From a virus (taxonomy: Duplodnaviria; Caudoviricetes), in IMG/VR virus record IMGVR_UViG_3300031645_000001, positions 1 through 50,673 of that record: a stretch of 50,673 nt of DNA, one strand, 5' to 3'. Below the pieces are notes generated by a model. It ran no database searches and had not been told where the DNA came from. It saw nothing but the letters and a program-made list of their open reading frames with translations. Position 1 is the first letter of the stretch, and the number at the start of each line of letters is the position of its first letter. Positions 1 through 50,673 of the stretch are shown here, piece by piece. The translations under genes and the position numbers were made by a program.

Positions 1-73
1 GCCGCCGCATAATCCAATATCGACCAAACCTTACCATACGACCACTGCTCAGTATCATCAGTAACACCAGAGT
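1..73. repeat. Terminal direct repeat (circular assembly overlap), copy 1
   Basis: Bases 1-73 are identical to 50601-50673. Confidence 0.97.
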
Positions 74-131
74 CAGTAAGGTTTACGACTTTGCCGTATG
101 ACCATGTAGGGGTTGGAGGAGTAGTTGCCAT
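1..131 (-). CDS. N-terminal part of the mucin-like/lectin virion protein that continues at 50600-49109
   Basis: ATG at 131-129 overlaps the TAA of 131..1717 (TAATG); reads MATTPPTPTWSYGKVVNLTDSGVTDDTEQWSYGKVWSILDYAAA, in frame with ORF 49109..50617 across the join. Confidence 0.85.
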   Translation of the reverse strand, partial: MATTPPTPTWSYGKVVNLTDSGVTDDTEQWSYGKVWSILDYAA

Positions 132-1717
132 TAGCTAATTACCACCTGCGGATCGATAAAGAATGTTCCTGCCGCTGAGTACTTAGACCAGTAGATTTTA
201 CACCTGACCTTGCTTGCCACTGCTGGATTTATTGTTGCGCTTAGCAGAGTCCAATCATCTGCATCTGCACCCCAGTCTGTAATGTCTATTAAAGTGCTGA
301 TTACTTTAGCATTGACATATTTTGTAGTATCATCATAACCAGCAACGTATTCTACTTCCAACCAGATATCATCCTGTGCAGTTATGTCATTAATAGTTGC
401 TGCCATATCGTTGAACACCCAGAACCCAAATGTCTGTGAGCCTATGTCTGCTTCTATTTCTGTTTCCATGATGCAGGCATGATGTTCTGGGTCAAAGAAT
501 TCAAAATCAGCTACATTAGGAACTATCTTGAGGACATCGTCAGATAGCTTTTTATTACAAACTTCTCCAGTTACAGCAGCTTTTTCGTAGTAACCACCTG
601 TAAACCATGTTCTGTGAGCACCAAGCACTTTTTGGTAGTTCTCTATAAAAATATTTGCTTGACTACCAAGCGCTATGTTATCATTTTTTACATACCCGTT
701 GTTTCCGCCGAGTTTTACATCTTTTCCGATATACTGGGATGAAGGAAAAGTGAATGTCCAAATATCCTCTAAAGCATTTTCAACCTCAACTCCAATGTTT
801 ACATTGTCTAAATAAATTTTTGACTTAATATTCACTATCCCATAACCACCACAGTTATAGATCGCACAATCTGATATATAAAATAGCCCACCGTAACAAT
901 ACATGCCATACTGACTTGACCCAGATCCAGATCCTTCAATAATAACCCGCTTTAAATAAATAAAAGTATCTCGCATTAACATTATTAAGCCGTTAACAGC
1001 TGTTTTTATTAAGCACCCAAGAAACATCATGACACCACCAGATGCGCAATAAAACATTGAACTGCTATTGGCGCAATTTAATGCTTCTATATATCGAAAC
1101 TGATAGAATTTATCTCCGTTGAGGATAATATTATAAATAGCACTGTTTCCATCAATCAGTGGCAAGTCATCAGCGTCAGCATCATAAGCAGCCTCCTTAA
1201 TTGTCCAAGCTGAATCATCAAACCCGTACTTGGTTCCCATGTCAGCTATCCAATCTTCATCAGCACTTATGGTTACAGCTTGATTCGTAAGAGTGCCTCC
1301 AGCATACTCCCTGTCAATTACAATATTTGAGGCATTAGTGACTTTCGTAATCAGATATTGAAATCCATCTGGACCGATTATATATCTCCCCTGATGCTTA
1401 TTCCTGTCCATGTCAGCGTCGTCAATTACAACTGCGGTACTTCCATTTGTCCAGTCTGAGGAAGAAACAGAATGAGCCGCACGAGGCCAGCCCATGAAGA
1501 TAATAGGAAAGGCAGCAGTTCCATCGTCAGCAACAATAATGTTAGCTACCATTGTATGAGAAGACACTCTGCGAATGAAGATTACGTTGACCTTAGTAAT
1601 ATCAAAACCTGAGTAAGCCATAGCAGTCGCAAGACTCTGCCAGGCATCGTCCATAGTAGTTCCGTCATCATTGCCTGTCCCAAGAGTAGTATCCACGAAC
1701 CAGCATTTATAAGCCAT
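131..1717 (-). CDS. Tailspike/receptor-binding protein with pectin-lyase-like beta-helix
   Basis: N-terminal FVDxxxGxGxDDGxTxxxAWxS motif; repeated beta-helix-type strands (ISDCAIYNCGGYGIV); structural operon. Confidence 0.6.
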   Translation of the reverse strand: MAYKCWFVDTTLGTGNDDGTTMDDAWQSLATAMAYSGFDITKVNVIFIRRVSSHTMVANIIVADDGTAAFPIIFMGWPRAAHSVSSSDWTNGSTAVVIDDADMDRNKHQGRYIIGPDGFQYLITKVTNASNIVIDREYAGGTLTNQAVTISADEDWIADMGTKYGFDDSAWTIKEAAYDADADDLPLIDGNSAIYNIILNGDKFYQFRYIEALNCANSSSMFYCASGGVMMFLGCLIKTAVNGLIMLMRDTFIYLKRVIIEGSGSGSSQYGMYCYGGLFYISDCAIYNCGGYGIVNIKSKIYLDNVNIGVEVENALEDIWTFTFPSSQYIGKDVKLGGNNGYVKNDNIALGSQANIFIENYQKVLGAHRTWFTGGYYEKAAVTGEVCNKKLSDDVLKIVPNVADFEFFDPEHHACIMETEIEADIGSQTFGFWVFNDMAATINDITAQDDIWLEVEYVAGYDDTTKYVNAKVISTLIDITDWGADADDWTLLSATINPAVASKVRCKIYWSKYSAAGTFFIDPQVVIS

Positions 1718-2181
1718 CAGTCCACCTCCTCAAAGATATTATTAATTACATAGGTTTTGAACTGATTCCAGGTAGGCTCGAAGCCGATTTCCTTGGTTAG
1801 CCATTGACGCATTTTTAAGAGTAGCTGAATACCTCGATACAGGGCATCCGGATAGTTAGTATCATACCAACTGGTTGCCTGAGTGATGGTGAGGTCATGG
1901 TTGTTTCTGATTGCTTTGATAAGAACCAGCATAATTTCTTTCGATTCTCCACCCTCATCACCAAGATCAAAGCCATTAAGTACTGACCATCCAAGCTCGT
2001 ATCTGTTCTTCTTTTTTACCAGGCGGGCAGGGCCTTCGGTGGCGATCTGAGCTTCATTGCCAAAATGAAAGGTACAGGTTCTTTTGCACCCTGTTCCGGA
2101 TCGCTCAAACTCCACTGTTACGTCAATCCCACCTTGGATTGCATTGTCCTGTCTGGTTATATTGTGTGACCAAGTTGTCAT
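1717..2181 (-). CDS. Hypothetical protein
   Basis: 154-aa ORF, AGGAG RBS, overlaps next start. Confidence 0.7.
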   Translation of the reverse strand: MTTWSHNITRQDNAIQGGIDVTVEFERSGTGCKRTCTFHFGNEAQIATEGPARLVKKKNRYELGWSVLNGFDLGDEGGESKEIMLVLIKAIRNNHDLTITQATSWYDTNYPDALYRGIQLLLKMRQWLTKEIGFEPTWNQFKTYVINNIFEEVD

Positions 2182-2229
2182 TTTTATCTCCTAAATATTT
2201 TGCTTTACTATAAACCCGTCATAAGTAAT

Positions 2230-2254
2230 AGTTCGTTCGATTTTCAAATGATCT
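2230..2254. repeat. 25-bp dyad motif copy 1
   Basis: AGTTCGTTCGATTTTCAAATGATCT; overlaps terL TAG. Confidence 0.85.
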
Positions 2255-3794
2255 AAGCATATCTCCAATTTTCAATAGTTTTTTCATATTCTATGTCTCT
2301 ATACTCAGCTTCTATATCGTCTGGATTTTCAGCTGGTGAGAAGTAACGCTCACCAAGTTCAAGCATCTCGATTATGTAAGCTAAACCATCCATGATGTCC
2401 CATAGTGCAGAGCGAGGAAACATTAGAAGTTGTTGCTCAAGCCGCTTAACTGTAGCGCAGGAAGCATTATGGTAAATGTAGCCTCCACGGTAGTAAGGGA
2501 CAAGTTCCTTGACGCGAAGTTCTTTCTTCATTCCTCCACGTGCTTTGAGCCAAACGAGTTCATAGAACGTACCACGTCGAAACATCTCGTTTTTTATAGG
2601 TTGCTTGATAAATTCGTTAAGTGAAGTTTCTTCAATACCTATTACTTTTGCATCTAATCGTAGCGCCATAGCGAACATGTTGTCGTAGATTTCATCTGGA
2701 TAGAGTTTTTCTGAGATGATATCTCGGACGTAGAGTCGAGCACTTGCTAAGTCGATACCTATTCCAAGGATAGCAGTTTCAGCAGAGTGGATCTTTACAG
2801 TCTTTGCAGGGTCGACTATTATAACAGTTTCGATGGAAGTGTCAGCTTGTACAGTTGGCTCATCCACCTTGATATCTTCCTCACGCTGAGGTCTGTCAAG
2901 TGGTAAGTTGTAGTATTTAAAGTATTCAGTGCGAAATGCAGCGTCTTTAGATGAGATAGGTAAGTTACGATGTTCTTGGTAGAAGGTGTCAGTTTCACCT
3001 GCTTTAACAGCAGCATTCCACTTAGCAGCTATTACTTCATCAGGGACAAAGTGAGGTGCTACAGACTTTAAGTTGTCATCGCAAGATTCGAGCCGTATAG
3101 AATTCCAGTCTTCTGAGCTAAGTAAGTGTTGGAGTAGTGCGTCTTCATGTTTTAGAGTGTCTATGTAGACTATCTTCCAGTTCATGTGAAGTTGTGGTAC
3201 AGCTTCAATTACATCTGAGTAGAGCCAAGTTTTTAGTTCTTTGCGAATTTCTTCATTCATTACTTTTTTCTTGTCTTCAAGGTCGTCTATGACAATTAAT
3301 CCTGGGCGGTCATTTTTGAAGAGTACTCCACGCACTTGCTGGCCAGCTCCACGAGGTAAGATGAAAGTGTCATAAGCTACCCATGCCTTTTTGGAGAACT
3401 GTTCCTCAATCTCATCACGCCCAGCTGCGCGCGCTCGAATAGAGCCGAAGAAAGCTTTTATAGTTTTGTTGGTTAGAAGTTCACGCTTTAAGTTTTCAGT
3501 CTGCATGATAGCAGCTGTTTCTGATTTATTGATGTAGACTATGAAAGGACAGAGACGGAAGATTATGTAGCGAGCCATTAGAGCGAGGGCTACTATAGAA
3601 GTCTTGCCCCATCCACGAGGTGCAGCTATTACATCCTTGTTTGATTTGCTGTCAATTCGTGAGAAGATCTCTCCATGTACGTTTTCTGCAAAATCTGCCC
3701 AAAAGCGCTCAGGAAAGAAGGTTTTCGCAGTCAAGCGTGTGCTACTTTGGCAAGCAAAGAGTAAGTTATCTAATTGTTGATCTCGTTTAGACAT
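2253..3794 (-). CDS. terL: Terminase large subunit
   Basis: Walker A APRGWGKT, Walker B LIVIDDLE, RNase H-like nuclease IIVDPA...DIMDGLAY. Confidence 0.92.
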   Translation of the reverse strand: MSKRDQQLDNLLFACQSSTRLTAKTFFPERFWADFAENVHGEIFSRIDSKSNKDVIAAPRGWGKTSIVALALMARYIIFRLCPFIVYINKSETAAIMQTENLKRELLTNKTIKAFFGSIRARAAGRDEIEEQFSKKAWVAYDTFILPRGAGQQVRGVLFKNDRPGLIVIDDLEDKKKVMNEEIRKELKTWLYSDVIEAVPQLHMNWKIVYIDTLKHEDALLQHLLSSEDWNSIRLESCDDNLKSVAPHFVPDEVIAAKWNAAVKAGETDTFYQEHRNLPISSKDAAFRTEYFKYYNLPLDRPQREEDIKVDEPTVQADTSIETVIIVDPAKTVKIHSAETAILGIGIDLASARLYVRDIISEKLYPDEIYDNMFAMALRLDAKVIGIEETSLNEFIKQPIKNEMFRRGTFYELVWLKARGGMKKELRVKELVPYYRGGYIYHNASCATVKRLEQQLLMFPRSALWDIMDGLAYIIEMLELGERYFSPAENPDDIEAEYRDIEYEKTIENWRYA

Positions 3795-3819
3795 AGTTTG
3801 TTCGAATTCCGGGTGATCT
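3795..3819. repeat. 25-bp dyad motif copy 2
   Basis: AGTTTGTTCGAATTCCGGGTGATCT; fills the whole gap between the GT stop and the terL ATG. Confidence 0.85.
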
Positions 3820-4788
3820 TTAATCGTTCCAAGGTTTCTTAGTTATAAGGTCAAAATAGCTATATTTTTGTTTTTCTTTCAACCATCCGTATTCAGCAGT
3901 TCCAAGACGTACAGCTTCAGGCCAGTAGTCGTCTACATTTATATGATGGCGAACTTTGAAAGCTTTCTCTCCAGCTTTAGCGAGTTTGTAACCTTCATCA
4001 GGTCCAGCTATTACCATGTAAGATAGGAGCACTCCAAAGCCGTGAGGCTTGTTGCCATTAGCTGCATAGGTACGATATTTGTACTGGCCGAGTTTTACAA
4101 CAGCTGGAGTGTAAGGCCCTATGTGGATTACAGGGTCAGTAGCAATAGACCAATTAGTGTAGCCTAACATGAGGGATTTCACTTGTTGAATTACCTCAGC
4201 ACCTCCCCATGAGATCATATGGTCAGAGTGTGAGCCGTAGCCTTTGAGGGTGTTAAGGTACCACTCACGACGACAGATCCAAGGCATGAACTTCCAGTAC
4301 ATTTTACGCTCATTACGATAAGCGCAATCCCAACCACCGTTAGGTAAGTTAGTAGGGCTAACTTTTAATGTGTGTTTGATACCTGCAGGACCTTGATGAG
4401 CCCAGCGAATTGGAGGATGGCCGAAACCCAGCATTTCCTCATCAGCATGACGATCCATGAAGTCTACAGAGTCATGCAGGGTGTTATAGCCAAATAGAAC
4501 ATGAGAGTCTACACAGAAAATGTATTCACCAGTTGCAGCTTCAGCTGCCCGCATTCGAGCGCTGGTAAAGCAGGGTTCTTCCTGTCTTATTATTCTTACG
4601 TTGTGTTTCTTGATGAAGCCTACTGGACAGGCTATTCCGATGAGTTCATAGAACTTTGGATCAGAGTTGTCACAGACCACTATTTCACACTCGCCAGATA
4701 CACTTTTGAGCATTTCTATAGCGTTGTTGAGAGTTACGTTGAGCATGACGATATCGTTTCTATTGGAGATAATTATTGAAAGTTTCAT
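3820..4788 (-). CDS. GT-A fold glycosyltransferase (GT2/GT27-like; ppGalNAc-T-like motifs)
   Basis: LSIII...IVVCDN start; SARMRAAEAATGEYIFCVDSH (DxH); MISWGGAE; distal VIHI. Confidence 0.85.
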   Translation of the reverse strand: MKLSIIISNRNDIVMLNVTLNNAIEMLKSVSGECEIVVCDNSDPKFYELIGIACPVGFIKKHNVRIIRQEEPCFTSARMRAAEAATGEYIFCVDSHVLFGYNTLHDSVDFMDRHADEEMLGFGHPPIRWAHQGPAGIKHTLKVSPTNLPNGGWDCAYRNERKMYWKFMPWICRREWYLNTLKGYGSHSDHMISWGGAEVIQQVKSLMLGYTNWSIATDPVIHIGPYTPAVVKLGQYKYRTYAANGNKPHGFGVLLSYMVIAGPDEGYKLAKAGEKAFKVRHHINVDDYWPEAVRLGTAEYGWLKEKQKYSYFDLITKKPWND

Positions 4789-5450
4789 TTCACCTCCAAG
4801 AAGTATACAACTTTTTTCTGGTTAGCACGAATAGTGTAGAACTTTATAGTTAAGTTATAGTTAGGAAACATAGTTATTATTTTTCTGGTCATCTCATGAT
4901 GTGATTGCCAAGTCATACGGAAGTTAACTAGTCCATCTTTAGTGGTTTTAATCAAGCGCTCGTAGTGATCAGTTTGTTTGATTTTCAAATGATCTATTTC
5001 ACCTTCACCTGGACAGTTAATGTCGAAAGTGAGAGCTTTAGGTTTAGTTGATAAGACGTTATTGAGTATAGTTTCCTGATCTTTTGTGCGTAAGTGGATT
5101 AAGACAGCGCTGATTAGCACTCCAGACTGTGAGTGAGTTATAGGTTGAGTAAGTTCCCTGTGAAAAACTTGAAGTATATATTCTGGGAAACGTTCTATGA
5201 TGCGACTAGTCATTGATAGTGAAGAGTCGTAACCTATGTAATTAGGCTCTTCTCTGACTTCCTTTAAGTATTCAAGGAACCTGCCAAAGCCGCAACCTAG
5301 GTCGAGGAAGGACTCAGTGTTGCTGTGTAAGAATTCGAACATGTCAAGAGTGTACTGAGGACGTTTATGGCCCCAGGTATTTTCAGCTCGCTTAGATTCA
5401 CGCTCATTCCAGTCGTTAGTTTTTGCTTTTGCACTTGCTTGTGCTACCAT
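4785..5450 (-). CDS. Class I SAM-dependent methyltransferase (probably sugar/small molecule)
   Basis: FLDLGCGFGRF motif I, YIGYDSS motif II, VLIHL; no DNA-MTase NPPY/DPPY/PC motif. Confidence 0.85.
   Translation of the reverse strand: MVAQASAKAKTNDWNERESKRAENTWGHKRPQYTLDMFEFLHSNTESFLDLGCGFGRFLEYLKEVREEPNYIGYDSSLSMTSRIIERFPEYILQVFHRELTQPITHSQSGVLISAVLIHLRTKDQETILNNVLSTKPKALTFDINCPGEGEIDHLKIKQTDHYERLIKTTKDGLVNFRMTWQSHHEMTRKIITMFPNYNLTIKFYTIRANQKKVVYFLEVK
4971..4995. repeat. 25-bp dyad motif copy 3 (intragenic)
   Basis: AGTTTGTTTGATTTTCAAATGATCT; encodes DHLKIKQT. Confidence 0.75.
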
Positions 5451-6250
5451 TTATAGTTCTCCATAAACCATTTAAAAGTTTTCTTAATTCCTTTATCTAG
5501 AGGTGTTTTAGCTTTTATGTCAGTTGAGGTCTCTACGTTAATTATTTCTCCTTTTATATACCCATTGAACTTTACAGGTGGTGCGTAGTTAGTTAATTCT
5601 TCAGAAGTATTTTGGATTAGGTATGCTAGTTGTTTTATGGAAGTTGTTATTCCAGAAGCTACACACATAGAGACCTTATTGCTGGAATTTATTATAGTAC
5701 TTACTACATCGTCAATGTAGATGAAGTCACGAGTTTGCTCGCCGTCTCCGAAGATTGTGAGGGCTTTTTTGTCTAGTGCATTGCGAATAAAAGCAGAGAT
5801 GACAGATGTCTTGTGGAGTGAATGAGGTCCGTAGACATTGGAAAGGCGTAAGATTGTAGTGTTTACGTTGTAAGCTTTACGATAGGTAGTGCAAAGTGCT
5901 TCACAGGCTAGTTTAGATGCAGAGTAAGGAGATTGAAGTTCTGGAGCCCCCATAGAGGAAGTGAAAACTAATCGAGCATCACAAGTTCGACAGTAGTTGA
6001 GGGCATTTAAAGTGCTAGTGATGTTTTCTAAAAATGCTTTCTTTGGCTTAAGAAGGGATTTCCTAACGTCTGTGAATGAGGCGAGATGGATGAAGTTAGA
6101 GCAAGATTGTATGTGGATAGAGACTTTGCAAAGATCACAGCCTGTGAGTTTGTCTAGGATGACGAAGTCTTTGAAAGATCTAGAAAGTTTAATAGATAAG
6201 TTCTTACCTATGAAACCTAAGCCTCCTGATATTATGTAGTCAGCATTCAT
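5444..6250 (-). CDS. NAD-dependent nucleotide-sugar epimerase/dehydratase (extended SDR)
   Basis: ISGGLGFIG, FIHLA, FTSS, YSASK, RLSNVYGP, GDGEQTRDFIYIDD. Confidence 0.92.
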   Translation of the reverse strand: MNADYIISGGLGFIGKNLSIKLSRSFKDFVILDKLTGCDLCKVSIHIQSCSNFIHLASFTDVRKSLLKPKKAFLENITSTLNALNYCRTCDARLVFTSSMGAPELQSPYSASKLACEALCTTYRKAYNVNTTILRLSNVYGPHSLHKTSVISAFIRNALDKKALTIFGDGEQTRDFIYIDDVVSTIINSSNKVSMCVASGITTSIKQLAYLIQNTSEELTNYAPPVKFNGYIKGEIINVETSTDIKAKTPLDKGIKKTFKWFMENYKW

Positions 6251-6951
6251 ATAGTTTGCTCAATTGTAGTTCGTTCGAATTTCGGATCATCTTCCTGTTC
6301 GTCAAGTCCGAAGTTGTCAGACTCTAGATCTTGTATAGTGGTAGGTAGTGATTCCTGAGTTTCTTGAGTTTCTTGATTTTTCGTATGCTTTTGCTCTCCT
6401 TCCTTAGGCTCAACGTCTATAATCATCCCCGCTTCACGTGCAGCTTTTAGCCCTCGATCTTTGAATTCTTGCAGCTCAACCTTGGTTAAAGTGTAAGAAG
6501 CACTTGTAGATTGGATTTTTGTAGGAGCACGTAGGCCTGAGAGTTCTAACATTACAGTGTCTGCAACTTTCATCTTATCTTTAAGATTACACTCACCAGA
6601 CTCATCATCGAAGATTTCATGGTAAGTTTTAAGCGCTTTGTTGGTAAGCACACGGATCTTCTCATAAACTTTTTTAGCTTCCTCATCTCGACTAGCGCGA
6701 ATTTCTGAAAGCTTAAGCTCACCCAGTTCACTGTTAAGCGTGCTACTTACAGTATCAGGTGAGATGTTGAGAATGTCAGCGATTTCACAGTATTTAAATC
6801 CCCTCGCAGCGAGATTAACTATCTCATGACTCCGCTGCCAGAGAGACTTGATGTTGTAGGTCTTTTTCTTACCATCTGTCCTGCGCTTGTCTACTTCCCT
6901 AAACTCGAATCCGTAGAGACCATTGCGTGTCTGTACATTTTCCATAGTCAT
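6247..6951 (-). CDS. Probable terminase small subunit (HTH protein)
   Basis: HTH (GFKYCEIADILNISPDTVSSTL) then helical region; first gene of the operon containing terL. Confidence 0.6.
   Translation of the reverse strand: MTMENVQTRNGLYGFEFREVDKRRTDGKKKTYNIKSLWQRSHEIVNLAARGFKYCEIADILNISPDTVSSTLNSELGELKLSEIRASRDEEAKKVYEKIRVLTNKALKTYHEIFDDESGECNLKDKMKVADTVMLELSGLRAPTKIQSTSASYTLTKVELQEFKDRGLKAAREAGMIIDVEPKEGEQKHTKNQETQETQESLPTTIQDLESDNFGLDEQEDDPKFERTTIEQTI
6268..6292. repeat. 25-bp dyad motif copy 4 (intragenic)
   Basis: AGTTCGTTCGAATTTCGGATCATCT; encodes DDPKFERT. Confidence 0.85.
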
Positions 6952-6986
6952 TTTACACCTACTTTAGATAAATTTTTCATAATAGT

Positions 6987-7015
6987 ATCTTATCACATAA
7001 AGGTACTATTGTCAA
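6987..7015 (-). promoter_or_regulatory. Sigma70-type promoter for the leftward packaging/structural arm
   Basis: TTGACA-17 bp-TAAGAT with extended -10 TG. Confidence 0.65.
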
Positions 7016-7115
7016 GGTAATTTCCTGTGTATTTATTAACTTAGTAGACTTAGATCCAGCGTCGAGCGTGCGCTAGAGCACGAGTGCACTACTTACGCTT
7101 GACGCTTGACTACAT

Positions 7116-7140
7116 TGTTTGTCCAAAATTCGCACGAACT
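7116..7140. repeat. 25-bp dyad motif copy 5
   Basis: TGTTTGTCCAAAATTCGCACGAACT. Confidence 0.85.
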
Positions 7141-7152
7141 TTACAATCAATT

Positions 7153-7177
7153 AGTTTGTCCAAAAATCGCACATACT
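7153..7177. repeat. 25-bp dyad motif copy 6
   Basis: AGTTTGTCCAAAAATCGCACATACT. Confidence 0.8.
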
Positions 7178-7357
7178 TTCACACTCACCTACACTCACCT
7201 TATGTTCGATACACACTACAATGTACATTTTAGTACCATTTAATAAACTACTCACAAAATGGAGGAGAGGTAACCCGCGAACTATACACCTAGATTTCCC
7301 CCTTCGAGTTCATTATCATTTGTAAGTGCCTGTTACCATTGGATTTAAAAATAGTTG

Positions 7358-7386
7358 TTGACAAACTATCAAAATTATGATTTAAT
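7358..7386 (+). promoter_or_regulatory. Sigma70-type early promoter
   Basis: TTGACA-17 bp-TTTAAT with extended -10 TG. Confidence 0.65.
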
Positions 7387-7457
7387 GGTTTCAACGTTGT
7401 AATTTGTTCTTTGACAATTTGGGTTAGGTGGTATACTAGACATGAAAGGAGTATATC

Positions 7458-7799
7458 ATGGAACTAACAAAAGCTATAGTTGTATCCAAGCAGTGTGCTT
7501 TAAGCCCTGATAAGGATAGTACAGAGTCTAAGCAGTTCAAGGTTGAACTAACCATACCAGCTGGTACAACTACACAGAATATGGCATTAGCTATCCTCAA
7601 GTCTGAAGTTATTAGATTTCAAAATAGCCAGCGTAGTAAGTATGACAAACTAGTCAATAATTCTACGCACAAGCTAACCTTTAAAGCTCCTATAGGTATG
7701 ATAGATCCTGAGCAAGCAATGGTAGCTAAGTTGCAAGCTATGACAAGTGAGGAGCAAGTAGAGTATTTGAAGAAGATGGTAGAGAAAGCAAGTAAGTAA
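7458..7799 (+). CDS. Small basic early protein (C-terminus similar to 12270..12650)
   Basis: AAGGAG RBS, own promoter and terminator. Confidence 0.85.
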   Translation: MELTKAIVVSKQCALSPDKDSTESKQFKVELTIPAGTTTQNMALAILKSEVIRFQNSQRSKYDKLVNNSTHKLTFKAPIGMIDPEQAMVAKLQAMTSEEQVEYLKKMVEKASK

Positions 7800-7830
7800 T
7801 TTAACTACACCACCTAACACAAGTTGTAAG

Positions 7831-7862
7831 AAGCCCTAAGTGGAAACGCTTAGGGTTTTTTT
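7831..7862 (+). terminator. Rho-independent terminator
   Basis: AAGCCCTAAGTG-GAAA-CGCTTAGGGTTT stem-loop plus T run. Confidence 0.85.
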
Positions 7863-7965
7863 ATTGCTAGTTAGTAAGGTGAGTAGTTAGGAGCTAATCA
7901 ATGGTACGGAAAATTACTTTGATTTTGGGTTGTAGTTGTGTTATTATTATTATATGTTTATATTT

Positions 7966-8154
7966 TTAGTGCTTAGTGCCTGAATGCTGTACGGCTTATC
8001 CCCGATATTATTGTAGGAAAATATATATATAGAATTATATATATATAGAGATATAGAGATATAATAATATATATATATAATGTTAGTATCTAGTGTCGTT
8101 GTTATTAAAATGACCAGACATAAGCCGTACAGCATTCAGAGACTAGAGCACTAA
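7966..8154. other. Inverted repeat enclosing a TA-rich tract; candidate replication origin
   Basis: CTGAATGCTGTACGGCTTAT (7980-7999) perfectly inverted at 8120-8139; (TA)n-rich core at about 8020-8080. Confidence 0.55.
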
Positions 8155-8184
8155 CGGCATTAATGTATTAATGACACTAACAAC

Positions 8185-8209
8185 GGTTCGTTCGATAATC
8201 GTACGAACT
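8185..8209. repeat. 25-bp dyad motif copy 7
   Basis: GGTTCGTTCGATAATCGTACGAACT. Confidence 0.9.
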
Positions 8210-8232
8210 ATAATGAAAGAAGGAGGTTAGCT

Positions 8233-9027
8233 ATGAAAGAATTTGGTAAGAAGAAAAGAAAGAATGTTCCTAGAGATGGATATTTAGAGGATAGTACTAA
8301 AGGCAGTAGTCATATGAACCCAGTTAACTATAAAGGTGATGTACTTGTTCAAGTATGGATGGATAGTAGAGTGATAGCTACGCTGAGTAACTGGATAGAA
8401 AGTAAAGGCTTAAGGCCTAGGTTTATGAGTGAGGTGATTAGAGATCCTTTAATGATGCTGGTGGACTTAATAACTGAAAATGGTGAGGTTGAGTTAGTAG
8501 ATAATACAGCTATTGCTAGAGACTTATTGCAAGCTAAGTATAGAATTAATCTAAACCGAGGAGGGAGAGGTAAGAAGAATGCATTGCATAATAGTATATT
8601 GACTGGTAGAAGGGAACAGTTTGGTGCTAGGTTAACCAGTAGTAAAACTAAAGACATATACACACCTGCGACTAAGACTAAGAGTTATATAACTGATGAA
8701 GAGTGGGAACATTACGGTAAGATGAATGCTGAAGCTAAAGAGCAAGAAATGAAAGAAGGTATAGCTAATGCAGTAGCTAGTGGTAAAGCCTCTGAGTATG
8801 TTATGAAAGAAGTTGAGGTAGATAAAGTAATTGAAGCTGAGCCTAAGGTTGAATCTAAACCTGAGTATGTTAGTGTAACAAAGGATGAAGTTGTTATGAA
8901 GGAAGGTGAGCTAGATGAGTTAAGCGAGGAGGAATTTGTAGAGAAGCAGAGGAAGAAAGATGAAGCGAGGATAGCAGCTGAGAATGCACCTGTTGACATT
9001 AGTCAGATGAAATTGGCTAAGGAGTAA
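8233..9027 (+). CDS. Hypothetical protein, possible ribbon-helix-helix-like N-terminal region and acidic tail
   Basis: AGGAGG RBS; VLVQVWMDSRVIATL...MSEVIR pattern; motif copies on both sides. Confidence 0.75.
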   Translation: MKEFGKKKRKNVPRDGYLEDSTKGSSHMNPVNYKGDVLVQVWMDSRVIATLSNWIESKGLRPRFMSEVIRDPLMMLVDLITENGEVELVDNTAIARDLLQAKYRINLNRGGRGKKNALHNSILTGRREQFGARLTSSKTKDIYTPATKTKSYITDEEWEHYGKMNAEAKEQEMKEGIANAVASGKASEYVMKEVEVDKVIEAEPKVESKPEYVSVTKDEVVMKEGELDELSEEEFVEKQRKKDEARIAAENAPVDISQMKLAKE

Positions 9028-9035
9028 TTGATTTA

Positions 9036-9060
9036 TGTTTGTACGGAAATCGAACGAACT
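9036..9060. repeat. 25-bp dyad motif copy 8
   Basis: TGTTTGTACGGAAATCGAACGAACT. Confidence 0.9.
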
Positions 9061-9092
9061 ATTAAATACCACCTAATGAAAGGAGAAGATAT

Positions 9093-9557
9093 ATGAAAAA
9101 TATAGTAGATAGATTTTGGGCTAGAGTAGATATCAAAGGAAAAGATGAGTGCTAGGAGTGGCAAGGATATACAGATCCAGATGGTTATGGTTTTATGTGG
9201 TATGATGGTAGAAATACACGAGCTCATAGATTCTCATATGCAATTAGTATAGGAGATGTAATAGATACATTGATACTACATAAATGCGATAATCCATCTT
9301 GTGTTAATCCTAATCATCTATATGCAGGTACTGCTAAAGATAACGTAAGAGATAGAAATGAAAGAAATCCACTTAACCCGTTTCAATCAGGTTTGGCAAA
9401 ATGTAAACTAAGTGATAAAGATATTAAACTTATAAGGTCTATGAAAGGTCAGCAATCATTAAGAGATATAGCCTATGAATTTAATGTAAGTCATGAAACA
9501 ATTAGAAAAGTACTAATGTCAACTAAATATATGTGCAAAGAAGGTTATTATATATAG
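9093..9557 (+). pseudogene. HNH homing endonuclease with C-terminal HTH, interrupted by in-frame TAG at 9153-9155
   Basis: RBS plus ATG 9093: MKNIVDRFWARVDIKGKDEC*EWQG...GYG...AHRFSY...ILHKCDNPSCVNPNHL; the stop sits at a normally Trp position. Confidence 0.8.
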
Positions 9558-9596
9558 GCAAAATGCGATAGTTTATCATTTATTCTAATTAACTAC

Positions 9597-9625
9597 TTGA
9601 CAAACGGGGTTAGATATGATATGAT
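9597..9625 (+). promoter_or_regulatory. Sigma70-type promoter
   Basis: TTGACA-17 bp-TATGAT with extended -10 TG. Confidence 0.75.
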
Positions 9626-9688
9626 ATGTTATGAAAAATGAATTTGAAACATTTAATCAATAACTAATGAAAGGAGGTGATTTAAACT

Positions 9689-9874
9689 ATGGAACCTACT
9701 AGAAACTTTAGCACTCAAGAAAAACTCGTATTGTTTCTGAGGGAAATGACAGATGGTCGTGAGGATGAAGACTGGGGATGGCAGGAAGGATTCTGCTGTG
9801 GACTAAATGAGGCTGGGATTTTAACTGATAAAGAATTAACTATGACGATAGATGCTATGAAGGAGGTGATTTAA
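9689..9874 (+). CDS. Hypothetical protein
   Basis: AGGAGGTG RBS. Confidence 0.75.
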   Translation: MEPTRNFSTQEKLVLFLREMTDGREDEDWGWQEGFCCGLNEAGILTDKELTMTIDAMKEVI

Positions 9875-9877
9875 ACT

Positions 9878-10075
9878 ATGAAAGAATGGAAAAAGAAAGT
9901 CGTAAGAAGGTATATGGAGGAGGAAAGAAATTTCCCTAATTATAAATTAGATCTTAAAATCTATCCATGTTACTCAGAAAAGTTATTTAACTGCTCTGTA
10001 TATCCTTGTAGAGCATTTGGCAAGCAACTTGTTTATAAACTATTTGATGAACTATTAAATATACCAGGTAGTTAG
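9878..10075 (+). CDS. Hypothetical protein
   Basis: Same 21-nt RBS/start block as the previous gene. Confidence 0.7.
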   Translation: MKEWKKKVVRRYMEEERNFPNYKLDLKIYPCYSEKLFNCSVYPCRAFGKQLVYKLFDELLNIPGS

Positions 10076-10089
10076 GAGATAAATGACTA

Positions 10090-10278
10090 ATGATAAAGTC
10101 AATAATTAATGAGGAGGTTAATAGAAAGCATCTCATCTACCACTCACCTTTGCCACGTAAGAAGCAACGCACTACCATGAGAGCAGAAAGGTGTGGGAAG
10201 GTAGTAGTCTACAATGAGATGCAAGTAGCACTTTATAGGTGTAAATTAGTTTGTTCGAAAATCGGACAGACTGATTAG
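10090..10278 (+). CDS. Hypothetical protein
   Basis: AGGAG RBS, operon context. Confidence 0.55.
   Translation: MIKSIINEEVNRKHLIYHSPLPRKKQRTTMRAERCGKVVVYNEMQVALYRCKLVCSKIGQTD
10248..10272. repeat. 25-bp dyad motif copy 9
   Basis: AGTTTGTTCGAAAATCGGACAGACT. Confidence 0.85.
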
Positions 10279-10316
10279 GGCCATCAAAACAAAAAAAGGA
10301 GGTGAAACTAAACTAA

Positions 10317-10670
10317 ATGACTACTTTAAAGATATTACGATTTACAGGGCATGTGACTCAAATTGAGGACTGTTGGCAGAAGTCAGTAGCTTCCTTTTGT
10401 TCCTTGTCATGCTTCAACGAAGATCTTGCTTACATTCTAAGGGAAATTCCTCAAAGAAAACTACGCCACTGGGTATTTGGATTTACTAAAGATCAGTTTG
10501 TTCAAGCATGTAAAGGATTTAAAACGGCTTCTAAATTCTGTACTTACAAAGATATTTTAAACTGGTCAAATCAATCAGAACTTAAAGTATATAGAATTAA
10601 TGAAAAGCACATGTTTATATTTGAAGATCAAGTTCTATTCGATAAGCGTAAGGAGGTGAAACCAAAGTGA
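10317..10670 (+). CDS. Hypothetical protein
   Basis: AGGAGGTG RBS. Confidence 0.75.
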   Translation: MTTLKILRFTGHVTQIEDCWQKSVASFCSLSCFNEDLAYILREIPQRKLRHWVFGFTKDQFVQACKGFKTASKFCTYKDILNWSNQSELKVYRINEKHMFIFEDQVLFDKRKEVKPK

Positions 10671-10849
10671 AATGTCCTAATTGTAACGCTAACAATGACC
10701 ACGTAGTTGACACTCGTTCTACTAGCGATGATGAAATTAGCCGCAGGCGTGAGTGCTTAACTTGTGGCTTTAGATGGAATACTAAGGAGGTCTTCGATGG
10801 AAGCAAACGAAAGTATAGAAGAAAAGAAAAGGCAAAGAGAATCACTTAA
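10667..10849 (+). CDS. NrdR-like zinc-ribbon protein without ATP-cone
   Basis: KCPNC...VVDTR...RRRECLTCGFRWNTKE matches the NrdR N-terminal signature. Confidence 0.75.
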   Translation: MKCPNCNANNDHVVDTRSTSDDEISRRRECLTCGFRWNTKEVFDGSKRKYRRKEKAKRIT

Positions 10850-11108
10850 CATTAAACTTAAACAACTGCATAAAGTAAGAATTGAAGCTCTCAATGCTTA
10901 TCATATAATAAATGAGAGATATTCAGACACTAAAGCTGAATATGAAGTACTTGACTATGAAATAGCTATGTCAGTGCGAACTATCTTGCCACCTGCAGGA
11001 ACTACCAAGAAGACACCTAAATCGCCTGAACTTTCAGTCGAGCAGATAATAAATATAGCTGATCGCCTTGGGATTCAGATAACTGTTAAATCAGAAGGAG
11101 AGAAATAA
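10764..11108 (+). CDS. Hypothetical coiled-coil protein (true start probably ATG 10797)
   Basis: AGGAGG precedes MEANES. Confidence 0.7.
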   Translation: MALDGILRRSSMEANESIEEKKRQRESLNIKLKQLHKVRIEALNAYHIINERYSDTKAEYEVLDYEIAMSVRTILPPAGTTKKTPKSPELSVEQIINIADRLGIQITVKSEGEK

Positions 11109-11111
11109 ATT

Positions 11112-11273
11112 ATGGGACTTTACGTCTTGGCAATTCTCCAATTGTGTCGCAGATGGTGGTTTGCCTTAGTAATAGGAGTAATACTTTGGTACTGCATTTA
11201 TCAGTTTGCAATAAATGTAGATGGTTACTTGACAACTCAACTTAGTTGGTATAGAACTAATCTTGGAATTTAA
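11112..11273 (+). CDS. Small membrane protein (53 aa; not in the ORF track)
   Basis: AAGGAG RBS; MGLYVLAILQLCRRWWFALVIGVILWYCIYQF... Confidence 0.6.
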   Translation: MGLYVLAILQLCRRWWFALVIGVILWYCIYQFAINVDGYLTTQLSWYRTNLGI

Positions 11274-11291
11274 GGAGGTAAATTAACTATT

Positions 11292-11852
11292 ATGTACAAA
11301 GTAGAAAAAACTTGGCGATCTATCGACTATCCATGTGTAGTTGTAATGAGTTCACTTGGACACAGATGTGGTTATGTAGGCATTCCGCCTACTCATCCAC
11401 TTTATAATGTAGCATACGATAAAACTACATACAAACTTCAATCTTACTGGGATATGATACAGGGGCAAAGAAAAGTAAGTATTAAATGTCTACAAGATAA
11501 CCTTGGGATAATAGGTACTTTCCTTTTTATGTGTGGGAGTAATAAACTTACTCCTGGAACAAATCTAGGTATCCATGGAGGGGTGACTTACTCAGATAAC
11601 AAAGATAATTATCCATCAACTATCCAAGACCATTGGTGGTTCGGCTATGATTGTGCTCATTTAGATGATGCTAAAGATTTGTCTGTTGTAAGTGATCAAA
11701 TAAGAGAGTTAGAAGAAAAGTATCCAACTGGTGGAGTTATTAGATCACTTAATTATTGTTTTTATGAGTGTGTAAAGCTTGCAGATCAACTACGTGAGAT
11801 AGAAACTAATTATAATATAAGAAGAGAAATCTTGTTTAGATCTTTTCAATAA
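11292..11852 (+). CDS. Conserved phage hypothetical protein
   Basis: GHRCGYVG...HGGVTY...WWFGYDCAH motifs common in phage early proteins. Confidence 0.8.
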   Translation: MYKVEKTWRSIDYPCVVVMSSLGHRCGYVGIPPTHPLYNVAYDKTTYKLQSYWDMIQGQRKVSIKCLQDNLGIIGTFLFMCGSNKLTPGTNLGIHGGVTYSDNKDNYPSTIQDHWWFGYDCAHLDDAKDLSVVSDQIRELEEKYPTGGVIRSLNYCFYECVKLADQLREIETNYNIRREILFRSFQ

Positions 11853-11994
11853 GGAGATAAGTAACTATAAAAGTTAAAAATAAACAAGACTACAACAAGA
11901 AGATGAAAGCTCGTAAGCGTAAACCTAGGAAACTGAAAAAGAGGGAAAATAGACAAAGTCGCTAATTAAATGTACCAAAAGGAGATAAGTAACT

Positions 11995-12129
11995 ATGAAA
12001 TGCATAAGACACTATGTAAATGAAAAGGATGTCAGACGAGTCAGCGATAAAAAAGCTGAAAAACTTGTATCTATAGGGTACTACAAATACTGTCCGAAAA
12101 AGATTTTTAAGAGACTAAATAAGAGGTAA
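11995..12129 (+). CDS. Small basic protein (44 aa; not in the ORF track)
   Basis: AAGGAG RBS; MKCIRHYVNEKDVRRVSDKKAEKLV... Confidence 0.6.
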   Translation: MKCIRHYVNEKDVRRVSDKKAEKLVSIGYYKYCPKKIFKRLNKR

Positions 12130-12173
12130 ATAGACAATTGTACACGCTTGACTAAAATGTACCAAATATTACC

Positions 12174-12202
12174 TTGCAATTCATATGTAGATGTGTTATA
12201 AT
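12174..12202 (+). promoter_or_regulatory. Sigma70-type promoter
   Basis: TTGCAA-17 bp-TATAAT with extended -10 TG. Confidence 0.75.
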
Positions 12203-12269
12203 CACTTTACTTGGTCGGAAACCAATCCATTCTTTAACTCAACTTTAAACAATCTAGGAGGTATTAACT

Positions 12270-12650
12270 ATGCCAGTAAAATTAAGTATAACAGCACAGG
12301 TTCCAGCGAATAAAGCTAAGAATACACCTCAGTTAGGTCCATGTACTGTGTCAGTAGACACAGGGAAAGATGCAAAAGAATCTATTGCCCTGTTCGGCGA
12401 TGAAGCGGTTAAAAGCAACTCCGACGCTAACTGGATAGTAACACTTCAGTCCAACATTAGAGCTGGCTTGAAGAAAGGTGAAACTCAGGATCAAATCCAA
12501 GCCCGCCTCGTCACTGCCAAAATGGGAATAGCTGCAAAAGGTGTCAAAGTTGACCCTGTCCAGGCTTACCTTGCACAGTTTGGTTCTGCTACACCAGAGA
12601 AGCAAAAAGAAATGCTCGCTGAACTTCAAAAGCGAGCAGCCAAGAAGTAA
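12270..12650 (+). CDS. Small basic protein, possibly DNA-binding
   Basis: AGGAGG RBS, own promoter and terminator, Lys/Ala rich. Confidence 0.85.
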   Translation: MPVKLSITAQVPANKAKNTPQLGPCTVSVDTGKDAKESIALFGDEAVKSNSDANWIVTLQSNIRAGLKKGETQDQIQARLVTAKMGIAAKGVKVDPVQAYLAQFGSATPEKQKEMLAELQKRAAKK

Positions 12651-12673
12651 TCTGCCATATTACTTCACTCCTC

Positions 12674-12715
12674 GGTGTTCTGAGTACTTCCGACCTACTC
12701 AGAATACCTTTTTTT
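12674..12715 (+). terminator. Rho-independent terminator
   Basis: GGTGTTCTGAGTA...TACTCAGAATACC stem followed by T7. Confidence 0.85.
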
Positions 12716-12754
12716 GATTCTAATTAAATTTGGTACAGTGAGGTAATTATTATT

Positions 12755-12779
12755 AGTTCGTACGATAATCGAACAATCA
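12755..12779. repeat. 25-bp dyad motif copy 10
   Basis: AGTTCGTACGATAATCGAACAATCA. Confidence 0.9.
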
Positions 12780-12802
12780 AATAACGAAAGGAGAATAAGA
12801 AG

Positions 12803-13039
12803 ATGAAAGTAAGTTCAATAAGTGTATTTAATGAAGAAGGTGGTCCTCTGGCTCACATCAAAAATTTAGACAAAGAGGATACATGGCCTGTTACACTAAA
12901 TATCACTAATAATATAAAAGATTCTTATATTGGACCTTCAATAACCTTCTACATGACTATCCCTGAACTAATCCAGTTTAAAAATTCCTTCCTTGGATCT
13001 TTCAACAAAGTTATGAAAGAGGCTGACTATGACCGCTAA
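12803..13039 (+). CDS. Hypothetical protein
   Basis: AAGGAG RBS. Confidence 0.75.
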   Translation: MKVSSISVFNEEGGPLAHIKNLDKEDTWPVTLNITNNIKDSYIGPSITFYMTIPELIQFKNSFLGSFNKVMKEADYDR

Positions 13040-13880
13040 ATGGCAGCGTTGGAAGAACATCATGAAAGCGCACCCTTTCGAAGAAAAACGTCTTGCAAAG
13101 TGGCAGCCACCATATATCTGTCAGCCTAAATATGACGGCTGGAGGTGTCGAGCTATTCCAACTGAAAGTGGATACTTACTACTTAGCAGTGAAGAAAACA
13201 TTTTCTATTCAGTACCTCATATAAATGAAGCATTAAATTCTTGCGGCTTTGGTGTTGAACTAGATGGTGAACTTTACTGTCATGGTATGAAGTTTGAACA
13301 GATTAGTAGCATAGTTGGCAGATCTATTAACTTACACCAAGACTATAAACAAATACAATTTCATATCTTTGATATAGTTAATAAAGACCCACAAATGGCT
13401 AGAGTATTAAGTATTGATAAACTCAAGGGACTCAATTCCTATATTAAAGTATCTCCATTTTGGTTAGCTAATTCATTAGATGGAGTTAAGTCTATTTATG
13501 ATAAGATCATAGATCTTAATTATGAAGGAATCATTATAAGACATATCTACTCAACTTATGAAACTAAACGCTCAACATACCTTATGAAATTTAAACCTAA
13601 AAAACAAGACACTTACACCATTGTAGGTTGGAATGAAGAAGTCTCAATGAGTGGAGTACCTAAAGGTCGTATAGGTTCACTAATTATGTCTTCGCAGACT
13701 GGAGATGAGTTTGCAGTAAGTGCTGGATTAGATGGTAATGAAAAAGCTAGACTATGGAAGATTAGACACGAAATAGCAGGCCTTTCAGCTATCGTTCACT
13801 ATCAGCACATGAATAACAAAAAGATACCTAAAGGAACTTTTAACGTGGAGGTGATTAAAGATGAAAATGATAATAGATGA
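13029..13880 (+). CDS. lig: ATP-dependent DNA ligase (minimal type)
   Basis: KYDGWR motif I, ELDGELY, FHIFDI, EGIIIR, LMKFKP, C-terminal OB fold. Confidence 0.92.
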   Translation: MTAKWQRWKNIMKAHPFEEKRLAKWQPPYICQPKYDGWRCRAIPTESGYLLLSSEENIFYSVPHINEALNSCGFGVELDGELYCHGMKFEQISSIVGRSINLHQDYKQIQFHIFDIVNKDPQMARVLSIDKLKGLNSYIKVSPFWLANSLDGVKSIYDKIIDLNYEGIIIRHIYSTYETKRSTYLMKFKPKKQDTYTIVGWNEEVSMSGVPKGRIGSLIMSSQTGDEFAVSAGLDGNEKARLWKIRHEIAGLSAIVHYQHMNNKKIPKGTFNVEVIKDENDNR

Positions 13881-14121
13881 TATACTAAAACAAATAGAAG
13901 AACTAAAACCTGGAGACACACAGTCATTTATAGCTTCTCACATACTAATGTTAGCTGTCCACACCAAAGCATTAGCTTGTCATAGTGAATGTTTAGGAAT
14001 GAATGCTGAGAATGCTATATCTTGCTGTGAAAATGGAGTTCCTCCTTTTAATCAAGCATCTTACTTCGAAGTTATGCAAAAGTGGGAAATGGTAGATGAG
14101 AAAGGAGAAGTTATTATATGA
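13861..14121 (+). CDS. Hypothetical protein
   Basis: GGAGG RBS, operon context. Confidence 0.7.
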   Translation: MKMIIDDILKQIEELKPGDTQSFIASHILMLAVHTKALACHSECLGMNAENAISCCENGVPPFNQASYFEVMQKWEMVDEKGEVII

Positions 14122-14666
14122 AAAGGTCAGATCTAATAATGGATGATTTTATAGGAGAAGGAAATCCTTCTTCACGTGAAAAACTATTAAAGTGCTCAAG
14201 AATAATTCTTAGAAATAGGAATAGATTCTATTGCAAAGTATGTAAATCTAATATTACAGATAATGGCTGTACGTTCTGTGATAAAACAGAAGGTAGAAAT
14301 CCACCGAAGGAGGTAACGACTATGAACAAGGAAAAAGACACAACAACTGACAATCAAGCTGCCTACAAAGTATCTCACAAGTTCTACATCGCAGGTGTAC
14401 AATACCACCAGTTGCATAAAGTCCTCGACGGACTTGAAGTAGACCAACATATGCAATTAGTTCCTGAACCTACAAACAAGTATGATCCTAACGCTGTGCG
14501 CATTGAGTTTAAAGACACTATGTGTGGCTACTGCCCAAAGAAATTTAGCTCTGAAGTATGTGCTTCTATTGCTATTGGATGCTCTTTAAAATGCATAGTA
14601 GTCGAACTTAACAAGCTAGCGAAACCCTGGGAGATGTGCAAAGTTGAAATTAGGGAGGTAACCTAA
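14118..14666 (+). CDS. HIRAN-domain protein with N-terminal zinc ribbon (internal start at 14322)
   Basis: FYIAGVQYH...LVPEPTNKYDPNAVRI...GYCPK; AGGAGG before the in-frame ATG 14322. Confidence 0.85.
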   Translation: MKRSDLIMDDFIGEGNPSSREKLLKCSRIILRNRNRFYCKVCKSNITDNGCTFCDKTEGRNPPKEVTTMNKEKDTTTDNQAAYKVSHKFYIAGVQYHQLHKVLDGLEVDQHMQLVPEPTNKYDPNAVRIEFKDTMCGYCPKKFSSEVCASIAIGCSLKCIVVELNKLAKPWEMCKVEIREVT

Positions 14667-15035
14667 ATGAAAATAATCTACTGCTCTGTCTGTGGAACTC
14701 CTCTACCAGTAATCCGTAAGGCTGTAAAAGCCTATGGTAGAATAGTGGACATAATAGACCCTCATGAATGTGTAGATCCACCTGTACCTTTTGACTTAGA
14801 CCCACTCATCGTTCCTGAGTATACTGAGGAAACTGAGGAAAAAAGAAAGTTTGTACAAAATTTGGATAATCTAAGACCTTCAACAGTAAGCACCGCTGAC
14901 CTACGTGATAGAAGGAAGGAGCAAGATGTTAAATCATCTGCTCCATCTTCTCTCGTCGACAGCATTAAAGACCTAATGCCCAGCAGTCCAGAACATGAGC
15001 TTACTAACGGCAATTTTGAAGGGAATGAGTTATGA
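14667..15035 (+). CDS. Hypothetical zinc-binding protein
   Basis: CSVCG...HEC; GGAGG RBS. Confidence 0.75.
   Translation: MKIIYCSVCGTPLPVIRKAVKAYGRIVDIIDPHECVDPPVPFDLDPLIVPEYTEETEEKRKFVQNLDNLRPSTVSTADLRDRRKEQDVKSSAPSSLVDSIKDLMPSSPEHELTNGNFEGNEL
14848..14872. repeat. 25-bp dyad motif copy 11 (intragenic)
   Basis: AGTTTGTACAAAATTTGGATAATCT. Confidence 0.7.
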
Positions 15036-15325
15036 AAAAGAACGTCTTTATAGTAAATAAGTCATCGCATGACTTTTCTGCAGCGAGGAACTATGGAGAT
15101 GTAATCTTTCTCAGTGAAGGACCTATGAATCGTTATTCTACCAACAACATGATGAGAGTCTTTACTGAACGTATGAAAGATTCTACAGAAGAAGACTACA
15201 TAGTTCCTTGCTCTTTAAACGTCATGAATAGCATAGCTTGTGCAATTTTCGCTCATAAACATAGCAAACTCAACTTATTACTCTTTAAAAATGGAAACTA
15301 TATCGAAAGGAATCATATCTTATGA
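15032..15325 (+). CDS. Conserved phage hypothetical protein
   Basis: VFIVN...HDFSAARNYGDVIFL pattern; ATGA overlap. Confidence 0.75.
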   Translation: MKKNVFIVNKSSHDFSAARNYGDVIFLSEGPMNRYSTNNMMRVFTERMKDSTEEDYIVPCSLNVMNSIACAIFAHKHSKLNLLLFKNGNYIERNHIL

Positions 15326-15352
15326 AAGGGATCTACGATAAGTATTTAGGAG

Positions 15353-15688
15353 GTGATTAACTTGTATCGACTAAAGCTAACTACCACTGATGGTAGAACT
15401 ATCCTTGGCCTTTTCGTCCATAACTCAGATCGAATTCTCATGGAAAGAAAAGTTAGGAAAACGTCTTGGATGCTTCCTAGAAATAAAAAAGGTGAAATCA
15501 TAGGTGCTGCTAATCTTGAGTTCATCAAAGTAAAAAGTTATCCTAAGTCTGCTATCTACAAATCAGATGCAGCCTACTGGGATCATGAAGAGTTACTATT
15601 AAATAAACTTAATAAACTAATGGAGGATTGGAAGCCTTATGATTACAGAGAGAACATTGAAGAAATGGAGGAAGGAAGCACTACTTGA
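15353..15688 (+). CDS. Hypothetical protein
   Basis: AGGAGG RBS (start may be TTG 15362). Confidence 0.65.
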   Translation: MINLYRLKLTTTDGRTILGLFVHNSDRILMERKVRKTSWMLPRNKKGEIIGAANLEFIKVKSYPKSAIYKSDAAYWDHEELLLNKLNKLMEDWKPYDYRENIEEMEEGSTT

Positions 15689-15824
15689 AAATAGTGACTA
15701 TGCTAATCTACCACCTGATGCAAAAGATCATAATGCACTTGTGTATATAAATGAGTTACATAGTCGCATTCTTCGTATGACTCAAGAATTAATGGACTTA
15801 CATTTAATAAAGAGAGGAAAATAA
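15639..15824 (+). CDS. Hypothetical protein
   Basis: GGAGG RBS. Confidence 0.65.
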   Translation: MITERTLKKWRKEALLENSDYANLPPDAKDHNALVYINELHSRILRMTQELMDLHLIKRGK

Positions 15825-15825
15825 G

Positions 15826-16827
15826 ATGCTAATCCCCTACCACCCTACGTGGGACATAAAAGATTCATCTAAACTAGACACCTCCATCGAGTGTCTACGG
15901 CAATACTTCTTTCGTTACCTTCTCGGCTGGCGTCCTGATTATCCTGAACATGACCTTTACTTCGGTCAAGCTTGGCATCTCGCTCGTGAATACCAACTAC
16001 TAAACGGCTACCAAGATTTCCAAGGCGCTTATCAAGTATTTGAAGAATACTACCGCAAGGAATTTCCACCTGAAGGCGACGAACTCTACAAACCTAAAAC
16101 TCCAACAGGTGTACTAAACGCTCTGATGGAATTTGAAGCTCAATACTCTCGTGACTTAACTGACAATGAAGTAGTTGAAATAGACGGTGTTAAGATGACT
16201 GAAATTTCAGGCACTGTACCTATTGACGAAAATCGTACAATCTGCTATCGAATGGACTCTGTAATGAGGAGATTGGAAGATGGCAAGATCTTCTCCTGGG
16301 ATCATAAAACTACTCACGAAAAGTATCTATTAGGTCGACAGTGGTCTGAGAACTTTCACTTAAGTTTCCAGAATGGTACTTACACTCACTGCCTTTACTG
16401 TATGTTTCCTATTGAGCAAGTCTTAGGCATCGAATTCTGTGGTGTAGGTTTTACGTTCCTAAAGCGTGGATCTAAGAATCGTCCAGCAGGCTACCATGCT
16501 TCACTACGTAGAGTCCCTGCCTTTAAAACTCCTGAGCAAATGAATACTTGGCTCTGGACTATTAACAATCAGATGGATATACTAGACCGTGAGATGGATC
16601 GTCTCTCACATTGTAAGGAAGGTGACAGCGTCTTAATGGCGTTCCCTATGAACCCTAAGGCTTGCACAAACTATCGAGGCTGTCCCTTCCACGACTATTG
16701 CCTAGCATGGCAAAATCCACTACAACATTGCTACGAACCACCTATTGGTTTTAGAATTGAGTTCTGGAATCCAATGGAGCAGGATACTAGAAATAGAAAA
16801 GACCTTGAATGGAAAGGAGATAATTAA
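15826..16827 (+). CDS. PD-(D/E)XK exonuclease (Cas4/AddB/RecB-like)
   Basis: YRMD...WDHKT, Q..Y motif, C-terminal C..YRGCPFHDYC. Confidence 0.85.
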   Translation: MLIPYHPTWDIKDSSKLDTSIECLRQYFFRYLLGWRPDYPEHDLYFGQAWHLAREYQLLNGYQDFQGAYQVFEEYYRKEFPPEGDELYKPKTPTGVLNALMEFEAQYSRDLTDNEVVEIDGVKMTEISGTVPIDENRTICYRMDSVMRRLEDGKIFSWDHKTTHEKYLLGRQWSENFHLSFQNGTYTHCLYCMFPIEQVLGIEFCGVGFTFLKRGSKNRPAGYHASLRRVPAFKTPEQMNTWLWTINNQMDILDREMDRLSHCKEGDSVLMAFPMNPKACTNYRGCPFHDYCLAWQNPLQHCYEPPIGFRIEFWNPMEQDTRNRKDLEWKGDN

Positions 16828-17060
16828 TGTTTAGTAAACAAGAGAAGATAGAAATAGCTCAAAAAGTTGAAGAGTTATTACTAAGTTACAATCACCCAGA
16901 GATGCCAAAGGAAAAGCCTAATTTCTCTCTCCAAGTAAATGGAAAGCATAATTGGTCTTGGGCTGAAATACTTCCAAATTGGCACTATGAAAATAAGGAA
17001 CCATCTATTAATCCTTGGAATGAAGGAGTTAGAGAAAGAATGAAGGAGAGAGATAGCTAA
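16827..17060 (+). CDS. Hypothetical protein
   Basis: TAATG coupling, RBS. Confidence 0.7.
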   Translation: MFSKQEKIEIAQKVEELLLSYNHPEMPKEKPNFSLQVNGKHNWSWAEILPNWHYENKEPSINPWNEGVRERMKERDS

Positions 17061-17230
17061 TGCTAACACTTGAAAATACACTAAAGCTAATCAACGACTT
17101 AAAAAGACCTGATCAAGAGTTCTACGTTGAAGATCAATGGGGAAGACTTTACGAGGTAGAAGATGTCAGAATCTCAGATGATATGTTGATAGTTGACATT
17201 GACTTTATTGAATCAAAGGGGAGTAACTAA
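17060..17230 (+). CDS. Hypothetical protein (56 aa; not in the ORF track)
   Basis: TAATG overlaps at both ends; MLTLENTLKLINDLKRPDQEFYVEDQWG... Confidence 0.7.
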   Translation: MLTLENTLKLINDLKRPDQEFYVEDQWGRLYEVEDVRISDDMLIVDIDFIESKGSN

Positions 17231-17589
17231 TGAAAATATTAAGTAATAAAGAAATTGAATATAAAGACTGGTATGATAAAAATGACGATCCTTATGGTAA
17301 AGCTTGTCTTATTTTTGCTGAAAGATGGGCAGAACTGATGGAAGAAGCTATAGCCAAAGGAGAAAAACTTGAGTTAGTAGCTAAACAACTATCTCATGAT
17401 GCTGACGAAGAAGGAATAACAGGCTTTATGTACGGTATGGCAGTTAATATTCTCTCTAGTGTCTGGATACATAGAGAGAAACTAAGAATTTGGCATAATC
17501 TCAATACCCAAATAAGTAATGAAGGAGAAAAAGCTAATGAATCTGGAAAGGTTTTAAATCCAGCACTTTTAAATATAAGAGGTAACTAA
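17230..17589 (+). CDS. Conserved phage hypothetical protein
   Basis: GITGFMYGMAVNIL...W.H pattern; coupled start. Confidence 0.75.
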   Translation: MKILSNKEIEYKDWYDKNDDPYGKACLIFAERWAELMEEAIAKGEKLELVAKQLSHDADEEGITGFMYGMAVNILSSVWIHREKLRIWHNLNTQISNEGEKANESGKVLNPALLNIRGN

Positions 17590-17591
17590 CT

Positions 17592-18434
17592 GTGGCCTAC
17601 AATTACCATAAGGAACTACAAAAAGTAAAGGAATTTTACGAGGGTGACCCACTTCAAAAGCGTTTCTCAGCACTTGTAACAGGGGAAACTAACGCTGGGA
17701 AAACTTTCATTCTCCGTACAGCACGGCGTCCTATTCACATAGACTCGTTTGATCCAGGAGGTACCAAATGTCTTAGGGATCTCATTGAAAAAGGTGACGT
17801 AATAGCTGACACTCGCTGGGAATCTGATGATCCTTTCAGTCCTACAACTTTCGCTGAGTGGAAGAAAACTATTGATATAAGAATGAGAATAGGTTATTTC
17901 AATCACTTTGGAACTTATTGCTTAGATTCTGCAACTACTTTTGGCGACGCTGTAATGAATGAACAGTTAGCTAGCAAAAATCGAGCAGGTGAAGCTCCTC
18001 AGCATCGTCATGACTATAATCCACAGAAGGTAAGTATGACTAATTATATCAAGAAACTAATGCGCTTACCTTGTGACTTTATCATGACTGGACACTTACG
18101 AGAGATTAAAAAGCTAGTCCGTATAGACCCTAAAACTGGGATAGCAACTGAAGATATAAAGTATCGCTTCTTAACAACTGGTCAAGCAGTTGTAACTATT
18201 CCACTTCTTTTTGACGAGATCTATGTCATAATAGGTAAAGATGGCAGAGGACGTGAACCTAAGCGTGAAATGCTTATCGACTCACTAGGTGAGTACATTG
18301 CTAGGTCACGCTTGAAAGCTAACGGTAAATTAGAAGCAAAGGAGCCTCCTGACATCCGTGCGCTGCTAAAGAAAATAGGGCTAAGTTGGGAGGATAAACC
18401 TAAGTTGGATTTGAAAGGAGGTGATAAAGAATGA
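17592..18434 (+). CDS. AAA ATPase, Sak4/AAA_24-like recombinase
   Basis: Walker A GETNAGKT, YCLDSAT, IMTGH; between exonuclease and SSB. Confidence 0.8.
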   Translation: MAYNYHKELQKVKEFYEGDPLQKRFSALVTGETNAGKTFILRTARRPIHIDSFDPGGTKCLRDLIEKGDVIADTRWESDDPFSPTTFAEWKKTIDIRMRIGYFNHFGTYCLDSATTFGDAVMNEQLASKNRAGEAPQHRHDYNPQKVSMTNYIKKLMRLPCDFIMTGHLREIKKLVRIDPKTGIATEDIKYRFLTTGQAVVTIPLLFDEIYVIIGKDGRGREPKREMLIDSLGEYIARSRLKANGKLEAKEPPDIRALLKKIGLSWEDKPKLDLKGGDKE

Positions 18435-18637
18435 GTGGAGATCTTTGGAAACATAGAAGTAAGGGTATAAGTTGTGCTACCTGTATGTGGTACATTGAAA
18501 AGGTTAAGGCTGAAGGTAGTAAAAACACAGCCCCAATCGGCAGATGTAGACGACACGCTCCCACTATGAATGGTTACCCAGTTGTATTTGAAACTGATTG
18601 GTGTGGAGATCACAAGCTAAATGAAAACGTAGTTTAA
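18431..18637 (+). CDS. Small Cys-rich protein
   Basis: CATC...GRCRRHAP...DWCGDH. Confidence 0.75.
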   Translation: MSGDLWKHRSKGISCATCMWYIEKVKAEGSKNTAPIGRCRRHAPTMNGYPVVFETDWCGDHKLNENVV

Positions 18638-18663
18638 TTAACTATTAACGAAGGAGAACTATC

Positions 18664-19080
18664 ATGTCATTAGTTGACTACAGCGATTTAGAAAGAGACA
18701 TTGACGATGCACCTGAGCCCAAGGTTCTTAACAGAGGAGCAAAAGTAAACGCTCGCATCATCTTTGTAAATGAAGGGATCTCAGACAAGAATGGAGCTCA
18801 GTGGTACATGCCTACCTTTGATGTACCTGATGATTCTATGGTAGTTGAGTTCAACGATTTCTTCTGGGATCTCTCAGAGCAAAACAAGGTTGACCCAAAG
18901 CAGTTCCAACGTAACCTTTATCGATTCAAGAATTTTGCAGAAGCTTTCGACATTGACTATTCCCGTCCTTTCTCATGGACTGATGACCTTCTAGGTAAGG
19001 AAGGTTGGGTAATCCTTGGGACTAAAAAAGACGACTATGGTGAGAAGAATTCTGTCTCGAAGTATGTCTCTGGAAAGTAA
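18664..19080 (+). CDS. ssb: Single-stranded DNA-binding protein (DUF669-like OB fold); -1 frame extension to 19121 ends in DDEIPF
   Basis: Follows the Sak4-like ATPase; beta-rich; acidic IPF tail encoded in the -1 frame just after the stop. Confidence 0.75.
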   Translation: MSLVDYSDLERDIDDAPEPKVLNRGAKVNARIIFVNEGISDKNGAQWYMPTFDVPDDSMVVEFNDFFWDLSEQNKVDPKQFQRNLYRFKNFAEAFDIDYSRPFSWTDDLLGKEGWVILGTKKDDYGEKNSVSKYVSGK

Positions 19081-19084
19081 CCAA

Positions 19085-19123
19085 GCCTAGAATGGTTGAA
19101 GATGATGAGATTCCATTCTAGGC
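19085..19123 (+). other. 11-bp stem-loop, candidate -1 frameshift stimulator
   Basis: GCCTAGAATGG / CCATTCTAGGC, 7 nt after GGA AAG. Confidence 0.6.
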
Positions 19124-19132
19124 ATTAATCAA

Positions 19133-19157
19133 TGATTGTACGAAATTCGTACAAACT
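19133..19157. repeat. 25-bp dyad motif copy 12
   Basis: TGATTGTACGAAATTCGTACAAACT. Confidence 0.9.
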
Positions 19158-19209
19158 TATTAAGGTGAGGGTGGGAAACTGGTGGGCAAAGTAAAGTGTA
19201 ACCTTAATA

Positions 19210-19234
19210 AGTCCATCCAATAATCGAACGAACT
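19210..19234. repeat. 25-bp dyad motif copy 13
   Basis: AGTCCATCCAATAATCGAACGAACT. Confidence 0.8.
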
Positions 19235-19297
19235 TAAAAAAGGGGATTAAAGATAACAACTAATAAAAATGTTGCTGCAGTAAGAAGAGAATCTCAG

Positions 19298-19531
19298 GTG
19301 GAATCTGAGATATCTATATTAAGTCAGTCATGTAATGAGCTTATTGATACAATATCAACACTGGAAGATAGGTTAACTAATATACTAAACTCAGAACTTC
19401 CATGCAAAGCTGAGGCGGATAAAGATGAGAAAGAAAGAGTCCCACTTGCAAATGCAATAAGAAGTGAGTCAGATAAGATAGTATACACAGTTCATAAATT
19501 GGCAACTTTAATTAACAGAATAGAACTGTAA
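19298..19531 (+). CDS. Hypothetical coiled-coil protein
   Basis: Frame is open back to ATA 19253, which follows an AGGGGA RBS. Confidence 0.6.
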   Translation: MESEISILSQSCNELIDTISTLEDRLTNILNSELPCKAEADKDEKERVPLANAIRSESDKIVYTVHKLATLINRIEL

Positions 19532-19556
19532 CTAACCCAAAACAAAGGAAGCAGCT

Positions 19557-19868
19557 ATGACTAACGAACAATTTCTTATCGAACTTGAATCAGCTTTCCT
19601 TCGTAGTAAACAAATCCTTAATAAAAAAGAAAAGGAATACTCTGAAGGAGTCGACCGCTTTGATCAATTTAAAAAGGTTGCTATTCTCAACAACGTCTCA
19701 CCTACTGAAGCTCTCTGGGGTATGGCTTCTAAGCATGTAACTTCTATAGCAGATATGTGTAAAGATCCAAAAATGTACGATTTAAAACAGTGGAGAGAAA
19801 AACTTACAGACCTTCGCAATTATACCTTTCTTGCTGATGCGCTGTTAATTGACTTAGAGGTGAAGTAA
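19557..19868 (+). CDS. All-alpha NTP-pyrophosphatase-like / nucleotide-modification-associated protein
   Basis: K..EYS...DRF..F...KH...EKLTDLRNY pattern. Confidence 0.55.
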   Translation: MTNEQFLIELESAFLRSKQILNKKEKEYSEGVDRFDQFKKVAILNNVSPTEALWGMASKHVTSIADMCKDPKMYDLKQWREKLTDLRNYTFLADALLIDLEVK

Positions 19869-19901
19869 GTATTTAATACTTGGGCAGTAGGTTTAGGAAC
19901 T

Positions 19902-20537
19902 ATGACTAGATACATTCAATCAATCTGTTATAAATGTGACCCTCGTCACTATACACCTGGTAAAACAATCCAGGTAGATAACGAGGGTTGCTGTACTTCA
20001 TGTGGAAGGGATATAATGACTAAAATCTGTAATCCATTAGACTCTAAAATATATGCTAATGTACAACCAGAACGAGAAAATTACTACAGAGAAAAACTAA
20101 AGCGCTGGGATACCTACTTCTACTCTATCTGTGTTGCAGTAGCTTCTAAATCACCTTGCCTTTCTCGCCAGATAGGTGCTATCCTAGTACGAAATAAGAG
20201 AATAATCTCAACAGGTTTCAACGGTCCTCCTGTCAACTATCCTCATTGCTTAACCTGTCCTCGAAAAGAACAAGGATTTAAATCTGGTGAAGGTCTCCAC
20301 ATTTGCCCTGCTACTCATGCTGAGGGCAACTGTATAGCAACTGCAGCTTTGAATGGAGTTTCTACATTAAACACTGCACTTTACATGAACTGCATCATAT
20401 CTTGCAAAGACTGCATGGCTTTACTAATCAATGCAGGAGTTAAGGAAATAATAGTTGATAAATCTGAACCTTACCACTATCTAGCACTTGAAATGGCTAA
20501 ACATGCTAACATTAAAATAAGGAAATTCATACTATGA
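19902..20537 (+). CDS. dCMP deaminase with N-terminal zinc-ribbon extension
   Basis: SPCLSRQIGAILV, TGFNG, HAEGN, CKDC. Confidence 0.9.
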   Translation: MTRYIQSICYKCDPRHYTPGKTIQVDNEGCCTSCGRDIMTKICNPLDSKIYANVQPERENYYREKLKRWDTYFYSICVAVASKSPCLSRQIGAILVRNKRIISTGFNGPPVNYPHCLTCPRKEQGFKSGEGLHICPATHAEGNCIATAALNGVSTLNTALYMNCIISCKDCMALLINAGVKEIIVDKSEPYHYLALEMAKHANIKIRKFIL

Positions 20538-21724
20538 AAATCTTAGTACTTGGCTCAGACGGTTACATCGGCTATCCACTCACTCAACACTTACTCAAAG
20601 AAGGTCATCAAGTAATAGGACTCGACAACTACTCAAGACGTGGGAGAGTAAGTTATCTTGGAAGTAATTCACTAACTCCTATAAAAGAACCTGATATTAG
20701 AACAAAATACCTAAACACTCTTGGAGAGTACTTAGGAACTATTCAACATACTTTAAATGAGCATAGTATAGATGGACTTAAAAATGCTATCAGGAAATTT
20801 TCTCCATCTAATAACTCAATAGATGCTATAGTTCATCTTGCTGAGCAACCTTCAGCACCTTGGTCTATGTTTAATGCTCAACAAGCTGTAATAACCCAGC
20901 GTGAAAACGTTTTAGGAACACTAAACCTTCTCTGGATAATGAAAGAAATCTGTCCAGAAGCTCACTTAGTTAAATTAGGAACTATGGGAGAGTATGGAAC
21001 ACCTACTTGTGATATTCCTGAGGGAGTTATACCTGAGGATTGCATAGGAAACATTCAAGACGAATATCATGGATCTGTAGCAGAATGTCCTATGTCCGGA
21101 CTCCTCTTCCCTCGCACACCTGGTTCCTTCTACCACCTAACCAAAGTACACGATACTTACAACATCCACTTTGCTTGTCGTAACTGGGGATTACATTCCA
21201 CTGACATTATGCAAGGTGTCTTATTTGGACTTGAGTCTGGAACTCGCTTCGACTACGACGAATACTTTGGCACAGCTATTAATCGCTTCTGTGTTCAGGC
21301 TATAATAGGTATGCCACTTACTGTCTATGGTTTAGGTCAGCAAACTCGTGGATTTCTACCTCTAAAAGATTCTATCCAGTGTTTAACAATAGCGTTAGAA
21401 AACCCACCTGAACTTGGTGAGTATAGAACACTTAACCAATTCGAGAATATTTACTCTATTAATCACTTAGCTGATATGGTATGTAGAGGTGCTAAACAAC
21501 TAGGAATCCATGCTTCTATTTCTCACATTTCTAATCCACGTAAGGAAGCTGAAAGTCATTACTACAATCCAGATCATCAGAAGCTATTTGATCTAGGTTA
21601 CATACCTACTACTAATATCCAAGGTGAGATAAATAACTTACTTGAAACTATCTTACCTTACAAAGATCGAGTAATTAAAGATGTAATAATGCCTAAAACA
21701 AACTGGAGGTTAACTAATGGCTAA
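20534..21724 (+). CDS. sqdB: UDP-sulfoquinovose synthase (SqdB/SQD1/Agl3 family)
   Basis: GSDGYIG, SLTPI, HLAEQPSAPWSM, HLVKLGTMGEYGTP, PGSFYHLTKVHD, RFDYD..FGTAINRF, NPRKEAESHYY. Confidence 0.92.
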   Translation: MKILVLGSDGYIGYPLTQHLLKEGHQVIGLDNYSRRGRVSYLGSNSLTPIKEPDIRTKYLNTLGEYLGTIQHTLNEHSIDGLKNAIRKFSPSNNSIDAIVHLAEQPSAPWSMFNAQQAVITQRENVLGTLNLLWIMKEICPEAHLVKLGTMGEYGTPTCDIPEGVIPEDCIGNIQDEYHGSVAECPMSGLLFPRTPGSFYHLTKVHDTYNIHFACRNWGLHSTDIMQGVLFGLESGTRFDYDEYFGTAINRFCVQAIIGMPLTVYGLGQQTRGFLPLKDSIQCLTIALENPPELGEYRTLNQFENIYSINHLADMVCRGAKQLGIHASISHISNPRKEAESHYYNPDHQKLFDLGYIPTTNIQGEINNLLETILPYKDRVIKDVIMPKTNWRLTNG

Positions 21725-21962
21725 TGAAAACTACAAGCCGCGCTTCTCATTTGAGGTAAGTGAGGAACAAAAGCAGCGTGCTGATAAAGTACTTTCTACC
21801 TACGGCTTACGCAAAGCTATCTTTGGTCAAATCTTAGACGATGTCTGTGACTTGATCGAAGAGTATGGTGGAGTAGCTATTGGAGTAATAATGAGTGGCA
21901 AGATAAAACCTAGAGACGTAATTCCATCTATGAAGCGAGCAGAGGAGGTGGGCAAAAAATGA
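21717..21962 (+). CDS. Small protein, possibly ribbon-helix-helix DNA-binding
   Basis: PRFSFEVSEEQKQR strand-helix pattern. Confidence 0.65.
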   Translation: MANENYKPRFSFEVSEEQKQRADKVLSTYGLRKAIFGQILDDVCDLIEEYGGVAIGVIMSGKIKPRDVIPSMKRAEEVGKK

Positions 21963-22153
21963 AAATCTGTGCTATGTGTGGTAAGAAACTAGTAAATGCA
22001 ATGCTACCTTTCAAGATAGTCATGGGTAAAGATATAACCATTGATGCATGTGGAAGGTGCTTTATGCTAACCAGAATCAATGACTTATTAATACAAATAA
22101 AGGAGCAACGAAATGGCAGATCTGAGCGACCTAGAATACAAATCCCTCACTGA
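21959..22153 (+). CDS. Small zinc-finger protein
   Basis: CAMC...CGRC. Confidence 0.65.
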   Translation: MKICAMCGKKLVNAMLPFKIVMGKDITIDACGRCFMLTRINDLLIQIKEQRNGRSERPRIQIPH

Positions 22154-22319
22154 TATGAACAACGATGAGGCTATAGAACTAATACGTCAAATTAGGCTCA
22201 GCCGTAGAATACCAGTAAAAAAGGTTAAAAAGACAACTAAAGCAACTAAAGCAAAAGCAGCAGTGCAACCAAATGCTGATCAAGCAGCTGAACTATTAAA
22301 GATCTTAACTGGAGGTTGA
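22113..22319 (+). CDS. Hypothetical basic protein
   Basis: AAGGAG RBS. Confidence 0.7.
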   Translation: MADLSDLEYKSLTDMNNDEAIELIRQIRLSRRIPVKKVKKTTKATKAKAAVQPNADQAAELLKILTGG

Positions 22320-22322
22320 CTA

Positions 22323-23636
22323 ATGACTATTGACGTAGGTACTGTAGCAATGATTCCATTGGAATCTATAACTATCTCAGAACGAGCTCGCAAGGAAATG
22401 GGAGACCTTAATGAACTAGAACTTGACATGAAGGAATCAGGTCTTATCCAACCACTTGCCTTTCAAAAAACTGACTCTGGATACTTACTCTTAGCTGGTG
22501 GTAGAAGATTTGCAGTCTTAGAAAAAAACAAGACTCCACTCATTCCAGCTAGAATATACGACAGAGAACTAACAGAACTTGAAATAAAGATCATTGAGAA
22601 GTCTGAAAACTTTCACCGTAAAGACTTTGAATACTATGAGTTAGATGTATTAACTATGGAAATCCATAGAATGAAACAAGAACTCCACGGTGTGAAAGCT
22701 CCAGGTCCTGATCAAGATGGTTGGGGCACTCGTGATACTGCAAAACTAATCAACGTTAAGAGTCCATCTGTCGTTGTAGATGCAGTTAAGCGAGCTGAAG
22801 CACGGGAAGTATTTCCAGAACTATTCGACAGCTGTAAAACAGCAAGTGATGCTTCTAAAGTGCTCAAGAAAATGGACGAAGCATTGATTAAACAAACTAT
22901 CGTACAGAAATTAGAAAGTGATAAATCAACTGGTACATTAACACAGTTATCTAAATGCTTTATTATCAAAGATTTCTTCAAAGGTGTTAAGGAAATCCCT
23001 GATAGCATCATGCACTTAGTAGAAATCGACCCTCCCTATGCTATCAACATCAAAGGTAAGAAGAAGAAAGATGGTGAGTCTAAATATATGCTACAAGACT
23101 ATAACGAGATAGATGTTGAAGACTACCAACTCTTCATGGCTAATGTTTTTAAAGAATGTTATCGAGTAATGACCAACCACTCATGGCTTATCTGCTGGTT
23201 TGCTCCAGAACCGTGGTTTGAAATTATTTACCAAGAACTAAACAATGCAGGATTTTCTACTAATCGTATGGTAGGTGTTTGGGCTAAAGGTTCAGGTCAA
23301 AGTATGCAACCTCAAACTCGTCTAGCTAACTCTTATGAGATGTTCTTCTACGCATGGAAAGGTCAACCTGCACTTAACAAAGCAGGTCGTAGTAATCTAT
23401 TCAACTTCCCACCAATCTCTGGACAACATAAGATTCATCCTACAGAGCGTCCAATAGAGCTTACCACTGAAATTTATAACACTTTTGCCTTTCCAGGTTC
23501 ACGTGTCCTTATTCCATTCCTCGGCTCAGGCAACGGTCTTATATCAGCTCACTTACTTAGCATGAGTCCTGTTGGATTTGAACTAGGTAAATCCCACAAA
23601 GATTCATTCTTGGTCAAAGTTCACATGATGAAATGA
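22323..23636 (+). CDS. ParB N-terminal/HTH domain fused to a beta-class N6A/N4C DNA methyltransferase
   Basis: GLIQP...LLAGGRR...ENFHRKD; HTH-like segment; DPPY, HPTERP, PFLGSG. Confidence 0.88.
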   Translation: MTIDVGTVAMIPLESITISERARKEMGDLNELELDMKESGLIQPLAFQKTDSGYLLLAGGRRFAVLEKNKTPLIPARIYDRELTELEIKIIEKSENFHRKDFEYYELDVLTMEIHRMKQELHGVKAPGPDQDGWGTRDTAKLINVKSPSVVVDAVKRAEAREVFPELFDSCKTASDASKVLKKMDEALIKQTIVQKLESDKSTGTLTQLSKCFIIKDFFKGVKEIPDSIMHLVEIDPPYAINIKGKKKKDGESKYMLQDYNEIDVEDYQLFMANVFKECYRVMTNHSWLICWFAPEPWFEIIYQELNNAGFSTNRMVGVWAKGSGQSMQPQTRLANSYEMFFYAWKGQPALNKAGRSNLFNFPPISGQHKIHPTERPIELTTEIYNTFAFPGSRVLIPFLGSGNGLISAHLLSMSPVGFELGKSHKDSFLVKVHMMK

Positions 23637-23658
23637 TCGTTCAATAATCGAACAAACT
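23634..23658. repeat. 25-bp dyad motif copy 14
   Basis: TGATCGTTCAATAATCGAACAAACT; starts at the TGA stop and ends just before the polA RBS. Confidence 0.9.
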
Positions 23659-23672
23659 TGGAGGTTAGCTAA

Positions 23673-26186
23673 ATGAAACGACTAATCGTACCACCCTCAG
23701 GTGACCGTAATGCTAAACTAGCCATCTGCGGTGAACAGCCAGGACCTTATGAAATACGTGCTCGTCCACCTAGACCTTTCATAGGTCCTTCAGGTAAAGG
23801 CTTAGACGAATGCTTGTCTATAACCAAAATCCTTCGCAGAGAACTGTACATAACTAATGTAATAAAAGATCTCGATAAACCTCTACGTGCTTACATTAAT
23901 ATAGGTACTCAAGGCCGCTTCACCATTAGTCCTGAAGGCTACCAATATATTCAAGAGTTAGGCAAGGAACTTAAAGCACTAAACTTAAACTGTATAGTAG
24001 CTTGTGGAAACGTACCTTTAATTGCCCTTACAAACAGAGTAGGAATTACAAAGTGGCGTGGATCTGTACTTGAATCTACACTCGTACCAGGACTTAAAGT
24101 AATACCTACTTTCCATCCAGCTACTTTCATCCCTCCAAAGTTCAACTTCCTTAACAAACCTTTAGTCTGCGAGGATTTAATAAATGCTAAAATTGAGTCA
24201 GAATTTAAAGAGATCAGGCGTAAAGAACGTAAGATTACAATTAAGCCGGTCTTTAGACAATCCATTGATATTCTCGACTACTGCTATCAAGCTGGACTAC
24301 GAGGGCAAACCATTGCTATTGACATTGAAGTCATCAATGGAGAGGTGGACTGTATCTCTTTTGGCTGGGCTATTGATCAAGCAGTGTCAATTCCCTTCCG
24401 TGATTCGCAAGGTGATTATTTCACTATTGATCAAGAAATTGAGATTATGCTCTTGGTTGCAAAGATTATTCAAGAACCTCGTATAGCTAAAGGTGGTGCT
24501 AATTTCATCTTTGACCTTCAATTCTTGTTTCACAAGTATGGAATACTGCCTACTGGCATAAACCACTGTACACAAATAGCTCAGAAAATATCTTACCCAG
24601 ATTTTGCTGCTAGCTTAGCTTTCGTAACTACCATGTACACTGATGTTCCGTATTACAAGGAAGACGGTAAGCAATGGATGAAGATGCAAGCTGGTTCATG
24701 GGAAGAGTGGTGGAACTATAACGGCATGGACTCTATCGTCCCTGTTGAAGCTCTCCCTAAGCAAATGGAAGTTCTTCGTAAACAAGGTAATGCTGAAACT
24801 TATGAACAGCAACGTAGGTTAATAGATCCACTCATCTACATGTCCGAGCGTGGCATTAAGTGTGACGTTCAAGGTATGTTGGACTATAAAAATGAACAAC
24901 AATGTACGTTAGATGAACTTGCCAAAGAATTAAATGAAGAAATTGGCTATTCTATTAACTTCAACTCACCACAGCAGTTAATGAAATACTTCTATGATGA
25001 GTGTAAGATAAAGCCTTATAAAAAGAAAAATTCAAAAGGTAAATATACAGTAACCACAGACGTTGATGCACTTAAGCGTATCAAGCGTCGTGATATAAAA
25101 GGTTCGCAAGCTGCTACTTTGATGCTAGATATTAGGTCACTTAGCAAGCGAATTTCAACTTACTTAAACATAGGAAAGGTGGATAAAGATGGAAGATATA
25201 GAAGTTCATATAAGCCAGTCGGAACTGAAACAGGTCGCCTCAGTTCTGGAGAAACTATCTTTGGTACTGGAGGCAATCAGCAAAATTGGCCTCATGACCT
25301 ACTTAGATTTTTCTTATTCGACGAAGGGTACATCGGGTATTCTTTTGATCTCTCACAAATTGAAAACAGAATTGTCGCTTACGTTGGAGGAGTCATCTCC
25401 CAAATCGAAGCCTTCGAATCCGGAGTAGACCTTCACCGTCTTACAGCGTCAGTAATCTTCGGTAAACCTTATGATCAAATTTCAGGTGAAGACGGATCAT
25501 CTACTCTAGGTGACGGTCGACAGTCGGAACGCTTCTGGGGTAAGAAGGGTAATCATGCAACCAACTACGACGTAGGCTTTAAGACCTTTGCACTTAAAAA
25601 TGAAATGCCTGAAGGTGAATCTAAGTATATCCTCGAAACTATCCATCGTGGTTATCCTCAAATCCGAAATGGCTATCACGTAGTAATCCAAAATATGCTT
25701 AAGAAAAATAGAGCTGTTACCAACCTATTTAACCGAAATAGATTATTCCTAGGCCCTATAATACCTTCCCACCCAAATGTACCTAAGGCTGCTTGCCTTG
25801 ACACTTATCGTCAGGCCTATGCGCAGCTTCCACAAAGTACTTGTGCGGATAAGATAAATCGTCAGGGACTTAACTTCGTCTATTACAATCAAACTATGTT
25901 CAAACCTCTCGAACTCCTCTCTCAAATACATGACTCTATTGTATTCCAGATTCCTTTATCCTTATCTTGGGAGGAACATGCTAAGATGTTACTCCTTATT
26001 AAATCATCACTTGAACAACCACTTCACTGGCATGACACAGAGATAGCTACACCAGCTGACCTCTGCATTGGACTTAATATGTGTAAGGATGATATGAAAG
26101 AATTAAAAAGTAAAGAAATTCCAACTTCAATTAATGCATTAGCTATTAAATTACAGGAGGTACACAATGATCTTAGTAAAACCTAG
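23673..26186 (+). CDS. polA: Family A DNA polymerase with N-terminal uracil-DNA glycosylase-like and 3'-5' exonuclease domains
   Basis: GEQPG...PFIGPSG...ITNVIK...FHPA; DIE, YNGMD; TGRLSS, DLSQIE, RFWGKKGNHATNY, QIHDS. Confidence 0.93.
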   Translation: MKRLIVPPSGDRNAKLAICGEQPGPYEIRARPPRPFIGPSGKGLDECLSITKILRRELYITNVIKDLDKPLRAYINIGTQGRFTISPEGYQYIQELGKELKALNLNCIVACGNVPLIALTNRVGITKWRGSVLESTLVPGLKVIPTFHPATFIPPKFNFLNKPLVCEDLINAKIESEFKEIRRKERKITIKPVFRQSIDILDYCYQAGLRGQTIAIDIEVINGEVDCISFGWAIDQAVSIPFRDSQGDYFTIDQEIEIMLLVAKIIQEPRIAKGGANFIFDLQFLFHKYGILPTGINHCTQIAQKISYPDFAASLAFVTTMYTDVPYYKEDGKQWMKMQAGSWEEWWNYNGMDSIVPVEALPKQMEVLRKQGNAETYEQQRRLIDPLIYMSERGIKCDVQGMLDYKNEQQCTLDELAKELNEEIGYSINFNSPQQLMKYFYDECKIKPYKKKNSKGKYTVTTDVDALKRIKRRDIKGSQAATLMLDIRSLSKRISTYLNIGKVDKDGRYRSSYKPVGTETGRLSSGETIFGTGGNQQNWPHDLLRFFLFDEGYIGYSFDLSQIENRIVAYVGGVISQIEAFESGVDLHRLTASVIFGKPYDQISGEDGSSTLGDGRQSERFWGKKGNHATNYDVGFKTFALKNEMPEGESKYILETIHRGYPQIRNGYHVVIQNMLKKNRAVTNLFNRNRLFLGPIIPSHPNVPKAACLDTYRQAYAQLPQSTCADKINRQGLNFVYYNQTMFKPLELLSQIHDSIVFQIPLSLSWEEHAKMLLLIKSSLEQPLHWHDTEIATPADLCIGLNMCKDDMKELKSKEIPTSINALAIKLQEVHNDLSKT

Positions 26187-26811
26187 CTTTGAGATTCTGG
26201 CTATCAGTGAAAATCCATTACCTTTAATAGAGCTGGCAGGAAGAACGTGTTATAAATCAGAAGACAAAATAACTCCTAAATCAGCAATGGCTTTTGTTGA
26301 TATGGTCACGAGAAGAGGTCACCATTCTGTAATCGAACATGCTTTTGCTACAGTAAAAATCATCTGTGATCGAGGAGTAACACATGAGATTGTGAGACAT
26401 CGACTTTGTTCTTTCTCACAGGAATCAACAAGGTATTGTAACTACAAAGGTGGAGTTACTTTTGTTATTCCACCTTGGGTAAATCTCAAACCTTGTGAAG
26501 TGCAACAAATAGATAAATTCCCAAATACTACTTGCCAAGCAGATTGGAACTGGCTGAAAGCTATACACATGGCTGAAGGTGAGTATGTACATTTACTAAC
26601 ATTAAACTGGTCTCCTCAACAAGCCCGTTCTGTTCTGCCAAACTCTACCAAAACTGAGATCGTCATTACTGCCAATGTCCGTGAGTGGAGACATATCTTC
26701 ACTCTTCGATGTTCAAAAGCTGCTCACCCACAAATGCGGGAAGTAATGATTCCTCTCCATAAAGAAATGAAATCTATAATTCCTGTAATCTTTGATGATA
26801 TAGAATATTAA
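26167..26811 (+). CDS. thyX: Flavin-dependent thymidylate synthase
   Basis: GHHSVIEH, RHRLCSFSQESTRY, ARSVLPN, AHPQMR. Confidence 0.95.
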   Translation: MILVKPSFEILAISENPLPLIELAGRTCYKSEDKITPKSAMAFVDMVTRRGHHSVIEHAFATVKIICDRGVTHEIVRHRLCSFSQESTRYCNYKGGVTFVIPPWVNLKPCEVQQIDKFPNTTCQADWNWLKAIHMAEGEYVHLLTLNWSPQQARSVLPNSTKTEIVITANVREWRHIFTLRCSKAAHPQMREVMIPLHKEMKSIIPVIFDDIEY

Positions 26812-26812
26812 T

Positions 26813-28069
26813 ATGACTAACAAGCGGAATATCCCTGACTGGATCAATGGCTTCATGCTACTCACTGAAGAATCTGAACCTCCTATTCTATTTCGTAAGT
26901 GGACAGCTATTGCAACTATTGCAGCTGCACTCCAACGTAAGGTTAGTATAGATATAGGAATTTCACTTCGCTTTTACCCTAACTTCTATATAGTCTTAGT
27001 TGGCCCTTCTGCTACTGGCAAAGGAACCGCTATGAAGTATGCTCATGATATAATAGAACAAGTTCCTAACATACGATTAAGTGCTCAAGCTACTTCACTC
27101 CAAGCAATAATCAGACGTATGAAAGAAACTAATCTTACAGACATAGATATGGAAACAGGTGATCAGATCTACCATTCATCTATGACCATCTTCTCTAACG
27201 AATTTACAGTATTTCTAGGCTACCAAAATCGTGAACTAATCACTGCACTATGTGATTGGTATGACTGTCCTAATCGTTGGGTCTACGATACTATTAGTCG
27301 TGATAAGGAAGAAATAGTTGGAATGTGGGCTAATCTTTTAGGTGGCACAACACCTGAGAATATCCAAGAAGCATTACCAGTAGCTGCTATAGGTGCTGGC
27401 CTTACATCTCGAATCATCTTTGTTAATGAAGAGAAGAAGAATAAGTTAGTAGTGTTTCCTAAAACTACTTCACATGAAAGAGATCTCCAAGAATACTTAG
27501 TCCATGATTTAGAACAAATAGCATTATTAAGTGGTTCGTTTAGATTTACTGCTGAAGCTATGGATTACTATGCTGAGTGGTGTTACTTAGCTGACTCTAA
27601 TCCTCCATTTCATGATAGTAAGTTTGACGGTTACTGTGGTAGAAGACGTAATCACTTATTATCCCTCGCTATGGTATGTTCAGCTAGCTGTGATAGTTCC
27701 TTAGCTTTACGAAAAGACGATATTGAAAGAGCTGCTGAGTTACTAGCAGAAGTTGAAGTTAGAATGGGACTTGTTTTTAGAGGTATGGGTAAGTCTGACA
27801 TATCATCTTTAATATCTGATGCTATAGTATTTATAGAAAATAGTACAACTGATCAAATAATGCTATTTGAATTTGCTAGAAAGTTCGAAGGTAATATGGA
27901 TAAGTTTACTATGGATAGAGTAATTAGTACTTTGGAAGCTCTAAATTATATAAGAGTAGTTCGCAAACCAGGAATGGAAAACTATATAGATATTTTAGAT
28001 CGTGCTGAAAATGATTGTACGAAAATCGAACAAACTAATCCAAACCCTGACTCTGAGGATTGTATCTAA
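26813..28069 (+). CDS. DUF3987-like AAA+ helicase
   Basis: GPSATGKGT Walker A, IFSNEF, GLTSR; follows the polymerase. Confidence 0.7.
   Translation: MTNKRNIPDWINGFMLLTEESEPPILFRKWTAIATIAAALQRKVSIDIGISLRFYPNFYIVLVGPSATGKGTAMKYAHDIIEQVPNIRLSAQATSLQAIIRRMKETNLTDIDMETGDQIYHSSMTIFSNEFTVFLGYQNRELITALCDWYDCPNRWVYDTISRDKEEIVGMWANLLGGTTPENIQEALPVAAIGAGLTSRIIFVNEEKKNKLVVFPKTTSHERDLQEYLVHDLEQIALLSGSFRFTAEAMDYYAEWCYLADSNPPFHDSKFDGYCGRRRNHLLSLAMVCSASCDSSLALRKDDIERAAELLAEVEVRMGLVFRGMGKSDISSLISDAIVFIENSTTDQIMLFEFARKFEGNMDKFTMDRVISTLEALNYIRVVRKPGMENYIDILDRAENDCTKIEQTNPNPDSEDCI
28012..28036. repeat. 25-bp dyad motif copy 15 (convergence of the two arms)
   Basis: TGATTGTACGAAAATCGAACAAACT. Confidence 0.9.
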
Positions 28070-31000
28070 GGTCATTTAATACATCAAAGAAGCGATCTTC
28101 ACTTTCCTTACCTACATATCCAGCATCTAATAACCTATCTAACTCTTCATTCAAAGCAGATCTTTCAGCTGGAGAAGATTCTGCTTTCCATATCTTGTAA
28201 AAATCCTTAGCTTTAAACTCTGGTGTAGTGTGAAATAATGAGGACCAACTAGACCTATGTGGTAAGTGAGCTGTGTCTTCTACAAATTTCTTCTTGCGTT
28301 CTAATGAAGCTATAATATGCTTTTCCTCAAACTTATCTATAAACTTATCTACATCTGCTTCATTCCCTACACCTTTCCAATAGTATCCTTCAGCTATAGC
28401 ATTAAATTCTTCCCGTCTAAGCATGTTATTAAAGGATTCATCTTGTAACATTCCACTTCTATCACTTTGTCTGTAAGCTCTTGGAACTGTAACTCCCATT
28501 AAGTTTCTCAATCCTGGAGTTTGTGCTATAGTCATAGCCCAGTGTTGTTTCTTTAATCTTGGGTCTAAGTCACTTGTAGCTAAGTCATAAATCTTACCTA
28601 TAGCCCAGGTGTATTCATTACTCTGCAATCCAAGGTTACGTCCAGCTGCTTTCAACCTTGGAGCTGACAATCCAGTAGCCTTACCTACATCCTTTGCAAG
28701 CTGTCCTAACTTAGGGTCACGCTGACCTTCTTCACCACTCTTAGGCCAATCAAATGCTTCATCTACTACACTCCTATTCTTCCATGTATCTAAGTTATGA
28801 AAGTAAGCAAAATAAGCAGCTAATGTTGGTGAAAGTGGAGTGTCAGTAGGTAGTGACCTAGTAATTGAATCCACTATCGACTGATAGTCTGGTTCTATAT
28901 CTGACATACCAGTTTCATATAACATCTTATTAGTAAGTCCTCTAAAGATATTATAAAAGGTAGCTGCAATAGGATCAGAAGGAACTGTAAAGGTAATCCA
29001 TCTCTTATTACCTTCTTCATCTATAAAGTTAAGCGAGTCAGGGAATAGTGTAAAAGTAGGGCCATTAATATGCTTCCATTCTGGGATATCTCTATTAGCT
29101 TCAGTTGCAAAGAGTGCCATAGCAGTTGTCATACCAACTGTAGGTATCGCTATATTAGCAACTCTAGCCCAAAAGTCTACTGGATTTTCCTTAGCTCCTC
29201 TCCCAAATGTCCTACCTGCGTTATAGCTAGCACTAATAAAAGGTCCAAATACTTTATCAATCTCCTTAACTAACCATCCACCTTGTCTATAAGGTAAACG
29301 TTCAACAGCTACATTGGTAGCTTCCATAGTCATGTCTCTGTTTTTATAAGCTTCCTCCAACGTAATGCCAGCTGCTTCAGCTTGCTGCTTAAGTGACCTT
29401 TCCATAACTGCTACTCTATTCCACCTCTCCATGCTTTGTCCCCAGAAGCTTAAACCATCTAATGCCTTATTCCAAGCATTAGGAGGCTTAATTCCTCTAC
29501 CCATAAAGTGACTTTCTCGCATAGCAAGGAAAGGCATAACTCCACCATTCTTTTCATACACTCCAGTTTTCTTACCTCTACTCATTACATCGTAGAAAGT
29601 GTTACCCATATCTTTACCAATCTGACCTACATATTTAGGTGAGAATCTACTAAACGTACGCTTGTATTTACCTGTATCTGAATCAAATGATCTAGCACTA
29701 AAAAAGGTATGACCTAAGTCCATCGTAATACCTCTTGTAGTAGCCCACATAGCAGATGTTCCAACTGCTAAAGCCCTTGTAAGATTAACACCTAACACTG
29801 TTGTAAGAACTCTAGTCAATGGATAACTCATGTGACCACCAGTTGATAGCAACTGTAGTGCTACATCAGGATGATAGTACATGGTCTGCTTCTTTCCGTT
29901 GTCATACCAAAAATCCCTGACCCACCCTTTTGGGATCTTACGGACAGGTCTACTTGCAGCCTTGTCATTCTGCTGGAATATTACAAGTGGATTATCTGGA
30001 TACTTTTCATCAAAGTCTTTCCATTCAAGCTTAGTTTCCTGATTACTAACTCGTCTGTAAATTCTATCCGCTGTCTCTTTGTACAAGATTCTTGAATCAG
30101 TTTCTATCATCGAGATAGCATTCTTACCTAATGGATCAATACCTGAGTCAGATTGTCTAACTAACTTATCGCCTACTCTTATTTTATACTTCTGATCAAA
30201 CATCTTTTCAATATTAAAAGATCTAATCTTTCTATAATCATGAGATTTTAACAGCTTACCTTCCTCCTCTGACTTAAGCCCTACTCTAACCATATCGTCT
30301 ACCCATAACCTAACATGGTCAGACATTACAGCACTTGCCTTTTCAGCTATAGCTCTTTCCTCAACAGTCATTCCCATGTAGAGATTAACTAACTTGTCAA
30401 CAGCTGCTGTCTGCTCAGCATTCATGCCTTTAGGACCTTTAAATTCTTTAGCAGTCTTATATCCATAGATGTCCTTTAACCTTTTAATTAGATCAACTGC
30501 ATCTATTTGCGTTGTTAAATTCTTAGGTACTCCTTTGTAAGCTTCTTTTCTCATCTCATAGAACATCCTATCAGCGCGTCCATCTGCAGCATCACCTGCA
30601 TCTATATACTGCAACATTCTATAACCGTCTTTTCCATATTCTTTAATCAGCTGACTGCGTAGCTGAAACTTCTTCTCATGTATAGCACGACCTGTGTGTA
30701 AGCCTGATCTGTCTAGGAATCTCTTCAGTTTAAACCGCTTAGCATTTCTAGCATCTTCAAATGACTCATACCATTCACCTGCTTTGTAAACTGCACGTTC
30801 TTTAGGTGAGGTACTACCTATTCCTTTACTCTTTATTTTATCTTTGATAGTTTTGTATAGTTTAATTACTTCCTTAGGATCTAGACCTGAATAAGCAGTA
30901 AATCCCTCTCCGTCAGGCCCTTTTTTACCTTTAAGCATATCAGTCTTTATACGTAGTTCTGTAATATTAAGACCGTTAGTTCTAAATACTCTATTATCAC

Positions 31001-33668
31001 TTTTCAAACTCCATAATAATCTAGGCTTCTCACCAGACTCAGCAGTAATACCTTCTTCCTGACCTAAGTATTTAGCATCATATTGTCTCCCAAGTTTATC
31101 TGCTAATGATTTATAAGGATCATCAGCAGTTACTTCAGGAAATTTTTGTGGTGGATATACTTTACCAACTGGCTCAAGTTCATGTACATCAGTTCGTTCA
31201 ATTTTCGGACGTTCTAAACCTCGTGCCCAAGTTGATGATGTACTTATTCCTTCCTTCCACTGCATATGATGCTCAGTTTGCAAGAAGAAAGCATTACCAT
31301 CTTGGTCTAACTTATTCAAGAACTCATCAGCTGTAGCATTTAACTTTGTTAGCTCATTCCTTGTATGCTCTACATCTATGCTCTCATCCCCTCCATACCA
31401 CCTATTCATATCATTGAGTAGTTTCCTCTCATACTTCTCTGGGTTATCTTTAATCCACTTAAGTTGATAAGGGTCTGTATAGGTAGCTTTGCGTAGCTCT
31501 GTTTCTTCTGGGCTTGTTAAGTAGAAGCTACTATCTGGATCAATGCCCATCTGCTCATCTACATCTGTAATCGGTTCAGGCCCTAATAGAAAATCTTCTA
31601 TCTCCTTGTCTGTTATTTTATCTATAGACTTACCATAGTTTTTCTCAAGCTCATTTATTAATGCTAAGTCTTCTGAAACAGTTTGTTCGATTTTCGGTTG
31701 ATCTTTTTTAGTTCGTCCAATTTCCGTTCGATCTACTTTTCCTTTCTCAGCAGCTTTAATCTTAAATGTATTAGTAACTGGCTTCCTCTCACTATCATAC
31801 CATTGCTCTCCAACCTTAAAATATTCATGCCCTTTCTTACTCTTAAACGTAGCATCTGGTTCCACACCTTCAGGTGCTCTCTCCATGACTGCTCTAACTT
31901 CAGCCGCAGTTCGTTTCTTGATTCTAGAAACCTCTGGAGGAAATGTCTTAGCTCTAGCTACCTGCTCAGCATCCCACATTATTTCTTCGGCTATAGCTAC
32001 ATTATCTCCTAAGGTCTTAACATACTCATTGTAAGTAAGATCAAATTGTTTTTGTTTAGTTTCTACTATACTATCAAGTGCTGCCTTTACATCTTCATCC
32101 ATAGTAGACTCAGCAACTTTCTTAGCTGTGTCTAAGTCAGCTGCTTGCTTACTTAAATTATCTACATCAGCTGCTGCTTTGTTAAAGTCAGCTCTTGGCA
32201 GACCTTTCCATAGAAACACTACATCCATTAAGGTGTCAAATACTACATTTCCAATAGGTCTGTCAGTAAAAGGATTACCTCCTACTTCTATTGCTCTTTG
32301 AGCATTAAGACCTACAAGACCAGTAATTATTCTTGCAGCTTTCTCAAGCCCTTCTTTAGGAAATACCCCTCTTGCTGCACCAAAGATTATACCAGTTAAA
32401 GCACCACTCTTGGTACCTTCCCAGATTTGTCCAGCTGCCTGTGAAAAAGTTACACTCTTAGATGCTTCACCTAACTGTGTCAATCCACCAGCTACACCAA
32501 GTAAGGTAGCATCATGAAGAGCTTCCATTAGTATCCTACCAGCTATATGACCTTCTTGAGTAGCTCTAGGAATAAACTTTGTAAATGGTCTAGTTAACAC
32601 TTTAGCTGTTTGCACAGGACCGAAAAAGAATCCACCTAAAGTTCCAACTGCAGTACCTATACCACCTATAGTGTTAGTAGCTGGAAAGTCAATCTCACCA
32701 GTTGTTTCTTCTCTAATAGCTGAAACTATACCAAACGTTGCAGTGTTAACAAATGCACTAGCTGCCTTCTCAATTAGCTCAGGTGAGTTTCTATATTGGT
32801 CTAACGGTATGCCTTCTCTAGATGCTGAATCCATAACTACAGCTTGAGCCCTTGCTGCATTTGATAACTTAGATTCATTCTCAACTCCAATTATAGATGT
32901 TAGCTTATCTAAGGATTTTTTAATAAAGCTAGTCTTAGTATCTGCTAATAGTTTCTCCTCACTGTCTCTTAGCTCAACACCTTCACCATACAGACCTTCT
33001 CCACTTACTTCACTAACCTTCTTACTCAACCCATACTTAAATCCCATGTGCATAGGGAAGTTAAATCCAGGAGGTGTTTCTTCCTTTGCCCAAGATCCAG
33101 TAACTCCATGAGGTTTTTTAACTTCAGGCTCAGGCTCAGGCTCAGGCTCAGGTTTAGTAACCTTAACCTTAGCTTCATTTATCCTATCTATATAATTAGC
33201 AGTTTCCTCAAACCCTCTAGGACCAACCTTCTTAAGGTTTCCAGGTCCCATGTTATAAGCTGCCTTAGCCATATCCCAATCTTTATATTTATCATAGTGC
33301 TTTTTATAAAGACCAGCTCCATAGTCTATAGCCTTCTCAGTATCAAGTGGGCTTGCATCTGGATGATATCTAGGAACTATCTGCATGAGTCCAACGGCTC
33401 CAGCTTTAGACATAGCTGCAGGATTAAAGCTGCTTTCATGCAGAATGACATTAGGTAGTAGTCCCTTAGGCAACTTATGTTTAGCCTCAGCAGCTTCTAT
33501 AGACTTTCTATAAGGTGCTGCATTTGGATAAGCATCCCAGTCGAAGTTGTAAGCTTCCACATCTGGAGTAGTAGCTGTAGGTTTAGGCTTAGGTGAGGGT
33601 CCAGATATGAAATCATCTAAGTTAGTCTTAGTCTTAGCTTCACCACTTATAAAATCACTTAGAGCCAT
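28035..33668 (-). CDS. Large internal virion/ejection protein with N-terminal lytic transglycosylase
   Basis: HESSFNP.A.S.AGAVGLMQ...AAYNMG...ETANY; 1877 aa; last gene of the arm. Confidence 0.85.
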   Translation of the reverse strand: MALSDFISGEAKTKTNLDDFISGPSPKPKPTATTPDVEAYNFDWDAYPNAAPYRKSIEAAEAKHKLPKGLLPNVILHESSFNPAAMSKAGAVGLMQIVPRYHPDASPLDTEKAIDYGAGLYKKHYDKYKDWDMAKAAYNMGPGNLKKVGPRGFEETANYIDRINEAKVKVTKPEPEPEPEPEVKKPHGVTGSWAKEETPPGFNFPMHMGFKYGLSKKVSEVSGEGLYGEGVELRDSEEKLLADTKTSFIKKSLDKLTSIIGVENESKLSNAARAQAVVMDSASREGIPLDQYRNSPELIEKAASAFVNTATFGIVSAIREETTGEIDFPATNTIGGIGTAVGTLGGFFFGPVQTAKVLTRPFTKFIPRATQEGHIAGRILMEALHDATLLGVAGGLTQLGEASKSVTFSQAAGQIWEGTKSGALTGIIFGAARGVFPKEGLEKAARIITGLVGLNAQRAIEVGGNPFTDRPIGNVVFDTLMDVVFLWKGLPRADFNKAAADVDNLSKQAADLDTAKKVAESTMDEDVKAALDSIVETKQKQFDLTYNEYVKTLGDNVAIAEEIMWDAEQVARAKTFPPEVSRIKKRTAAEVRAVMERAPEGVEPDATFKSKKGHEYFKVGEQWYDSERKPVTNTFKIKAAEKGKVDRTEIGRTKKDQPKIEQTVSEDLALINELEKNYGKSIDKITDKEIEDFLLGPEPITDVDEQMGIDPDSSFYLTSPEETELRKATYTDPYQLKWIKDNPEKYERKLLNDMNRWYGGDESIDVEHTRNELTKLNATADEFLNKLDQDGNAFFLQTEHHMQWKEGISTSSTWARGLERPKIERTDVHELEPVGKVYPPQKFPEVTADDPYKSLADKLGRQYDAKYLGQEEGITAESGEKPRLLWSLKSDNRVFRTNGLNITELRIKTDMLKGKKGPDGEGFTAYSGLDPKEVIKLYKTIKDKIKSKGIGSTSPKERAVYKAGEWYESFEDARNAKRFKLKRFLDRSGLHTGRAIHEKKFQLRSQLIKEYGKDGYRMLQYIDAGDAADGRADRMFYEMRKEAYKGVPKNLTTQIDAVDLIKRLKDIYGYKTAKEFKGPKGMNAEQTAAVDKLVNLYMGMTVEERAIAEKASAVMSDHVRLWVDDMVRVGLKSEEEGKLLKSHDYRKIRSFNIEKMFDQKYKIRVGDKLVRQSDSGIDPLGKNAISMIETDSRILYKETADRIYRRVSNQETKLEWKDFDEKYPDNPLVIFQQNDKAASRPVRKIPKGWVRDFWYDNGKKQTMYYHPDVALQLLSTGGHMSYPLTRVLTTVLGVNLTRALAVGTSAMWATTRGITMDLGHTFFSARSFDSDTGKYKRTFSRFSPKYVGQIGKDMGNTFYDVMSRGKKTGVYEKNGGVMPFLAMRESHFMGRGIKPPNAWNKALDGLSFWGQSMERWNRVAVMERSLKQQAEAAGITLEEAYKNRDMTMEATNVAVERLPYRQGGWLVKEIDKVFGPFISASYNAGRTFGRGAKENPVDFWARVANIAIPTVGMTTAMALFATEANRDIPEWKHINGPTFTLFPDSLNFIDEEGNKRWITFTVPSDPIAATFYNIFRGLTNKMLYETGMSDIEPDYQSIVDSITRSLPTDTPLSPTLAAYFAYFHNLDTWKNRSVVDEAFDWPKSGEEGQRDPKLGQLAKDVGKATGLSAPRLKAAGRNLGLQSNEYTWAIGKIYDLATSDLDPRLKKQHWAMTIAQTPGLRNLMGVTVPRAYRQSDRSGMLQDESFNNMLRREEFNAIAEGYYWKGVGNEADVDKFIDKFEEKHIIASLERKKKFVEDTAHLPHRSSWSSLFHTTPEFKAKDFYKIWKAESSPAERSALNEELDRLLDAGYVGKESEDRFFDVLNDLRYNPQSQGLD
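31191..31215. repeat. 25-bp dyad motif copy 16 (intragenic)
   Basis: AGTTCGTTCAATTTTCGGACGTTCT; encodes ERPKIERT. Confidence 0.8.
31680..31704. repeat. 25-bp dyad motif copy 17 (intragenic)
   Basis: AGTTTGTTCGATTTTCGGTTGATCT; encodes DQPKIEQT. Confidence 0.85.
31710..31734. repeat. 25-bp dyad motif copy 18 (intragenic)
   Basis: AGTTCGTCCAATTTCCGTTCGATCT; encodes DRTEIGRT. Confidence 0.8.
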
Positions 33669-34842
33669 AAGGATCCCTCCTAATTAATTTACCATCTAGA
33701 AACCAACCTTCATCAACTCTATACTCAACTCCATCACCAAACTGTTGTCTAAGTTGTGCGTCCATCTTTTGACGTACAGCAGCTTGTCTTAATATAGACT
33801 TAGCTTTAGCATAAGGAACATTCTGCTGTTTAGCAACTCGTTGAGCATCTTCACCAGTGTAGTATTTTCTAGAGTTTTTGTCTACTTGAGATTCAATATC
33901 AGCAACTACTTTAGGCCCTTGAAGATAAGCTTGACTTTCAGCTGATTTCCTTTCAAGTGTTCTTTCACCTATGTTAATATTAGTAGCTGATGCAGTAGCA
34001 AGATCTTTAGCAGCTCCCATTAATTCAGGATCTTCCATAGCTGAGCGTAGAAACTTTTCTTTCTCAGTAGGGTCAAGTATATCAAAATTATGCCTGCTTA
34101 ACTCATCAGATCCAAGTTTCTTAGCTTCATGTACATAACTTGCATATTCCTTCTCACTCTGTGGCAGTGCTTTCCACTGACGAAGCGATAAAGTTCCAGC
34201 TTCAGGGTGAGGTATTGGAAAGTTTTTATCAAGTGGTTCACCTTTAAGAATTTCACCAGTTCTAGCACCTGACTCTTTAATCAATGCACTTTTATACATA
34301 GTATCAACTAAGTCACTAACCCTCTTATCTTTCAGCCCCTCGATACTTACAGCGCCTGATAAAGCATTGGAAATATCTGTCGGTGAGAGGCCAGCCACAT
34401 CGTGAGCTGTGATACGTGACTGGCTATCGGAAGGGTTTAATTGATTACCTATAGATGCATTACCTTCAGGTGTAGTAGGTGCAGTACCTGTATTAAGTTC
34501 ATTACCTAATGAATACTTACTTGAGTCAAGAATTTGGTCTGAACCAGGTGCTCCCATCAATGTCTCATTATCAAATGAGAGATTTGACTCACCACCTAGC
34601 AATCCACTAAATGTCTCATTATCAAATGAGAGAGTAGTACCTTTAGCATCTGACTTCATGGTACCACCTTTCATCTTACCACTTATGATGTCTCTAAAAA
34701 TCTGAATCATATTACCTTGGCTTTGCCCAGCTATGTTTTGCTGAGTTATTGCATCAAGTGCACCAGCAGTACTCTCACCTTGCTGCATTGCAGAGCCTGC
34801 ACCTGATAGATATTGCATTAGTAAATTTGTCTGAATAGGCAT
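33655..34842 (-). CDS. Probable internal virion/ejection protein
   Basis: Position between two other ejection-like genes; helical/low-complexity. Confidence 0.6.
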   Translation of the reverse strand: MPIQTNLLMQYLSGAGSAMQQGESTAGALDAITQQNIAGQSQGNMIQIFRDIISGKMKGGTMKSDAKGTTLSFDNETFSGLLGGESNLSFDNETLMGAPGSDQILDSSKYSLGNELNTGTAPTTPEGNASIGNQLNPSDSQSRITAHDVAGLSPTDISNALSGAVSIEGLKDKRVSDLVDTMYKSALIKESGARTGEILKGEPLDKNFPIPHPEAGTLSLRQWKALPQSEKEYASYVHEAKKLGSDELSRHNFDILDPTEKEKFLRSAMEDPELMGAAKDLATASATNINIGERTLERKSAESQAYLQGPKVVADIESQVDKNSRKYYTGEDAQRVAKQQNVPYAKAKSILRQAAVRQKMDAQLRQQFGDGVEYRVDEGWFLDGKLIRRDPYGSK

Positions 34843-34857
34843 TTTGTTACCTCCAAA

Positions 34858-34882
34858 ATATCGTTCGATAATCGAACAAACT
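34858..34882. repeat. 25-bp dyad motif copy 19
   Basis: ATATCGTTCGATAATCGAACAAACT; overlaps TAG. Confidence 0.85.
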
Positions 34883-35768
34883 AAAAGAAAGAAGCTGCTA
34901 ATCCTAGCACTCCACCTATAACAGCTCCAGCAGGATTACCTCCACTTACCATATAACCAGCTGATGCACCAGACATAGCACCTCCAAGTGCCTTTGAAGC
35001 TTGACTAGGTTCATTTTGAGATGTAGTAGCTGCAGATCCTGCCCCTGCCATAGCACTAATTATACCTCTAACATTTTCAAATAAGTTAATATCCCACATA
35101 GCGTCTTTAGCTCTATATTCAAGATTTGCTCTATCAAGATCTAACCTACTTGCATAGTATAACTGATACATGTCAGAATAGACCTTAATAACACTGGTGT
35201 TCCACTCTAAATGTTTAGCAAACTGTTCATTAGATATACTAAGTGCGTGAAGTCTAATTTGTGAAGCAAACTTATTAATAGACTTAACATAAGCATCTTG
35301 AATAATAGCCTTTCCCATTACAAAAGTCGTTGATTGCACTGAGTTAATATCTCTCATACCAGCTAGAAACTTAGGCAAAACAACTGTGTCTATATCATCT
35401 TGTAACAGTGCAGCCTGTGCAGATATAGCATTTTGGATCTCAGCTCCATCAATTACATCTGTATATATCTGACCCCATAAAGCATGGAGATCCAGTCCAG
35501 CCATGAACTTACCAAACATATCCCAGAGAGATGGAAAGTCAACTAACCCATAATCAACTCCAAATAACTCTGATGGTATATCTACTGAAGCATAGTCTCC
35601 ATAAGGCGATAGTCCAAGAGTAGCATTGAAGATGTCTGTAAAACTTGATGTAGGTTCATCGGCTTCTTCATGATTTAAGTACTGTTCATGCATTGTCTCT
35701 AAGTAAGGAGCATAACGTACAGTAGTTTCTGTATCACCACCTCCACTACTTCCACCACCACTACTCAT
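34881..35768 (-). CDS. Probable ejection protein with C-terminal glycine zipper
   Basis: MSSGGGSSGGG start; ALGGAMSGASAG...AVIGGVLGLAASFF. Confidence 0.65.
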   Translation of the reverse strand: MSSGGGSSGGGDTETTVRYAPYLETMHEQYLNHEEADEPTSSFTDIFNATLGLSPYGDYASVDIPSELFGVDYGLVDFPSLWDMFGKFMAGLDLHALWGQIYTDVIDGAEIQNAISAQAALLQDDIDTVVLPKFLAGMRDINSVQSTTFVMGKAIIQDAYVKSINKFASQIRLHALSISNEQFAKHLEWNTSVIKVYSDMYQLYYASRLDLDRANLEYRAKDAMWDINLFENVRGIISAMAGAGSAATTSQNEPSQASKALGGAMSGASAGYMVSGGNPAGAVIGGVLGLAASFF

Positions 35769-35777
35769 AATTACCTC

Positions 35778-36224
35778 CTAATCAAACATCCTTCTACAGG
35801 ATGATTTGTAAGTTTCAAATCCATGGGAATCTAAAAGCTGTTTTACTCTTTTACTAGAATAGTCAGCTATTATCCCATTGCAGTTATTAGCTTTAGCATA
35901 AATTTTGAAGTTTTTATAAACCTCATCCATTGAAGCTATTGAAACCATCCTAAAACCATATAGTGAATCAATATTTAAGACTCTATCTCCATAGTATTTC
36001 TCATCAATTATTTTAGTTGTAAAGATAAAGTTTATTCTCTTTTTATCTTCCTTATCTAACTTATAACCTATCCAAGCTTGATATAGACCTGATAGTATAT
36101 TTTCTAAATACTTTATACCAAAGTCTTGTTGAAACTTCTTTGGTATCTTATAAGCCTGTATTACACAATGTCTAATCATCTCCCAGAATAATGGCACTTG
36201 ATCCGGCTGAAGTTTAATAAACAT
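35778..36224 (-). CDS. GNAT-like protein preceding the ejection genes
   Basis: YAKANNCNGI...LLDSHGF pattern; usual podovirus position. Confidence 0.55.
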   Translation of the reverse strand: MFIKLQPDQVPLFWEMIRHCVIQAYKIPKKFQQDFGIKYLENILSGLYQAWIGYKLDKEDKKRINFIFTTKIIDEKYYGDRVLNIDSLYGFRMVSIASMDEVYKNFKIYAKANNCNGIIADYSSKRVKQLLDSHGFETYKSSCRRMFD

Positions 36225-37392
36225 CTATCTCTCCTTTTGGGTCTCTTGTAAATCGTTGGTCTATAAATTTAAACTGGATACTCATATAGGAAAGATCAAA
36301 AGTTCCATATATTAAACCTTTTAACCTAATCCTAAATTCAACTCCAGCTGTTCTTATATGTGCTACTCCTTCATCATTTAAAGGTGTCCAAGGAGTTGTT
36401 TTGAATTCTTCCTTCTTTTTATATCTGTAATCTATTGCAGCTTGCAGTGGGATATTAGAGATAGCATCAAACTGAATTGATTCAATAGATTTCAAACCTC
36501 TACGTTTAAGATCTAATGTATCAATTACTACTTCAACTGGATTAGCTTCTAATGTCTCAGGTGATACGCCAGTAAGATTTTCCTTAATACGATAGAGACC
36601 AGTTAAGTTAGCATACCCACCTGTTAGCGTTCCTTCATTAAAGATATACCCAGCTACTTCATCACTGATGTGAAGTCTGTCTTCATCAGCATCCCAAGTT
36701 AAGACAGGGTTAGTTAAAGGTAATAAGAATTCTTCATAACCTAGTTTGTTAAGTCCTTCAGATGTTAACTTATAAAGGCAACCTAGGGTGTCTATAAAGA
36801 AATGAGTAAATTGATCTCCACCAACAGCTGTCTTATTCTTAATACCTACCTTTGATAAATCTTTGAATCCAAAAGTTGGTGCAGGTGCTGAAACTGGAAA
36901 GGCTAAGGTTATTCCAGTGCTGCCATAAATTACTACATTCTTATCTAATTGCCTAACTTGATAAACATATCCAGTCCAAGACATAGGTCTACGACCTGCA
37001 TCATTTGTCAAGTCAAGTTCCATACTTACATTACCTATCTTACTCCAAGCTACCCAATTCTTTTTATTACTGTTAGCTACAGCCCAACCAGATAATGAAA
37101 CTTCAATTGTCATAGTTGAATTAACTATAGTAGTTGATATAGGAAACTCACCTGAAATAGATACACTAATAGATAATTCTAGATCATCCATTATATAGGT
37201 CCCATTTAAAGGATCACCTTCAAGTGAGATTTCTATAATAGGGACACCAAAGTAGTTATTAGCTGCGCAATCAAAGGTAAGGTCAGCATCAAAGTTATGA
37301 GGAGATGGAGTAGTAGGAGCAGGTGTAGTAAGTGTAGTTGTAGGAACTAGCGTTGTAGGTGGAACTGTTGTTGGAACAACTGTAGTTGCCAT
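36214..37392 (-). CDS. Tail hub/nozzle-like beta-propeller protein with N-terminal Thr/Pro tract
   Basis: MATTVVPTTVPPTTLVPTTTLTTPAPTTPSP; VAWS, VIYG, FFID propeller-like strands. Confidence 0.55.
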   Translation of the reverse strand: MATTVVPTTVPPTTLVPTTTLTTPAPTTPSPHNFDADLTFDCAANNYFGVPIIEISLEGDPLNGTYIMDDLELSISVSISGEFPISTTIVNSTMTIEVSLSGWAVANSNKKNWVAWSKIGNVSMELDLTNDAGRRPMSWTGYVYQVRQLDKNVVIYGSTGITLAFPVSAPAPTFGFKDLSKVGIKNKTAVGGDQFTHFFIDTLGCLYKLTSEGLNKLGYEEFLLPLTNPVLTWDADEDRLHISDEVAGYIFNEGTLTGGYANLTGLYRIKENLTGVSPETLEANPVEVVIDTLDLKRRGLKSIESIQFDAISNIPLQAAIDYRYKKKEEFKTTPWTPLNDEGVAHIRTAGVEFRIRLKGLIYGTFDLSYMSIQFKFIDQRFTRDPKGEIDVY

Positions 37393-37403
37393 CTAATCCT
37401 CCA

Positions 37404-37832
37404 CTATACTCCAGCTATTGCTAATGCTATATTTGCTACTGTATAAGTTCCACCATTGTAAGTTGTCATAGTACCGCCGAAATCTATGAAACCTACAACT
37501 GGATCATTAGCGATACTAGCAGCTATAATAACAGCACCACAAGCTTGGAGGTTTCCACCAGCTATAGGCCAAGCTGCATTATTCCAAGTTACAATTAATG
37601 CGTTTAGCAAGTCACTTCTTGTAGTAGCTACACCAGCAAGAGGTGTTCCTCCAATAGTATAGCCATAAGCTGTAGGTAGTTCATTAGCTGACAGATCCAA
37701 ATACTCATCATGATTTACTCTATTGAAGGTAAAGCCTGGCGCCATTAAGATAATATTAAAAGTAACAGCATCAAAGTCTACATCAGCACCAGAGATTAAC
37801 TCAAGTATGTTGTTAGATACTAAGGAAGCCAT
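37404..37832 (-). CDS. Small virion protein (paralog of 38650..39054)
   Basis: I.LM...ELPTAYGYTIGG..L...W pattern. Confidence 0.7.
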   Translation of the reverse strand: MASLVSNNILELISGADVDFDAVTFNIILMAPGFTFNRVNHDEYLDLSANELPTAYGYTIGGTPLAGVATTRSDLLNALIVTWNNAAWPIAGGNLQACGAVIIAASIANDPVVGFIDFGGTMTTYNGGTYTVANIALAIAGV

Positions 37833-37856
37833 TTTAATTCCTTTCAGTTTAAATTA

Positions 37857-37881
37857 AGTTTGTTCGAAAATCGGTTGATCT
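37857..37881. repeat. 25-bp dyad motif copy 20
   Basis: AGTTTGTTCGAAAATCGGTTGATCT; overlaps TAG. Confidence 0.9.
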
Positions 37882-38647
37882 AAAAATCCATTGGCCAGAT
37901 TTGAGGCTCTAAAGTATAAGGTACAAGTTCTTTATCAACATGTAGTGGTTTAACATAGTTATAACGAGTTAATTTGTTAACATATGTATCAATAGGGCCA
38001 GGAGCTATATCTCCGCCAGTACCAACAGAGAAAAAATCAAAGTCTGTTCCATCATCATCTATTCTTGGAGTATGCTGTCCTGGACCTATCCAGCCTCCAC
38101 CACCTATATCACCATCTACAATATCTATATCCCAAGCAACTGGTTCAGAAGATCCATCACTCCAAGCTTTTAATTTTAAACTGTTGCCTATAACTCTAAA
38201 TCTCATCCAAATCCAAGTATTCTCTATAAAACCAAAGAATGTACTACTAAGCACAGCTTGAGCTCCACCAGAAAGTTCTTTAGATATTCTTATTCTATTA
38301 TTGCGATTATCTGCAGTGCAACAATAGTATTCATAATTTGCTCCTAATGCTCCTGAAGCCCTAACAAACATCTCACAAGTTTCTTCATCAAAACCATTTT
38401 TAGTTCTCATCTTTCCTAAAACTTCTACATCAGCTGGTGTACCTACATCATCCCAAGAGATAAGATAAGACCTAGGATTAAATCCATTATAACATTGAAG
38501 GAAAAGTAACTGTCCACCCAAATCTCCACCAACTTGTATAAACCCTTGATGAGATCCAGCCCAAAGCCTTTCAGTCCAGTTTAATCCAGATGCTTGAGGA
38601 AAGACACAAACTGCACAATCTGTAAAATATGTTCTAAAAGTAGCCAT
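37880..38647 (-). CDS. ConA/lectin-like beta-sandwich virion protein
   Basis: WIWMRFRVIGNSLKLKAW...EP..W; homologous to the core of 49109..50617. Confidence 0.65.
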   Translation of the reverse strand: MATFRTYFTDCAVCVFPQASGLNWTERLWAGSHQGFIQVGGDLGGQLLFLQCYNGFNPRSYLISWDDVGTPADVEVLGKMRTKNGFDEETCEMFVRASGALGANYEYYCCTADNRNNRIRISKELSGGAQAVLSSTFFGFIENTWIWMRFRVIGNSLKLKAWSDGSSEPVAWDIDIVDGDIGGGGWIGPGQHTPRIDDDGTDFDFFSVGTGGDIAPGPIDTYVNKLTRYNYVKPLHVDKELVPYTLEPQIWPMDF

Positions 38648-38649
38648 AA

Positions 38650-39054
38650 TTAAATATCGAAAATCCCTGTTGGATCAAAGTTTATAAGATAATTACCACC
38701 ATCTGGAAAGTTAGTAAATTCCCAATAGCATAGTAGACAATCTAGTGTAGTATCTATTAATATAGCATGTGATACAGCAGCTACACCAAGATTTATCCAA
38801 GTAATATCAGATGCTTTAAAGGTAGTATATACAGCACGAGTAAGACTTTTGCCAGTTAAAGTTTCTCCACCTGCTCCATAACCTAGCCCGACTACTTCAA
38901 ATCCTGAAACGTCAGAGTAGTCTACATGAGCATCAACATCAGGAGTATAGCCAACTACTAACATTAGTTTAATAATGTTATTTAGAAGGTCTATATTTCC
39001 TTGAGGAAGTTGGTATGAAAATTCGTTATAAAAGTAACCATCTCCATGAGCCAT
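38650..39054 (-). CDS. Small virion protein (paralog of 37404..37832)
   Basis: IKLML...EVVGLGYGAGGETL...ITW. Confidence 0.7.
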   Translation of the reverse strand: MAHGDGYFYNEFSYQLPQGNIDLLNNIIKLMLVVGYTPDVDAHVDYSDVSGFEVVGLGYGAGGETLTGKSLTRAVYTTFKASDITWINLGVAAVSHAILIDTTLDCLLCYWEFTNFPDGGNYLINFDPTGIFDI

Positions 39055-39085
39055 AGTTTTGTCCTTATTGATTAAGTTGCTTTAT

Positions 39086-39292
39086 CTAATCTAGTTCTAT
39101 TAATTCTACCGACTTATGCCAATGCCCACAAGGGAAATGCTCAGAAGGATTAAGAGGAAGATTTCTATGTAAGCAAAACCTTCTAGCAAGTATCTCAGAT
39201 GACCATCTTTTATTATTCAAATAGCCATATTTATTCATCTGATCAACAAAATCCCATGGTCCTGCATCTTTATGATCTTCAATCCAACTCAT
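39086..39292 (-). CDS. Hypothetical protein
   Basis: Fills the operon gap. Confidence 0.55.
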   Translation of the reverse strand: MSWIEDHKDAGPWDFVDQMNKYGYLNNKRWSSEILARRFCLHRNLPLNPSEHFPCGHWHKSVELIELD

Positions 39293-39293
39293 C

Positions 39294-39791
39294 TTAATCC
39301 CCTAAAAATCCTGCACTTATGCTAACATCAGGTCCACCTACAAACAACTGCCCATTAACATCACAGACGCATAAGCATTTAGAAATTTCAGCTTCATCAT
39401 ACTCACACCAAGCACCAGTTTCTGGATCTAATGTTAGAAACTCAGCTCCATTTGTTAAAACTAAGAAGTCATAAAAGTCAGCTATAGTCCAAGTAGATCC
39501 TTCAGCTGCTGTGTAGATAAGAGTTAATACACCATCTATGTATGTGTAGATGTTAACTGGTGTACAAATCAAGCACCAATTTCTAAGTTGGAAGCACTGA
39601 GGAAATGGAAAGGTGCAAGCTGGTATAGTTGATATGTCAAAGTTTTTTAATTCATCTATGTTTATCAACTTACCAGCTTCTTGAAACACTCCATTAGCTA
39701 AAGTAAGTGCTCCAATATTCTTAGGATTATGTTTAGAGTTTCTAAGACCTTTCTTTAATCCATCTTTGAATATTATAGTATATTCTCGCAT
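39294..39791 (-). CDS. Virion protein, possible N-terminal half of a tail hub
   Basis: Propeller-like strands (IADFYDFLVLTNG, VNGQLFVGG). Confidence 0.55.
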   Translation of the reverse strand: MREYTIIFKDGLKKGLRNSKHNPKNIGALTLANGVFQEAGKLINIDELKNFDISTIPACTFPFPQCFQLRNWCLICTPVNIYTYIDGVLTLIYTAAEGSTWTIADFYDFLVLTNGAEFLTLDPETGAWCEYDEAEISKCLCVCDVNGQLFVGGPDVSISAGFLGD

Positions 39792-40189
39792 TAGAGTTTT
39801 CCTAAATTATCATCAAAGATTTCAAGATCTAATGGGTCATTGTTAGTAACCAATTTCATATTACTAAGCTGTTCCCTAGCAATTGTAGCAGACTTCTTTA
39901 GAACTTCCTCATATGAAATTCCAGGGTTTTTACTCTCTACCTTCTCCATAACTTTAGTAACAAGCTTTCTATTATTATCTAAGTCTTTATTATCTTTATA
40001 GAAATTATCACTTAATGTTTTAAGGTAGATAGATTGCTTTGATAAGTGAGTTATAACATGAGGGATAGCCTTTAAAGCTTCCTCAACACAGAACTTAGAT
40101 ATCCTCATTAAGTAATCACAGAACTGTGAGTAGGTTAATTTAGACATCCTGTTATATTCAGCTTCCGTAATAACGTCTTCTATTTTCAT
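39791..40189 (-). CDS. Hypothetical helical protein
   Basis: TAATG coupling; FYKDNKDL also occurs in the scaffold protein. Confidence 0.7.
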   Translation of the reverse strand: MKIEDVITEAEYNRMSKLTYSQFCDYLMRISKFCVEEALKAIPHVITHLSKQSIYLKTLSDNFYKDNKDLDNNRKLVTKVMEKVESKNPGISYEEVLKKSATIAREQLSNMKLVTNNDPLDLEIFDDNLGKL

Positions 40190-40402
40190 TACTTGACTCC
40201 AAACTTTTTCTTTCTAGAGGTTAAATAAGATCCATCAGCTGCTGAGTGATGAGTTTTAATCCCACCTTTAGGAACAGGCTTAGGTGCTGGAGTTGTTGGA
40301 ACCTTTAGTTTAGCAGGTCCTAATGCATCCATTAAAGATTTATATTTTTTATTGCTCTTTTTTAATTAGTTTAGCTGCCCAAGGCAATAGTCCATCAGCC
40401 AT
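40189..40402 (-). pseudogene. Small basic gene broken by one extra A in an A6 run (40358-40363)
   Basis: GGAGG plus ATG 40402 stops after 17 codons; removing one A gives 70 aa ending in TAATG at 40189. Confidence 0.55.
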
Positions 40403-40422
40403 GTTAGCCTCCTTTGTTTAAT

Positions 40423-40447
40423 TGTTTGTACAAATTTCGGACGAACT
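40423..40447. repeat. 25-bp dyad motif copy 21
   Basis: TGTTTGTACAAATTTCGGACGAACT; overlaps TAG. Confidence 0.9.
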
Positions 40448-41162
40448 AACCATCCATCTGATCAACTTCAGCAATTAGTTCCTCAACAAGATCCATTCCA
40501 AGTTGCGTCATTTCAGTTGTAATAGCATTAGTCCAGTCATTTACACCTTGTGTACTGCGATTGATTACCTCTATCTGACGCATAGTAGACATGTAAAGTA
40601 GCATAGGGTGACTATCAGACCATTTGTTAGAATCTGTGTCTAACACTAACAGTGGAGAATAGAATAAGCCACTAATTATTAAAGTTATATCAGTACTTGT
40701 AGGAACATTTATTAAAATAGCATTATAGTCATTTCCAGCTACTTCTACATATCCCATGAATTCTTCAAAGCTATCTAACGTTTCATTTGGAGGAACAGAT
40801 CTAGTAATACATGGAGAGTAGTAAAGTGGTACACCAGCTTCCATTTCAGCTGGAAGTGTTGATAAGTAGCCTTCCATTAGATCTTGAAGATTCTTTTTAG
40901 TTAACTGCCAACGGCCTTCAGTTGATGATGCAGCCCAGACTTCCTTAATAGCTCTGCAGTAAGGTAAGGTTGTATAGATATTACCAGTAGTCAATCGACT
41001 AAACTTAACAGCCCATGATTTTTGAGTTTCATCTAATCGATCAAGGAATTTAGATCCAGCATCTATAAAGTGCCCTAATCCATCATCTGAGTAGTCATCT
41101 TTGACTAAGTCAAAGCGCCCTGAAAGTTTTCTAAACATTTTTCTGAACTGTAGTAAGTTCAT
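40446..41162 (-). CDS. Head-tail adaptor (tail tubular protein A-like)
   Basis: MNLLQFR start, PLYY, P.LL.Y motifs; directly after the capsid gene. Confidence 0.65.
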   Translation of the reverse strand: MNLLQFRKMFRKLSGRFDLVKDDYSDDGLGHFIDAGSKFLDRLDETQKSWAVKFSRLTTGNIYTTLPYCRAIKEVWAASSTEGRWQLTKKNLQDLMEGYLSTLPAEMEAGVPLYYSPCITRSVPPNETLDSFEEFMGYVEVAGNDYNAILINVPTSTDITLIISGLFYSPLLVLDTDSNKWSDSHPMLLYMSTMRQIEVINRSTQGVNDWTNAITTEMTQLGMDLVEELIAEVDQMDG

Positions 41163-41180
41163 ATTAATACCTTTTAAATA

Positions 41181-41214
41181 AGCTGAGAGGGAGCTACATT
41201 AGTCCCTCTCAGCT
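41181..41214 (-). terminator. Stem-loop after the major capsid gene (terminator/attenuator)
   Basis: AGCTGAGAGGGA / TCCCTCTCAGCT 12-bp stem with weak U tail. Confidence 0.65.
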
Positions 41215-41235
41215 ATTAGTGGCCTAGGAGGTTAG

Positions 41236-42534
41236 CTAAGCAAGATTATTATCCAGGCCGACACTGTTAAGGACAGCACACTTTTGTGGCAGTCCAAATT
41301 CAAGACCGCACTCAGTAAGATATTCCTCCCAAGTGCCATCAAGTCTACGTTGTCCGTAACCTTCCGGATGCTGTTTAGCAGATGACTCACCAAAGAACTG
41401 TGTATCATCTACATAACGATAGCCCATTTCCTTAGGTTCAATGATAATTCCCATGTTGCGAGTAGTTGGGTCATAAGAGAAGAGCGGATGAGTCTTCATA
41501 TGGATAGTACCAAAAGGTGTTATCCAGGAACGAATGTCCATCCCGTAGGTCTTCTGTGCTGGTTGAAGGTTAATCTGACCACCAGTCATTGCAAGAGCAT
41601 CAATGCCGAGCAAGAAGCCAGAGCCACAGAGACAAAGTTTCTCATTAGCTCCATAGCGAAAGATCTGCTCAAGTATAGCTTTGAACCAGATTTCTCCACT
41701 AGCTGCCCATGTTTGACCTGCATAGTCTACATTAAGTGAATAGTCATCACAATTAGCAGCCGCATACTGACGGATGAAGTTAATTACACCCATAGTAGTA
41801 CGTTCAGGTTTTCCGTTATCTCCGATATTCTCAGTTCGAATACCCCAGAGGAATGCAAGTTCTATTTCCCATGAGTGCATCTCGAGCGCTTCAGATTTCA
41901 TCTTCTGGTAAGCATCCCCAGTTCGAAGACAAGTCTTGCGAGCAGTTCGAGTAATAGAAAGTGGAGTACGGAAGATCTGTGTATAATTGTAGACCTTTAC
42001 TGGATTAAGTGCAATAGCATCAGGCATCTCACCGCCCTCAGGATTGATGTTACCTATGATCTTAAAACAATCACAGTCGCTAAGGTCATGACCTCCGGCA
42101 GCACCATTAGTATCAGCTTCGAGTAAGTTAATAGCAAGAACTGTATTAACTGCTCCTCGAGTTACTCCAGTTACTTTACCAACTACAGTCATACGATAGT
42201 CAGAAGCATCTTGAAGAAGAATCTGATGCCCTTCACGAATACGATTGCCAAGCACTGTAGTAATTTGAGCATAGACTACAGTAGGGCCAGCAGCAGTGTA
42301 AGCTACACTAAGGTCAGCTAAAGTATAAATACCCTCGATGTCTCCACCTACAGCTGTTTGCTCCTGTGTCCACCAATGGAACTGAGGATCGTCAACACCT
42401 TCATTGCCGATCATTGATAGGATAGCTGTTAAAGGAGCCATACCATTAGGGTAAAGCTTCATTATTTGTTGTCTCCAGTTCAGGGGTCTTTGATCAGTGA
42501 CCCAGTCACCGTTTCCTCTCATTCCAAGAAACAT
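41236..42534 (-). CDS. Major capsid protein (DUF5309/SU10-like HK97 fold)
   Basis: EG...P...NYTQIFRT..ITRT, IELAFLWG, TPFGTI; after the scaffold; followed by a stem-loop. Confidence 0.88.
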   Translation of the reverse strand: MFLGMRGNGDWVTDQRPLNWRQQIMKLYPNGMAPLTAILSMIGNEGVDDPQFHWWTQEQTAVGGDIEGIYTLADLSVAYTAAGPTVVYAQITTVLGNRIREGHQILLQDASDYRMTVVGKVTGVTRGAVNTVLAINLLEADTNGAAGGHDLSDCDCFKIIGNINPEGGEMPDAIALNPVKVYNYTQIFRTPLSITRTARKTCLRTGDAYQKMKSEALEMHSWEIELAFLWGIRTENIGDNGKPERTTMGVINFIRQYAAANCDDYSLNVDYAGQTWAASGEIWFKAILEQIFRYGANEKLCLCGSGFLLGIDALAMTGGQINLQPAQKTYGMDIRSWITPFGTIHMKTHPLFSYDPTTRNMGIIIEPKEMGYRYVDDTQFFGESSAKQHPEGYGQRRLDGTWEEYLTECGLEFGLPQKCAVLNSVGLDNNLA

Positions 42535-42557
42535 AATTGATTACCTCCTATTGATTA

Positions 42558-42582
42558 AGTTCGAACGATTTTTAAACGAACT
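42558..42582. repeat. 25-bp dyad motif copy 22
   Basis: AGTTCGAACGATTTTTAAACGAACT; upstream of the capsid RBS. Confidence 0.85.
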
Positions 42583-42594
42583 GTTAATGTTAAA

Positions 42595-43020
42595 TTATCC
42601 AGCCTGTGTAGTTGGTGCTGAAGAAGGTGGTGCTGTAGTAGGCGGCTGAGTAGTACCAGGAGCTGGTGTAGTTAAGAAACAAGGTACAGTTGTACCAAGA
42701 GCGTGCCAATTAAGGCCGTCACTATACAACAATGCTTTATCACATTTACCATTGAATACTATGTTAGTCCAGCACTCACTATCATCAAAATCTGTGATAG
42801 TAACATACTGTGTCGCATTAGCCCCTCGACATACTAGAGAGTAAAACCTCCCCTTTGCATCAGCTACAGGTGGAAGTGTTATAGTGATAGCTCCACTATC
42901 TCTATCCGCAGTAGGACGCAAGACATAGTCCCTAGTAGTCATCTGATAATTCGCATTAGGGTTATGGTATTTATCAGGTGACTCTCTATAATGTTGCTCA
43001 TTATTTTGCTCAAGTCCCAT
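42595..43020 (-). CDS. Probable capsid decoration protein with C-terminal Thr/Pro tail
   Basis: ITITLP...YSDGLNW fold; tail TTPAPGTTQPPTTAPPSSAPTTQAG; between scaffold and capsid genes. Confidence 0.6.
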   Translation of the reverse strand: MGLEQNNEQHYRESPDKYHNPNANYQMTTRDYVLRPTADRDSGAITITLPPVADAKGRFYSLVCRGANATQYVTITDFDDSECWTNIVFNGKCDKALLYSDGLNWHALGTTVPCFLTTPAPGTTQPPTTAPPSSAPTTQAG

Positions 43021-43046
43021 AGTTAAATTACCTCCTTATTGTTAGT

Positions 43047-43850
43047 TTATCCCATTAAGACTTTGTTCATATCATCTATCTGGGATTCGATGTTAGTTAA
43101 ATTAGGTTTATTATCAGCCTTCCCAGACTTCCCTTTCTTACGAGGAAGCTTTGGAGGGGTTCCTTTGTCTAAAACTTTTTTACTAGGTTCTGGTAATTCA
43201 AGACGTTTGCGTACTTCAGGTGCTACATCAGCCATTACTTCTCCATAGGTTCTTGTAGTGTCTTTTGCATAAAGATCGTCAAAGACATTAGCTACAACCT
43301 TTTTAAACTTTACTAAGTCTTTGTTATCTTTGTAAAAACTTTCAGATAAAGTCTGCATGTTTGTAATAGATTTTACCATCTCAGGAACTGATTGATTAAC
43401 ACTTTGACCTAATGAACCTTGTACATCAGTTACTGCTTTTTGATAGATTTTGTTTAATAACTTGTTAAATTTCTTAGGATCATCCTTTACATCATCAAAG
43501 TCAAGATCACCTATAAAATCTTGATCGTCAAAAGTTAAAGGTGCCTTAGTTGTAGGAGCTAAAGTTTTAGGTGGTTTATCTTTTTCAGCCAGCTTCCTAC
43601 GTAATTCTTCAATAGTCTGATCACGGTCGTCAGGTGCTTCAGTTGAAGGTGAATCTGTTTTAGGCTCATCAGTTGTTGGCGGATCTGTTTTTAGGTCTTC
43701 TGGAGCATCAGTTGATGGAGCTTCAGTTTTAAGATCATCAGGTGCATCTGTTGAAGGTGCAGCTGTTGGATCTGGTTCATTACCAGGATCATCAAACGTC
43801 TTATTCATCTGATCAATGTCACTTTGGATCTTCTTCAAATATTCATTCAT
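43047..43850 (-). CDS. Scaffolding protein
   Basis: Acidic Pro/Thr-rich N-terminus, coiled coil, between portal and capsid genes. Confidence 0.7.
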   Translation of the reverse strand: MNEYLKKIQSDIDQMNKTFDDPGNEPDPTAAPSTDAPDDLKTEAPSTDAPEDLKTDPPTTDEPKTDSPSTEAPDDRDQTIEELRRKLAEKDKPPKTLAPTTKAPLTFDDQDFIGDLDFDDVKDDPKKFNKLLNKIYQKAVTDVQGSLGQSVNQSVPEMVKSITNMQTLSESFYKDNKDLVKFKKVVANVFDDLYAKDTTRTYGEVMADVAPEVRKRLELPEPSKKVLDKGTPPKLPRKKGKSGKADNKPNLTNIESQIDDMNKVLMG

Positions 43851-43854
43851 TTAG

Positions 43855-44148
43855 CTAACCTCCGTCTATTGGTTTATTATCTTGCTTTTCTTCTTTCATT
43901 GATAGGAACATGTCTACTATTCCAAGAATGTAGTCGACTGCTTTCTGTCTACCATTAAGGTCTCCCATGTGAAGTAAGATAGATGCTGTTGAGGGATTTT
44001 CAGTCTCTGCATTATCTACTATTGAAAGCATCTCCATGTTAAAACCATGCTTCCAGGTTTTAAGTTCTCGTCTCATGTCAGACCAAACTATAGATTCTTT
44101 AAAGTCTTCAAGTTGGTCTTTAGTCGAATGTACTTTTATCTCTTCCAT
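43855..44148 (-). CDS. Small post-portal protein
   Basis: 97-aa helical ORF directly after the portal. Confidence 0.7.
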   Translation of the reverse strand: MEEIKVHSTKDQLEDFKESIVWSDMRRELKTWKHGFNMEMLSIVDNAETENPSTASILLHMGDLNGRQKAVDYILGIVDMFLSMKEEKQDNKPIDGG

Positions 44149-44149
44149 T

Positions 44150-46102
44150 TTAAACTCCTACAGGTACCATGTTACCTTTGTCAACTTCATTCATAACTTG
44201 TTCATCAGGCATAGTTTGTCCTTGCACCTGATCCATATTACGCCGAAAGTCTTCTACATTTTTAGCTCCTAGTTGCTGTGCTATGTACATGAAGATACGA
44301 GTGGTGTCAAACTGTTGCATAAGTTCAGGTGTTGTACCTATTATCTTAAACATCTGAATCCATGCCTCAGAGAAATTCCCTCCAGGTATGGAACCATCTC
44401 GGACTATTAAGTCGTAGTTTACAGCTAAGTCATAAGGTGTTACTCGAGCATTTTTCTTCTTATTACCATATATAGATGCTAACTGTTCAGCATATCGTCC
44501 TATTAAACGTACGTAAGTTTCTTGAGACTGATACTGTTGAGTATGAACAGCAAACATAGTTCCTATATCTTGCATGTACTGCATACCTATTATCATAGCT
44601 ATTCGCTGTAAACGTGAGATTGCTGAGCCACGAGTTCCTTGAAACTCACCTTTGGTTAAGCGCTCAGGTCCACCTTGTCGTAGAGATCCTTGCATAGATT
44701 GATCAGCACCTGAGATGCGATCCATCCACTGAGTTATGTAGCCTGAGTCAGCTATATTAGCACGAGTTATGTCTTGGACTTGAAGCTGCTGGACTACTTT
44801 ATCAACTCCACGTCCCCATGCAGGGCGACGTAAGCGAATTAGTTTTCCTGGTTGAGGATCCTTAAGATCGTTAATATTAACAAGATAAGGATCAACAACC
44901 AGCATATCATTAATAGCCTTCTTGACATTGCTAATATGACTATTGAATAAGAAGTCGAGAGTATGCTGAAGTCCATAGAGTACCTCCATACGCCCTATAG
45001 GTGTTATTGAGTAGCCGTCGTACTCTGGTGAAGCTACACTTATAGGATACATTCCATGATTGTGATCAGCTCGTTCACAAGCTATGATAATGTCATCTGA
45101 GGCAAGTTCAAAGTACCACTTTTCTGGATATTCATTAGTGCCTAGTTTCCAATCCTTTGGAATTAAGTTAACATACATCTTGATAGTGTCAACTGGATTA
45201 ACTGTCTGGGTCATTGACCTATCTATGTCAATAGATCCACCATGACGCTTTTGTCTATCACTTTGGTCTAGTGCCAGAGTTGAGCGTTTATCTTTTTTAC
45301 TTTTAAGATACTTTACGTTGAATAAGTTTGAATTAGGCCTGCTTTCCTCACTTAAAATATTCATATAGTTATCGCGGTCTACCCAACCATTGAATTCACC
45401 AGATTGAATATCTGAACTTGCTACTGATGGATCAGGAAGCCACATGTAAGGGTCGATGTTAGATAAGTCATTACCTTCGAATAAGAGAGATTCAACCATA
45501 TCTGTTTGGTGAGAAGTACTTTCACCTAATTCTGACTGAGTAATTATTGAAGACTTAACAGGTTTACGACCATAAGTAGAGCGCCATCCAGGAATTGCAA
45601 TACCTACTCCATAACCTAAAGCATCACGAAGGGAAGTGTGAATGTTTAGAGGTACTTTGTTTTTAATACAGTGCATACGAATTACTAACTCCATTAACAT
45701 AGCACCCTGTGTATCGTCGTCTTCTACACCCTCATATTGGAATAGAGGGTCTTGGAAAAAGGCCATTGAAAGATAAGTTAAGAGTGCTTCTAGCATAGAG
45801 TAGGAGTAAGGAAAGACTATAGATACAGGCTTGGAAGAGTCTTTCTTTTGAAGCTTTTCTTCCTTATCTTTTAAAGGGATGTAAGCAGTAAGTGTTCTAT
45901 CTATTTCCCTCCAAGATGAGAAGCGCTTAGATATCTCCATACGAGATTCATTAGCTCGCTGCCAGATCTTAGACCGTAAAGATTTATGGAGATCTGATTC
46001 AGGCCTGAGGTCTAGACCATTAGGATAGTCATAGTCAAATGACTTTTTATTGTATATGTCGTCCTTCCAAGAGGAAGGTTCTCCTTGTACTATGTATGGC
46101 AT
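44150..46102 (-). CDS. Portal protein
   Basis: 650 aa; DALGYGVGI, IDPYMWLPDP, RISGAD...TKGE, Gln-rich tail; head-module position. Confidence 0.85.
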   Translation of the reverse strand: MPYIVQGEPSSWKDDIYNKKSFDYDYPNGLDLRPESDLHKSLRSKIWQRANESRMEISKRFSSWREIDRTLTAYIPLKDKEEKLQKKDSSKPVSIVFPYSYSMLEALLTYLSMAFFQDPLFQYEGVEDDDTQGAMLMELVIRMHCIKNKVPLNIHTSLRDALGYGVGIAIPGWRSTYGRKPVKSSIITQSELGESTSHQTDMVESLLFEGNDLSNIDPYMWLPDPSVASSDIQSGEFNGWVDRDNYMNILSEESRPNSNLFNVKYLKSKKDKRSTLALDQSDRQKRHGGSIDIDRSMTQTVNPVDTIKMYVNLIPKDWKLGTNEYPEKWYFELASDDIIIACERADHNHGMYPISVASPEYDGYSITPIGRMEVLYGLQHTLDFLFNSHISNVKKAINDMLVVDPYLVNINDLKDPQPGKLIRLRRPAWGRGVDKVVQQLQVQDITRANIADSGYITQWMDRISGADQSMQGSLRQGGPERLTKGEFQGTRGSAISRLQRIAMIIGMQYMQDIGTMFAVHTQQYQSQETYVRLIGRYAEQLASIYGNKKKNARVTPYDLAVNYDLIVRDGSIPGGNFSEAWIQMFKIIGTTPELMQQFDTTRIFMYIAQQLGAKNVEDFRRNMDQVQGQTMPDEQVMNEVDKGNMVPVGV

Positions 46103-46104
46103 TT

Positions 46105-46431
46105 TCAGCCTCCAGAAAAATAACTTTTAATAATTTCTATTACCTTATCAATAGCGACGTAGCTAACAGTACCAGTTCCAGCACCTACACCAAGGTCTAA
46201 CTTACGATTCCTCTTTGGTAAATTAACAGCTTTATCAACTATCTTATCACATCTATCAAATTGGTTTTTGAACCCTGCTACAGTTTTACTACACACTTTT
46301 GTTTGATCTCTTACTTCACCTTGTAAGACATTAACTACTTGAAATATCAAACTAAGTTTCTTATCTGTAGAATCTATCTCATCAAATTGCTCAGTTGATA
46401 CTTTAATTTCTAACCCATTTTCATCAGCCAT
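46105..46431 (-). CDS. Coiled-coil protein with hydrophobic C-terminus (possible holin-like)
   Basis: C-terminal LGVGAGTGTVSYVAI segment. Confidence 0.5.
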   Translation of the reverse strand: MADENGLEIKVSTEQFDEIDSTDKKLSLIFQVVNVLQGEVRDQTKVCSKTVAGFKNQFDRCDKIVDKAVNLPKRNRKLDLGVGAGTGTVSYVAIDKVIEIIKSYFSGG

Positions 46432-46442
46432 TTATTATTCCC

Positions 46443-46467
46443 AGTTCGTCCGGAATTCGTACAATAT
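46443..46467. repeat. 25-bp dyad motif copy 23
   Basis: AGTTCGTCCGGAATTCGTACAATAT; overlaps TAA. Confidence 0.8.
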
Positions 46468-46787
46468 TATGGAGCTGCAGTTGTAGGTACCATAGTTGTA
46501 CAGTTTAAAGCTAGTGGATTGTTTACTATAAAGCTACACCATTGGCCAGTTAATCGTACTCCAGGATCAAATACTATACCTTGATATAGCCACTCACCAA
46601 CTTGATCAAGCTCACCTAGTGTGATGTCGTAGTATATACAGTTATCGTCTGTAGCACATAATATAGCAGCCCAGCACCCAGTCGTCCCATCAGGCTTCCT
46701 ATATCTAATCTGTAATGTATCGTAACCTGATAAGTCTAAATTTGTACAATAAGTTAATCTTGGAGTATCATTAACAAAGGTTTCCAT
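46467..46787 (-). CDS. BppU-N-like Ig-fold virion protein with short PTT tail
   Basis: DLSG...KPDG...W.A...LDQVGEW.YQ; ends TTMVPTTAAP. Confidence 0.65.
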   Translation of the reverse strand: METFVNDTPRLTYCTNLDLSGYDTLQIRYRKPDGTTGCWAAILCATDDNCIYYDITLGELDQVGEWLYQGIVFDPGVRLTGQWCSFIVNNPLALNCTTMVPTTAAP

Positions 46788-47970
46788 AGCATCTTAGTTC
46801 CTTAGTTATTATTGAATGACAGATTATTTCATCAACTATTATTGAATTACAAGTTTTTATACAAACTTCTGCATCACTAATTAAAGTAGTAGGCACTAGA
46901 GTAGTTGGAGGAATAGTTGTTGGCACTACTGTTGTAGGTGCAGAAGTAGTTACTATAGATGTTGTTGGCAATTGAGTTGTAGGCGCTGTAGTAGTAGGAA
47001 CGATAGTAGTGGGTGAGATAGTAGTGGGTGCAACTGTAGTAAGTAAGACAGTAGTCGGTGCGATAGTAGTAGGTAATAAACTAGTAGGTGCAGCTGTAGT
47101 TGGTACAACTGTTGTCACAGCTAAAGTAGTAGGTGCTAGAGTTGTCGGTGCTAAACTTGTGGGCGCTAACGTAGTAGGAGCCAAGGTAGTAGGTAAGATT
47201 GTAGTAGGGACTACTGTAGTAGGAGCTAAAGTAGTCGATAAGATAGTTGTTGGAGCTAAAGTAGTTGGAACAGTAGTTGTTGGATACACTGTAGTAGATA
47301 CTGGTGTAGTAGCTACAAATACTGTAGTAGGTGCAACAGTTGTCGGATATACTGTAGTTGGAGCTAATGTAGTCAGTAATAAAGTCGTGGGTGCAAGTGT
47401 CGTAGGTGCTAAGGTCGTTGGAGCAAGACTGGTTGGAGTTACAGTAGTTGGAGTCAGAGTAGTTGGAGCTAAGCTTGTCGGCGCAGCTGTGGTAGGTGCT
47501 GCAGTAGTCGTAGGTATTGGAGTAGTAGCTACTAGAGATGTAGTAGGTGAAATAGTTGTGTAGATAGGTGTAGTTGGAACAGGTGTCGTTGCAGGTGCTA
47601 TCGTAGTAGGCGTCACCGTTGTTGGTGCTAAGGTGGTAGGCGATAGTGAAGTGGGAGCTAAAGTGGTTGGAGTTGTGGTTGTAGGAACAGCTGTCGTTAC
47701 AAAATCAGCAACCACATCTTGAACTTCAATAATTGGAGCTGAAGTTGTGGGTGCCAAAGTAGTAGATGCTATAGTTGTAGGTGCTACTGTTGTAGAAGGT
47801 GATGTAGTAGGAGACTCAGCGTCTCTCAAAACCTCGATACATGCTTGTATGATATTGACAGAGGGATCGCCAGCCCTGAGTACCTCGACACAAGCTTGAG
47901 TGATATTGACAGAGGGATCGCCAGCCCTGAGTACCTCGACACAAGCTTGAGTGATTTTAATATCTGTCAC
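46771..47970 (-). CDS. Mucin-like Thr/Pro-rich virion protein
   Basis: About 300 aa of PTT(L/V/I)A-type pentapeptides; 17-aa N-terminal repeats; Cys-containing C-terminus. Confidence 0.8.
   Translation of the reverse strand: MTDIKITQACVEVLRAGDPSVNITQACVEVLRAGDPSVNIIQACIEVLRDAESPTTSPSTTVAPTTIASTTLAPTTSAPIIEVQDVVADFVTTAVPTTTTPTTLAPTSLSPTTLAPTTVTPTTIAPATTPVPTTPIYTTISPTTSLVATTPIPTTTAAPTTAAPTSLAPTTLTPTTVTPTSLAPTTLAPTTLAPTTLLLTTLAPTTVYPTTVAPTTVFVATTPVSTTVYPTTTVPTTLAPTTILSTTLAPTTVVPTTILPTTLAPTTLAPTSLAPTTLAPTTLAVTTVVPTTAAPTSLLPTTIAPTTVLLTTVAPTTISPTTIVPTTTAPTTQLPTTSIVTTSAPTTVVPTTIPPTTLVPTTLISDAEVCIKTCNSIIVDEIICHSIITKELRCYGNLC
47850..47951. repeat. Perfect 2 x 51-bp tandem repeat, with a partial third copy
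   Basis: 47850-47900 identical to 47901-47951; encodes TQACVEVLRAGDPSVNI. Confidence 0.95.
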
Positions 47971-49058
47971 GAACTTACCTCAACACCTATTTCCGCACCT
48001 GTTATATCAGCTTCCGCCCACGCTGCCGAATCGTCAGGATTAACCTGGTATACCTTCGCAAAAGTTTCATAATCAGTACTTGGGTCTACTTCGTCACTTT
48101 TATAATAAGTTCCGTTAGACCGGGTAAGAATCTTGGCTCCCTTAGCTCCAGCATCAGTTTTATTAATACAGATACAAAATTTAACTCCATAAATAGTGCC
48201 ACCTGAAGCCAATGACGGTAATGCATATGAATCTTGATGATCAACCGTATCGCTTGAATTATAAGTAGAATCGTCGTCAGGGGTAACATCATCTACATTT
48301 TCATAGTTGCTGCCAACGGAAGGGGTGAAATCTGCATCTGCACCTGCCCCATTTGGCCTGAGCACATCACATCGACAGTCACCAAGGAAATCGTTTTGAG
48401 GGGCATCACCTGCATTATCCATAATCCAGATGCAATCAAATGAAGTATCTAAATCATTATGGACTCCACCGAATTGAAACTGTCTTGCATAGACGTTTGC
48501 GCCTTCAAGAGTGTCTTGACCTGACAAATCTAATATCTGAGTGCCATCTAATTTGACTTCTACAGTTCCAGCACTGGCATGAATTAGAAGTTTCACTTCA
48601 AGATAATGCCATTTATAATCTTGAAGTGTTGCACCGGAGCTCGTTCCAAGCAAAGTTGTATTGCGATATGCTTTTAAATTATCACTTGAATCCCAACATA
48701 AATTCAGGTGATTATTTCCAGCTCCATCAGATATTCTAATAAATGGATATGAAGCACTTTCTGATGGAGCATCAGCGTTGTCTTTATAAAAAACAACTCC
48801 AACGATTACCGTAGCGGGTGATAATGTATTTACTAAGGTATATTTGAAATAAGCAGAAGTTCCATAATCTGTATTTGGTAATCTTAGTCCTATATTAGGA
48901 GATCCAAATCTACTATAGGCAGTACTAAAACCACCCTGAGGCAAATACCACTGAGTATTTTGAGATTCAACTGTTTCTGTGGAAACAGCATTAAAATCCG
49001 CAGAAGTACCATTATCATCTGCATAACTTCTAAAACCATCAAAGTGTAGTAAAGTCAT
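47967..49058 (-). CDS. LamG/ConA-like virion protein
   Basis: WHYLEVK...GTVEVKLDG...FDCIWI...FLGD pattern. Confidence 0.65.
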   Translation of the reverse strand: MTLLHFDGFRSYADDNGTSADFNAVSTETVESQNTQWYLPQGGFSTAYSRFGSPNIGLRLPNTDYGTSAYFKYTLVNTLSPATVIVGVVFYKDNADAPSESASYPFIRISDGAGNNHLNLCWDSSDNLKAYRNTTLLGTSSGATLQDYKWHYLEVKLLIHASAGTVEVKLDGTQILDLSGQDTLEGANVYARQFQFGGVHNDLDTSFDCIWIMDNAGDAPQNDFLGDCRCDVLRPNGAGADADFTPSVGSNYENVDDVTPDDDSTYNSSDTVDHQDSYALPSLASGGTIYGVKFCICINKTDAGAKGAKILTRSNGTYYKSDEVDPSTDYETFAKVYQVNPDDSAAWAEADITGAEIGVEVSS

Positions 49059-49084
49059 TATTTACCTATATATTAACAATATTA

Positions 49085-49109
49085 AGTTTGTCCGAATTTT
49101 GTACGTTCT
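49085..49109. repeat. 25-bp dyad motif copy 24
   Basis: AGTTTGTCCGAATTTTGTACGTTCT; overlaps TAA. Confidence 0.8.
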
Positions 49110-50673
49110 TATGCAGCAGATATTTTCACTTTAATCCATCCACTACATACAAAAGGTATTGTATAATCATGCCATATATCAGCTTCACAATTAACTTCTG
49201 AATTCCCTTGTTTATACTTTAATTCTGGATCACCAAATCCAGCATCATATTTATCTATAGTTAATCTAACTCTTCCTGACCCTATATGCCAAGTTTCTGA
49301 TTCTTCTGATTCTCCAGAGTCAAATAGTATTCTTTCAGTATCAGCTACACCAGCATCTACTATTTGACCTGTACCAGTCCAATTAACGTTAAAGTTTCTT
49401 ATATTATCCTCAACAACTCCAGTATCATGGCCCCAACAAACTGTTCCAATAGTAGGGGCACTTGTGGTAGGAACAAGTGAAGTTGGCGCTAAAGTTGTTG
49501 GTGCAAGTGTTGTTGGTGCTAGAGTAGTAGGGGCCGTTGTCGTGAGCGCTAAGGTTGTGGGAGCTAGAGAAGTTGGTGCAAGTGTAGTTGGACCTAAAGT
49601 AGTAGGAATACCTGTAGTTGGTGTTAACGTAGTAGGTGCTATTGTAGTCGGTGCAACCGTAGTCGGTGGCACTGTACCAGCGTCATCTCCACAAACCCCT
49701 ACAGAAAAATAATCACAGTCTCCATAACCATAATTGAGAGTGCTTGATGAAAATCTATGAGCAACCCAACCAGATCCAGTAACATCAGAATCGGTCTCAT
49801 CAATTAACCAAGTTCCTGGTTCAGCATCGCCATCTTCCCAGACACGAACCTTTAAACTTGTTCCTATAGCCCTAAATCTAATCCAGTACCAAGTGTCGTA
49901 ATCAACAGTAAAGGCTTCTGATTTTATTAAATAATCAAGAGCCCCACCTGTACGCTTACGAAGTTGAAGAACATCTGAATCAAATATGTGAGCTAAATAG
50001 CCAGAACAACTACCAACGCTACCAGATCCTCTAACCACTACACCGGTGGTTGAAGAATAACCATTATCTGATATTCTAGATTTACATAAAACTTCTACGT
50101 CTGTAGGAGCTCCAACATCATCCCAAGAAACTACACAATCAGTAGATTCATAGATTTTACATTCTAAACACTTACCTCCAATATCTCCATCATCTCGAAT
50201 AGTAAACCACTGATCTCCATTGTCCCATCTAAGTGTCCAATCCCCTGGAGTCAAATCAGTAGTATATTCACTAAAGTCAGTAACATAACTTGCAGGCGTA
50301 CAAGTAGTAGGTGCAACTGTTGTAGGTGCAAGACTTGTTGGTGCTAGAGTAGTCGGTGCCATTGTCGTAGGCGCCAACGTAGTAGGTGCTAAGCTTGTCG
50401 GAGCTAGTGTAGTAGGTTCCATGGTGGTAGGAGCTAACGTGGTAGGAGCTAATGTAGTAGGTTCTAATGTTGTAGGGCTTATAGTTGTAGGTGCTAACGT
50501 AGTGGGTGCAAGTGTCGTAGGGGCTAAGGTAGTAGGTGCTAATGTGGTCGGCACTGTGGTAGTTGGTGCACTAGTTGTGGGTACAACTGTTGTTCCACTC
50601 GCCGCCGCATAATCCAATATCGACCAAACCTTACCATACGACCACTGCTCAGTATCATCAGTAACACCAGAGT
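49109..50673 (-). CDS. Virion protein with a lectin-like domain between two mucin-like PTTLA stalks (540 aa including 1..131)
   Basis: PTTLA repeats at about 50303-50597 and 49460-49676; central domain homologous to 37880..38647. Confidence 0.8.
   Translation of the reverse strand, partial: SGVTDDTEQWSYGKVWSILDYAAASGTTVVPTTSAPTTTVPTTLAPTTLAPTTLAPTTLAPTTISPTTLEPTTLAPTTLAPTTMEPTTLAPTSLAPTTLAPTTMAPTTLAPTSLAPTTVAPTTCTPASYVTDFSEYTTDLTPGDWTLRWDNGDQWFTIRDDGDIGGKCLECKIYESTDCVVSWDDVGAPTDVEVLCKSRISDNGYSSTTGVVVRGSGSVGSCSGYLAHIFDSDVLQLRKRTGGALDYLIKSEAFTVDYDTWYWIRFRAIGTSLKVRVWEDGDAEPGTWLIDETDSDVTGSGWVAHRFSSSTLNYGYGDCDYFSVGVCGDDAGTVPPTTVAPTTIAPTTLTPTTGIPTTLGPTTLAPTSLAPTTLALTTTAPTTLAPTTLAPTTLAPTSLVPTTSAPTIGTVCWGHDTGVVEDNIRNFNVNWTGTGQIVDAGVADTERILFDSGESEESETWHIGSGRVRLTIDKYDAGFGDPELKYKQGNSEVNCEADIWHDYTIPFVCSGWIKVKISAA
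50601..50673. repeat. Terminal direct repeat (circular assembly overlap), copy 2
   Basis: Identical to 1-73. Confidence 0.97.

Follow-up and report, generated by a model that had tools for sequence, protein, structure and literature searches.

A genome-wide array of lineage-specific 25-bp dyads in a phage family and a ParB-like DNA methyltransferase as its likely binding protein

The complete phage genome analyzed in this study, hereafter called the window (50.7 kb; 50,673 nucleotides), carries 24 copies of a 25-bp dyad, which we regard as likely parS-like docking or loading sites on double-stranded DNA for the phage's own dimeric ParB-methyltransferase, encoded by ORF 22323..23636. This assignment rests on sequence statistics and models, without a binding experiment or a methylome. 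What computation shows is the array itself with its lineage-specific conservation and even spacing, which domains the protein contains, and that its helix-turn-helix (HTH) covaries with the dyad.

The original prediction, made from sequence alone, had claimed at least 24 copies of the motif. Searching with its IUPAC consensus and allowing up to three mismatches recovered 24 of 24 listed starts and no others, whereas 100 dinucleotide shuffles yielded a mean of 0.03 matches and never more than 1. Enrichment over shuffled sequence was thereby confirmed, and the array in the window is real. Five of the 24 dyads match the consensus exactly. With a weight matrix, all 24 score at least 25 bits in their better orientation, and the next best window position reaches 10.7 bits; it should be noted that the matrix was trained on the same dyads, which makes this separation circular. 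A weaker copy proposed at 16219..16243 did not hold as a full dyad. It scored below 10 bits, surfaced as the sole 25th match at five mismatches, and possesses only a good right half, and was dropped from the site count as a half-site. The architecture is that of a mirror image, with two 11-bp half-sites separated by a 3-bp A/T spacer (11+3+11).

The dyads are mostly intergenic, 16 of them lying between ORFs of at least 60 amino acids and 8 inside one. The stop codon of an upstream ORF of this size is overlapped or abutted by eight dyads (starting at 2230, 3795, 23634, 34858, 37857, 40423, 46443, and 49085), one fewer than originally counted. The dyad at 2230..2254 overlaps the stop of the TerL gene (2253..3794, minus strand), and that at 3795..3819 exactly fills the 25 bp from the stop of 3820..4788 to the TerL ATG, without a Shine-Dalgarno sequence. 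The dyad at 23634..23658 overlaps the TGA stop of the ParB-methyltransferase gene, the PolA start following 14 bp on, and that at 34858..34882 overlaps the stop of 34881..35768, with the next start 15 bp on. Those at 37857..37881, 40423..40447, 46443..46467, and 49085..49109 overlap the stops of 37880..38647, 40446..41162, 46467..46787, and 49109..50617, respectively. Further dyads are located at the 3' end of the TerS-like gene 6247..6951 (6268..6292; next start 17 bp on), at the 3' end of ORF 10090..10278 (10248..10272), 8 bp past the stop of 8233..9027 (9036..9060), and past ORF 18664..19080 (19133..19157). The dyads at 8185..8209, 12755..12779, and 42558..42582 each lie 23 bp ahead of a gene, namely the ATG of 8233..9027, ORF 12803..13039, and the major capsid gene, the last position being occupied by a dyad in most relatives too; 19210..19234 lies 63 bp ahead of ORF 19298..19531. 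Two dyads separated by 12 bp, 7116..7140 and 7153..7177, occupy the divergent early control region, and 28012..28036 sits at the convergence point of two gene blocks, in the 3' end of 26813..28069. Within genes are 4971..4995 (ORF 4785..5450), 14848..14872 (ORF 14667..15035, its better half running against the gene), and three dyads in the gene for a 1877-aa internal virion protein (31191..31215, 31680..31704, and 31710..31734, the latter two 5 bp apart). Where dyads are strictly confined to the gap after a stop codon and ahead of the following ribosome-binding site, this would equally suit a gene-expression element.

The largest circular gap between dyads is 4,424 bp, in agreement with the earlier limit of about 4.4 kb. 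In each of the six complete genomes of the family, dyads are spaced more evenly than expected at random, with P values of 0.002 to 0.057 for a largest gap no greater than that observed and of 0.003 to 0.033 for the CV. Each of the five complete relatives carries 15 to 21 copies of its own version of the 11+3+11 dyad, so that all six genomes, the window included, harbor 15 to 24 own-type dyads; a GenBank relative, Desulfofustis phage LS06-2018-MD01, has nine. Copies are alike within a genome and differ in sequence between genomes, deeper relatives have other dyad sequences in the same geometry, and the same gene boundaries are held across relatives while the sequence changes. Computation thus shows the array to be a family trait with a concerted, lineage-specific dyad sequence. 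In two cultured phages that are more distant but possess this ParB-methyltransferase fusion, only 4 to 5 dyads of a different geometry were seen, which weighs against the docking interpretation. When the window dyads are oriented by surrounding gene direction, the 3' half (TCGNACRAACT) is far better kept than the 5' half (AGWTYRTNCRA). The claim of one good and one degenerate half therefore held in the window, but the asymmetry is not family-wide, being absent from three of the six complete genomes (G002, G003, and G004). The orientation bias seen in the window would also fit a gene-expression element.

The proposed binder (22323..23636, plus strand, 437 aa) combines a ParB/Noc-like N-terminal NTP-binding domain, an HTH, and a beta-class N6-adenine DNA methyltransferase. 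Pfam identified ParB_N (E 4.7e-7) and N6_N4_Mtase (E 1.3e-15), and a family profile search matched Noc (7ng0/7nfu) over residues 7 to 197 (E 5e-9) as well as N4/N6 methyltransferases. The structure model (pLDDT 82) places helices at residues 136 to 143 and 148 to 163; Foldseek matched it to Noc 7nfu_B (204 columns, E 1.9e-8) and to CcrM, M.BceJIV, and RsrI. Invariant in 26 ParB-methyltransferase sequences are R61, R62, E92, E95, N96, R99, D236-P-P-Y239, and F399/G401/S402/G403, the arginines and ENxxR block of the nucleotide pocket being among the constant features of the family. The HMM alignment to Noc is poor inside the HTH itself, and Pfam HTH_ParB was met only below threshold, in the Desulfofustis orthologue alone (E 0.04). 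A homodimer model scored 0.65 against 0.00 for the best of three controls. Among proteins of solved structure, that mark was attained by 20 of 30 that form pairs and by 1 of 23 that are single chains. Between runs, agreement covers at least 70% of contacts, and partner pLDDT is at least 73. The predicted model supports pairing via the methyltransferase domain. Because beta-class methyltransferases of this kind have been solved as dimers, the pass may stem from likeness to them.

The strongest link between protein and array is covariation. Across 18 nonredundant ParB-methyltransferases, divided into 424 windows of 12 residues, the HTH helix at about residues 146 to 160 covaries with dyad type. 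The window of residues 148 to 159 gave a Spearman r of 0.75 against dyad half-site distance (all-window mean, 0.135; standard deviation, 0.186), the top 14 windows all fell within residues 137 to 163, residues 146 to 159 gave a Mantel p of 0.0004, and the partial r given whole-protein distance was 0.69 to 0.70. Control proteins from the same loci peaked at 0.62 (Sak4), 0.60 (PolA), 0.59 (ligase), 0.51 (nuclease), and 0.31 (ribbon-helix-helix [RHH]-like protein); a 97-aa protein reached 0.70 with 12 sequences only. Among approximately 2,500 windows in ten proteins, the ParB-methyltransferase HTH was the best dyad tracker. In a second set of 39 fresh loci, each less than 97% identical to every protein used before, residues 135 to 158 contained the 12 highest of 424 windows (best r, 0.514; mean, 0.142; standard deviation, 0.125), and the window named beforehand, residues 148 to 159, gave an r of 0.395 (Mantel p, 0.0005). 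This peak (0.51) is weaker and lies somewhat N-terminal of the pre-named window.

Individual helix types correspond to individual dyads. SKxxVS occurs with GTTTAA, including in two deep clades (L142 and L150/L151), SQPAVVE with GAwCnA, SQPQVTQ with nnATTTA, T[DN]ASVS with rATTAAA (10 loci), SREKLRQ with GCAAT, and DHSTLSK with GGTGAT. SPSVVVD occurs with GTnCGA, and this dyad kind was forecast for locus L109 from its helix and then confirmed. One exception, L160, combines an SP-type helix with a majority-type dyad. It should be noted that the covariation is confounded by descent and that nonmajority dyad types are mostly single lineages; with all clades pooled, whole-protein distance correlates with dyad distance almost as well (r 0.82) as the helix does (r 0.857). 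The first-listed candidate binder of the original prediction is thus supported by covariation in two separate sets of relatives, without binding data, and the parS/Noc-type analogue is supported by the ParB/Noc-like N-terminal domain and HTH of this protein.

Of the alternatives, the one that survives best, although unlikely, is that the dyads are operators of another dimeric phage regulator, acting on transcription at gene boundaries as stoperator-like roadblocks or repressor/activator sites. Candidate regulators are the early protein 8233..9027 with its RHH-looking N terminus, the 81-aa RHH-like protein 21717..21962, and the TerS-like HTH protein 6247..6951. In favor of this rival, dyads lie between stop codon and ribosome-binding site of codirectional genes (16 of 24 between ORFs), two adjoin sigma-70-type promoters in the divergent early control region, the better half follows transcription in most window dyads, and the 8233..9027 family has exchanged its N-terminal domain from lineage to lineage. 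However, the TerS HTH hardly varies among genomes whose dyads differ (the recognition helix is identical in G001, G002, and G005), and the RHH-like beta-strand is invariant, with no homologue found in G005. The TerS-like and RHH-like proteins were rejected as binders because their DNA-reading parts stay constant while the dyads differ. The 8233 family separates G002 from G003/G004, though the dyad type is common to all three. In addition, these three genomes lack the orientation bias, one dyad lies at the convergent end of the plus block with no gene after it, eight are inside ORFs, and the scanned ORFs yielded neither an integrase nor an immunity repressor.

Less probable still is that the dyads are phage-specific middle or late promoter elements or start-associated sequences, with transcripts starting at or just past the motif, very short leaders, and a leaderless TerL message. 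Sigma-70-like promoter matches are depleted in the late region (35 versus 60.7 ± 7.0 expected in 20 to 40 kb, and 22 versus 29.0 ± 5.4 in 40 to 50.7 kb), the motif ends 0 to 26 bp ahead of 10 of 24 listed starts, the dyad abuts the TerL ATG without a Shine-Dalgarno sequence in three genomes, and by eye some centers resemble a −10 hexamer. Against this, neither an RNA polymerase nor a sigma factor turned up in the scanned ORFs, dyad symmetry that survives sequence change is unexpected for a promoter, and dyads occur inside genes, in antisense (14848), and at a convergent terminus (28012). Orientation is unconserved in three of six relatives, and a Shine-Dalgarno sequence directly after several dyads leaves no space for a downstream −10 box.

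A similarly improbable reading takes the dyads for palindromic repeats that spread themselves or undergo gene conversion, either REP-like elements or recombination linkers between modules, without a dedicated binding protein; their lineage-specific consensus would then arise from concerted evolution among copies. Copies are uniform within and different between genomes, variable gene cassettes are flanked by dyads, Sak4-type annealing and PD-(D/E)XK nuclease functions are encoded, and in Cluster O phages two insertion/deletion differences have been suggested to result from inter-repeat recombination (PMC4351075). Yet this rival leaves unexplained why the ParB HTH tracks the dyad best, why spacing is even, and why gene boundaries stay fixed under changing dyad sequence, and the scanned ORFs yielded no transposase.

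A role of the dyads as RNA or single-stranded DNA hairpins, whether as terminators, translational operators, or sites of RNase processing, is all but excluded because varying pairs do not covary and sense RNAs mostly fold no better than shuffles, even though the dyads lie in transcribed intergenic spacers and arm positions in G002 and G004 are about 85% complementary. The 96 oriented sites provide 1,056 pair cells, of which 794 are Watson-Crick, 126 plain mismatches, 83 of antisense-wobble type, and 53 of sense-wobble type; in the window, 16 of 22 dyads carry a mismatch at pair 3/23, and freely varying pairs in G001 are Watson-Crick in just 2 and 5 of 15 sites. Sense RNAs of 10 of the 24 dyads gave 0 to −10.2 kcal/mol, two remaining unfolded and one of the 10 beating shuffles (z below −2). 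No T-run follows the dyads, and an Rfam scan of the window at gathering thresholds gave no match. The earlier statements that many substitutions break self-pairing and that a dimeric protein on double-stranded DNA is preferable to a hairpin were accordingly upheld.

By analogy, docking of the ParB-methyltransferase finds its closest precedents in the KorB sites (OB) of plasmid RK2 and in the 17-bp repeats, so far unexplained, of Cluster O mycobacteriophages. KorB, too, is a ParB-family protein encoded by a mobile element, has several palindromic sites distributed over the entire replicon, and shares the N-terminal-domain-plus-HTH core; it loads at its sites as a CTP-dependent clamp and slides to act at a distance (PMC11790492). 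RK2 is a plasmid, whereas the window is a lytic-looking phage whose scanned ORFs revealed no ParA, KorA, or TrbA partner. A methyltransferase replaces the canonical C-terminal dimerization domain, the family has 15 to 24 evenly spaced 25-bp sites per 50 kb, and clamp behavior and regulation are assumed by analogy, not shown. Noc is the best solved-structure relative of residues 7 to 197, palindromic sites read by an HTH are common to ParB-parS, Noc-NBS, and our proposal, and the Noc pattern of many sites scattered over the replicon resembles the array. In contrast to ParB/Noc, no membrane-targeting or ParA-binding part was identified in the window protein, each half-site spans 11 bp, the A/T spacer between them is 3 bp long, and the fused enzyme is new to this comparison. 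Chromosomal ParB sites are typically shorter than 25 bp, which counts against a ParB reading.

Cluster O phages (Corndog and relatives), which are not obviously temperate, carry more than 30 copies per genome of 5'-TGTTCGGNNNCCGAACA (PMC4351075). As in the window, these are dyads with a 3-bp A/T-rich spacer; they are spread through the genome, some falling between genes and others within them. A dimeric binding protein was proposed, a role in transcription initiation was judged unlikely, and the function is unknown; the phages also encode a 502-aa ParB-like gp90 (PMC4351075), in which Pfam found ParB_N (E 2.7e-6) and no methyltransferase domain. Their motif is shorter and invariant, unlike the lineage-specific 25-bp dyads. 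No sequence relation between the two groups has been shown, and a link between gp90 and the repeats was tested neither in PMC4351075 nor here. Cluster A stoperators (L5 gp71 type), about two dozen repressor sites genome-wide and largely in short intergenic gaps (PMC9283540), were contrasted with the Cluster O repeats in PMC4351075. They are asymmetric, monomer-bound, and transcription-oriented, and occur in temperate phages. This analogue, also offered originally, fits less well because the window sites are symmetric dyads, orientation bias is lineage-specific and absent in three relatives, and no integrase, repressor, or other lysogeny genes were seen in the scanned ORFs.

For the ParB-methyltransferase reading, we infer that the protein would dimerize through its methyltransferase domain, in the place of the canonical ParB C-terminal dimerization domain, and set one HTH on each 11-bp half-site. 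More speculatively, NTP binding at the ParB-type N-domain may close the dimer into a clamp that exits the site and slides, although this was inferred and not shown, as was methylation spreading outward from the dyads. If sliding holds, about 20 sites some 2 kb apart could let the methyltransferase reach the whole genome quickly, conceivably shielding newly made phage DNA against host restriction. Another possibility is that the protein acts KorB-like on nearby gene expression. A docking role is supported, and the evidence does not choose among coating, protection, silencing, and packaging.

Fusions of a ParB-CTPase fold to an N6_N4 methyltransferase are reported to be frequent in phages, with an unknown role, "perhaps in anti-defense" (PMC12704722), and a phage ParB homologue activates a DNA-modifying thymine dioxygenase on double-stranded DNA (PMC13229309). 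The latter ParB lacks an obvious DNA-binding domain (PMC13229309), whereas the window protein has an HTH, and the bearing sections of neither paper name cognate DNA sites or arrays. If our interpretation is true, the dyads would be the first candidate DNA targets for the widespread, unexplained phage ParB-methyltransferase.

The window corresponds to one whole virus record of 50,673 bp, complete with terminal repeats, and it holds an array of 25-bp dyads, each consisting of two 11-bp inverted arms around a 3-bp center. The original prediction had listed 24 copies on the strength of a consensus, and this held. When the same consensus was scanned at up to three mismatches, all 24 copies and no others were recovered, five of them as exact matches, against a mean of 0.03 matches over 100 dinucleotide shuffles. 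A weight matrix assigned at least 25 bits to each of the 24 dyads and 10.7 bits to the best other place in the window, a result that is circular because the matrix was derived from the very dyads being scored. The claim that no gap around the circle exceeds about 4.4 kb was also upheld, the largest being 4,424 bp. The weaker copy proposed at 16219 held only in part, since it comprises the right half-site and not a full dyad.

Sixteen of the 24 dyads lie between open reading frames (ORFs) of at least 60 aa, eight overlap or abut the stop codon of the upstream ORF, and 10 end 0 to 26 bp ahead of the next listed start. By crude ORF calls, 14/24 were intergenic versus 4.9% expected, and the enrichment was similar in five complete relatives, G001 to G005 (p from 4e-7 to 1e-13). 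Oriented with transcription, the dyads of the window show a tight 3' half, a loose 5' half, and an A-rich center. All five sense-oriented dyads within genes (4971, 6268, 31191, 31680, and 31710) have the same reading frame relative to the motif, and the peptides they specify resemble one another, following the pattern D-x-P-K-I/F-E-R/Q-T. The dyad at 3795 makes up the whole spacer separating a stop codon from the TerL ATG. As a side observation, the TerL ATG abuts a dyad without a Shine-Dalgarno sequence in the window (3794-3819), in G002 (L091, near 46151), and in G003 (L093, near 32890). This arrangement in three genomes raises the possibility that TerL initiation is leaderless or otherwise unusual.

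The genes are arranged in two blocks. The leftward block starts at 6951 and continues around the circle as far as 28035; its products are the TerS-like protein, TerL, portal, capsid, and a 1,877-aa internal virion protein that carries a transglycosylase domain. The rightward block, from 7458 to 28069, contains early genes, ligase, nuclease, Sak4, dCMP deaminase, the ParB-methyltransferase, UDG-PolA, ThyX, and a DUF3987 primase-helicase. No tRNAs were found in the window. A divergent control region (6952-7860) carries sigma-70-type promoters with consensus -35 elements in both directions, for example, TTGACA-17-TAAGAT reading leftward from 7015 to 6987. A clean intrinsic terminator near 7830-7862 closes the early gene that comes first (7458-7799), whose 113-aa product has no family match. 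From these promoters and this terminator we infer that the host uses ordinary sigma-70 signals. An AT-rich tract (7900-8140) closely precedes the dyad at 8185. It is built from (TA)n and TATAGAGA-like units, is bounded by a ~20-bp inverted repeat (around 7980-8000 and 8117-8140), and may serve as a replication origin or a packaging site. The 9-mer GTAGTAGGT occurs 12 times on the plus strand and GTAGGTGCT eight times, with 11/12 and 8/8 copies, respectively, falling in genes 46771-47970 and 49109-50617. Both represent repeated Pro/Thr-rich coding units on the minus strand, probably fiber or linker repeats.

Related phages carry dyads of the same geometry and of lineage-specific sequence. A query with the capsid protein retrieved 75 related IMG/VR loci, in most of which a dyad occupies the same position ahead of the capsid gene, its symmetry kept while its sequence differs between lineages. 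Each of the five complete relatives has 15 to 21 copies of its own 11+3+11 dyad. The half-site is AGwTyGTnCGA in the window (G000), AGTynnATTTA in G001, AGAyyGTTTAA in G002, AGwTyGTTTAw in G003, AGATyGTTyAA in G004, and AGTTyGAwCnA in G005. An automatic search recovered at least two such dyads in 82 of 132 sources of 4 kb or more, two of the resulting dyad families appearing spurious. Deeper relatives keep the geometry with different arms and ends: the only near phage in GenBank, Desulfofustis phage LS06-2018-MD01 (capsid 49% identical), has nine copies of rCTwwGTCCCA, locus L145 has eight copies of CCTwTGGTGAT, and L143/L144 have GCAAT arms. In each of the six complete genomes, the dyads were spaced more evenly than random placement would give. 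Orientation bias was seen in the window (center 74% A on the sense strand, p = 0.0008) and G005 (p = 0.04), was weak in G001, and was not detected in G002, G003, or G004; being limited to some lineages, it was placed outside the common mechanism.

Because some 20 dyads per genome change in concert, a trans-acting partner that changes alongside them is needed. We favor, with moderate confidence and without binding data, a dimeric ParB-methyltransferase as the protein that would bind the dyad. It is encoded by the plus-strand ORF 22323..23636 (437 aa), in which Pfam identified ParB_N above cut-off (E = 4.7e-7) together with N6_N4_Mtase. The family profile matched Noc over residues 7-197 (E = 5e-9), as well as ParB and Spo0J chains, and beta-class methyltransferases over residues 204-433. 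An AlphaFold model (pLDDT 82) places a helix-turn-helix (HTH) at 136-143 and 148-163. Foldseek aligned this model with Noc 7nfu_B over 204 columns, its top matches being CcrM, M.BceJIV, M1.HpyAVI, MboIIA, and RsrI (E from 1e-14 to 1e-11). The Pfam HTH_ParB model gave only a sub-threshold match (E = 0.04), and only in the Desulfofustis orthologue. Invariant in 26 sequences are G59, R61, R62, E92, E95, N96, and R99, which include the pocket arginines and the ENxxR block, known as Box II and Box III of the ParB/Srx-type N-domain (PMC12704722). Equally invariant are D236-P-P-Y239 and F399/G401/S402/G403, the DPPY preceding the FxGxG SAM-binding motif. We take DPPY to be adenine-specific; the best sequence matches include an N4-cytosine enzyme with SPPY at this place. 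The ORF thus has a ParB-type N-domain, an HTH immediately following it, and a beta-class methyltransferase, whereas CTP/NTP binding, clamp closure, and sliding are inferred from pocket conservation only.

The canonical ParB C-terminal dimerization domain is replaced in this protein by the N6_N4 methyltransferase (residues 231-427). A homodimer model pairs the methyltransferase domains (residues 295-359 and 387) with a score of 0.65, compared with 0.00 for the best of three controls. In the benchmark, 20 of 30 proteins with a solved pair structure attained this mark, as did 1 of 23 whose solved structure is a single chain. Runs shared at least 70% of their contacts, with a partner pLDDT of 73 or more. 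Related methyltransferases have been solved as dimers, so the pass may reflect likeness only.

The cognate-site evidence consists of the presence of dyad arrays and of covariation between recognition helix and dyad, seen in each of two data sets; no binding data are available. Residues ~144-160 form the most variable stretch of the otherwise conserved ParB-methyltransferase, and this stretch sorts with dyad type. A full-length protein was present in 34 sources. De novo dyad typing failed for five of them (L109, L120, L137, L146, and L151), which were left out of the covariation analyses along with L136 (same contig as G005), leaving 28, 25 of them non-redundant. For the first set, the AG...CT clade supplied 18 non-redundant proteins, which were scanned over 424 segments of 12 residues. 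Distance over residues 148-159 correlated with dyad half-site distance at r = 0.75, compared with 0.37 for the whole protein and a mean of 0.135 (SD 0.186) over the 424 segments. The 14 best segments all fell within residues 137-163 (Mantel p = 0.0004; partial r of ~0.7). When pooled with deep clades, the helix again ranked top at 0.857, which adds little because descent alone gives 0.82. Nine other proteins from the same loci served as controls and peaked lower, at 0.31 to 0.62, except for one 97-aa protein that reached 0.70 with only 12 sequences.

Helix type also served for prediction. A dyad like that of the window was predicted from the helix of L109 and then found, and the majority type was predicted for L117, L118, L120, and L112 and then confirmed. 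The SKxxVS helix pairs with GTTTAA, in two deep clades too (L142 and L150/L151), and loci with an SREKLRQ helix have GCAAT arms in common. For replication, a protein-alignment search yielded 80 further loci, 76 with a full-length protein, of which 46 were less than 97% identical to earlier proteins and to each other. Seven of these had fewer than three dyads and were dropped, and 39 with three or more de novo dyads were kept. The 12 best of 424 segments lay in the HTH (residues 135-158), with a best r of 0.514 versus a mean of 0.142 (SD 0.125). The segment named beforehand, 148-159, gave r = 0.395 (Mantel p = 0.0005). A new helix class, T[DN]ASVS, accompanied rATTAAA half-sites in 10 loci. It should be noted that the replication peak was lower and shifted toward helix 2 and the turn, that most minority dyad types are single lineages, and that L160 is an exception to the helix-to-site code.

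Several rival explanations were considered, the first being that the dyads are operators of another regulator. The binder search covered the conserved non-structural proteins of the genomes compared. The TerS-like HTH protein (6247..6951), whose counterpart in the Desulfofustis phage is annotated as a small terminase and adjoins TerL, was rejected on a recognition helix that is almost invariant across dyad types. An 81-aa ribbon-helix-helix-like protein (21717..21962) has an invariant beta-strand, no homologue found in G005, and a best segment of r = 0.31, and a 126-aa protein (12270..12650) reached 0.44 at best; neither was retained. The early protein 8233..9027 shares a common C-terminal end with its counterparts in G001 to G005, but in G003 and G004 an unrelated domain takes the place of the N-terminal ~130 residues. 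Judged by eye, both versions possibly resemble ribbon-helix-helix folds, and neither has a Pfam or PHROG match. This protein was rejected because the two N-terminal families cut across dyad types. Whole-protein identity matrices for 24 core families pointed to no regulator, with only tail-module genes grouping G002/G003/G004.

A second possibility is that the dyads are promoter elements. Promoter-like matches lie over a few of them (7116, 8185, 23634, 34858, and 46443). A sigma-70 promoter, with -35/-10 hexamers at 16 to 18 bp, was rejected because no conserved sequence was found upstream of the motif and the promoter scan showed no overall enrichment. To our knowledge, no host regulator box resembles the dyad, and an exact-pattern scan of 185,579 species genomes returned 61 single, scattered matches, none clustered, near a rough chance estimate of about 140; such a box was rejected as well. 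Intrinsic termination at the dyads was rejected on a terminator scan that caught only one of the 24 (34858) and showed no enrichment over shuffles.

The least tenable rival is a hairpin or structured RNA, which was rejected for want of compensatory pairing, for poor folding, for the lack of a T-run, and for the absence of any known Rfam family in the window. Among 1,056 arm pairs from 96 oriented dyads in six genomes, 794 were Watson-Crick, 126 plain mismatches, 83 wobble on the antisense strand only, and 53 wobble on the sense strand. Arm positions 4-6 are free to vary in G001, where pairs 5/21 and 6/20 are complementary in 2/15 and 5/15 dyads. Sense RNA of 10 of the 24 dyads folded at 0 to -10.2 kcal/mol, two remaining unfolded and only one folding better than shuffles (z = -3.0). 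Taken together, operators of another regulator, promoter elements, selfish or recombination repeats, and hairpins retain a minority share of the probability, and we regard them as less probable than binding by the ParB-methyltransferase.

Under the proposed binding by the ParB-methyltransferase, a dimer joined at its C-terminal end, as the homodimer model predicts, would present two HTHs and two ParB N-domains, which is the layout of a ParB clamp. Clamp closure, sliding, and adenine methylation spreading from evenly spaced dyads are inferred; they are proposed on the basis of the conserved pocket, the even spacing, and the known behavior of KorB, VirB, and BisD. The plasmid protein HerB provides a case of a ParB-like clamp with a different dimerization module (PMC13370423). 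A bolder reading, which we put forward only tentatively, takes the ParB fold as a delivery clamp. The dimer would be loaded at some 20 parS-like sites, evenly spaced, and would then slide and methylate the whole phage genome in cis, so that self-marking would be limited to DNA bearing the phage's own private site code. If this is true, the rapid change of site and helix from lineage to lineage would be an identity code that denies benefit to related co-infecting phages and the host, and the same logic might account for the long-unexplained dyad repeats of Cluster O mycobacteriophages and for the many phage ParB-methyltransferase fusions.

Other genes of the window make up a nucleotide and DNA-modification toolkit. 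The regions 19902-28069 and 3820-6250 encode dCMP deaminase, ThyX, two NAD-dependent epimerases, a GT2 glycosyltransferase, a second methyltransferase, and a UDG-superfamily domain fused to the PolA N terminus. This toolkit hints at modified DNA or sugar chemistry. In the protein encoded by 14118-14666, the C-terminal half (residues ~85-180) is conserved across the six genomes and contains a motif that we take to be typical of HIRAN domains; uncharacterized PHROGs were its sole matches.

Among known systems, KorB/OB and Noc/NBS resemble the present one in combining a ParB-family protein with multiple palindromic sites. The phage protein differs from ParB, Noc, and KorB in lacking the canonical C-terminal domain and a ParA partner; no ParA-like match was found among 48 ORFs scanned against Pfam and/or PHROGs, small ORFs being incompletely covered. 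Closest in form are the Cluster O mycobacteriophages, non-temperate phages with many 17-bp inverted repeats, a 3-bp A/T-rich spacer, and a ParB-like protein; the likeness is one of form. Stoperators of Cluster A mycobacteriophages are asymmetric sites bound by a monomeric immunity repressor (PMC9283540), whereas the phage dyads are symmetric 11+3+11 motifs in every genome examined. Stoperator orientation is tied to the direction of transcription; dyad orientation is biased in G000 and G005, weakly so in G001, and shows no bias in G002 to G004.

The fusion of a ParB fold to a DNA methyltransferase is reported to be among the commonest phage ParB architectures and has no known function or target (PMC12704722). 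The ParB-N6_N4 methyltransferase architecture is already known; its link to the dyad array is proposed here without binding data. Among the papers searched, none was found that links a phage ParB-methyltransferase to a site array. A tblastn search with the N-terminal 205 aa gave a full-length match only in the Desulfofustis phage, three cyanophage records matching the N-domain alone. In two cultured phages, Microcystis phage Mel-JY34 (L155) and Vibrio phage vB_VspS_VS-ABTNL-3 (L157), a ParB_N-N6_N4 methyltransferase adjoins DNA polymerase. The first dyad search found no array in either, and the standard method gave small families of other geometry: five copies of GYGYAWTTC-N9-GAAWTRCRC at up to three mismatches in Mel-JY34 (0.46 expected) and four exact copies of CAATCG-N6-CGATTG in VS-ABTNL-3. 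Because these patterns were derived from the same data, they are leads only. Caulobacter phage Kuura gave nothing above shuffles in the dyad search, and neither of its two scanned ORFs was the fusion, one being a UDG-superfamily protein and the other a DUF3987 protein.

This phage family offers a concrete, testable answer on both the function and the target of ParB-methyltransferase fusions. The target is a defined 25-bp site, present 15 to 24 times in each genome, and the helix-to-site code varies from lineage to lineage, which makes specificity-swap experiments straightforward. The dyads are also of use in annotation, as markers of gene boundaries across a phage family that is large and uncultured. 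The genome-wide dyad repeats of Cluster O mycobacteriophages would, if the link is confirmed, gain a candidate explanation. In that case ParB/parS logic would also reach beyond segregation and gene silencing, serving to target a DNA-modifying enzyme, and perhaps to spread it, on the genome of a lytic phage.

Follow-up and report, generated by a model that had tools for sequence, protein, structure and literature searches.

The C-terminal tip of SSB proteins serves as the docking site for replication, repair and recombination proteins on ssDNA, and all textbook SSBs, to our knowledge, carry one tip per subunit. The g-t frameshift of phage lambda uses the heptamer G_GGA_AAG, and dnaX yields two forms of a DNA-replication protein by -1 slippage with a 3′ stem-loop, the two forms differing in a C-terminal interaction part. 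According to the accessible text of PMC5009743, G_GGA_AAG shifts very readily in E. coli and serves as the g-t shift site of a haloarchaeal virus, the tau/gamma site of E. coli dnaX is A_AAA_AAG, the frameshift of Bacillus subtilis cdd is called incidental, and A_AAG slippage is productive even behind non-matching P-site codons; an earlier note on the DNA described here, made from its letters alone, had likewise taken A-AAG to be shift-prone. On the protein side, the last six SSB residues of phage HK620 are needed for Sak4 binding/loading (PMC5928155, in the part available), and the available part of PMC13687109 describes a set made of a Cas4-type exonuclease, a DUF669 SSB and a Sak4-like protein, as well as DDDIPF tips on prophage DUF669 proteins and less efficient recombination by a C-terminally truncated Gp63.

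The window analyzed here, the whole 50,673-nucleotide stretch of IMG/VR virus record IMGVR_UViG_3300031645_000001 (Duplodnaviria; Caudoviricetes), carries an SSB-like gene whose end suggests, with good probability, that programmed -1 frameshifting gives a tailed and a tail-less SSB from one gene (features in the table). Since the same arrangement was found in unrelated phage SSB genes, frameshifting probably makes both forms. The open reading frame ends in GTC TCT GGA AAG TAA, in accordance with both the ORF list and the earlier note, and the translation of the -1 frame around the gene end reads W, stop, EEFCLEVCLWKVTKPRMVEDDEIPF, stop, which confirms the previously proposed run from K-V-T-K through D-E-I-P-F to the stop. 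Following a TGA at 19041-19043, this frame runs open from position 19044 to the TAG at 19119-19121.

Features of the SSB-like locus and of its recombination module (positions of the window)
Feature	Position	Strand	Remarks
OB-fold SSB-like gene, 0 frame	18664..19080 incl. stop	+	138 aa, tail-less isoform; ORF list
Slip site T_GGA_AAG	19071..19077	+	sequence; G_GGA_AAG in L001 and in X3, X8 contigs
0-frame stop TAA, 'shifty stop' position	19078..19080	+	directly 3′ of slip site
-1-frame extension V-T-K-P-R-M-V-E-D-D-E-I-P-F + TAG	19077..19121	+	predicted 152-aa tailed isoform
Hairpin, 11-bp perfect stem, 17-nt loop	19085..19123 (arms 19085-19095, 19113-19123)	+	probable 3′ stimulator
Sak4-like / AAA_24 annealase	17592..18434	+	PF13479 E 5.2e-7; phrog_124 E 7e-13
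PD-(D/E)XK nuclease, same recombination module	15826..16827	+	PF12705 E 1.3e-6

As in described -1 frameshift cassettes, a slippery heptamer phased with the 0 frame lies at the frame junction, the -1 frame is open and ends recognizably in DDEIPF, and candidate stimulatory elements are present as a stem behind a 7-nt spacer and a TAA adjoining AAG; an upstream Shine-Dalgarno-like stimulator was not seen in the window sequence. The -1 product would end in VEDDEIPF-stop, an acidic tip of the SSB type 14 residues past the OB domain, and this end resembles the tails that long-form relatives carry in frame (such as ...SKPVESDEIPF and ...VDDDIPF) and that were found in 24 of the best 120 of 457 homologs. 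The heptamer is T_GGA_AAG in the window and in the X6 contig, with the A_AAG tetramer kept, and the canonical G_GGA_AAG in L001, the closest relative, and in the X3 and X8 contigs. The only substitution seen in the tail between the window and these relatives and contigs, C19118T, is synonymous in the -1 frame. Regarding the T at position 1 of the window haplotype, it weakens P-site re-pairing. Two other GGGAAAG motifs occur in the window, one at 12363 (+), out of phase, and one at 35310 (-), in phase within the ORF 34881..35768, where the -1 frame closes after 10 codons; both are therefore uninformative on slippage in the host. The window contained no tRNA genes, and host inference by a genome-contig scan returned just two short MAG contigs.

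In the proposed mechanism, most ribosomes would read ...TCT GGA AAG and stop at TAA, releasing the 138-aa protein four residues past its last beta-strand, and a fraction would slip back one base at (G/T)_GGA_AAG. The slip could result from tRNA-Lys exchanging its pairing with AAG for one with AAA during the slow decoding of the stop codon in the A site or, in the G variant, from joint slippage of the Gly and Lys tRNAs, probably assisted by the hairpin 7 nt downstream. Shifted ribosomes would then read GTA ACC AAG ..., adding VTKPRMVEDDEIPF and producing a 152-aa isoform with the SSB-type acidic tip. Such a tip would act as a handle recruiting partners to SSB-coated ssDNA, likely the Sak4-like annealase and possibly host proteins, and the frameshift efficiency would set how many DNA-bound subunits carry this handle.

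The stem lies where the earlier note had placed it, 7 nt after AAG (spacer 19078-19084), and its arms are 100% complementary. When the segment is folded as RNA, its minimum-free-energy structure is this hairpin (-19 kcal/mol, z -2.49), and 2 of 200 shuffled sequences folded as well. A search for perfect stems of at least 11 bp with loops of up to 30 nt recovered 8 in the 50,673-base window, 3 of them in one TA repeat, against 0-1 in each of 10 shuffled genomes, and among the gene ends of 66 distinct relatives this stem was the longest perfect one, the maximum elsewhere being 9. In L001, the hairpin is kept through a G-C to G-U change (-17.2 kcal/mol), the very change that is synonymous in the -1 frame. 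Chance does not account for the hairpin, which is probably a 3′ stimulator of frameshifting.

The AlphaFold (AF2) model of the 138-aa protein (pLDDT 88.5) is an OB fold, in which the last strand extends to residue 134. Foldseek matched this model with PrgE of pCF10 (8s4s_B; E 5.6e-6, TM 0.58-0.60), with several predicted viral DUF669 proteins of BFVD (TM 0.56-0.70) and also with RPA OB domains. The earlier description of the protein as SSB-like was upheld by this fold but not by sequence family, given that Pfam and PHROGs returned no family for the window protein and that none of 85 aligned family members matched DUF669 (PF05037) at E <= 1. What the protein displays is a DUF669/PrgE-like OB fold within a neighborhood encoding a Sak4-like ATPase and a nuclease; it thus appears to resemble a DUF669-type SSB in modeled fold and in context. 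By analogy with HK620, the SSB tail likely has the Sak4-like annealase as its client. Queried with the window gene at the DNA and the protein level, the cultured-phage collection gave no match. An anti-Thoeris Tad4 gene was located two genes upstream of the SSB-like gene.

The arrangement was found to recur well beyond this gene. The cassette NNG GGA AAG TAR, whose -1 frame encodes a DDxIPF tip, occurred in five further lineages belonging to two unrelated SSB families, its carriers being L153, L154, L165, L244 and the Vibrio phages 1.076.O (MG592452.1) and 1.210.O (MG592580.1), and the same heptamer, in the same phase and with an immediate TAA/TAG, was observed in all 6 of the further sequences with the cassette (L153, L154, L165, L244, L241 and L247). 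An IMG/VR scan for GGGAAAGTRA followed 10-40 nt on by [D/E]-I-P-F-stop yielded five loci: one from the index clade, two from one unrelated chance sequence and two from SSB genes of other families. In L153 and L154, the real ORF ends in ...PGK-TAA, with the -1-frame tips VITDFDDDIPF and VTYTEPSMDFDDDIPF, respectively. A separate TAG version of the scan also yielded five loci, in which L165/L242 and L244 presented the same arrangement and one lineage of three contigs differed, its ORF being continuous and the motif lying in a harmless phase. Since L153, L154 and L244 were found by the motif search itself, part of this recurrence is motif-selected. On the other hand, a homology-based survey blind to the motif found the tip in the -1 frame in 5 of 78 loci, including L165, and Vibrio phage 1.076.O was also found blind to the motif, by protein search.

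The two Vibrio phages, which share 76% nucleotide identity over the gene, both keep G_GGA_AAG_TAG and the -1 tail. Their tails differ at 0, 3 and 8 sites on -1 codon positions 1, 2 and 3, and the ratio of synonymous to non-synonymous tail codons is 7:2 when read in the -1 frame, compared with 0:8 for the 0 frame and 1:8 for the +1 frame. On these counts, the -1 frame is evidently under purifying selection in this pair. The earlier idea of two isoforms made by a -1 frameshift thus gained support from this coding signature in one pair, from the recurrence of the cassette and from the lack of an indel at the site, as described below. Gene callers truncate such proteins: the GenBank records of both phages give the short ORF only, with no slippage annotated, which leaves the tip invisible in protein databases.

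Conservation is also seen in six distinct Psychromonas-type SSB proteins (79-100% identity), which have the truncated end ...QQAPGK in common. A sister clade (L170, L182 and L203) likewise encodes the tip in the -1 frame but keeps another canonical heptamer, A_AAT_TTC. In the L153 lineage, P0251, with 96% identity, has a continuous ORF, so that frameshifted and continuous states interconvert. The L153-type SSBs of 11 sampled cultured phages (H1, H4, H15, H45, H54, H78, H79, H80, H91, H97 and H111) all had an in-frame tip or a tip plus extension, and the cassette, seen in 2 of 13 sampled L153-type phages, is therefore a minority state; one of these two had been picked for its relatedness to the other. 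Querying IMG/VR with the L153 and L154 proteins brought up mainly poly-Q patterns and nothing informative.

Four other explanations were weighed against programmed frameshifting. The junction lies within a short homopolymer context (GGAAAG), and a base missing from the A run through sequencing or assembly error could disguise a continuous gene. This has next to no probability and is effectively refuted by contigs from other runs that bridge the site, namely those of X3 record 4 (18660-19238, 0 gaps), X8 record 18 (18837-19243, sole gap at 19173) and X6 record 8 (19068-19218, identical to the window). All three have the frame of the window, with no indel at 19072-19077, where the earlier note had asked for a check, and represent 3 haplotypes together; the frame is thus shared by three independent contigs and an IMG/VR contig, with differences in the sequence around it. 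Moreover, two clusters at >=90% comprise 9 proteins, of which 8 are distinct SGK-ending 138-aa variants; all 8, drawn from JGI, ENA and Logan assemblies, terminate at this SGK, and the C-terminus of the ninth, P0126, is recombinant and derives from another short-form lineage. The same structure exists in the two isolate-sequenced Vibrio phages. The extra base or continuous ORF in relatives that would have spoken against the earlier proposal did not turn up: among the best 120 of 457 homologs, none above 73% identity was continuous. Tail loss in progress, in which a recent 1-nt deletion in a G3A4 run left the -1 tail as a young remnant, with slippage incidental and unselected, is a weightier alternative, although still an unlikely one. 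Within the protein's own family, the arrangement is common to L001/L061 only, among 87 short-form loci. It is confined to a shallow clade that comprises 8 protein variants and, at the DNA level, 3 haplotypes with one synonymous change, and that the tree recovers as a 100* clade on a long 0.33 stem. Tail-less forms make up 94 of 133 tree rows, all ending in ...KYVxG[KR]-stop at the same residue, so that relatives can do without the tail; the tree requires at least 15 changes of tail state, and well-supported branches force at least 4 of them. Divergence between the window and L001 is a mosaic (0 to 46 differences per 100 nt), and one change in a 46-nt tail therefore lacks the statistical power to prove constraint. 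Because G3A4 runs favor indels and slippage alike, the presence of the heptamer at the junction does not count as independent evidence, and because most relatives are truly tail-less, the own family taken alone leaves room for a recent deletion, as does the coexistence of continuous and frameshifted forms at 96% identity elsewhere (P0251). The sequence at this gene end is exactly what the loss of 1 nt from a G3A4 run would produce. Against tail loss, a remnant in any frame was found in 0/84 other short-form loci and, near two long forms, in 0/8 (10 analyzed, the other 2 with in-frame tails), and close long and short relatives share no similarity downstream of the stop, which argues that frameshift followed by decay is not the usual route of tail loss. 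Tail loss also leaves unexplained a selected 11-bp hairpin at canonical spacing, the recurrence of heptamer, stop and -1 tip, and the -1 coding signature. The conservation in homologs to which the earlier note had looked is thus divided, failing deeper in the own family (L001/L061 only) and holding in other SSB families, where a comparable hairpin is mostly absent.

A related proposal, which overlaps with programmed frameshifting and is rather improbable as a separate account, considers the deletion a 'saviour indel', selected for removing most tips in order to avoid toxicity or evade defense, with residual slippage supplying the tailed protein. This concept was described for the G-run of herpesvirus thymidine kinase (PMC5009743, in the part available), and the accessible parts of two further sources state that DDIPF-tipped phage SSB-like proteins activate DRT defense (bioRxiv 10.64898/2026.10.27.754916) and that phage SSBs are toxic to bacteria, a truncated DUF669 SSB being partly functional (PMC13687109); the nearby anti-Thoeris Tad4 gene also fits. 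However, no link between the tail and any defense system was found here, and a general stoichiometry device would account for the recurrence across families just as well as evasion does. The hairpin could also mark a site of termination or processing, or act at the DNA level within the structured intergenic region, with MVEDDEIPF translated alone from the ATG at 19092, which opens the last nine tail codons, but this has very little probability. Two further perfect inverted repeats follow the tail, at 19136-19154 and 19155-19212, the second of which is conserved in L068 and L012 and shows a compensatory change (A19159G with T19208C), so that the hairpin may have another purpose. Nevertheless, a terminator scan found none at the hairpin, which is followed by no T tract; nothing in the whole window reached the gathering score of an Rfam family, and 18950-19350 gave two sub-threshold matches only, judged to be chance; and the ATG lies inside the stem with no Shine-Dalgarno-like sequence before it. 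A free nine-residue peptide would, in addition, leave unexplained the open frame from the slip site and the same layout elsewhere.

Programmed frameshifting thus being the preferred reading, its broader form is somewhat favored: -1 frameshifting before the acidic tip may be a widespread and repeatedly evolved device of phage and mobile-element SSB genes, usually by G_GGA_AAG plus stop and sometimes by A_AAT_TTC, which would set the fraction of tip-bearing SSB. In agreement with the earlier statement that no such case was known, a literature search found no description of a frameshift-encoded SSB tail in the accessible parts of its sources. If true, these genes would constitute a new class of recoded genes and an unseen layer of control on the SSB interaction hub, in which the ratio of isoforms could be tuned against tail autoinhibition, partner titration and SSB-sensing host defenses. 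The number of docking sites on an SSB-coated strand would be set translationally, which bears on how many tails are needed per SSB assembly and may bear on the avoidance of toxicity and of SSB-sensing defense (bioRxiv 10.64898/2026.10.27.754916 and PMC13687109, as far as their accessible parts go). Vibrio phages 1.076.O and 1.210.O, being cultured, make this idea directly testable at the bench.

Compared with known systems, the recombination module of the window resembles the Cas4-type exonuclease/DUF669 SSB/Sak4-like set in the available part of PMC13687109, and, as in HK620 SSB-Sak4 and in DUF669 Gp63 with Sak4-like Gp64 ('Healer'), an OB-fold SSB lies beside a Sak4-like ATPase and a PD-(D/E)XK/Cas4-type nuclease. 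In contrast, the HK620 and Gp63 tails are in frame, the accessible parts of those sources mentioning no frameshift, and the window protein falls below the DUF669 Pfam model. B. subtilis cdd (A_CGA_AAG) likewise presents a late-gene A_AAG slip with imperfect P-site re-pairing and a short C-terminal extension (PMC5009743, in the part available), whereas the SSB cassette has turned up in several families and, in the Vibrio phage pair, selection acts on its -1 frame. The G/GT frameshifting of tail-assembly chaperones in tailed phages uses the same X_XXY_YYZ class of heptamer and similarly gives a short major and a C-terminally extended minor product from one gene; here, however, the product is a replication/recombination SSB rather than a virion assembly factor, the 0-frame stop abuts the heptamer, and the extension is a linear motif of 14 residues rather than a domain. 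The locus shares with dnaX a replication-type protein, an ...A_AAG site with a downstream stem-loop and a variable C-terminal interaction part, and differs from it in having no visible upstream Shine-Dalgarno-like stimulator in the window and in the direction of the outcome, since frameshifting in dnaX leads to the shorter form and would lead here to the longer, interaction-competent one.

The window corresponded to a complete phage genome of 50,673 bp with direct terminal repeats. An earlier note had proposed that a -1 frameshift at the end of its SSB-like gene provides an optional DDEIPF tail, and the stop codon, the -1-frame tail and the stem on which this proposal was built were all found in place (see table). 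The RNA hairpin had a predicted folding energy of -19 kcal/mol (z -2.49). Perfect stems of at least 11 bp occurred eight times in the genome, three of them within one TA repeat, versus 0-1 in each of ten shuffled genomes, and at the other 65 of 66 distinct gene ends compared with the SSB gene of the window, perfect stems were no longer than 9 bp. This hairpin adjoins two more perfect inverted repeats, one of them with a compensatory change. In the latter (19155-19212), the contigs of the nearest relative, L001, and of the public sequencing runs X3 and X8 carried A19159G together with T19208C, replacing an A-U pair by G-C, and A19201G, giving a U-G pair; the same element, its stems preserved and its loops different, was present directly 3' of the short-form SSB genes of loci L068 and L012.

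Features of the SSB region, its surrounding module and other elements of the window
Feature	Position	Strand	Description
TA-repeat palindromes	8021-8081		perfect 11-14 bp stems in gap between divergent gene blocks; may be an origin or promoter region
PD-(D/E)XK nuclease	15826-16827		module member
Tad4 (type I Thoeris inhibitor) homolog	17230-17589		PF25186, E 6e-30; inside module, directly upstream of Sak4-like gene
Sak4-like AAA_24 ATPase	17592-18434		module member
68-aa ORF			between Sak4-like ATPase and SSB-like gene
SSB-like ORF	18664..19080	+	138 aa, ends GTC TCT GGA AAG TAA
-1-frame tail	open from 19044, TAG 19119-19121	+	...L-W-K-V-T-K-P-R-M-V-E-D-D-E-I-P-F
Hairpin	arms 19085-19095 and 19113-19123	+	perfect 11-bp stem, 17-nt loop, after 7-nt spacer
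Palindrome	19136-19154		perfect 9+9, TTGTACGAA A TTCGTACAA, between tail and conserved hairpin; looks like an operator-type protein-binding site
Inverted repeat	19155-19212		perfect 12 bp, 34-nt loop, downstream of SSB gene; probably a functional RNA or DNA hairpin
Segment absent from L001	19240-19545		~305 nt, including ORF 19298..19531 (77 aa)
Internal G_GGA_AAG	35310-35316	-	in phase within ORF 34881..35768 (296 aa); -1 frame shuts after 10 codons, no adjacent stop codon; probably a chance occurrence
Other genes farther along module			dCMP deaminase, family-A DNA polymerase with UDG-like domain, ThyX, DUF3987 protein

The frame junction is real DNA. In L001, which shares its contig with L061, the protein was 98% identical, and the stop and the -1 tail were unchanged. 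Contigs bridging the slip site in three other sequencing runs, X3 record 4 (590 nt), X8 record 18 (433 nt) and X6 record 8 (151 nt, matching the window at every base), were all free of the indel that the earlier note had considered; the X7 contig falls short of the site and took no part in this check. Three haplotypes were observed: T19071/C19118 in the window and X6, G19071/C19118 in X8, and G19071/T19118 in X3 and L001. G19071 generates the canonical heptamer G_GGA_AAG, of which the window has the weaker T variant. C19118T, a synonymous change, leaves Phe in the -1 frame and replaces a G-C pair of the stem by G-U, with which the L001 hairpin still folds (-17.2 kcal/mol). A continuous relative was also sought, and none above 73% identity was found among the best 120 of 457 homologs. 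Two protein clusters at ≥90% identity comprised nine proteins, of which eight distinct ones had 138 aa and ended SKYVSGK. The ninth, P0126 (139 aa), joined the window-type N-terminal 104 residues to a C-terminal part (...KKYVIPR) from a different short-form lineage, which is direct evidence for intragenic recombination in the SSB gene.

Within the protein's own family, the best 120 of 457 homologs included 94 short forms ending ...KYVxG[KR]-stop, 24 long forms with in-frame tails ending IPF, VPF, APF or DPF, and two members of the frameshift clade. On a core-domain tree of 133 rows, the tail state changed at least 15 times, at least four of them forced by starred branches, and the frameshift clade formed a 100* group on a long stem (0.33). 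When all frames of the 500 nt downstream were read, an acidic xPF-stop was absent from all 87 short-form loci except the window, L001 and L061, and short relatives lying close to two of the long forms likewise lacked a remnant of the acidic tail; judging from these searches, the short forms are truly tail-less. Close long and short relatives shared no similarity past the stop. Thus, the conservation anticipated among homologs was restricted, within the family, to the window, L001 and L061, but the arrangement did recur in unrelated SSB genes. On the family alone, a programmed frameshift and a fresh 1-nt deletion were indistinguishable, since relatives can do without the tail, the frameshift clade is shallow and the window and L001 diverge in a strongly mosaic way (between 0 and 46 differences per 100 nt), so that one change in the 46-nt tail proves nothing. 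Identical stretches of ~700 nt stood beside blocks with 30-46 differences per 100 nt.

IMG/VR was scanned for the heptamer with an adjacent stop, followed 10-40 nt on by [D/E]-I-P-F-stop, in TAA/TGA and TAG versions. The TAA/TGA scan gave five loci: the index contig, two copies of one unrelated chance sequence, L153 and L154. L153, a phage SSB with a Q/P/G-rich linker, ends ...QQQPGK-TAA and reads VITDFDDDIPF in the -1 frame; L154, a classical PF00436 SSB ~85% identical to Psychromonas SSBs, ends ...GGQQAPGK-TAA, with VTYTEPSMDFDDDIPF in the -1 frame and an intrinsic terminator after it. The five loci of the TAG scan were L242 (same contig as L165; ...QRGK-TAG, -1 frame VAPQEPSLDFDDDIPF), L244 (...NHSGK-TAG, -1 frame VDKVQHFDFDDDIPF) and three contigs of one lineage with the motif in a harmless phase of a continuous ORF. 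Near the tip of SSB genes, the frameshift phase was therefore commoner than harmless phases, with five lineages (including the index clade) versus one, three of the supporting lineages (L153, L154 and L244) having come from searching for the motif. Surveys of protein ends, made without regard to the DNA motif, agree with this result. Among the best 120 relatives of the L154 SSB, 101 ended in IPF and six distinct ones, 79-100% identical and varying in linker and source, in ...QQ(Q)APGK; among those of the L153 SSB, six ended ...QQPGK, at 100, 99, 98, 72, 71 and 48% identity. Protein P0251, 96% identical to the L153 SSB, is continuous and reads ...QQQPGKVITDFDDGIPF, matching the predicted L153 trans-frame product but for one residue, and shows that continuous and frameshifted forms interconvert. 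The cassette was the minority state in each family examined, and the hairpin was not general among the other cassettes.

A homology search with the L153-family alignment yielded 421 IMG/VR relatives, from which the best 80 were taken and 78 were analysable. In-frame acidic tips were found in 50 of these 78 loci, in-frame non-acidic PPF-type ends in eight, a tip followed by an in-frame extension in nine, no tip in six, and a -1-frame tip in five (L158, which is L153, L165, L170, L182 and L203). In six sequences from two SSB families (L186, L213, L223, L234, L254 and P0211), the DIPF tip was internal and followed by a conserved in-frame extension of ~14 residues (APIGL....L.HC[IM]), which would bury the normally C-terminal Phe and adds a further variation in how the tip is presented.

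A protein search placed the L153-type family in 247 cultured-phage records, and two of the 13 examined carried the cassette, the other 11 having in-frame ends. The SSB of Vibrio phage 1.076.O (MG592452.1, CDS NVP1076O_09) ends ...GYNQAGK (GCG GGA AAG TAG), with VGSGQQPPNLGDEWDADIPF in the -1 frame and then a terminator; that of Vibrio phage 1.210.O (MG592580.1, NVP1210O_08), picked up as a 76%-identical DNA relative of the former, ends ...GQQQGK (CAG GGA AAG TAG), with VASGQQPPNLGDEWDDDIPF in the -1 frame. Slippage is annotated in neither record. Their tails differed at 0, 3 and 8 sites at -1-frame codon positions 1, 2 and 3, and synonymous to non-synonymous codon changes were 7:2 in the -1 frame, 0:8 in the 0 frame and 1:8 in the +1 frame, a pattern that bears the signature of a translated -1 frame. 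In two further Vibrio phage records, 1.042.O (MG592425.1) and 1.091.O (MG592466.1), the SSB gene, with an in-frame NNEPPF end, was unannotated, a small opposite-strand ORF being annotated across its Q-rich linker instead.

L170, L182 and L203 belonged to a sister clade of Erf-associated phage SSBs ending ...NFNQPQR-TAG, the ...QPQR end being common to seven proteins among those listed. All three kept A_AAT_TTC five codons ahead of the stop, and in the -1 frame they encode KFQPAP...DD[D/S]IPF, either ending there or running on into a short extension. This is a second frameshift cassette type, located at the same point of the gene. The presence of a different canonical slippery site at this position argues that the frame change itself is the selected feature.

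An unselected loss of the tail in the window's lineage would fit the dispensability of the tail in relatives, the shallowness of the frameshift clade and the interconversion shown by P0251. However, it leaves unexplained why the cassette recurs in unrelated SSB genes and why the -1 frame bears a coding signature in 1.076.O and 1.210.O, and we consider it unlikely. A programmed -1 frameshift, with predicted tailed and tail-less SSBs, is quite probable in the window, the small remainder being spread over variants. According to this programmed frameshift, ribosomes would decode GGA AAG and reach TAA, where most would terminate and release the 138-aa domain-only protein. Some would slip by -1, either through tRNA-Lys re-pairing from AAG to AAA with the stop codon waiting in the A site or, in the G variant, through Gly and Lys tRNAs slipping together, probably aided by the hairpin 7 nt downstream, and would append the 14-residue tail. 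In a recoding review (PMC5009743), G_GGA_AAG is described as highly shift-prone in E. coli, and A_AAG as slipping even after P-site codons unable to re-pair, as in A_CGA_AAG of cdd and G_CGA_AAG of IS1222.

The earlier note knew of no described case, and searches of the literature on frameshifting or slippage together with SSB and phage likewise yielded no description of a frameshift-encoded SSB tail. The terms 'SSB' and 'single-stranded DNA' were both absent from the available text of the recoding review (PMC5009743) and from the main texts of the GeneTack survey and the E. coli heptamer study. A -1 frameshift yielding a C-terminal extension is a known kind of mechanism; what appears to be new is its use at the interaction tip of SSB, with recurrence across three unrelated SSB folds.

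The window's SSB-like protein had no Pfam or PHROGs match, and DUF669 was reached by none of the 85 aligned family members. An AlphaFold model built from that family alignment adopted an OB fold (pLDDT 88.5). The solved structure that it matched best was PrgE of plasmid pCF10 (E 5.6e-6), with RPA OB domains next, and its matches in predicted viral structures included many DUF669 proteins. The gene lies in a recombination/replication module that mirrors a DUF669-SSB/Sak4-like/Cas4-nuclease module described in a published study (PMC13687109). Similarly, the SSB/Sak4-like pair mirrors the SSB-Sak4 pair of HK620, in which, according to a published report (PMC5928155), the last six SSB residues are required for Sak4 binding and stimulation; by analogy, the tailed fraction in the window would recruit the Sak4-like annealase or host partners.

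Follow-up and report, generated by a model that had tools for sequence, protein, structure and literature searches.

A candidate phage-encoded mucin-type O-glycosylation module with portable Thr/Pro acceptor tags in an uncultured short-tailed phage

Virion glycosylation was reportedly described for the mycobacteriophages Che8 and Rita by Freeman et al. in 2023, and the glycans are said to be located on Ser/Thr-rich C-terminal extensions, likewise in Corndog and Myrna. Further systems that are relevant for comparison include (i) Listeria GmaR, a cytoplasmic enzyme of the GT-A type, soluble and acting on Ser/Thr residues of flagellin before export or assembly, (ii) Pro-Thr repeats known as "PT boxes," which link the folded domains of cellulases and xylanases from bacteria and carry O-glycans when made in the native host, and (iii) the chloroviruses, whose capsid glycans are N-linked. 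According to PMC11256854, glycosyltransferases encoded by Che8 and Rita modify the capsid proteins of these phages and form a glycan shield; in this source and in the literature searched, self-glycosylation of the phage particle has been demonstrated only in mycobacteriophages. Chloroviruses encode their own glycosylation enzymes for the capsid protein (PMC4691112 and PMC7019647). The families GT27 and GT60 both O-glycosylate Ser/Thr of polypeptides and contain DxH in place of DxD, and in GT27 the metal is bound by a C-terminal His (PMC7185993). Our literature search retrieved no paper on a GT27-like enzyme or on mucin-like virion tracts in phages.

Thr/Pro-rich tracts in the structural block

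The DNA analyzed here, referred to as the window (50,673 nucleotides), is the whole genome of a 50.6-kb short-tailed phage of uncultured origin with a GC content of 38%. Its first 73 bases are the same as its last 73 (bases 1 to 73 repeat 50601 to 50673), which is an assembly overlap of a circle. The genome contains an SU10-like podophage structural module with an SU10-type capsid and portal and internal ejection proteins, including a transglycosylase; an SLT domain is present in a 1,877-aa protein, and there is a weak match to P22 gp7. Among deposited phages, Desulfofustis phage LS06-2018-MD01 is the nearest (capsid identity of 48.7%). The landmark genes are as follows.

2253..3794, minus strand: large terminase (phrog_38, 5.8e-60)
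41236..42534, minus strand: major capsid protein, SU10 type (PF17236, 2.6e-33), with no tag in this phage
44150..46102, minus strand: portal protein (PF23899, 2.9e-17)

Nearly all PTT-type tracts are found in the minus-strand structural block, and in the greedy gene set 81 PTT tripeptides were encoded on the minus strand versus 2 on the plus strand. Together with the counts per ORF given below, this bears out the claim of an earlier note on this DNA that PTT-type tags are present on many proteins.

49109..50673, minus strand: main part of the join-spanning 540-aa protein, with two PTT arrays (28 PTT)
1..131, minus strand: first codons of the join-spanning protein, with the ATG at window position 131
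46771..47970, minus strand: 399-aa array protein (41 PTT)
36214..37392, minus strand: conserved 392-aa protein of the tail module, PTT-tagged at its N terminus (~37297-37389; 4 PTT, all in residues 2 to 32)
42595..43020, minus strand: 141-aa capsid-adjacent protein with a knob-like beta domain and a C-terminal Thr/Pro tail (2 PTT, within the 32-aa C-terminal tail)
46467..46787, minus strand: 106-aa protein that ends in a short PTT tail at ~46470-46502, also present in homologues (1 PTT, inside the 11-aa C-terminal CTTMVPTTAAP)
43047..43850, minus strand: protein in the scaffold position, containing an acidic P/S/T/D/E repeat at ~43545-43772 (39-nt period; 2 PTT)

Nearly all of the remaining ORFs contain no PTT, and the maximum among them is one. 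Two forms of tract can be distinguished, namely, long period-5 arrays, found in the 399-aa and the 540-aa proteins, and short terminal tails on three further proteins. The P+T fraction in the best 25-aa window amounted to 0.76, 0.72, 0.68, and 0.60 for the four strongest proteins and to 0.44 for the scaffold-position protein, with a genome-wide mean of 0.12.

The PTT tracts are conserved as peptide and not as DNA. Tandem Repeats Finder detected 15-nt periods in the arrays with matches of only 61 to 80%, and the PTTLA units differed in their DNA in all cases (9/9 in the 399-aa protein and 14/14 in the join-spanning protein), in agreement with the previous observation that array codons vary synonymously while the peptide is selected. 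By a hand estimate based on array codon usage, the divergence of the PTTLA DNA is at the level expected from saturated synonymous sites and no higher. Neutral slippage, which would make the arrays functionless low-complexity expansions, would account for their tandem arrangement and for their variable length between relatives, in which array proteins range from 172 to 898 aa. It is at odds with the difference in DNA of every PTTLA unit, with the finding that the longest exact DNA word recurring inside any array is 14 nt, with the limitation of the arrays to one gene block, and with the retention of the same motif at the same protein ends in relatives with a core identity of 34 to 67%. This reading is disfavored, and we consider it extremely improbable.

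The open frame of the 540-aa protein can be read across the join on the minus strand, as the earlier note had stated. Its PTT arrays (~50282-50593 and ~49442-49678; Tandem Repeats Finder arrays at 50304-50545 and 49474-49668) are located around a globular domain that has matches in phrog_24476 and in the protein of 255 aa encoded at 37880-38647, and a C-terminal domain follows. The 399-aa protein consists of three 17-aa N-terminal repeats (a 51-nt repeat at 47831-47955 with 94% matches), a PTT array of ~310 aa (~46879-47820), and a Cys-rich C-terminal segment of 35 aa (~46774-46878). The motif of this segment is kept in the array proteins of the related records L014, L019, L020, L023, L027, and L056, the N termini of which are unrelated. 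The layout of the array proteins is that of a variable domain, a stalk, and a conserved anchor. The gene of the 106-aa protein is always found directly after the array-protein gene. Among the matches listed, the PTT tail ends 10 of its 12 homologues, which correspond to 11 distinct sequences because L014 and L047 are identical. This tag is too short to stand out from the present genome alone, and it is the homologues that support it.

All 75 related loci contain a member of the 141-aa family, and the C termini of this family are of alternative types. The beta domain of this protein covers residues ~15 to 110, and its tail corresponds to ~42598-42693; in the structural model (pLDDT of 82, above 90 in the core), the tail has no secondary structure. 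The core resembles N-terminal modules of tailspikes (Z of 11.3 to 9.7) and the capsid-spike knob of Pa223 (residues 195 to 289; Z of 8.8), a small common fold that says nothing of a capsid location, and the BFVD matches include tail fiber proteins. Homologues of the 392-aa protein are present in 14 of 14 near-complete relatives, and PF11134 (Phage_stabilise) is a weak lead only. The Thr/Pro tract of this family is an internal linker in L019 and L023 and N-terminal in L025, and the major capsid protein homologue of L031 has a C-terminal PTT tail. The tag is thus portable, as had been proposed, given its occurrence at the end of a capsid protein, inside or at the N terminus of the 392-aa family, and next to unrelated N-terminal domains. 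The inclusion of the scaffold in the tag set did not stand: its tract is an acidic P/S/T/D/E repeat and not PTT(L/V/I)A, its presence is inconsistent among relatives that carry the enzyme described below, and it probably lies outside the set. Pfam and phrog profile searches yielded no family match for this protein. The tagged proteins would be part of the virion, to judge solely by where their genes lie and how they fold.

Pro/Thr linkers are able to work without sugar. The tracts may alternatively be plain, unmodified linkers, extended by proline, which space domains or fray as tails, while the glycosyltransferase has another target, for instance a small molecule or a glycan of the host envelope. 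We regard this explanation as rather unlikely. It agrees with the location of tracts between folded domains in the join-spanning protein and in the 392-aa homologues of L019 and L023, with the layout of the array proteins, and with the unstructured tail of the 141-aa model, but it gives no reason for the retention, in three protein families, of short tails to which nothing further is attached.

A soluble GT27-like enzyme and its gene neighborhood

The candidate modifying enzyme and the genes next to it are as follows.

3820..4788, minus strand: soluble GT-A glycosyltransferase, predicted to be GT27-like, the "GT2" gene of the window (PF00535, residues 4 to 114)
4785..5450, minus strand: SAM-dependent methyltransferase, overlapping the glycosyltransferase gene (Pfam Methyltransf_12/25/11)
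5444..6250, minus strand: extended-SDR nucleotide-sugar epimerase/dehydratase-type enzyme (Pfam Epimerase, 5.8e-37)
6247..6951, minus strand: HTH protein, possible small terminase (HTH_23/GerE matches)

The glycosyltransferase has 322 aa, with PF00535 as the sole Pfam domain found, and its AF2 model has a pLDDT of 94.0 and a pTM of 0.92. In a Z-score ranking over 48,161 chains, which is independent of Foldseek, the best fold was mouse GalNAc-T1 (ppGalNAc-T1; 8v9q_A, Z of 25.5, rmsd of 3.0, 281 of 322 residues aligned), followed by Toxoplasma GalNAc-T3 (TgGalNAc-T3; Z of 24.8) and TarS (Z of 18.4). With Foldseek, GalNAc-Ts made up 30 of the 35 matches listed within ranks 1 to 50 (E of ~1e-12, TMq of 0.59 to 0.67). 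The fold is thus nearer to GT27 than to any other glycosyltransferase, including polysaccharide and teichoic acid enzymes, at a sequence identity to GalNAc-Ts of 14 to 19%. That polypeptide transferases are the closest folds is not accounted for if the tracts are plain linkers and the enzyme has another target. Residues D94, S95, H96, and H222, the last being the C-terminal His, do not vary among 33 homologues. In a profile alignment, CvDSH of the enzyme falls on LDSHCEC of fly PGANT9, with an E of 0.05 that lacks significance at the sequence level. The conserved residues W194-G195-G196 and H222 are aligned with WGGEN...GHI of PGANT9, at only 6.6 bits for this stretch and with the E-N of the motif not kept. 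The GT27-like identity of this soluble enzyme, indicated by the model, is new here, and we propose that the protein is a polypeptide Thr O-glycosyltransferase.

Pfam and hydrophobicity scans revealed neither a C-terminal ricin-type lectin domain nor a type II membrane anchor. No membrane segment was predicted (no hydrophobic 19-mer above 1.6), and the enzyme would therefore be able to meet phage proteins in the cytoplasm; this feature also speaks against the plain-linker explanation. Our scans detected the enzyme family almost solely in phage-sized contigs.

The methyltransferase co-occurs with the closest orthologues of the glycosyltransferase, and natural fusions of both enzymes exist among the glycosyltransferase homologues (P0101 and P0104, of 541 and 547 aa). 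For the SDR enzyme, every NCBIfam equivalog scored below its cutoff, and hence no specificity was assigned. The glycosyltransferase cassette lies in a cargo region, which is bounded upstream by the gene of the HTH protein; its homologues adjoin TerL directly in L011 and G003, and it is possibly a small terminase.

Co-occurrence of the enzyme and the tails in related phages

An orthologue of the enzyme is present in 6 of 14 near-complete relatives. Thr/Pro tails or arrays were found in all six of these and in none of the eight others, which contain 0 to 3 PTT per genome. The term "GT-lacking" here means the absence of this orthologue only, because three of the eight genomes encode another PF00535 protein of larger size (540 to 712 aa in open frame). 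Among the 31 related records in which both states were readable, 19 had enzyme and tail, 10 had neither, 2 had the enzyme only, and none had the tail only; the tail state refers to whether the capsid-adjacent protein of the 141-aa family ends in a Thr-rich tail, by a rule set after the tails had been seen, and a stricter Pro/Thr-tract rule flags 6 of 12 readable tails in enzyme-baited loci. As to the two enzyme-only records, L043 has 11 PTT on another protein, and in L052 both genes are split. Four tail-bearing records without an enzyme match all end at most 886 nt upstream of TerL or inside TerL. The earlier note had suggested a comparison with homologues from GT-lacking phages, and this comparison came out in favor of the note, with Thr-rich tails only in relatives with the orthologous enzyme. 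On the TerL tree, the enzyme state changes independently ~4 times, 2 of them on well-supported branches; significance is out of reach of a sign test, and the co-occurrence is phylogenetically thin. Enzyme and tracts are also neighbors elsewhere. In L176, which has no other gene in common with the window by blastp, the gene immediately after that of the enzyme encodes a protein of 110 aa with a PTT array at its end; in L181, a homologue of the 106-aa protein, with tail, is encoded immediately after the enzyme; and in L160, three enzyme paralogues lie beside a protein with 54% Thr.

These data bear on two of the alternatives. Some GT2-type proteins other than this enzyme are present in tail-less relatives, as would be expected if the tracts were plain linkers, but the restriction of the tails to relatives with the orthologous enzyme is then left without explanation. 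A host system may instead glycosylate the tracts, with the phage enzyme only extending or altering the glycan; the presence of two or three glycosyltransferase paralogues in some relatives would fit such multistep glycan building. However, the enzyme resembles initiating transferases, the tails vanish where this single enzyme is absent, and general bacterial protein O-glycosylation takes place outside the cytoplasm, the compartment in which phage structural proteins assemble. We therefore consider a host origin of the modification quite improbable.

Proposed module and comparison with known systems

Most likely, the phage sugar-coats its own particle, since it encodes both mucin-like stretches and a soluble GalNAc-T-shaped enzyme, and we consider it reasonably probable that these belong to a mucin-type O-glycosylation module encoded by the phage, in which the acceptor tags are portable. 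The earlier reading of the tracts as a portable glycosylation tag thus gains from the fold of the enzyme, its co-occurrence with the tails, and the portability of the latter, and loses the scaffold tract. In the mechanism envisaged, for which we infer the action of the enzyme on the tracts, the sugar used, and the purpose of the coat, (i) the GT27-like enzyme would be made in the cytoplasm, probably alongside the late genes because it is encoded on the same strand as the terminase and structural block; (ii) it would move a sugar from a nucleotide sugar onto threonines in the Thr/Pro tracts of new structural proteins, with the SDR enzyme possibly supplying or altering the donor and the methyltransferase possibly capping the sugar; (iii) the long period-5 PTT(L/V/I)A arrays would be stalks that connect a conserved anchor to a variable outer domain, and the short terminal tails as a second acceptor form on small surface-appendage proteins; and (iv) the glycosylated tracts would become extended, hydrophilic, and protease resistant, so that the particle gains a sugar brush and the outer domains are held off the particle. 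Shielding, adhesion, and diffusion through biofilm, as proposed in the earlier note, would be possible purposes of such a coat. As a counterpoint, every repeat unit contains an aliphatic residue, which is unusual for mucins.

If this proposal is true, virion glycosylation reaches a widespread group of uncultured short-tailed phages, and bacterial viruses encode small, soluble relatives of an enzyme type regarded as the eukaryotic initiator of mucin glycans. A small enzyme and a peptide tag of ~20 to 30 residues would then be a possible tool for the cytoplasmic O-glycosylation of chosen proteins, and there would be a testable handle on changes of the phage surface such as protease resistance, less sticking, or binding to polysaccharide matrices. 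A broader idea, plausible but too tentative for us to favor, is that prokaryotic viruses are a reservoir of mucin-type O-glycosylation, in which phage-only, lectin-less GT27 homologues coevolved with portable Thr/Pro cassettes that move among capsid, spike, tail, and stalk proteins and build a mucin-like brush without a host secretory pathway.

With the Che8 type, the present locus shares a predicted phage glycosyltransferase and Ser/Thr-rich extensions of structural proteins. In contrast to the siphophages of high-GC Actinobacteria, the phage that carries this module is a 38% GC SU10-like podophage, and stalk proteins with long period-5 arrays are among the putative acceptors. No homology of the enzyme to the mycobacteriophage glycosyltransferases was seen, as tblastn gave no match at an E of 1e-3 in 50,697 deposited phage records. 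The chloroviruses differ in being eukaryotic giant viruses without mucin-like repeats. PT boxes belong to secreted cellular enzymes and depend on host machinery, whereas free terminal tails and a dedicated phage enzyme are found here. GmaR, which is among the sequence-profile matches to the enzyme (22ao_A, E of 4e-4), is likewise a soluble GT-A enzyme aimed at Ser/Thr of a structural protein, as proposed here for the phage enzyme; its fold match is far weaker than that of GT27, and its acceptor is folded flagellin and not repeats. Compared with CAZy GT27, the phage enzyme is lectin-less and anchor-less, has only 322 aa and 14 to 19% identity, and would be cytoplasmic in a bacterial virus. With this family it shares the closest fold and DxH, to which a weakly scoring alignment would add the WGG stretch with the C-terminal His, and it has Thr/Pro-rich tandem tracts as putative acceptors; in the PTTLA repeats Pro is found at +3 of the second Thr, a position that favors GalNAc-Ts.

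Threonine/proline tracts and their genomic setting

The window covers the entire record as a single contig of 50,673 bases, of which positions 1-73 are identical to 50601-50673 (73 bases). These identical ends indicate that the assembly is a circle of 50,600 bases and, as far as can be told, represent the overlap of that circle and not a biological terminal repeat. The GC content of the window is 34-42%, no tRNA genes were found in it, and the minus strand forms one long late block. In transcription order, this block starts with an HTH protein (possibly the small terminase), an SDR nucleotide-sugar enzyme, a methyltransferase, a GT2-domain glycosyltransferase, and the large terminase; continues with proteins of 154, 528, 540, 363, and 399 aa, followed by small proteins of 106 and 108 aa; proceeds to the portal, a 97-aa protein, the scaffold-position protein, the 141-aa protein, and an SU10-type major capsid protein; and ends with tail-module genes and ejection proteins, the final one of which has 1877 aa and contains a transglycosylase domain. 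Among deposited phages, Desulfofustis phage LS06-2018-MD01 is nearest (capsid identity, 48.7%), and the Pseudomonas Bruynogheviruses are distant relatives (23%). Between the two divergent gene blocks, there is an AT dinucleotide run of approximately 60 bases (8017-8079); it coincides with the GC minimum and a sharp change in GC skew and may correspond to an origin or a promoter region. The features of relevance here are the following.

3820-4788 (-), GT2-domain (PF00535) glycosyltransferase, 322 aa ("the enzyme")
4785-5450 (-), methyltransferase
5444-6250 (-), SDR enzyme
36214-37392 (-), 392-aa protein
42595-43020 (-), 141-aa protein, beside the capsid gene
43047-43850 (-), scaffold-position protein
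46467-46787 (-), 106-aa protein
46771-47970 (-), 399-aa array protein
49109-50673 continuing into 1-131 (-), 540-aa join-spanning array protein

On re-count, all the tract elements claimed in the earlier note were present, including the frame read across the join, which encodes a 540-aa protein on the minus strand with its ATG at 131. The 399-aa protein contained 41 PTT tripeptides and the join-spanning protein 28; the 392-aa protein had four, all in its first 32 residues, the 141-aa protein two, in its C-terminal 32 residues, the scaffold-position protein two, and the 106-aa protein one, within its C-terminal 11 residues. Almost every remaining open reading frame (ORF) had none, and the count by strand was 81 (minus) versus 2 (plus). 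The best 25-residue windows of the four strongest proteins were composed of 60-76% Pro plus Thr, compared with a genome mean of 12%. The scaffold, which the earlier note had listed among the tagged proteins, does contain a tract, but this tract is acidic and of a different kind and was therefore left out of the PTT set.

At the DNA level, the long PTT(L/V/I)A arrays have a 15-nt period with matches of only 61-80%. All PTTLA units had different DNA, both in the 399-aa protein (9 of 9) and in the join protein (14 of 14); no repeated DNA word longer than 14 nt was found within any array, and array codon use was close to that of the other late genes. Judged by a hand estimate, the DNA divergence of these units equals synonymous saturation. 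The peptide has thus been kept while its DNA has fully drifted, as had been claimed from the synonymous variation, and neutral slippage is a highly improbable explanation of tracts in this state. At its N-terminus, the 399-aa array protein has three 17-residue repeats (ITQACVEVLRAGDPSVN; 47831-47955), whose DNA repeats in tandem with a 51-nt period and 94% matches. Quite unlike the fully scrambled PTT arrays beside them, these repeats are a young duplication at the DNA level.

The glycosyltransferase

We retrieved 197 database homologues of the enzyme (E values up to 1e-5), which were unnamed or generically named; their longest listed contigs reach approximately 51.7 kb, comparable in size to a phage genome. 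Two homologues, P0101 and P0104, are natural fusions of a SAM methyltransferase and a glycosyltransferase (541 and 547 aa), which indicates a functional tie between the adjoining methyltransferase and glycosyltransferase genes of the window. For the SDR enzyme, every NCBIfam match was below the cut-off, so that no specificity was assigned. A tblastn search of the enzyme against 50,697 deposited phage records returned no match, and a pattern scan of 185,579 prokaryote species (one genome per species) returned a single relative. The latter sits on a 6.3-kb contig assigned to a metagenome bin labeled archaeon; this contig resembles a phage fragment and carries no information on the host. Several related records fetched whole (G numbers) encode, in the variable region near the terminase, another type of PF00535 protein, which is larger (open frames, 540-712 aa; G007:C1:39272-39709, G008:C1:20640-21821, G013:C1:12948-13406, and G006:C1:5282-5821); in G007, G008, and G013, it is present and the orthologue of the window enzyme is absent.

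In an alignment of 33 homologues, D94, S95, H96, and H222 were invariant, and the model built from this alignment had a pLDDT of 94.0 and a pTM of 0.92. In a Foldseek search against solved structures, polypeptide GalNAc-transferases ranked first, accounting for 30 of the 35 matches listed within ranks 1-50. A structural search against all representatives gave GalNAc-T1 (Z 25.5; rmsd 3.0 over 281 residues) and Toxoplasma GalNAc-T3 (Z 24.8), with TarS, chondroitin polymerase, SpsA, and others lower, at approximately 18. The best solved matches of the sequence profile were TarS, chondroitin synthase, TarP, and GmaR, which covered only the N-terminal half of the enzyme; GalNAc-T10 aligned over residues 4-223. 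From residue 60 on, the profile placed, with weak scores, CvDSH over LDSHCEC of fly PGANT9 and WGG...H over its WGGEN...GHI, and the C-terminal 243 residues alone yielded only a chance match to sequences of solved structures. Excerpts of PMC7185993 state that the DxH variant marks families GT27 and GT60, both of which glycosylate Ser/Thr of polypeptides, and that in GT27 the metal is bound by a C-terminal His. No membrane segment was found in the enzyme. Since it lacks the lectin domain and the membrane anchor of animal GT27 enzymes, we call it GT27-like and not a member of GT27. A prediction of the complex between the enzyme and the C-terminal segment of the 141-aa protein (residues 100-141) scored 0.00 and weighs neither way.

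Tract proteins among related phages

Using the capsid protein as bait, we retrieved 75 related loci from viral contigs (L numbers, also used for loci baited with the enzyme). The 141-aa family adjoins the capsid gene in all 75 and consists of a conserved core of approximately 110 residues with one of several endings.

Endings of the 141-aa family
Thr/Pro tail, often opening WPG-x-STT-x-PPGTT
Short GYDYDYP-type ending
Short FRFTWDDLFPK-type ending
Extension of 180-400 residues

In relatives without the GT27-like enzyme, either a Tyr/Asp-rich peptide of the GYDYDYP type or a peptide of the FRFTWDDLFPK type, both conserved, replaces the Thr tail (L037, L041, L046, L050, L044, and L048; L010, L042, L049, and L054). 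The model of the 141-aa protein has a pLDDT of >90 over residues 21-100 and a tail without secondary structure. Tailspike N-terminal modules match its core at Z 11.3, 10.7, and 9.7, and the Pa223 capsid spike matches it at Z 8.8 over spike residues 195-289, a region named the C-terminal knob in an excerpt of the Pa223 preprint. Given these likenesses of the modeled core, it is reasonable to infer that the 141-aa protein is a surface appendage.

The array proteins (172-898 aa) are unrelated to one another in their N-terminal domains. Their common end is a Cys-rich C-terminal segment of approximately 35 residues (46774-46878 in the window; also in L014, L019, L020, L023, L027, and L056), resulting in a layout of variable domain, stalk, and conserved end. 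The 106-aa gene always directly follows the array-protein gene, which suggests that the Cys-rich end and the 106-aa protein may be anchor and partner; of the 12 listed homologues of the 106-aa protein (11 distinct sequences), 10 have a PTT tail. In the 392-aa family, the tract is either at the N-terminus (L025 and the window) or inside the protein, between an additional N-terminal domain and the conserved body (L019 and L023). The major capsid protein of L031 (2354-3727) has a 24-residue C-terminal PTT tail that is missing from that of the window. From these shifting placements among the proteins of relatives, the tract appears to behave as a movable cassette.

Protein-atlas matches, which serve as leads only, linked the 392-aa protein to PF11134 and the 106-aa protein to BppU_N. 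Pfam searches at E values up to 5 gave no match for the middle and C-terminal domains of the join protein or for the 255-, 363-, and 528-aa proteins. The 255-aa protein (37880-38647) and the middle of the join protein (49679-50281) have a domain in common, which the end of phrog_24476 (annotated as a phosphodiesterase) matches as well. Relatives possess one protein of 406-664 aa whose N-terminus matches the 68-aa protein of the window (39086-39292). At this locus, the window has the 68-aa protein and three small proteins (38650-39054, 37880-38647, and 37404-37832), two of them of phrog_644, which together look like a split set replacing the tail-fiber gene.

Co-occurrence of enzyme and tails

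Fourteen related records were fetched whole (estimated completeness, 79-100%), and blastp identified an enzyme orthologue in six: G001, G004, G005, G006, G010, and G014. In five of these six, the member of the 141-aa family ends in the Thr/Pro tail. The remaining one, G010, has 11 PTT on an 827-aa protein encoded next to the enzyme gene. The eight records without an orthologue have other 141-aa endings and 0-3 PTT per whole genome. Among 50 additional, fragmentary records, the enzyme was present in five, four of which have tails. The fifth is L052, an 8.9-kb fragment on which the enzyme gene (8010-8885) and the 141-aa family gene (5860-6175) are each split between two frames, which may reflect joint decay or sequencing errors.

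With the enzyme as bait, viral contigs yielded 66 loci, 65 of which were examined. A Pro/Thr-tract protein was found in only 27 of them, since many of these loci end before the structural genes. Thr runs occurred in all 12 readable 141-aa tails, only six of which satisfied the strict Pro/Thr rule. All enzyme-baited loci but L176 have the same backbone and hence add few independent contrasts. Three loci provide further hints of co-occurrence. L176 has no other window gene by blastp, and its enzyme gene is directly followed by that of a small protein with a C-terminal PTT array; in L181, a tailed 106-aa homologue follows directly. L160 has three enzyme paralogues beside a 249-aa protein (15993-16742) with 54% Thr; this protein contains a nearly pure Thr/Ser run of approximately 150 residues, and its Pro content is 3%.

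We then pooled the records with a terminase gene in which both states were readable (n = 31). Under a looser tail rule chosen after seeing the data, enzyme and tail occurred together in 19, neither in 10, the enzyme only in 2, and the tail only in 0. A first automatic tail classifier was too strict, miscalling obvious tails in L020, L028, and L033, and was superseded by this rule. In the terminase tree, enzyme-less records are at four places (L010, L011, L042, and a clade of seven), and the tail state changes with the enzyme at all four; only two of these contrasts are on well-supported branches, so that the tree test has no statistical power. Four tail-bearing records without the enzyme were found, but all end inside the terminase gene or at most 886 nt upstream and are thus uninformative and not contrary. 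The earlier note had proposed a comparison with phages lacking the glycosyltransferase, and within the limits of this post hoc rule and these four places, the tail state changes with that of the enzyme.

Taken together, the best-supported account is that the phage probably encodes a cytoplasmic mucin-type O-glycosylation module, in which the GT27-like enzyme would act in the cytoplasm on the Thr/Pro tracts as acceptors. The main rival, that the tracts are unmodified linkers and the enzyme has another target, is consistent with the stalk-like layouts of the array proteins but does not fit the co-occurrence or the specific fold of the enzyme, and we regard it as doubtful. With tail and enzyme changing together, glycosylation of the tracts started by the host appears improbable. 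If present, a glycan coat might confer resistance to proteases, lower or raise the stickiness of the particle, or space its outer domains.

In open-access papers and preprints, we found no description of phages with GT27-like enzymes or with mucin-like tracts on the virion. Mycobacteriophages are known to glycosylate their virions with enzymes that they encode themselves, as described in excerpts of PMC11256854. The putative module of the window differs from that system in that (i) its enzyme is unrelated at the sequence level, given the lack of tblastn matches in the deposited phage records, (ii) the phage is of a different type, and (iii) its proposed acceptors include true tandem arrays.
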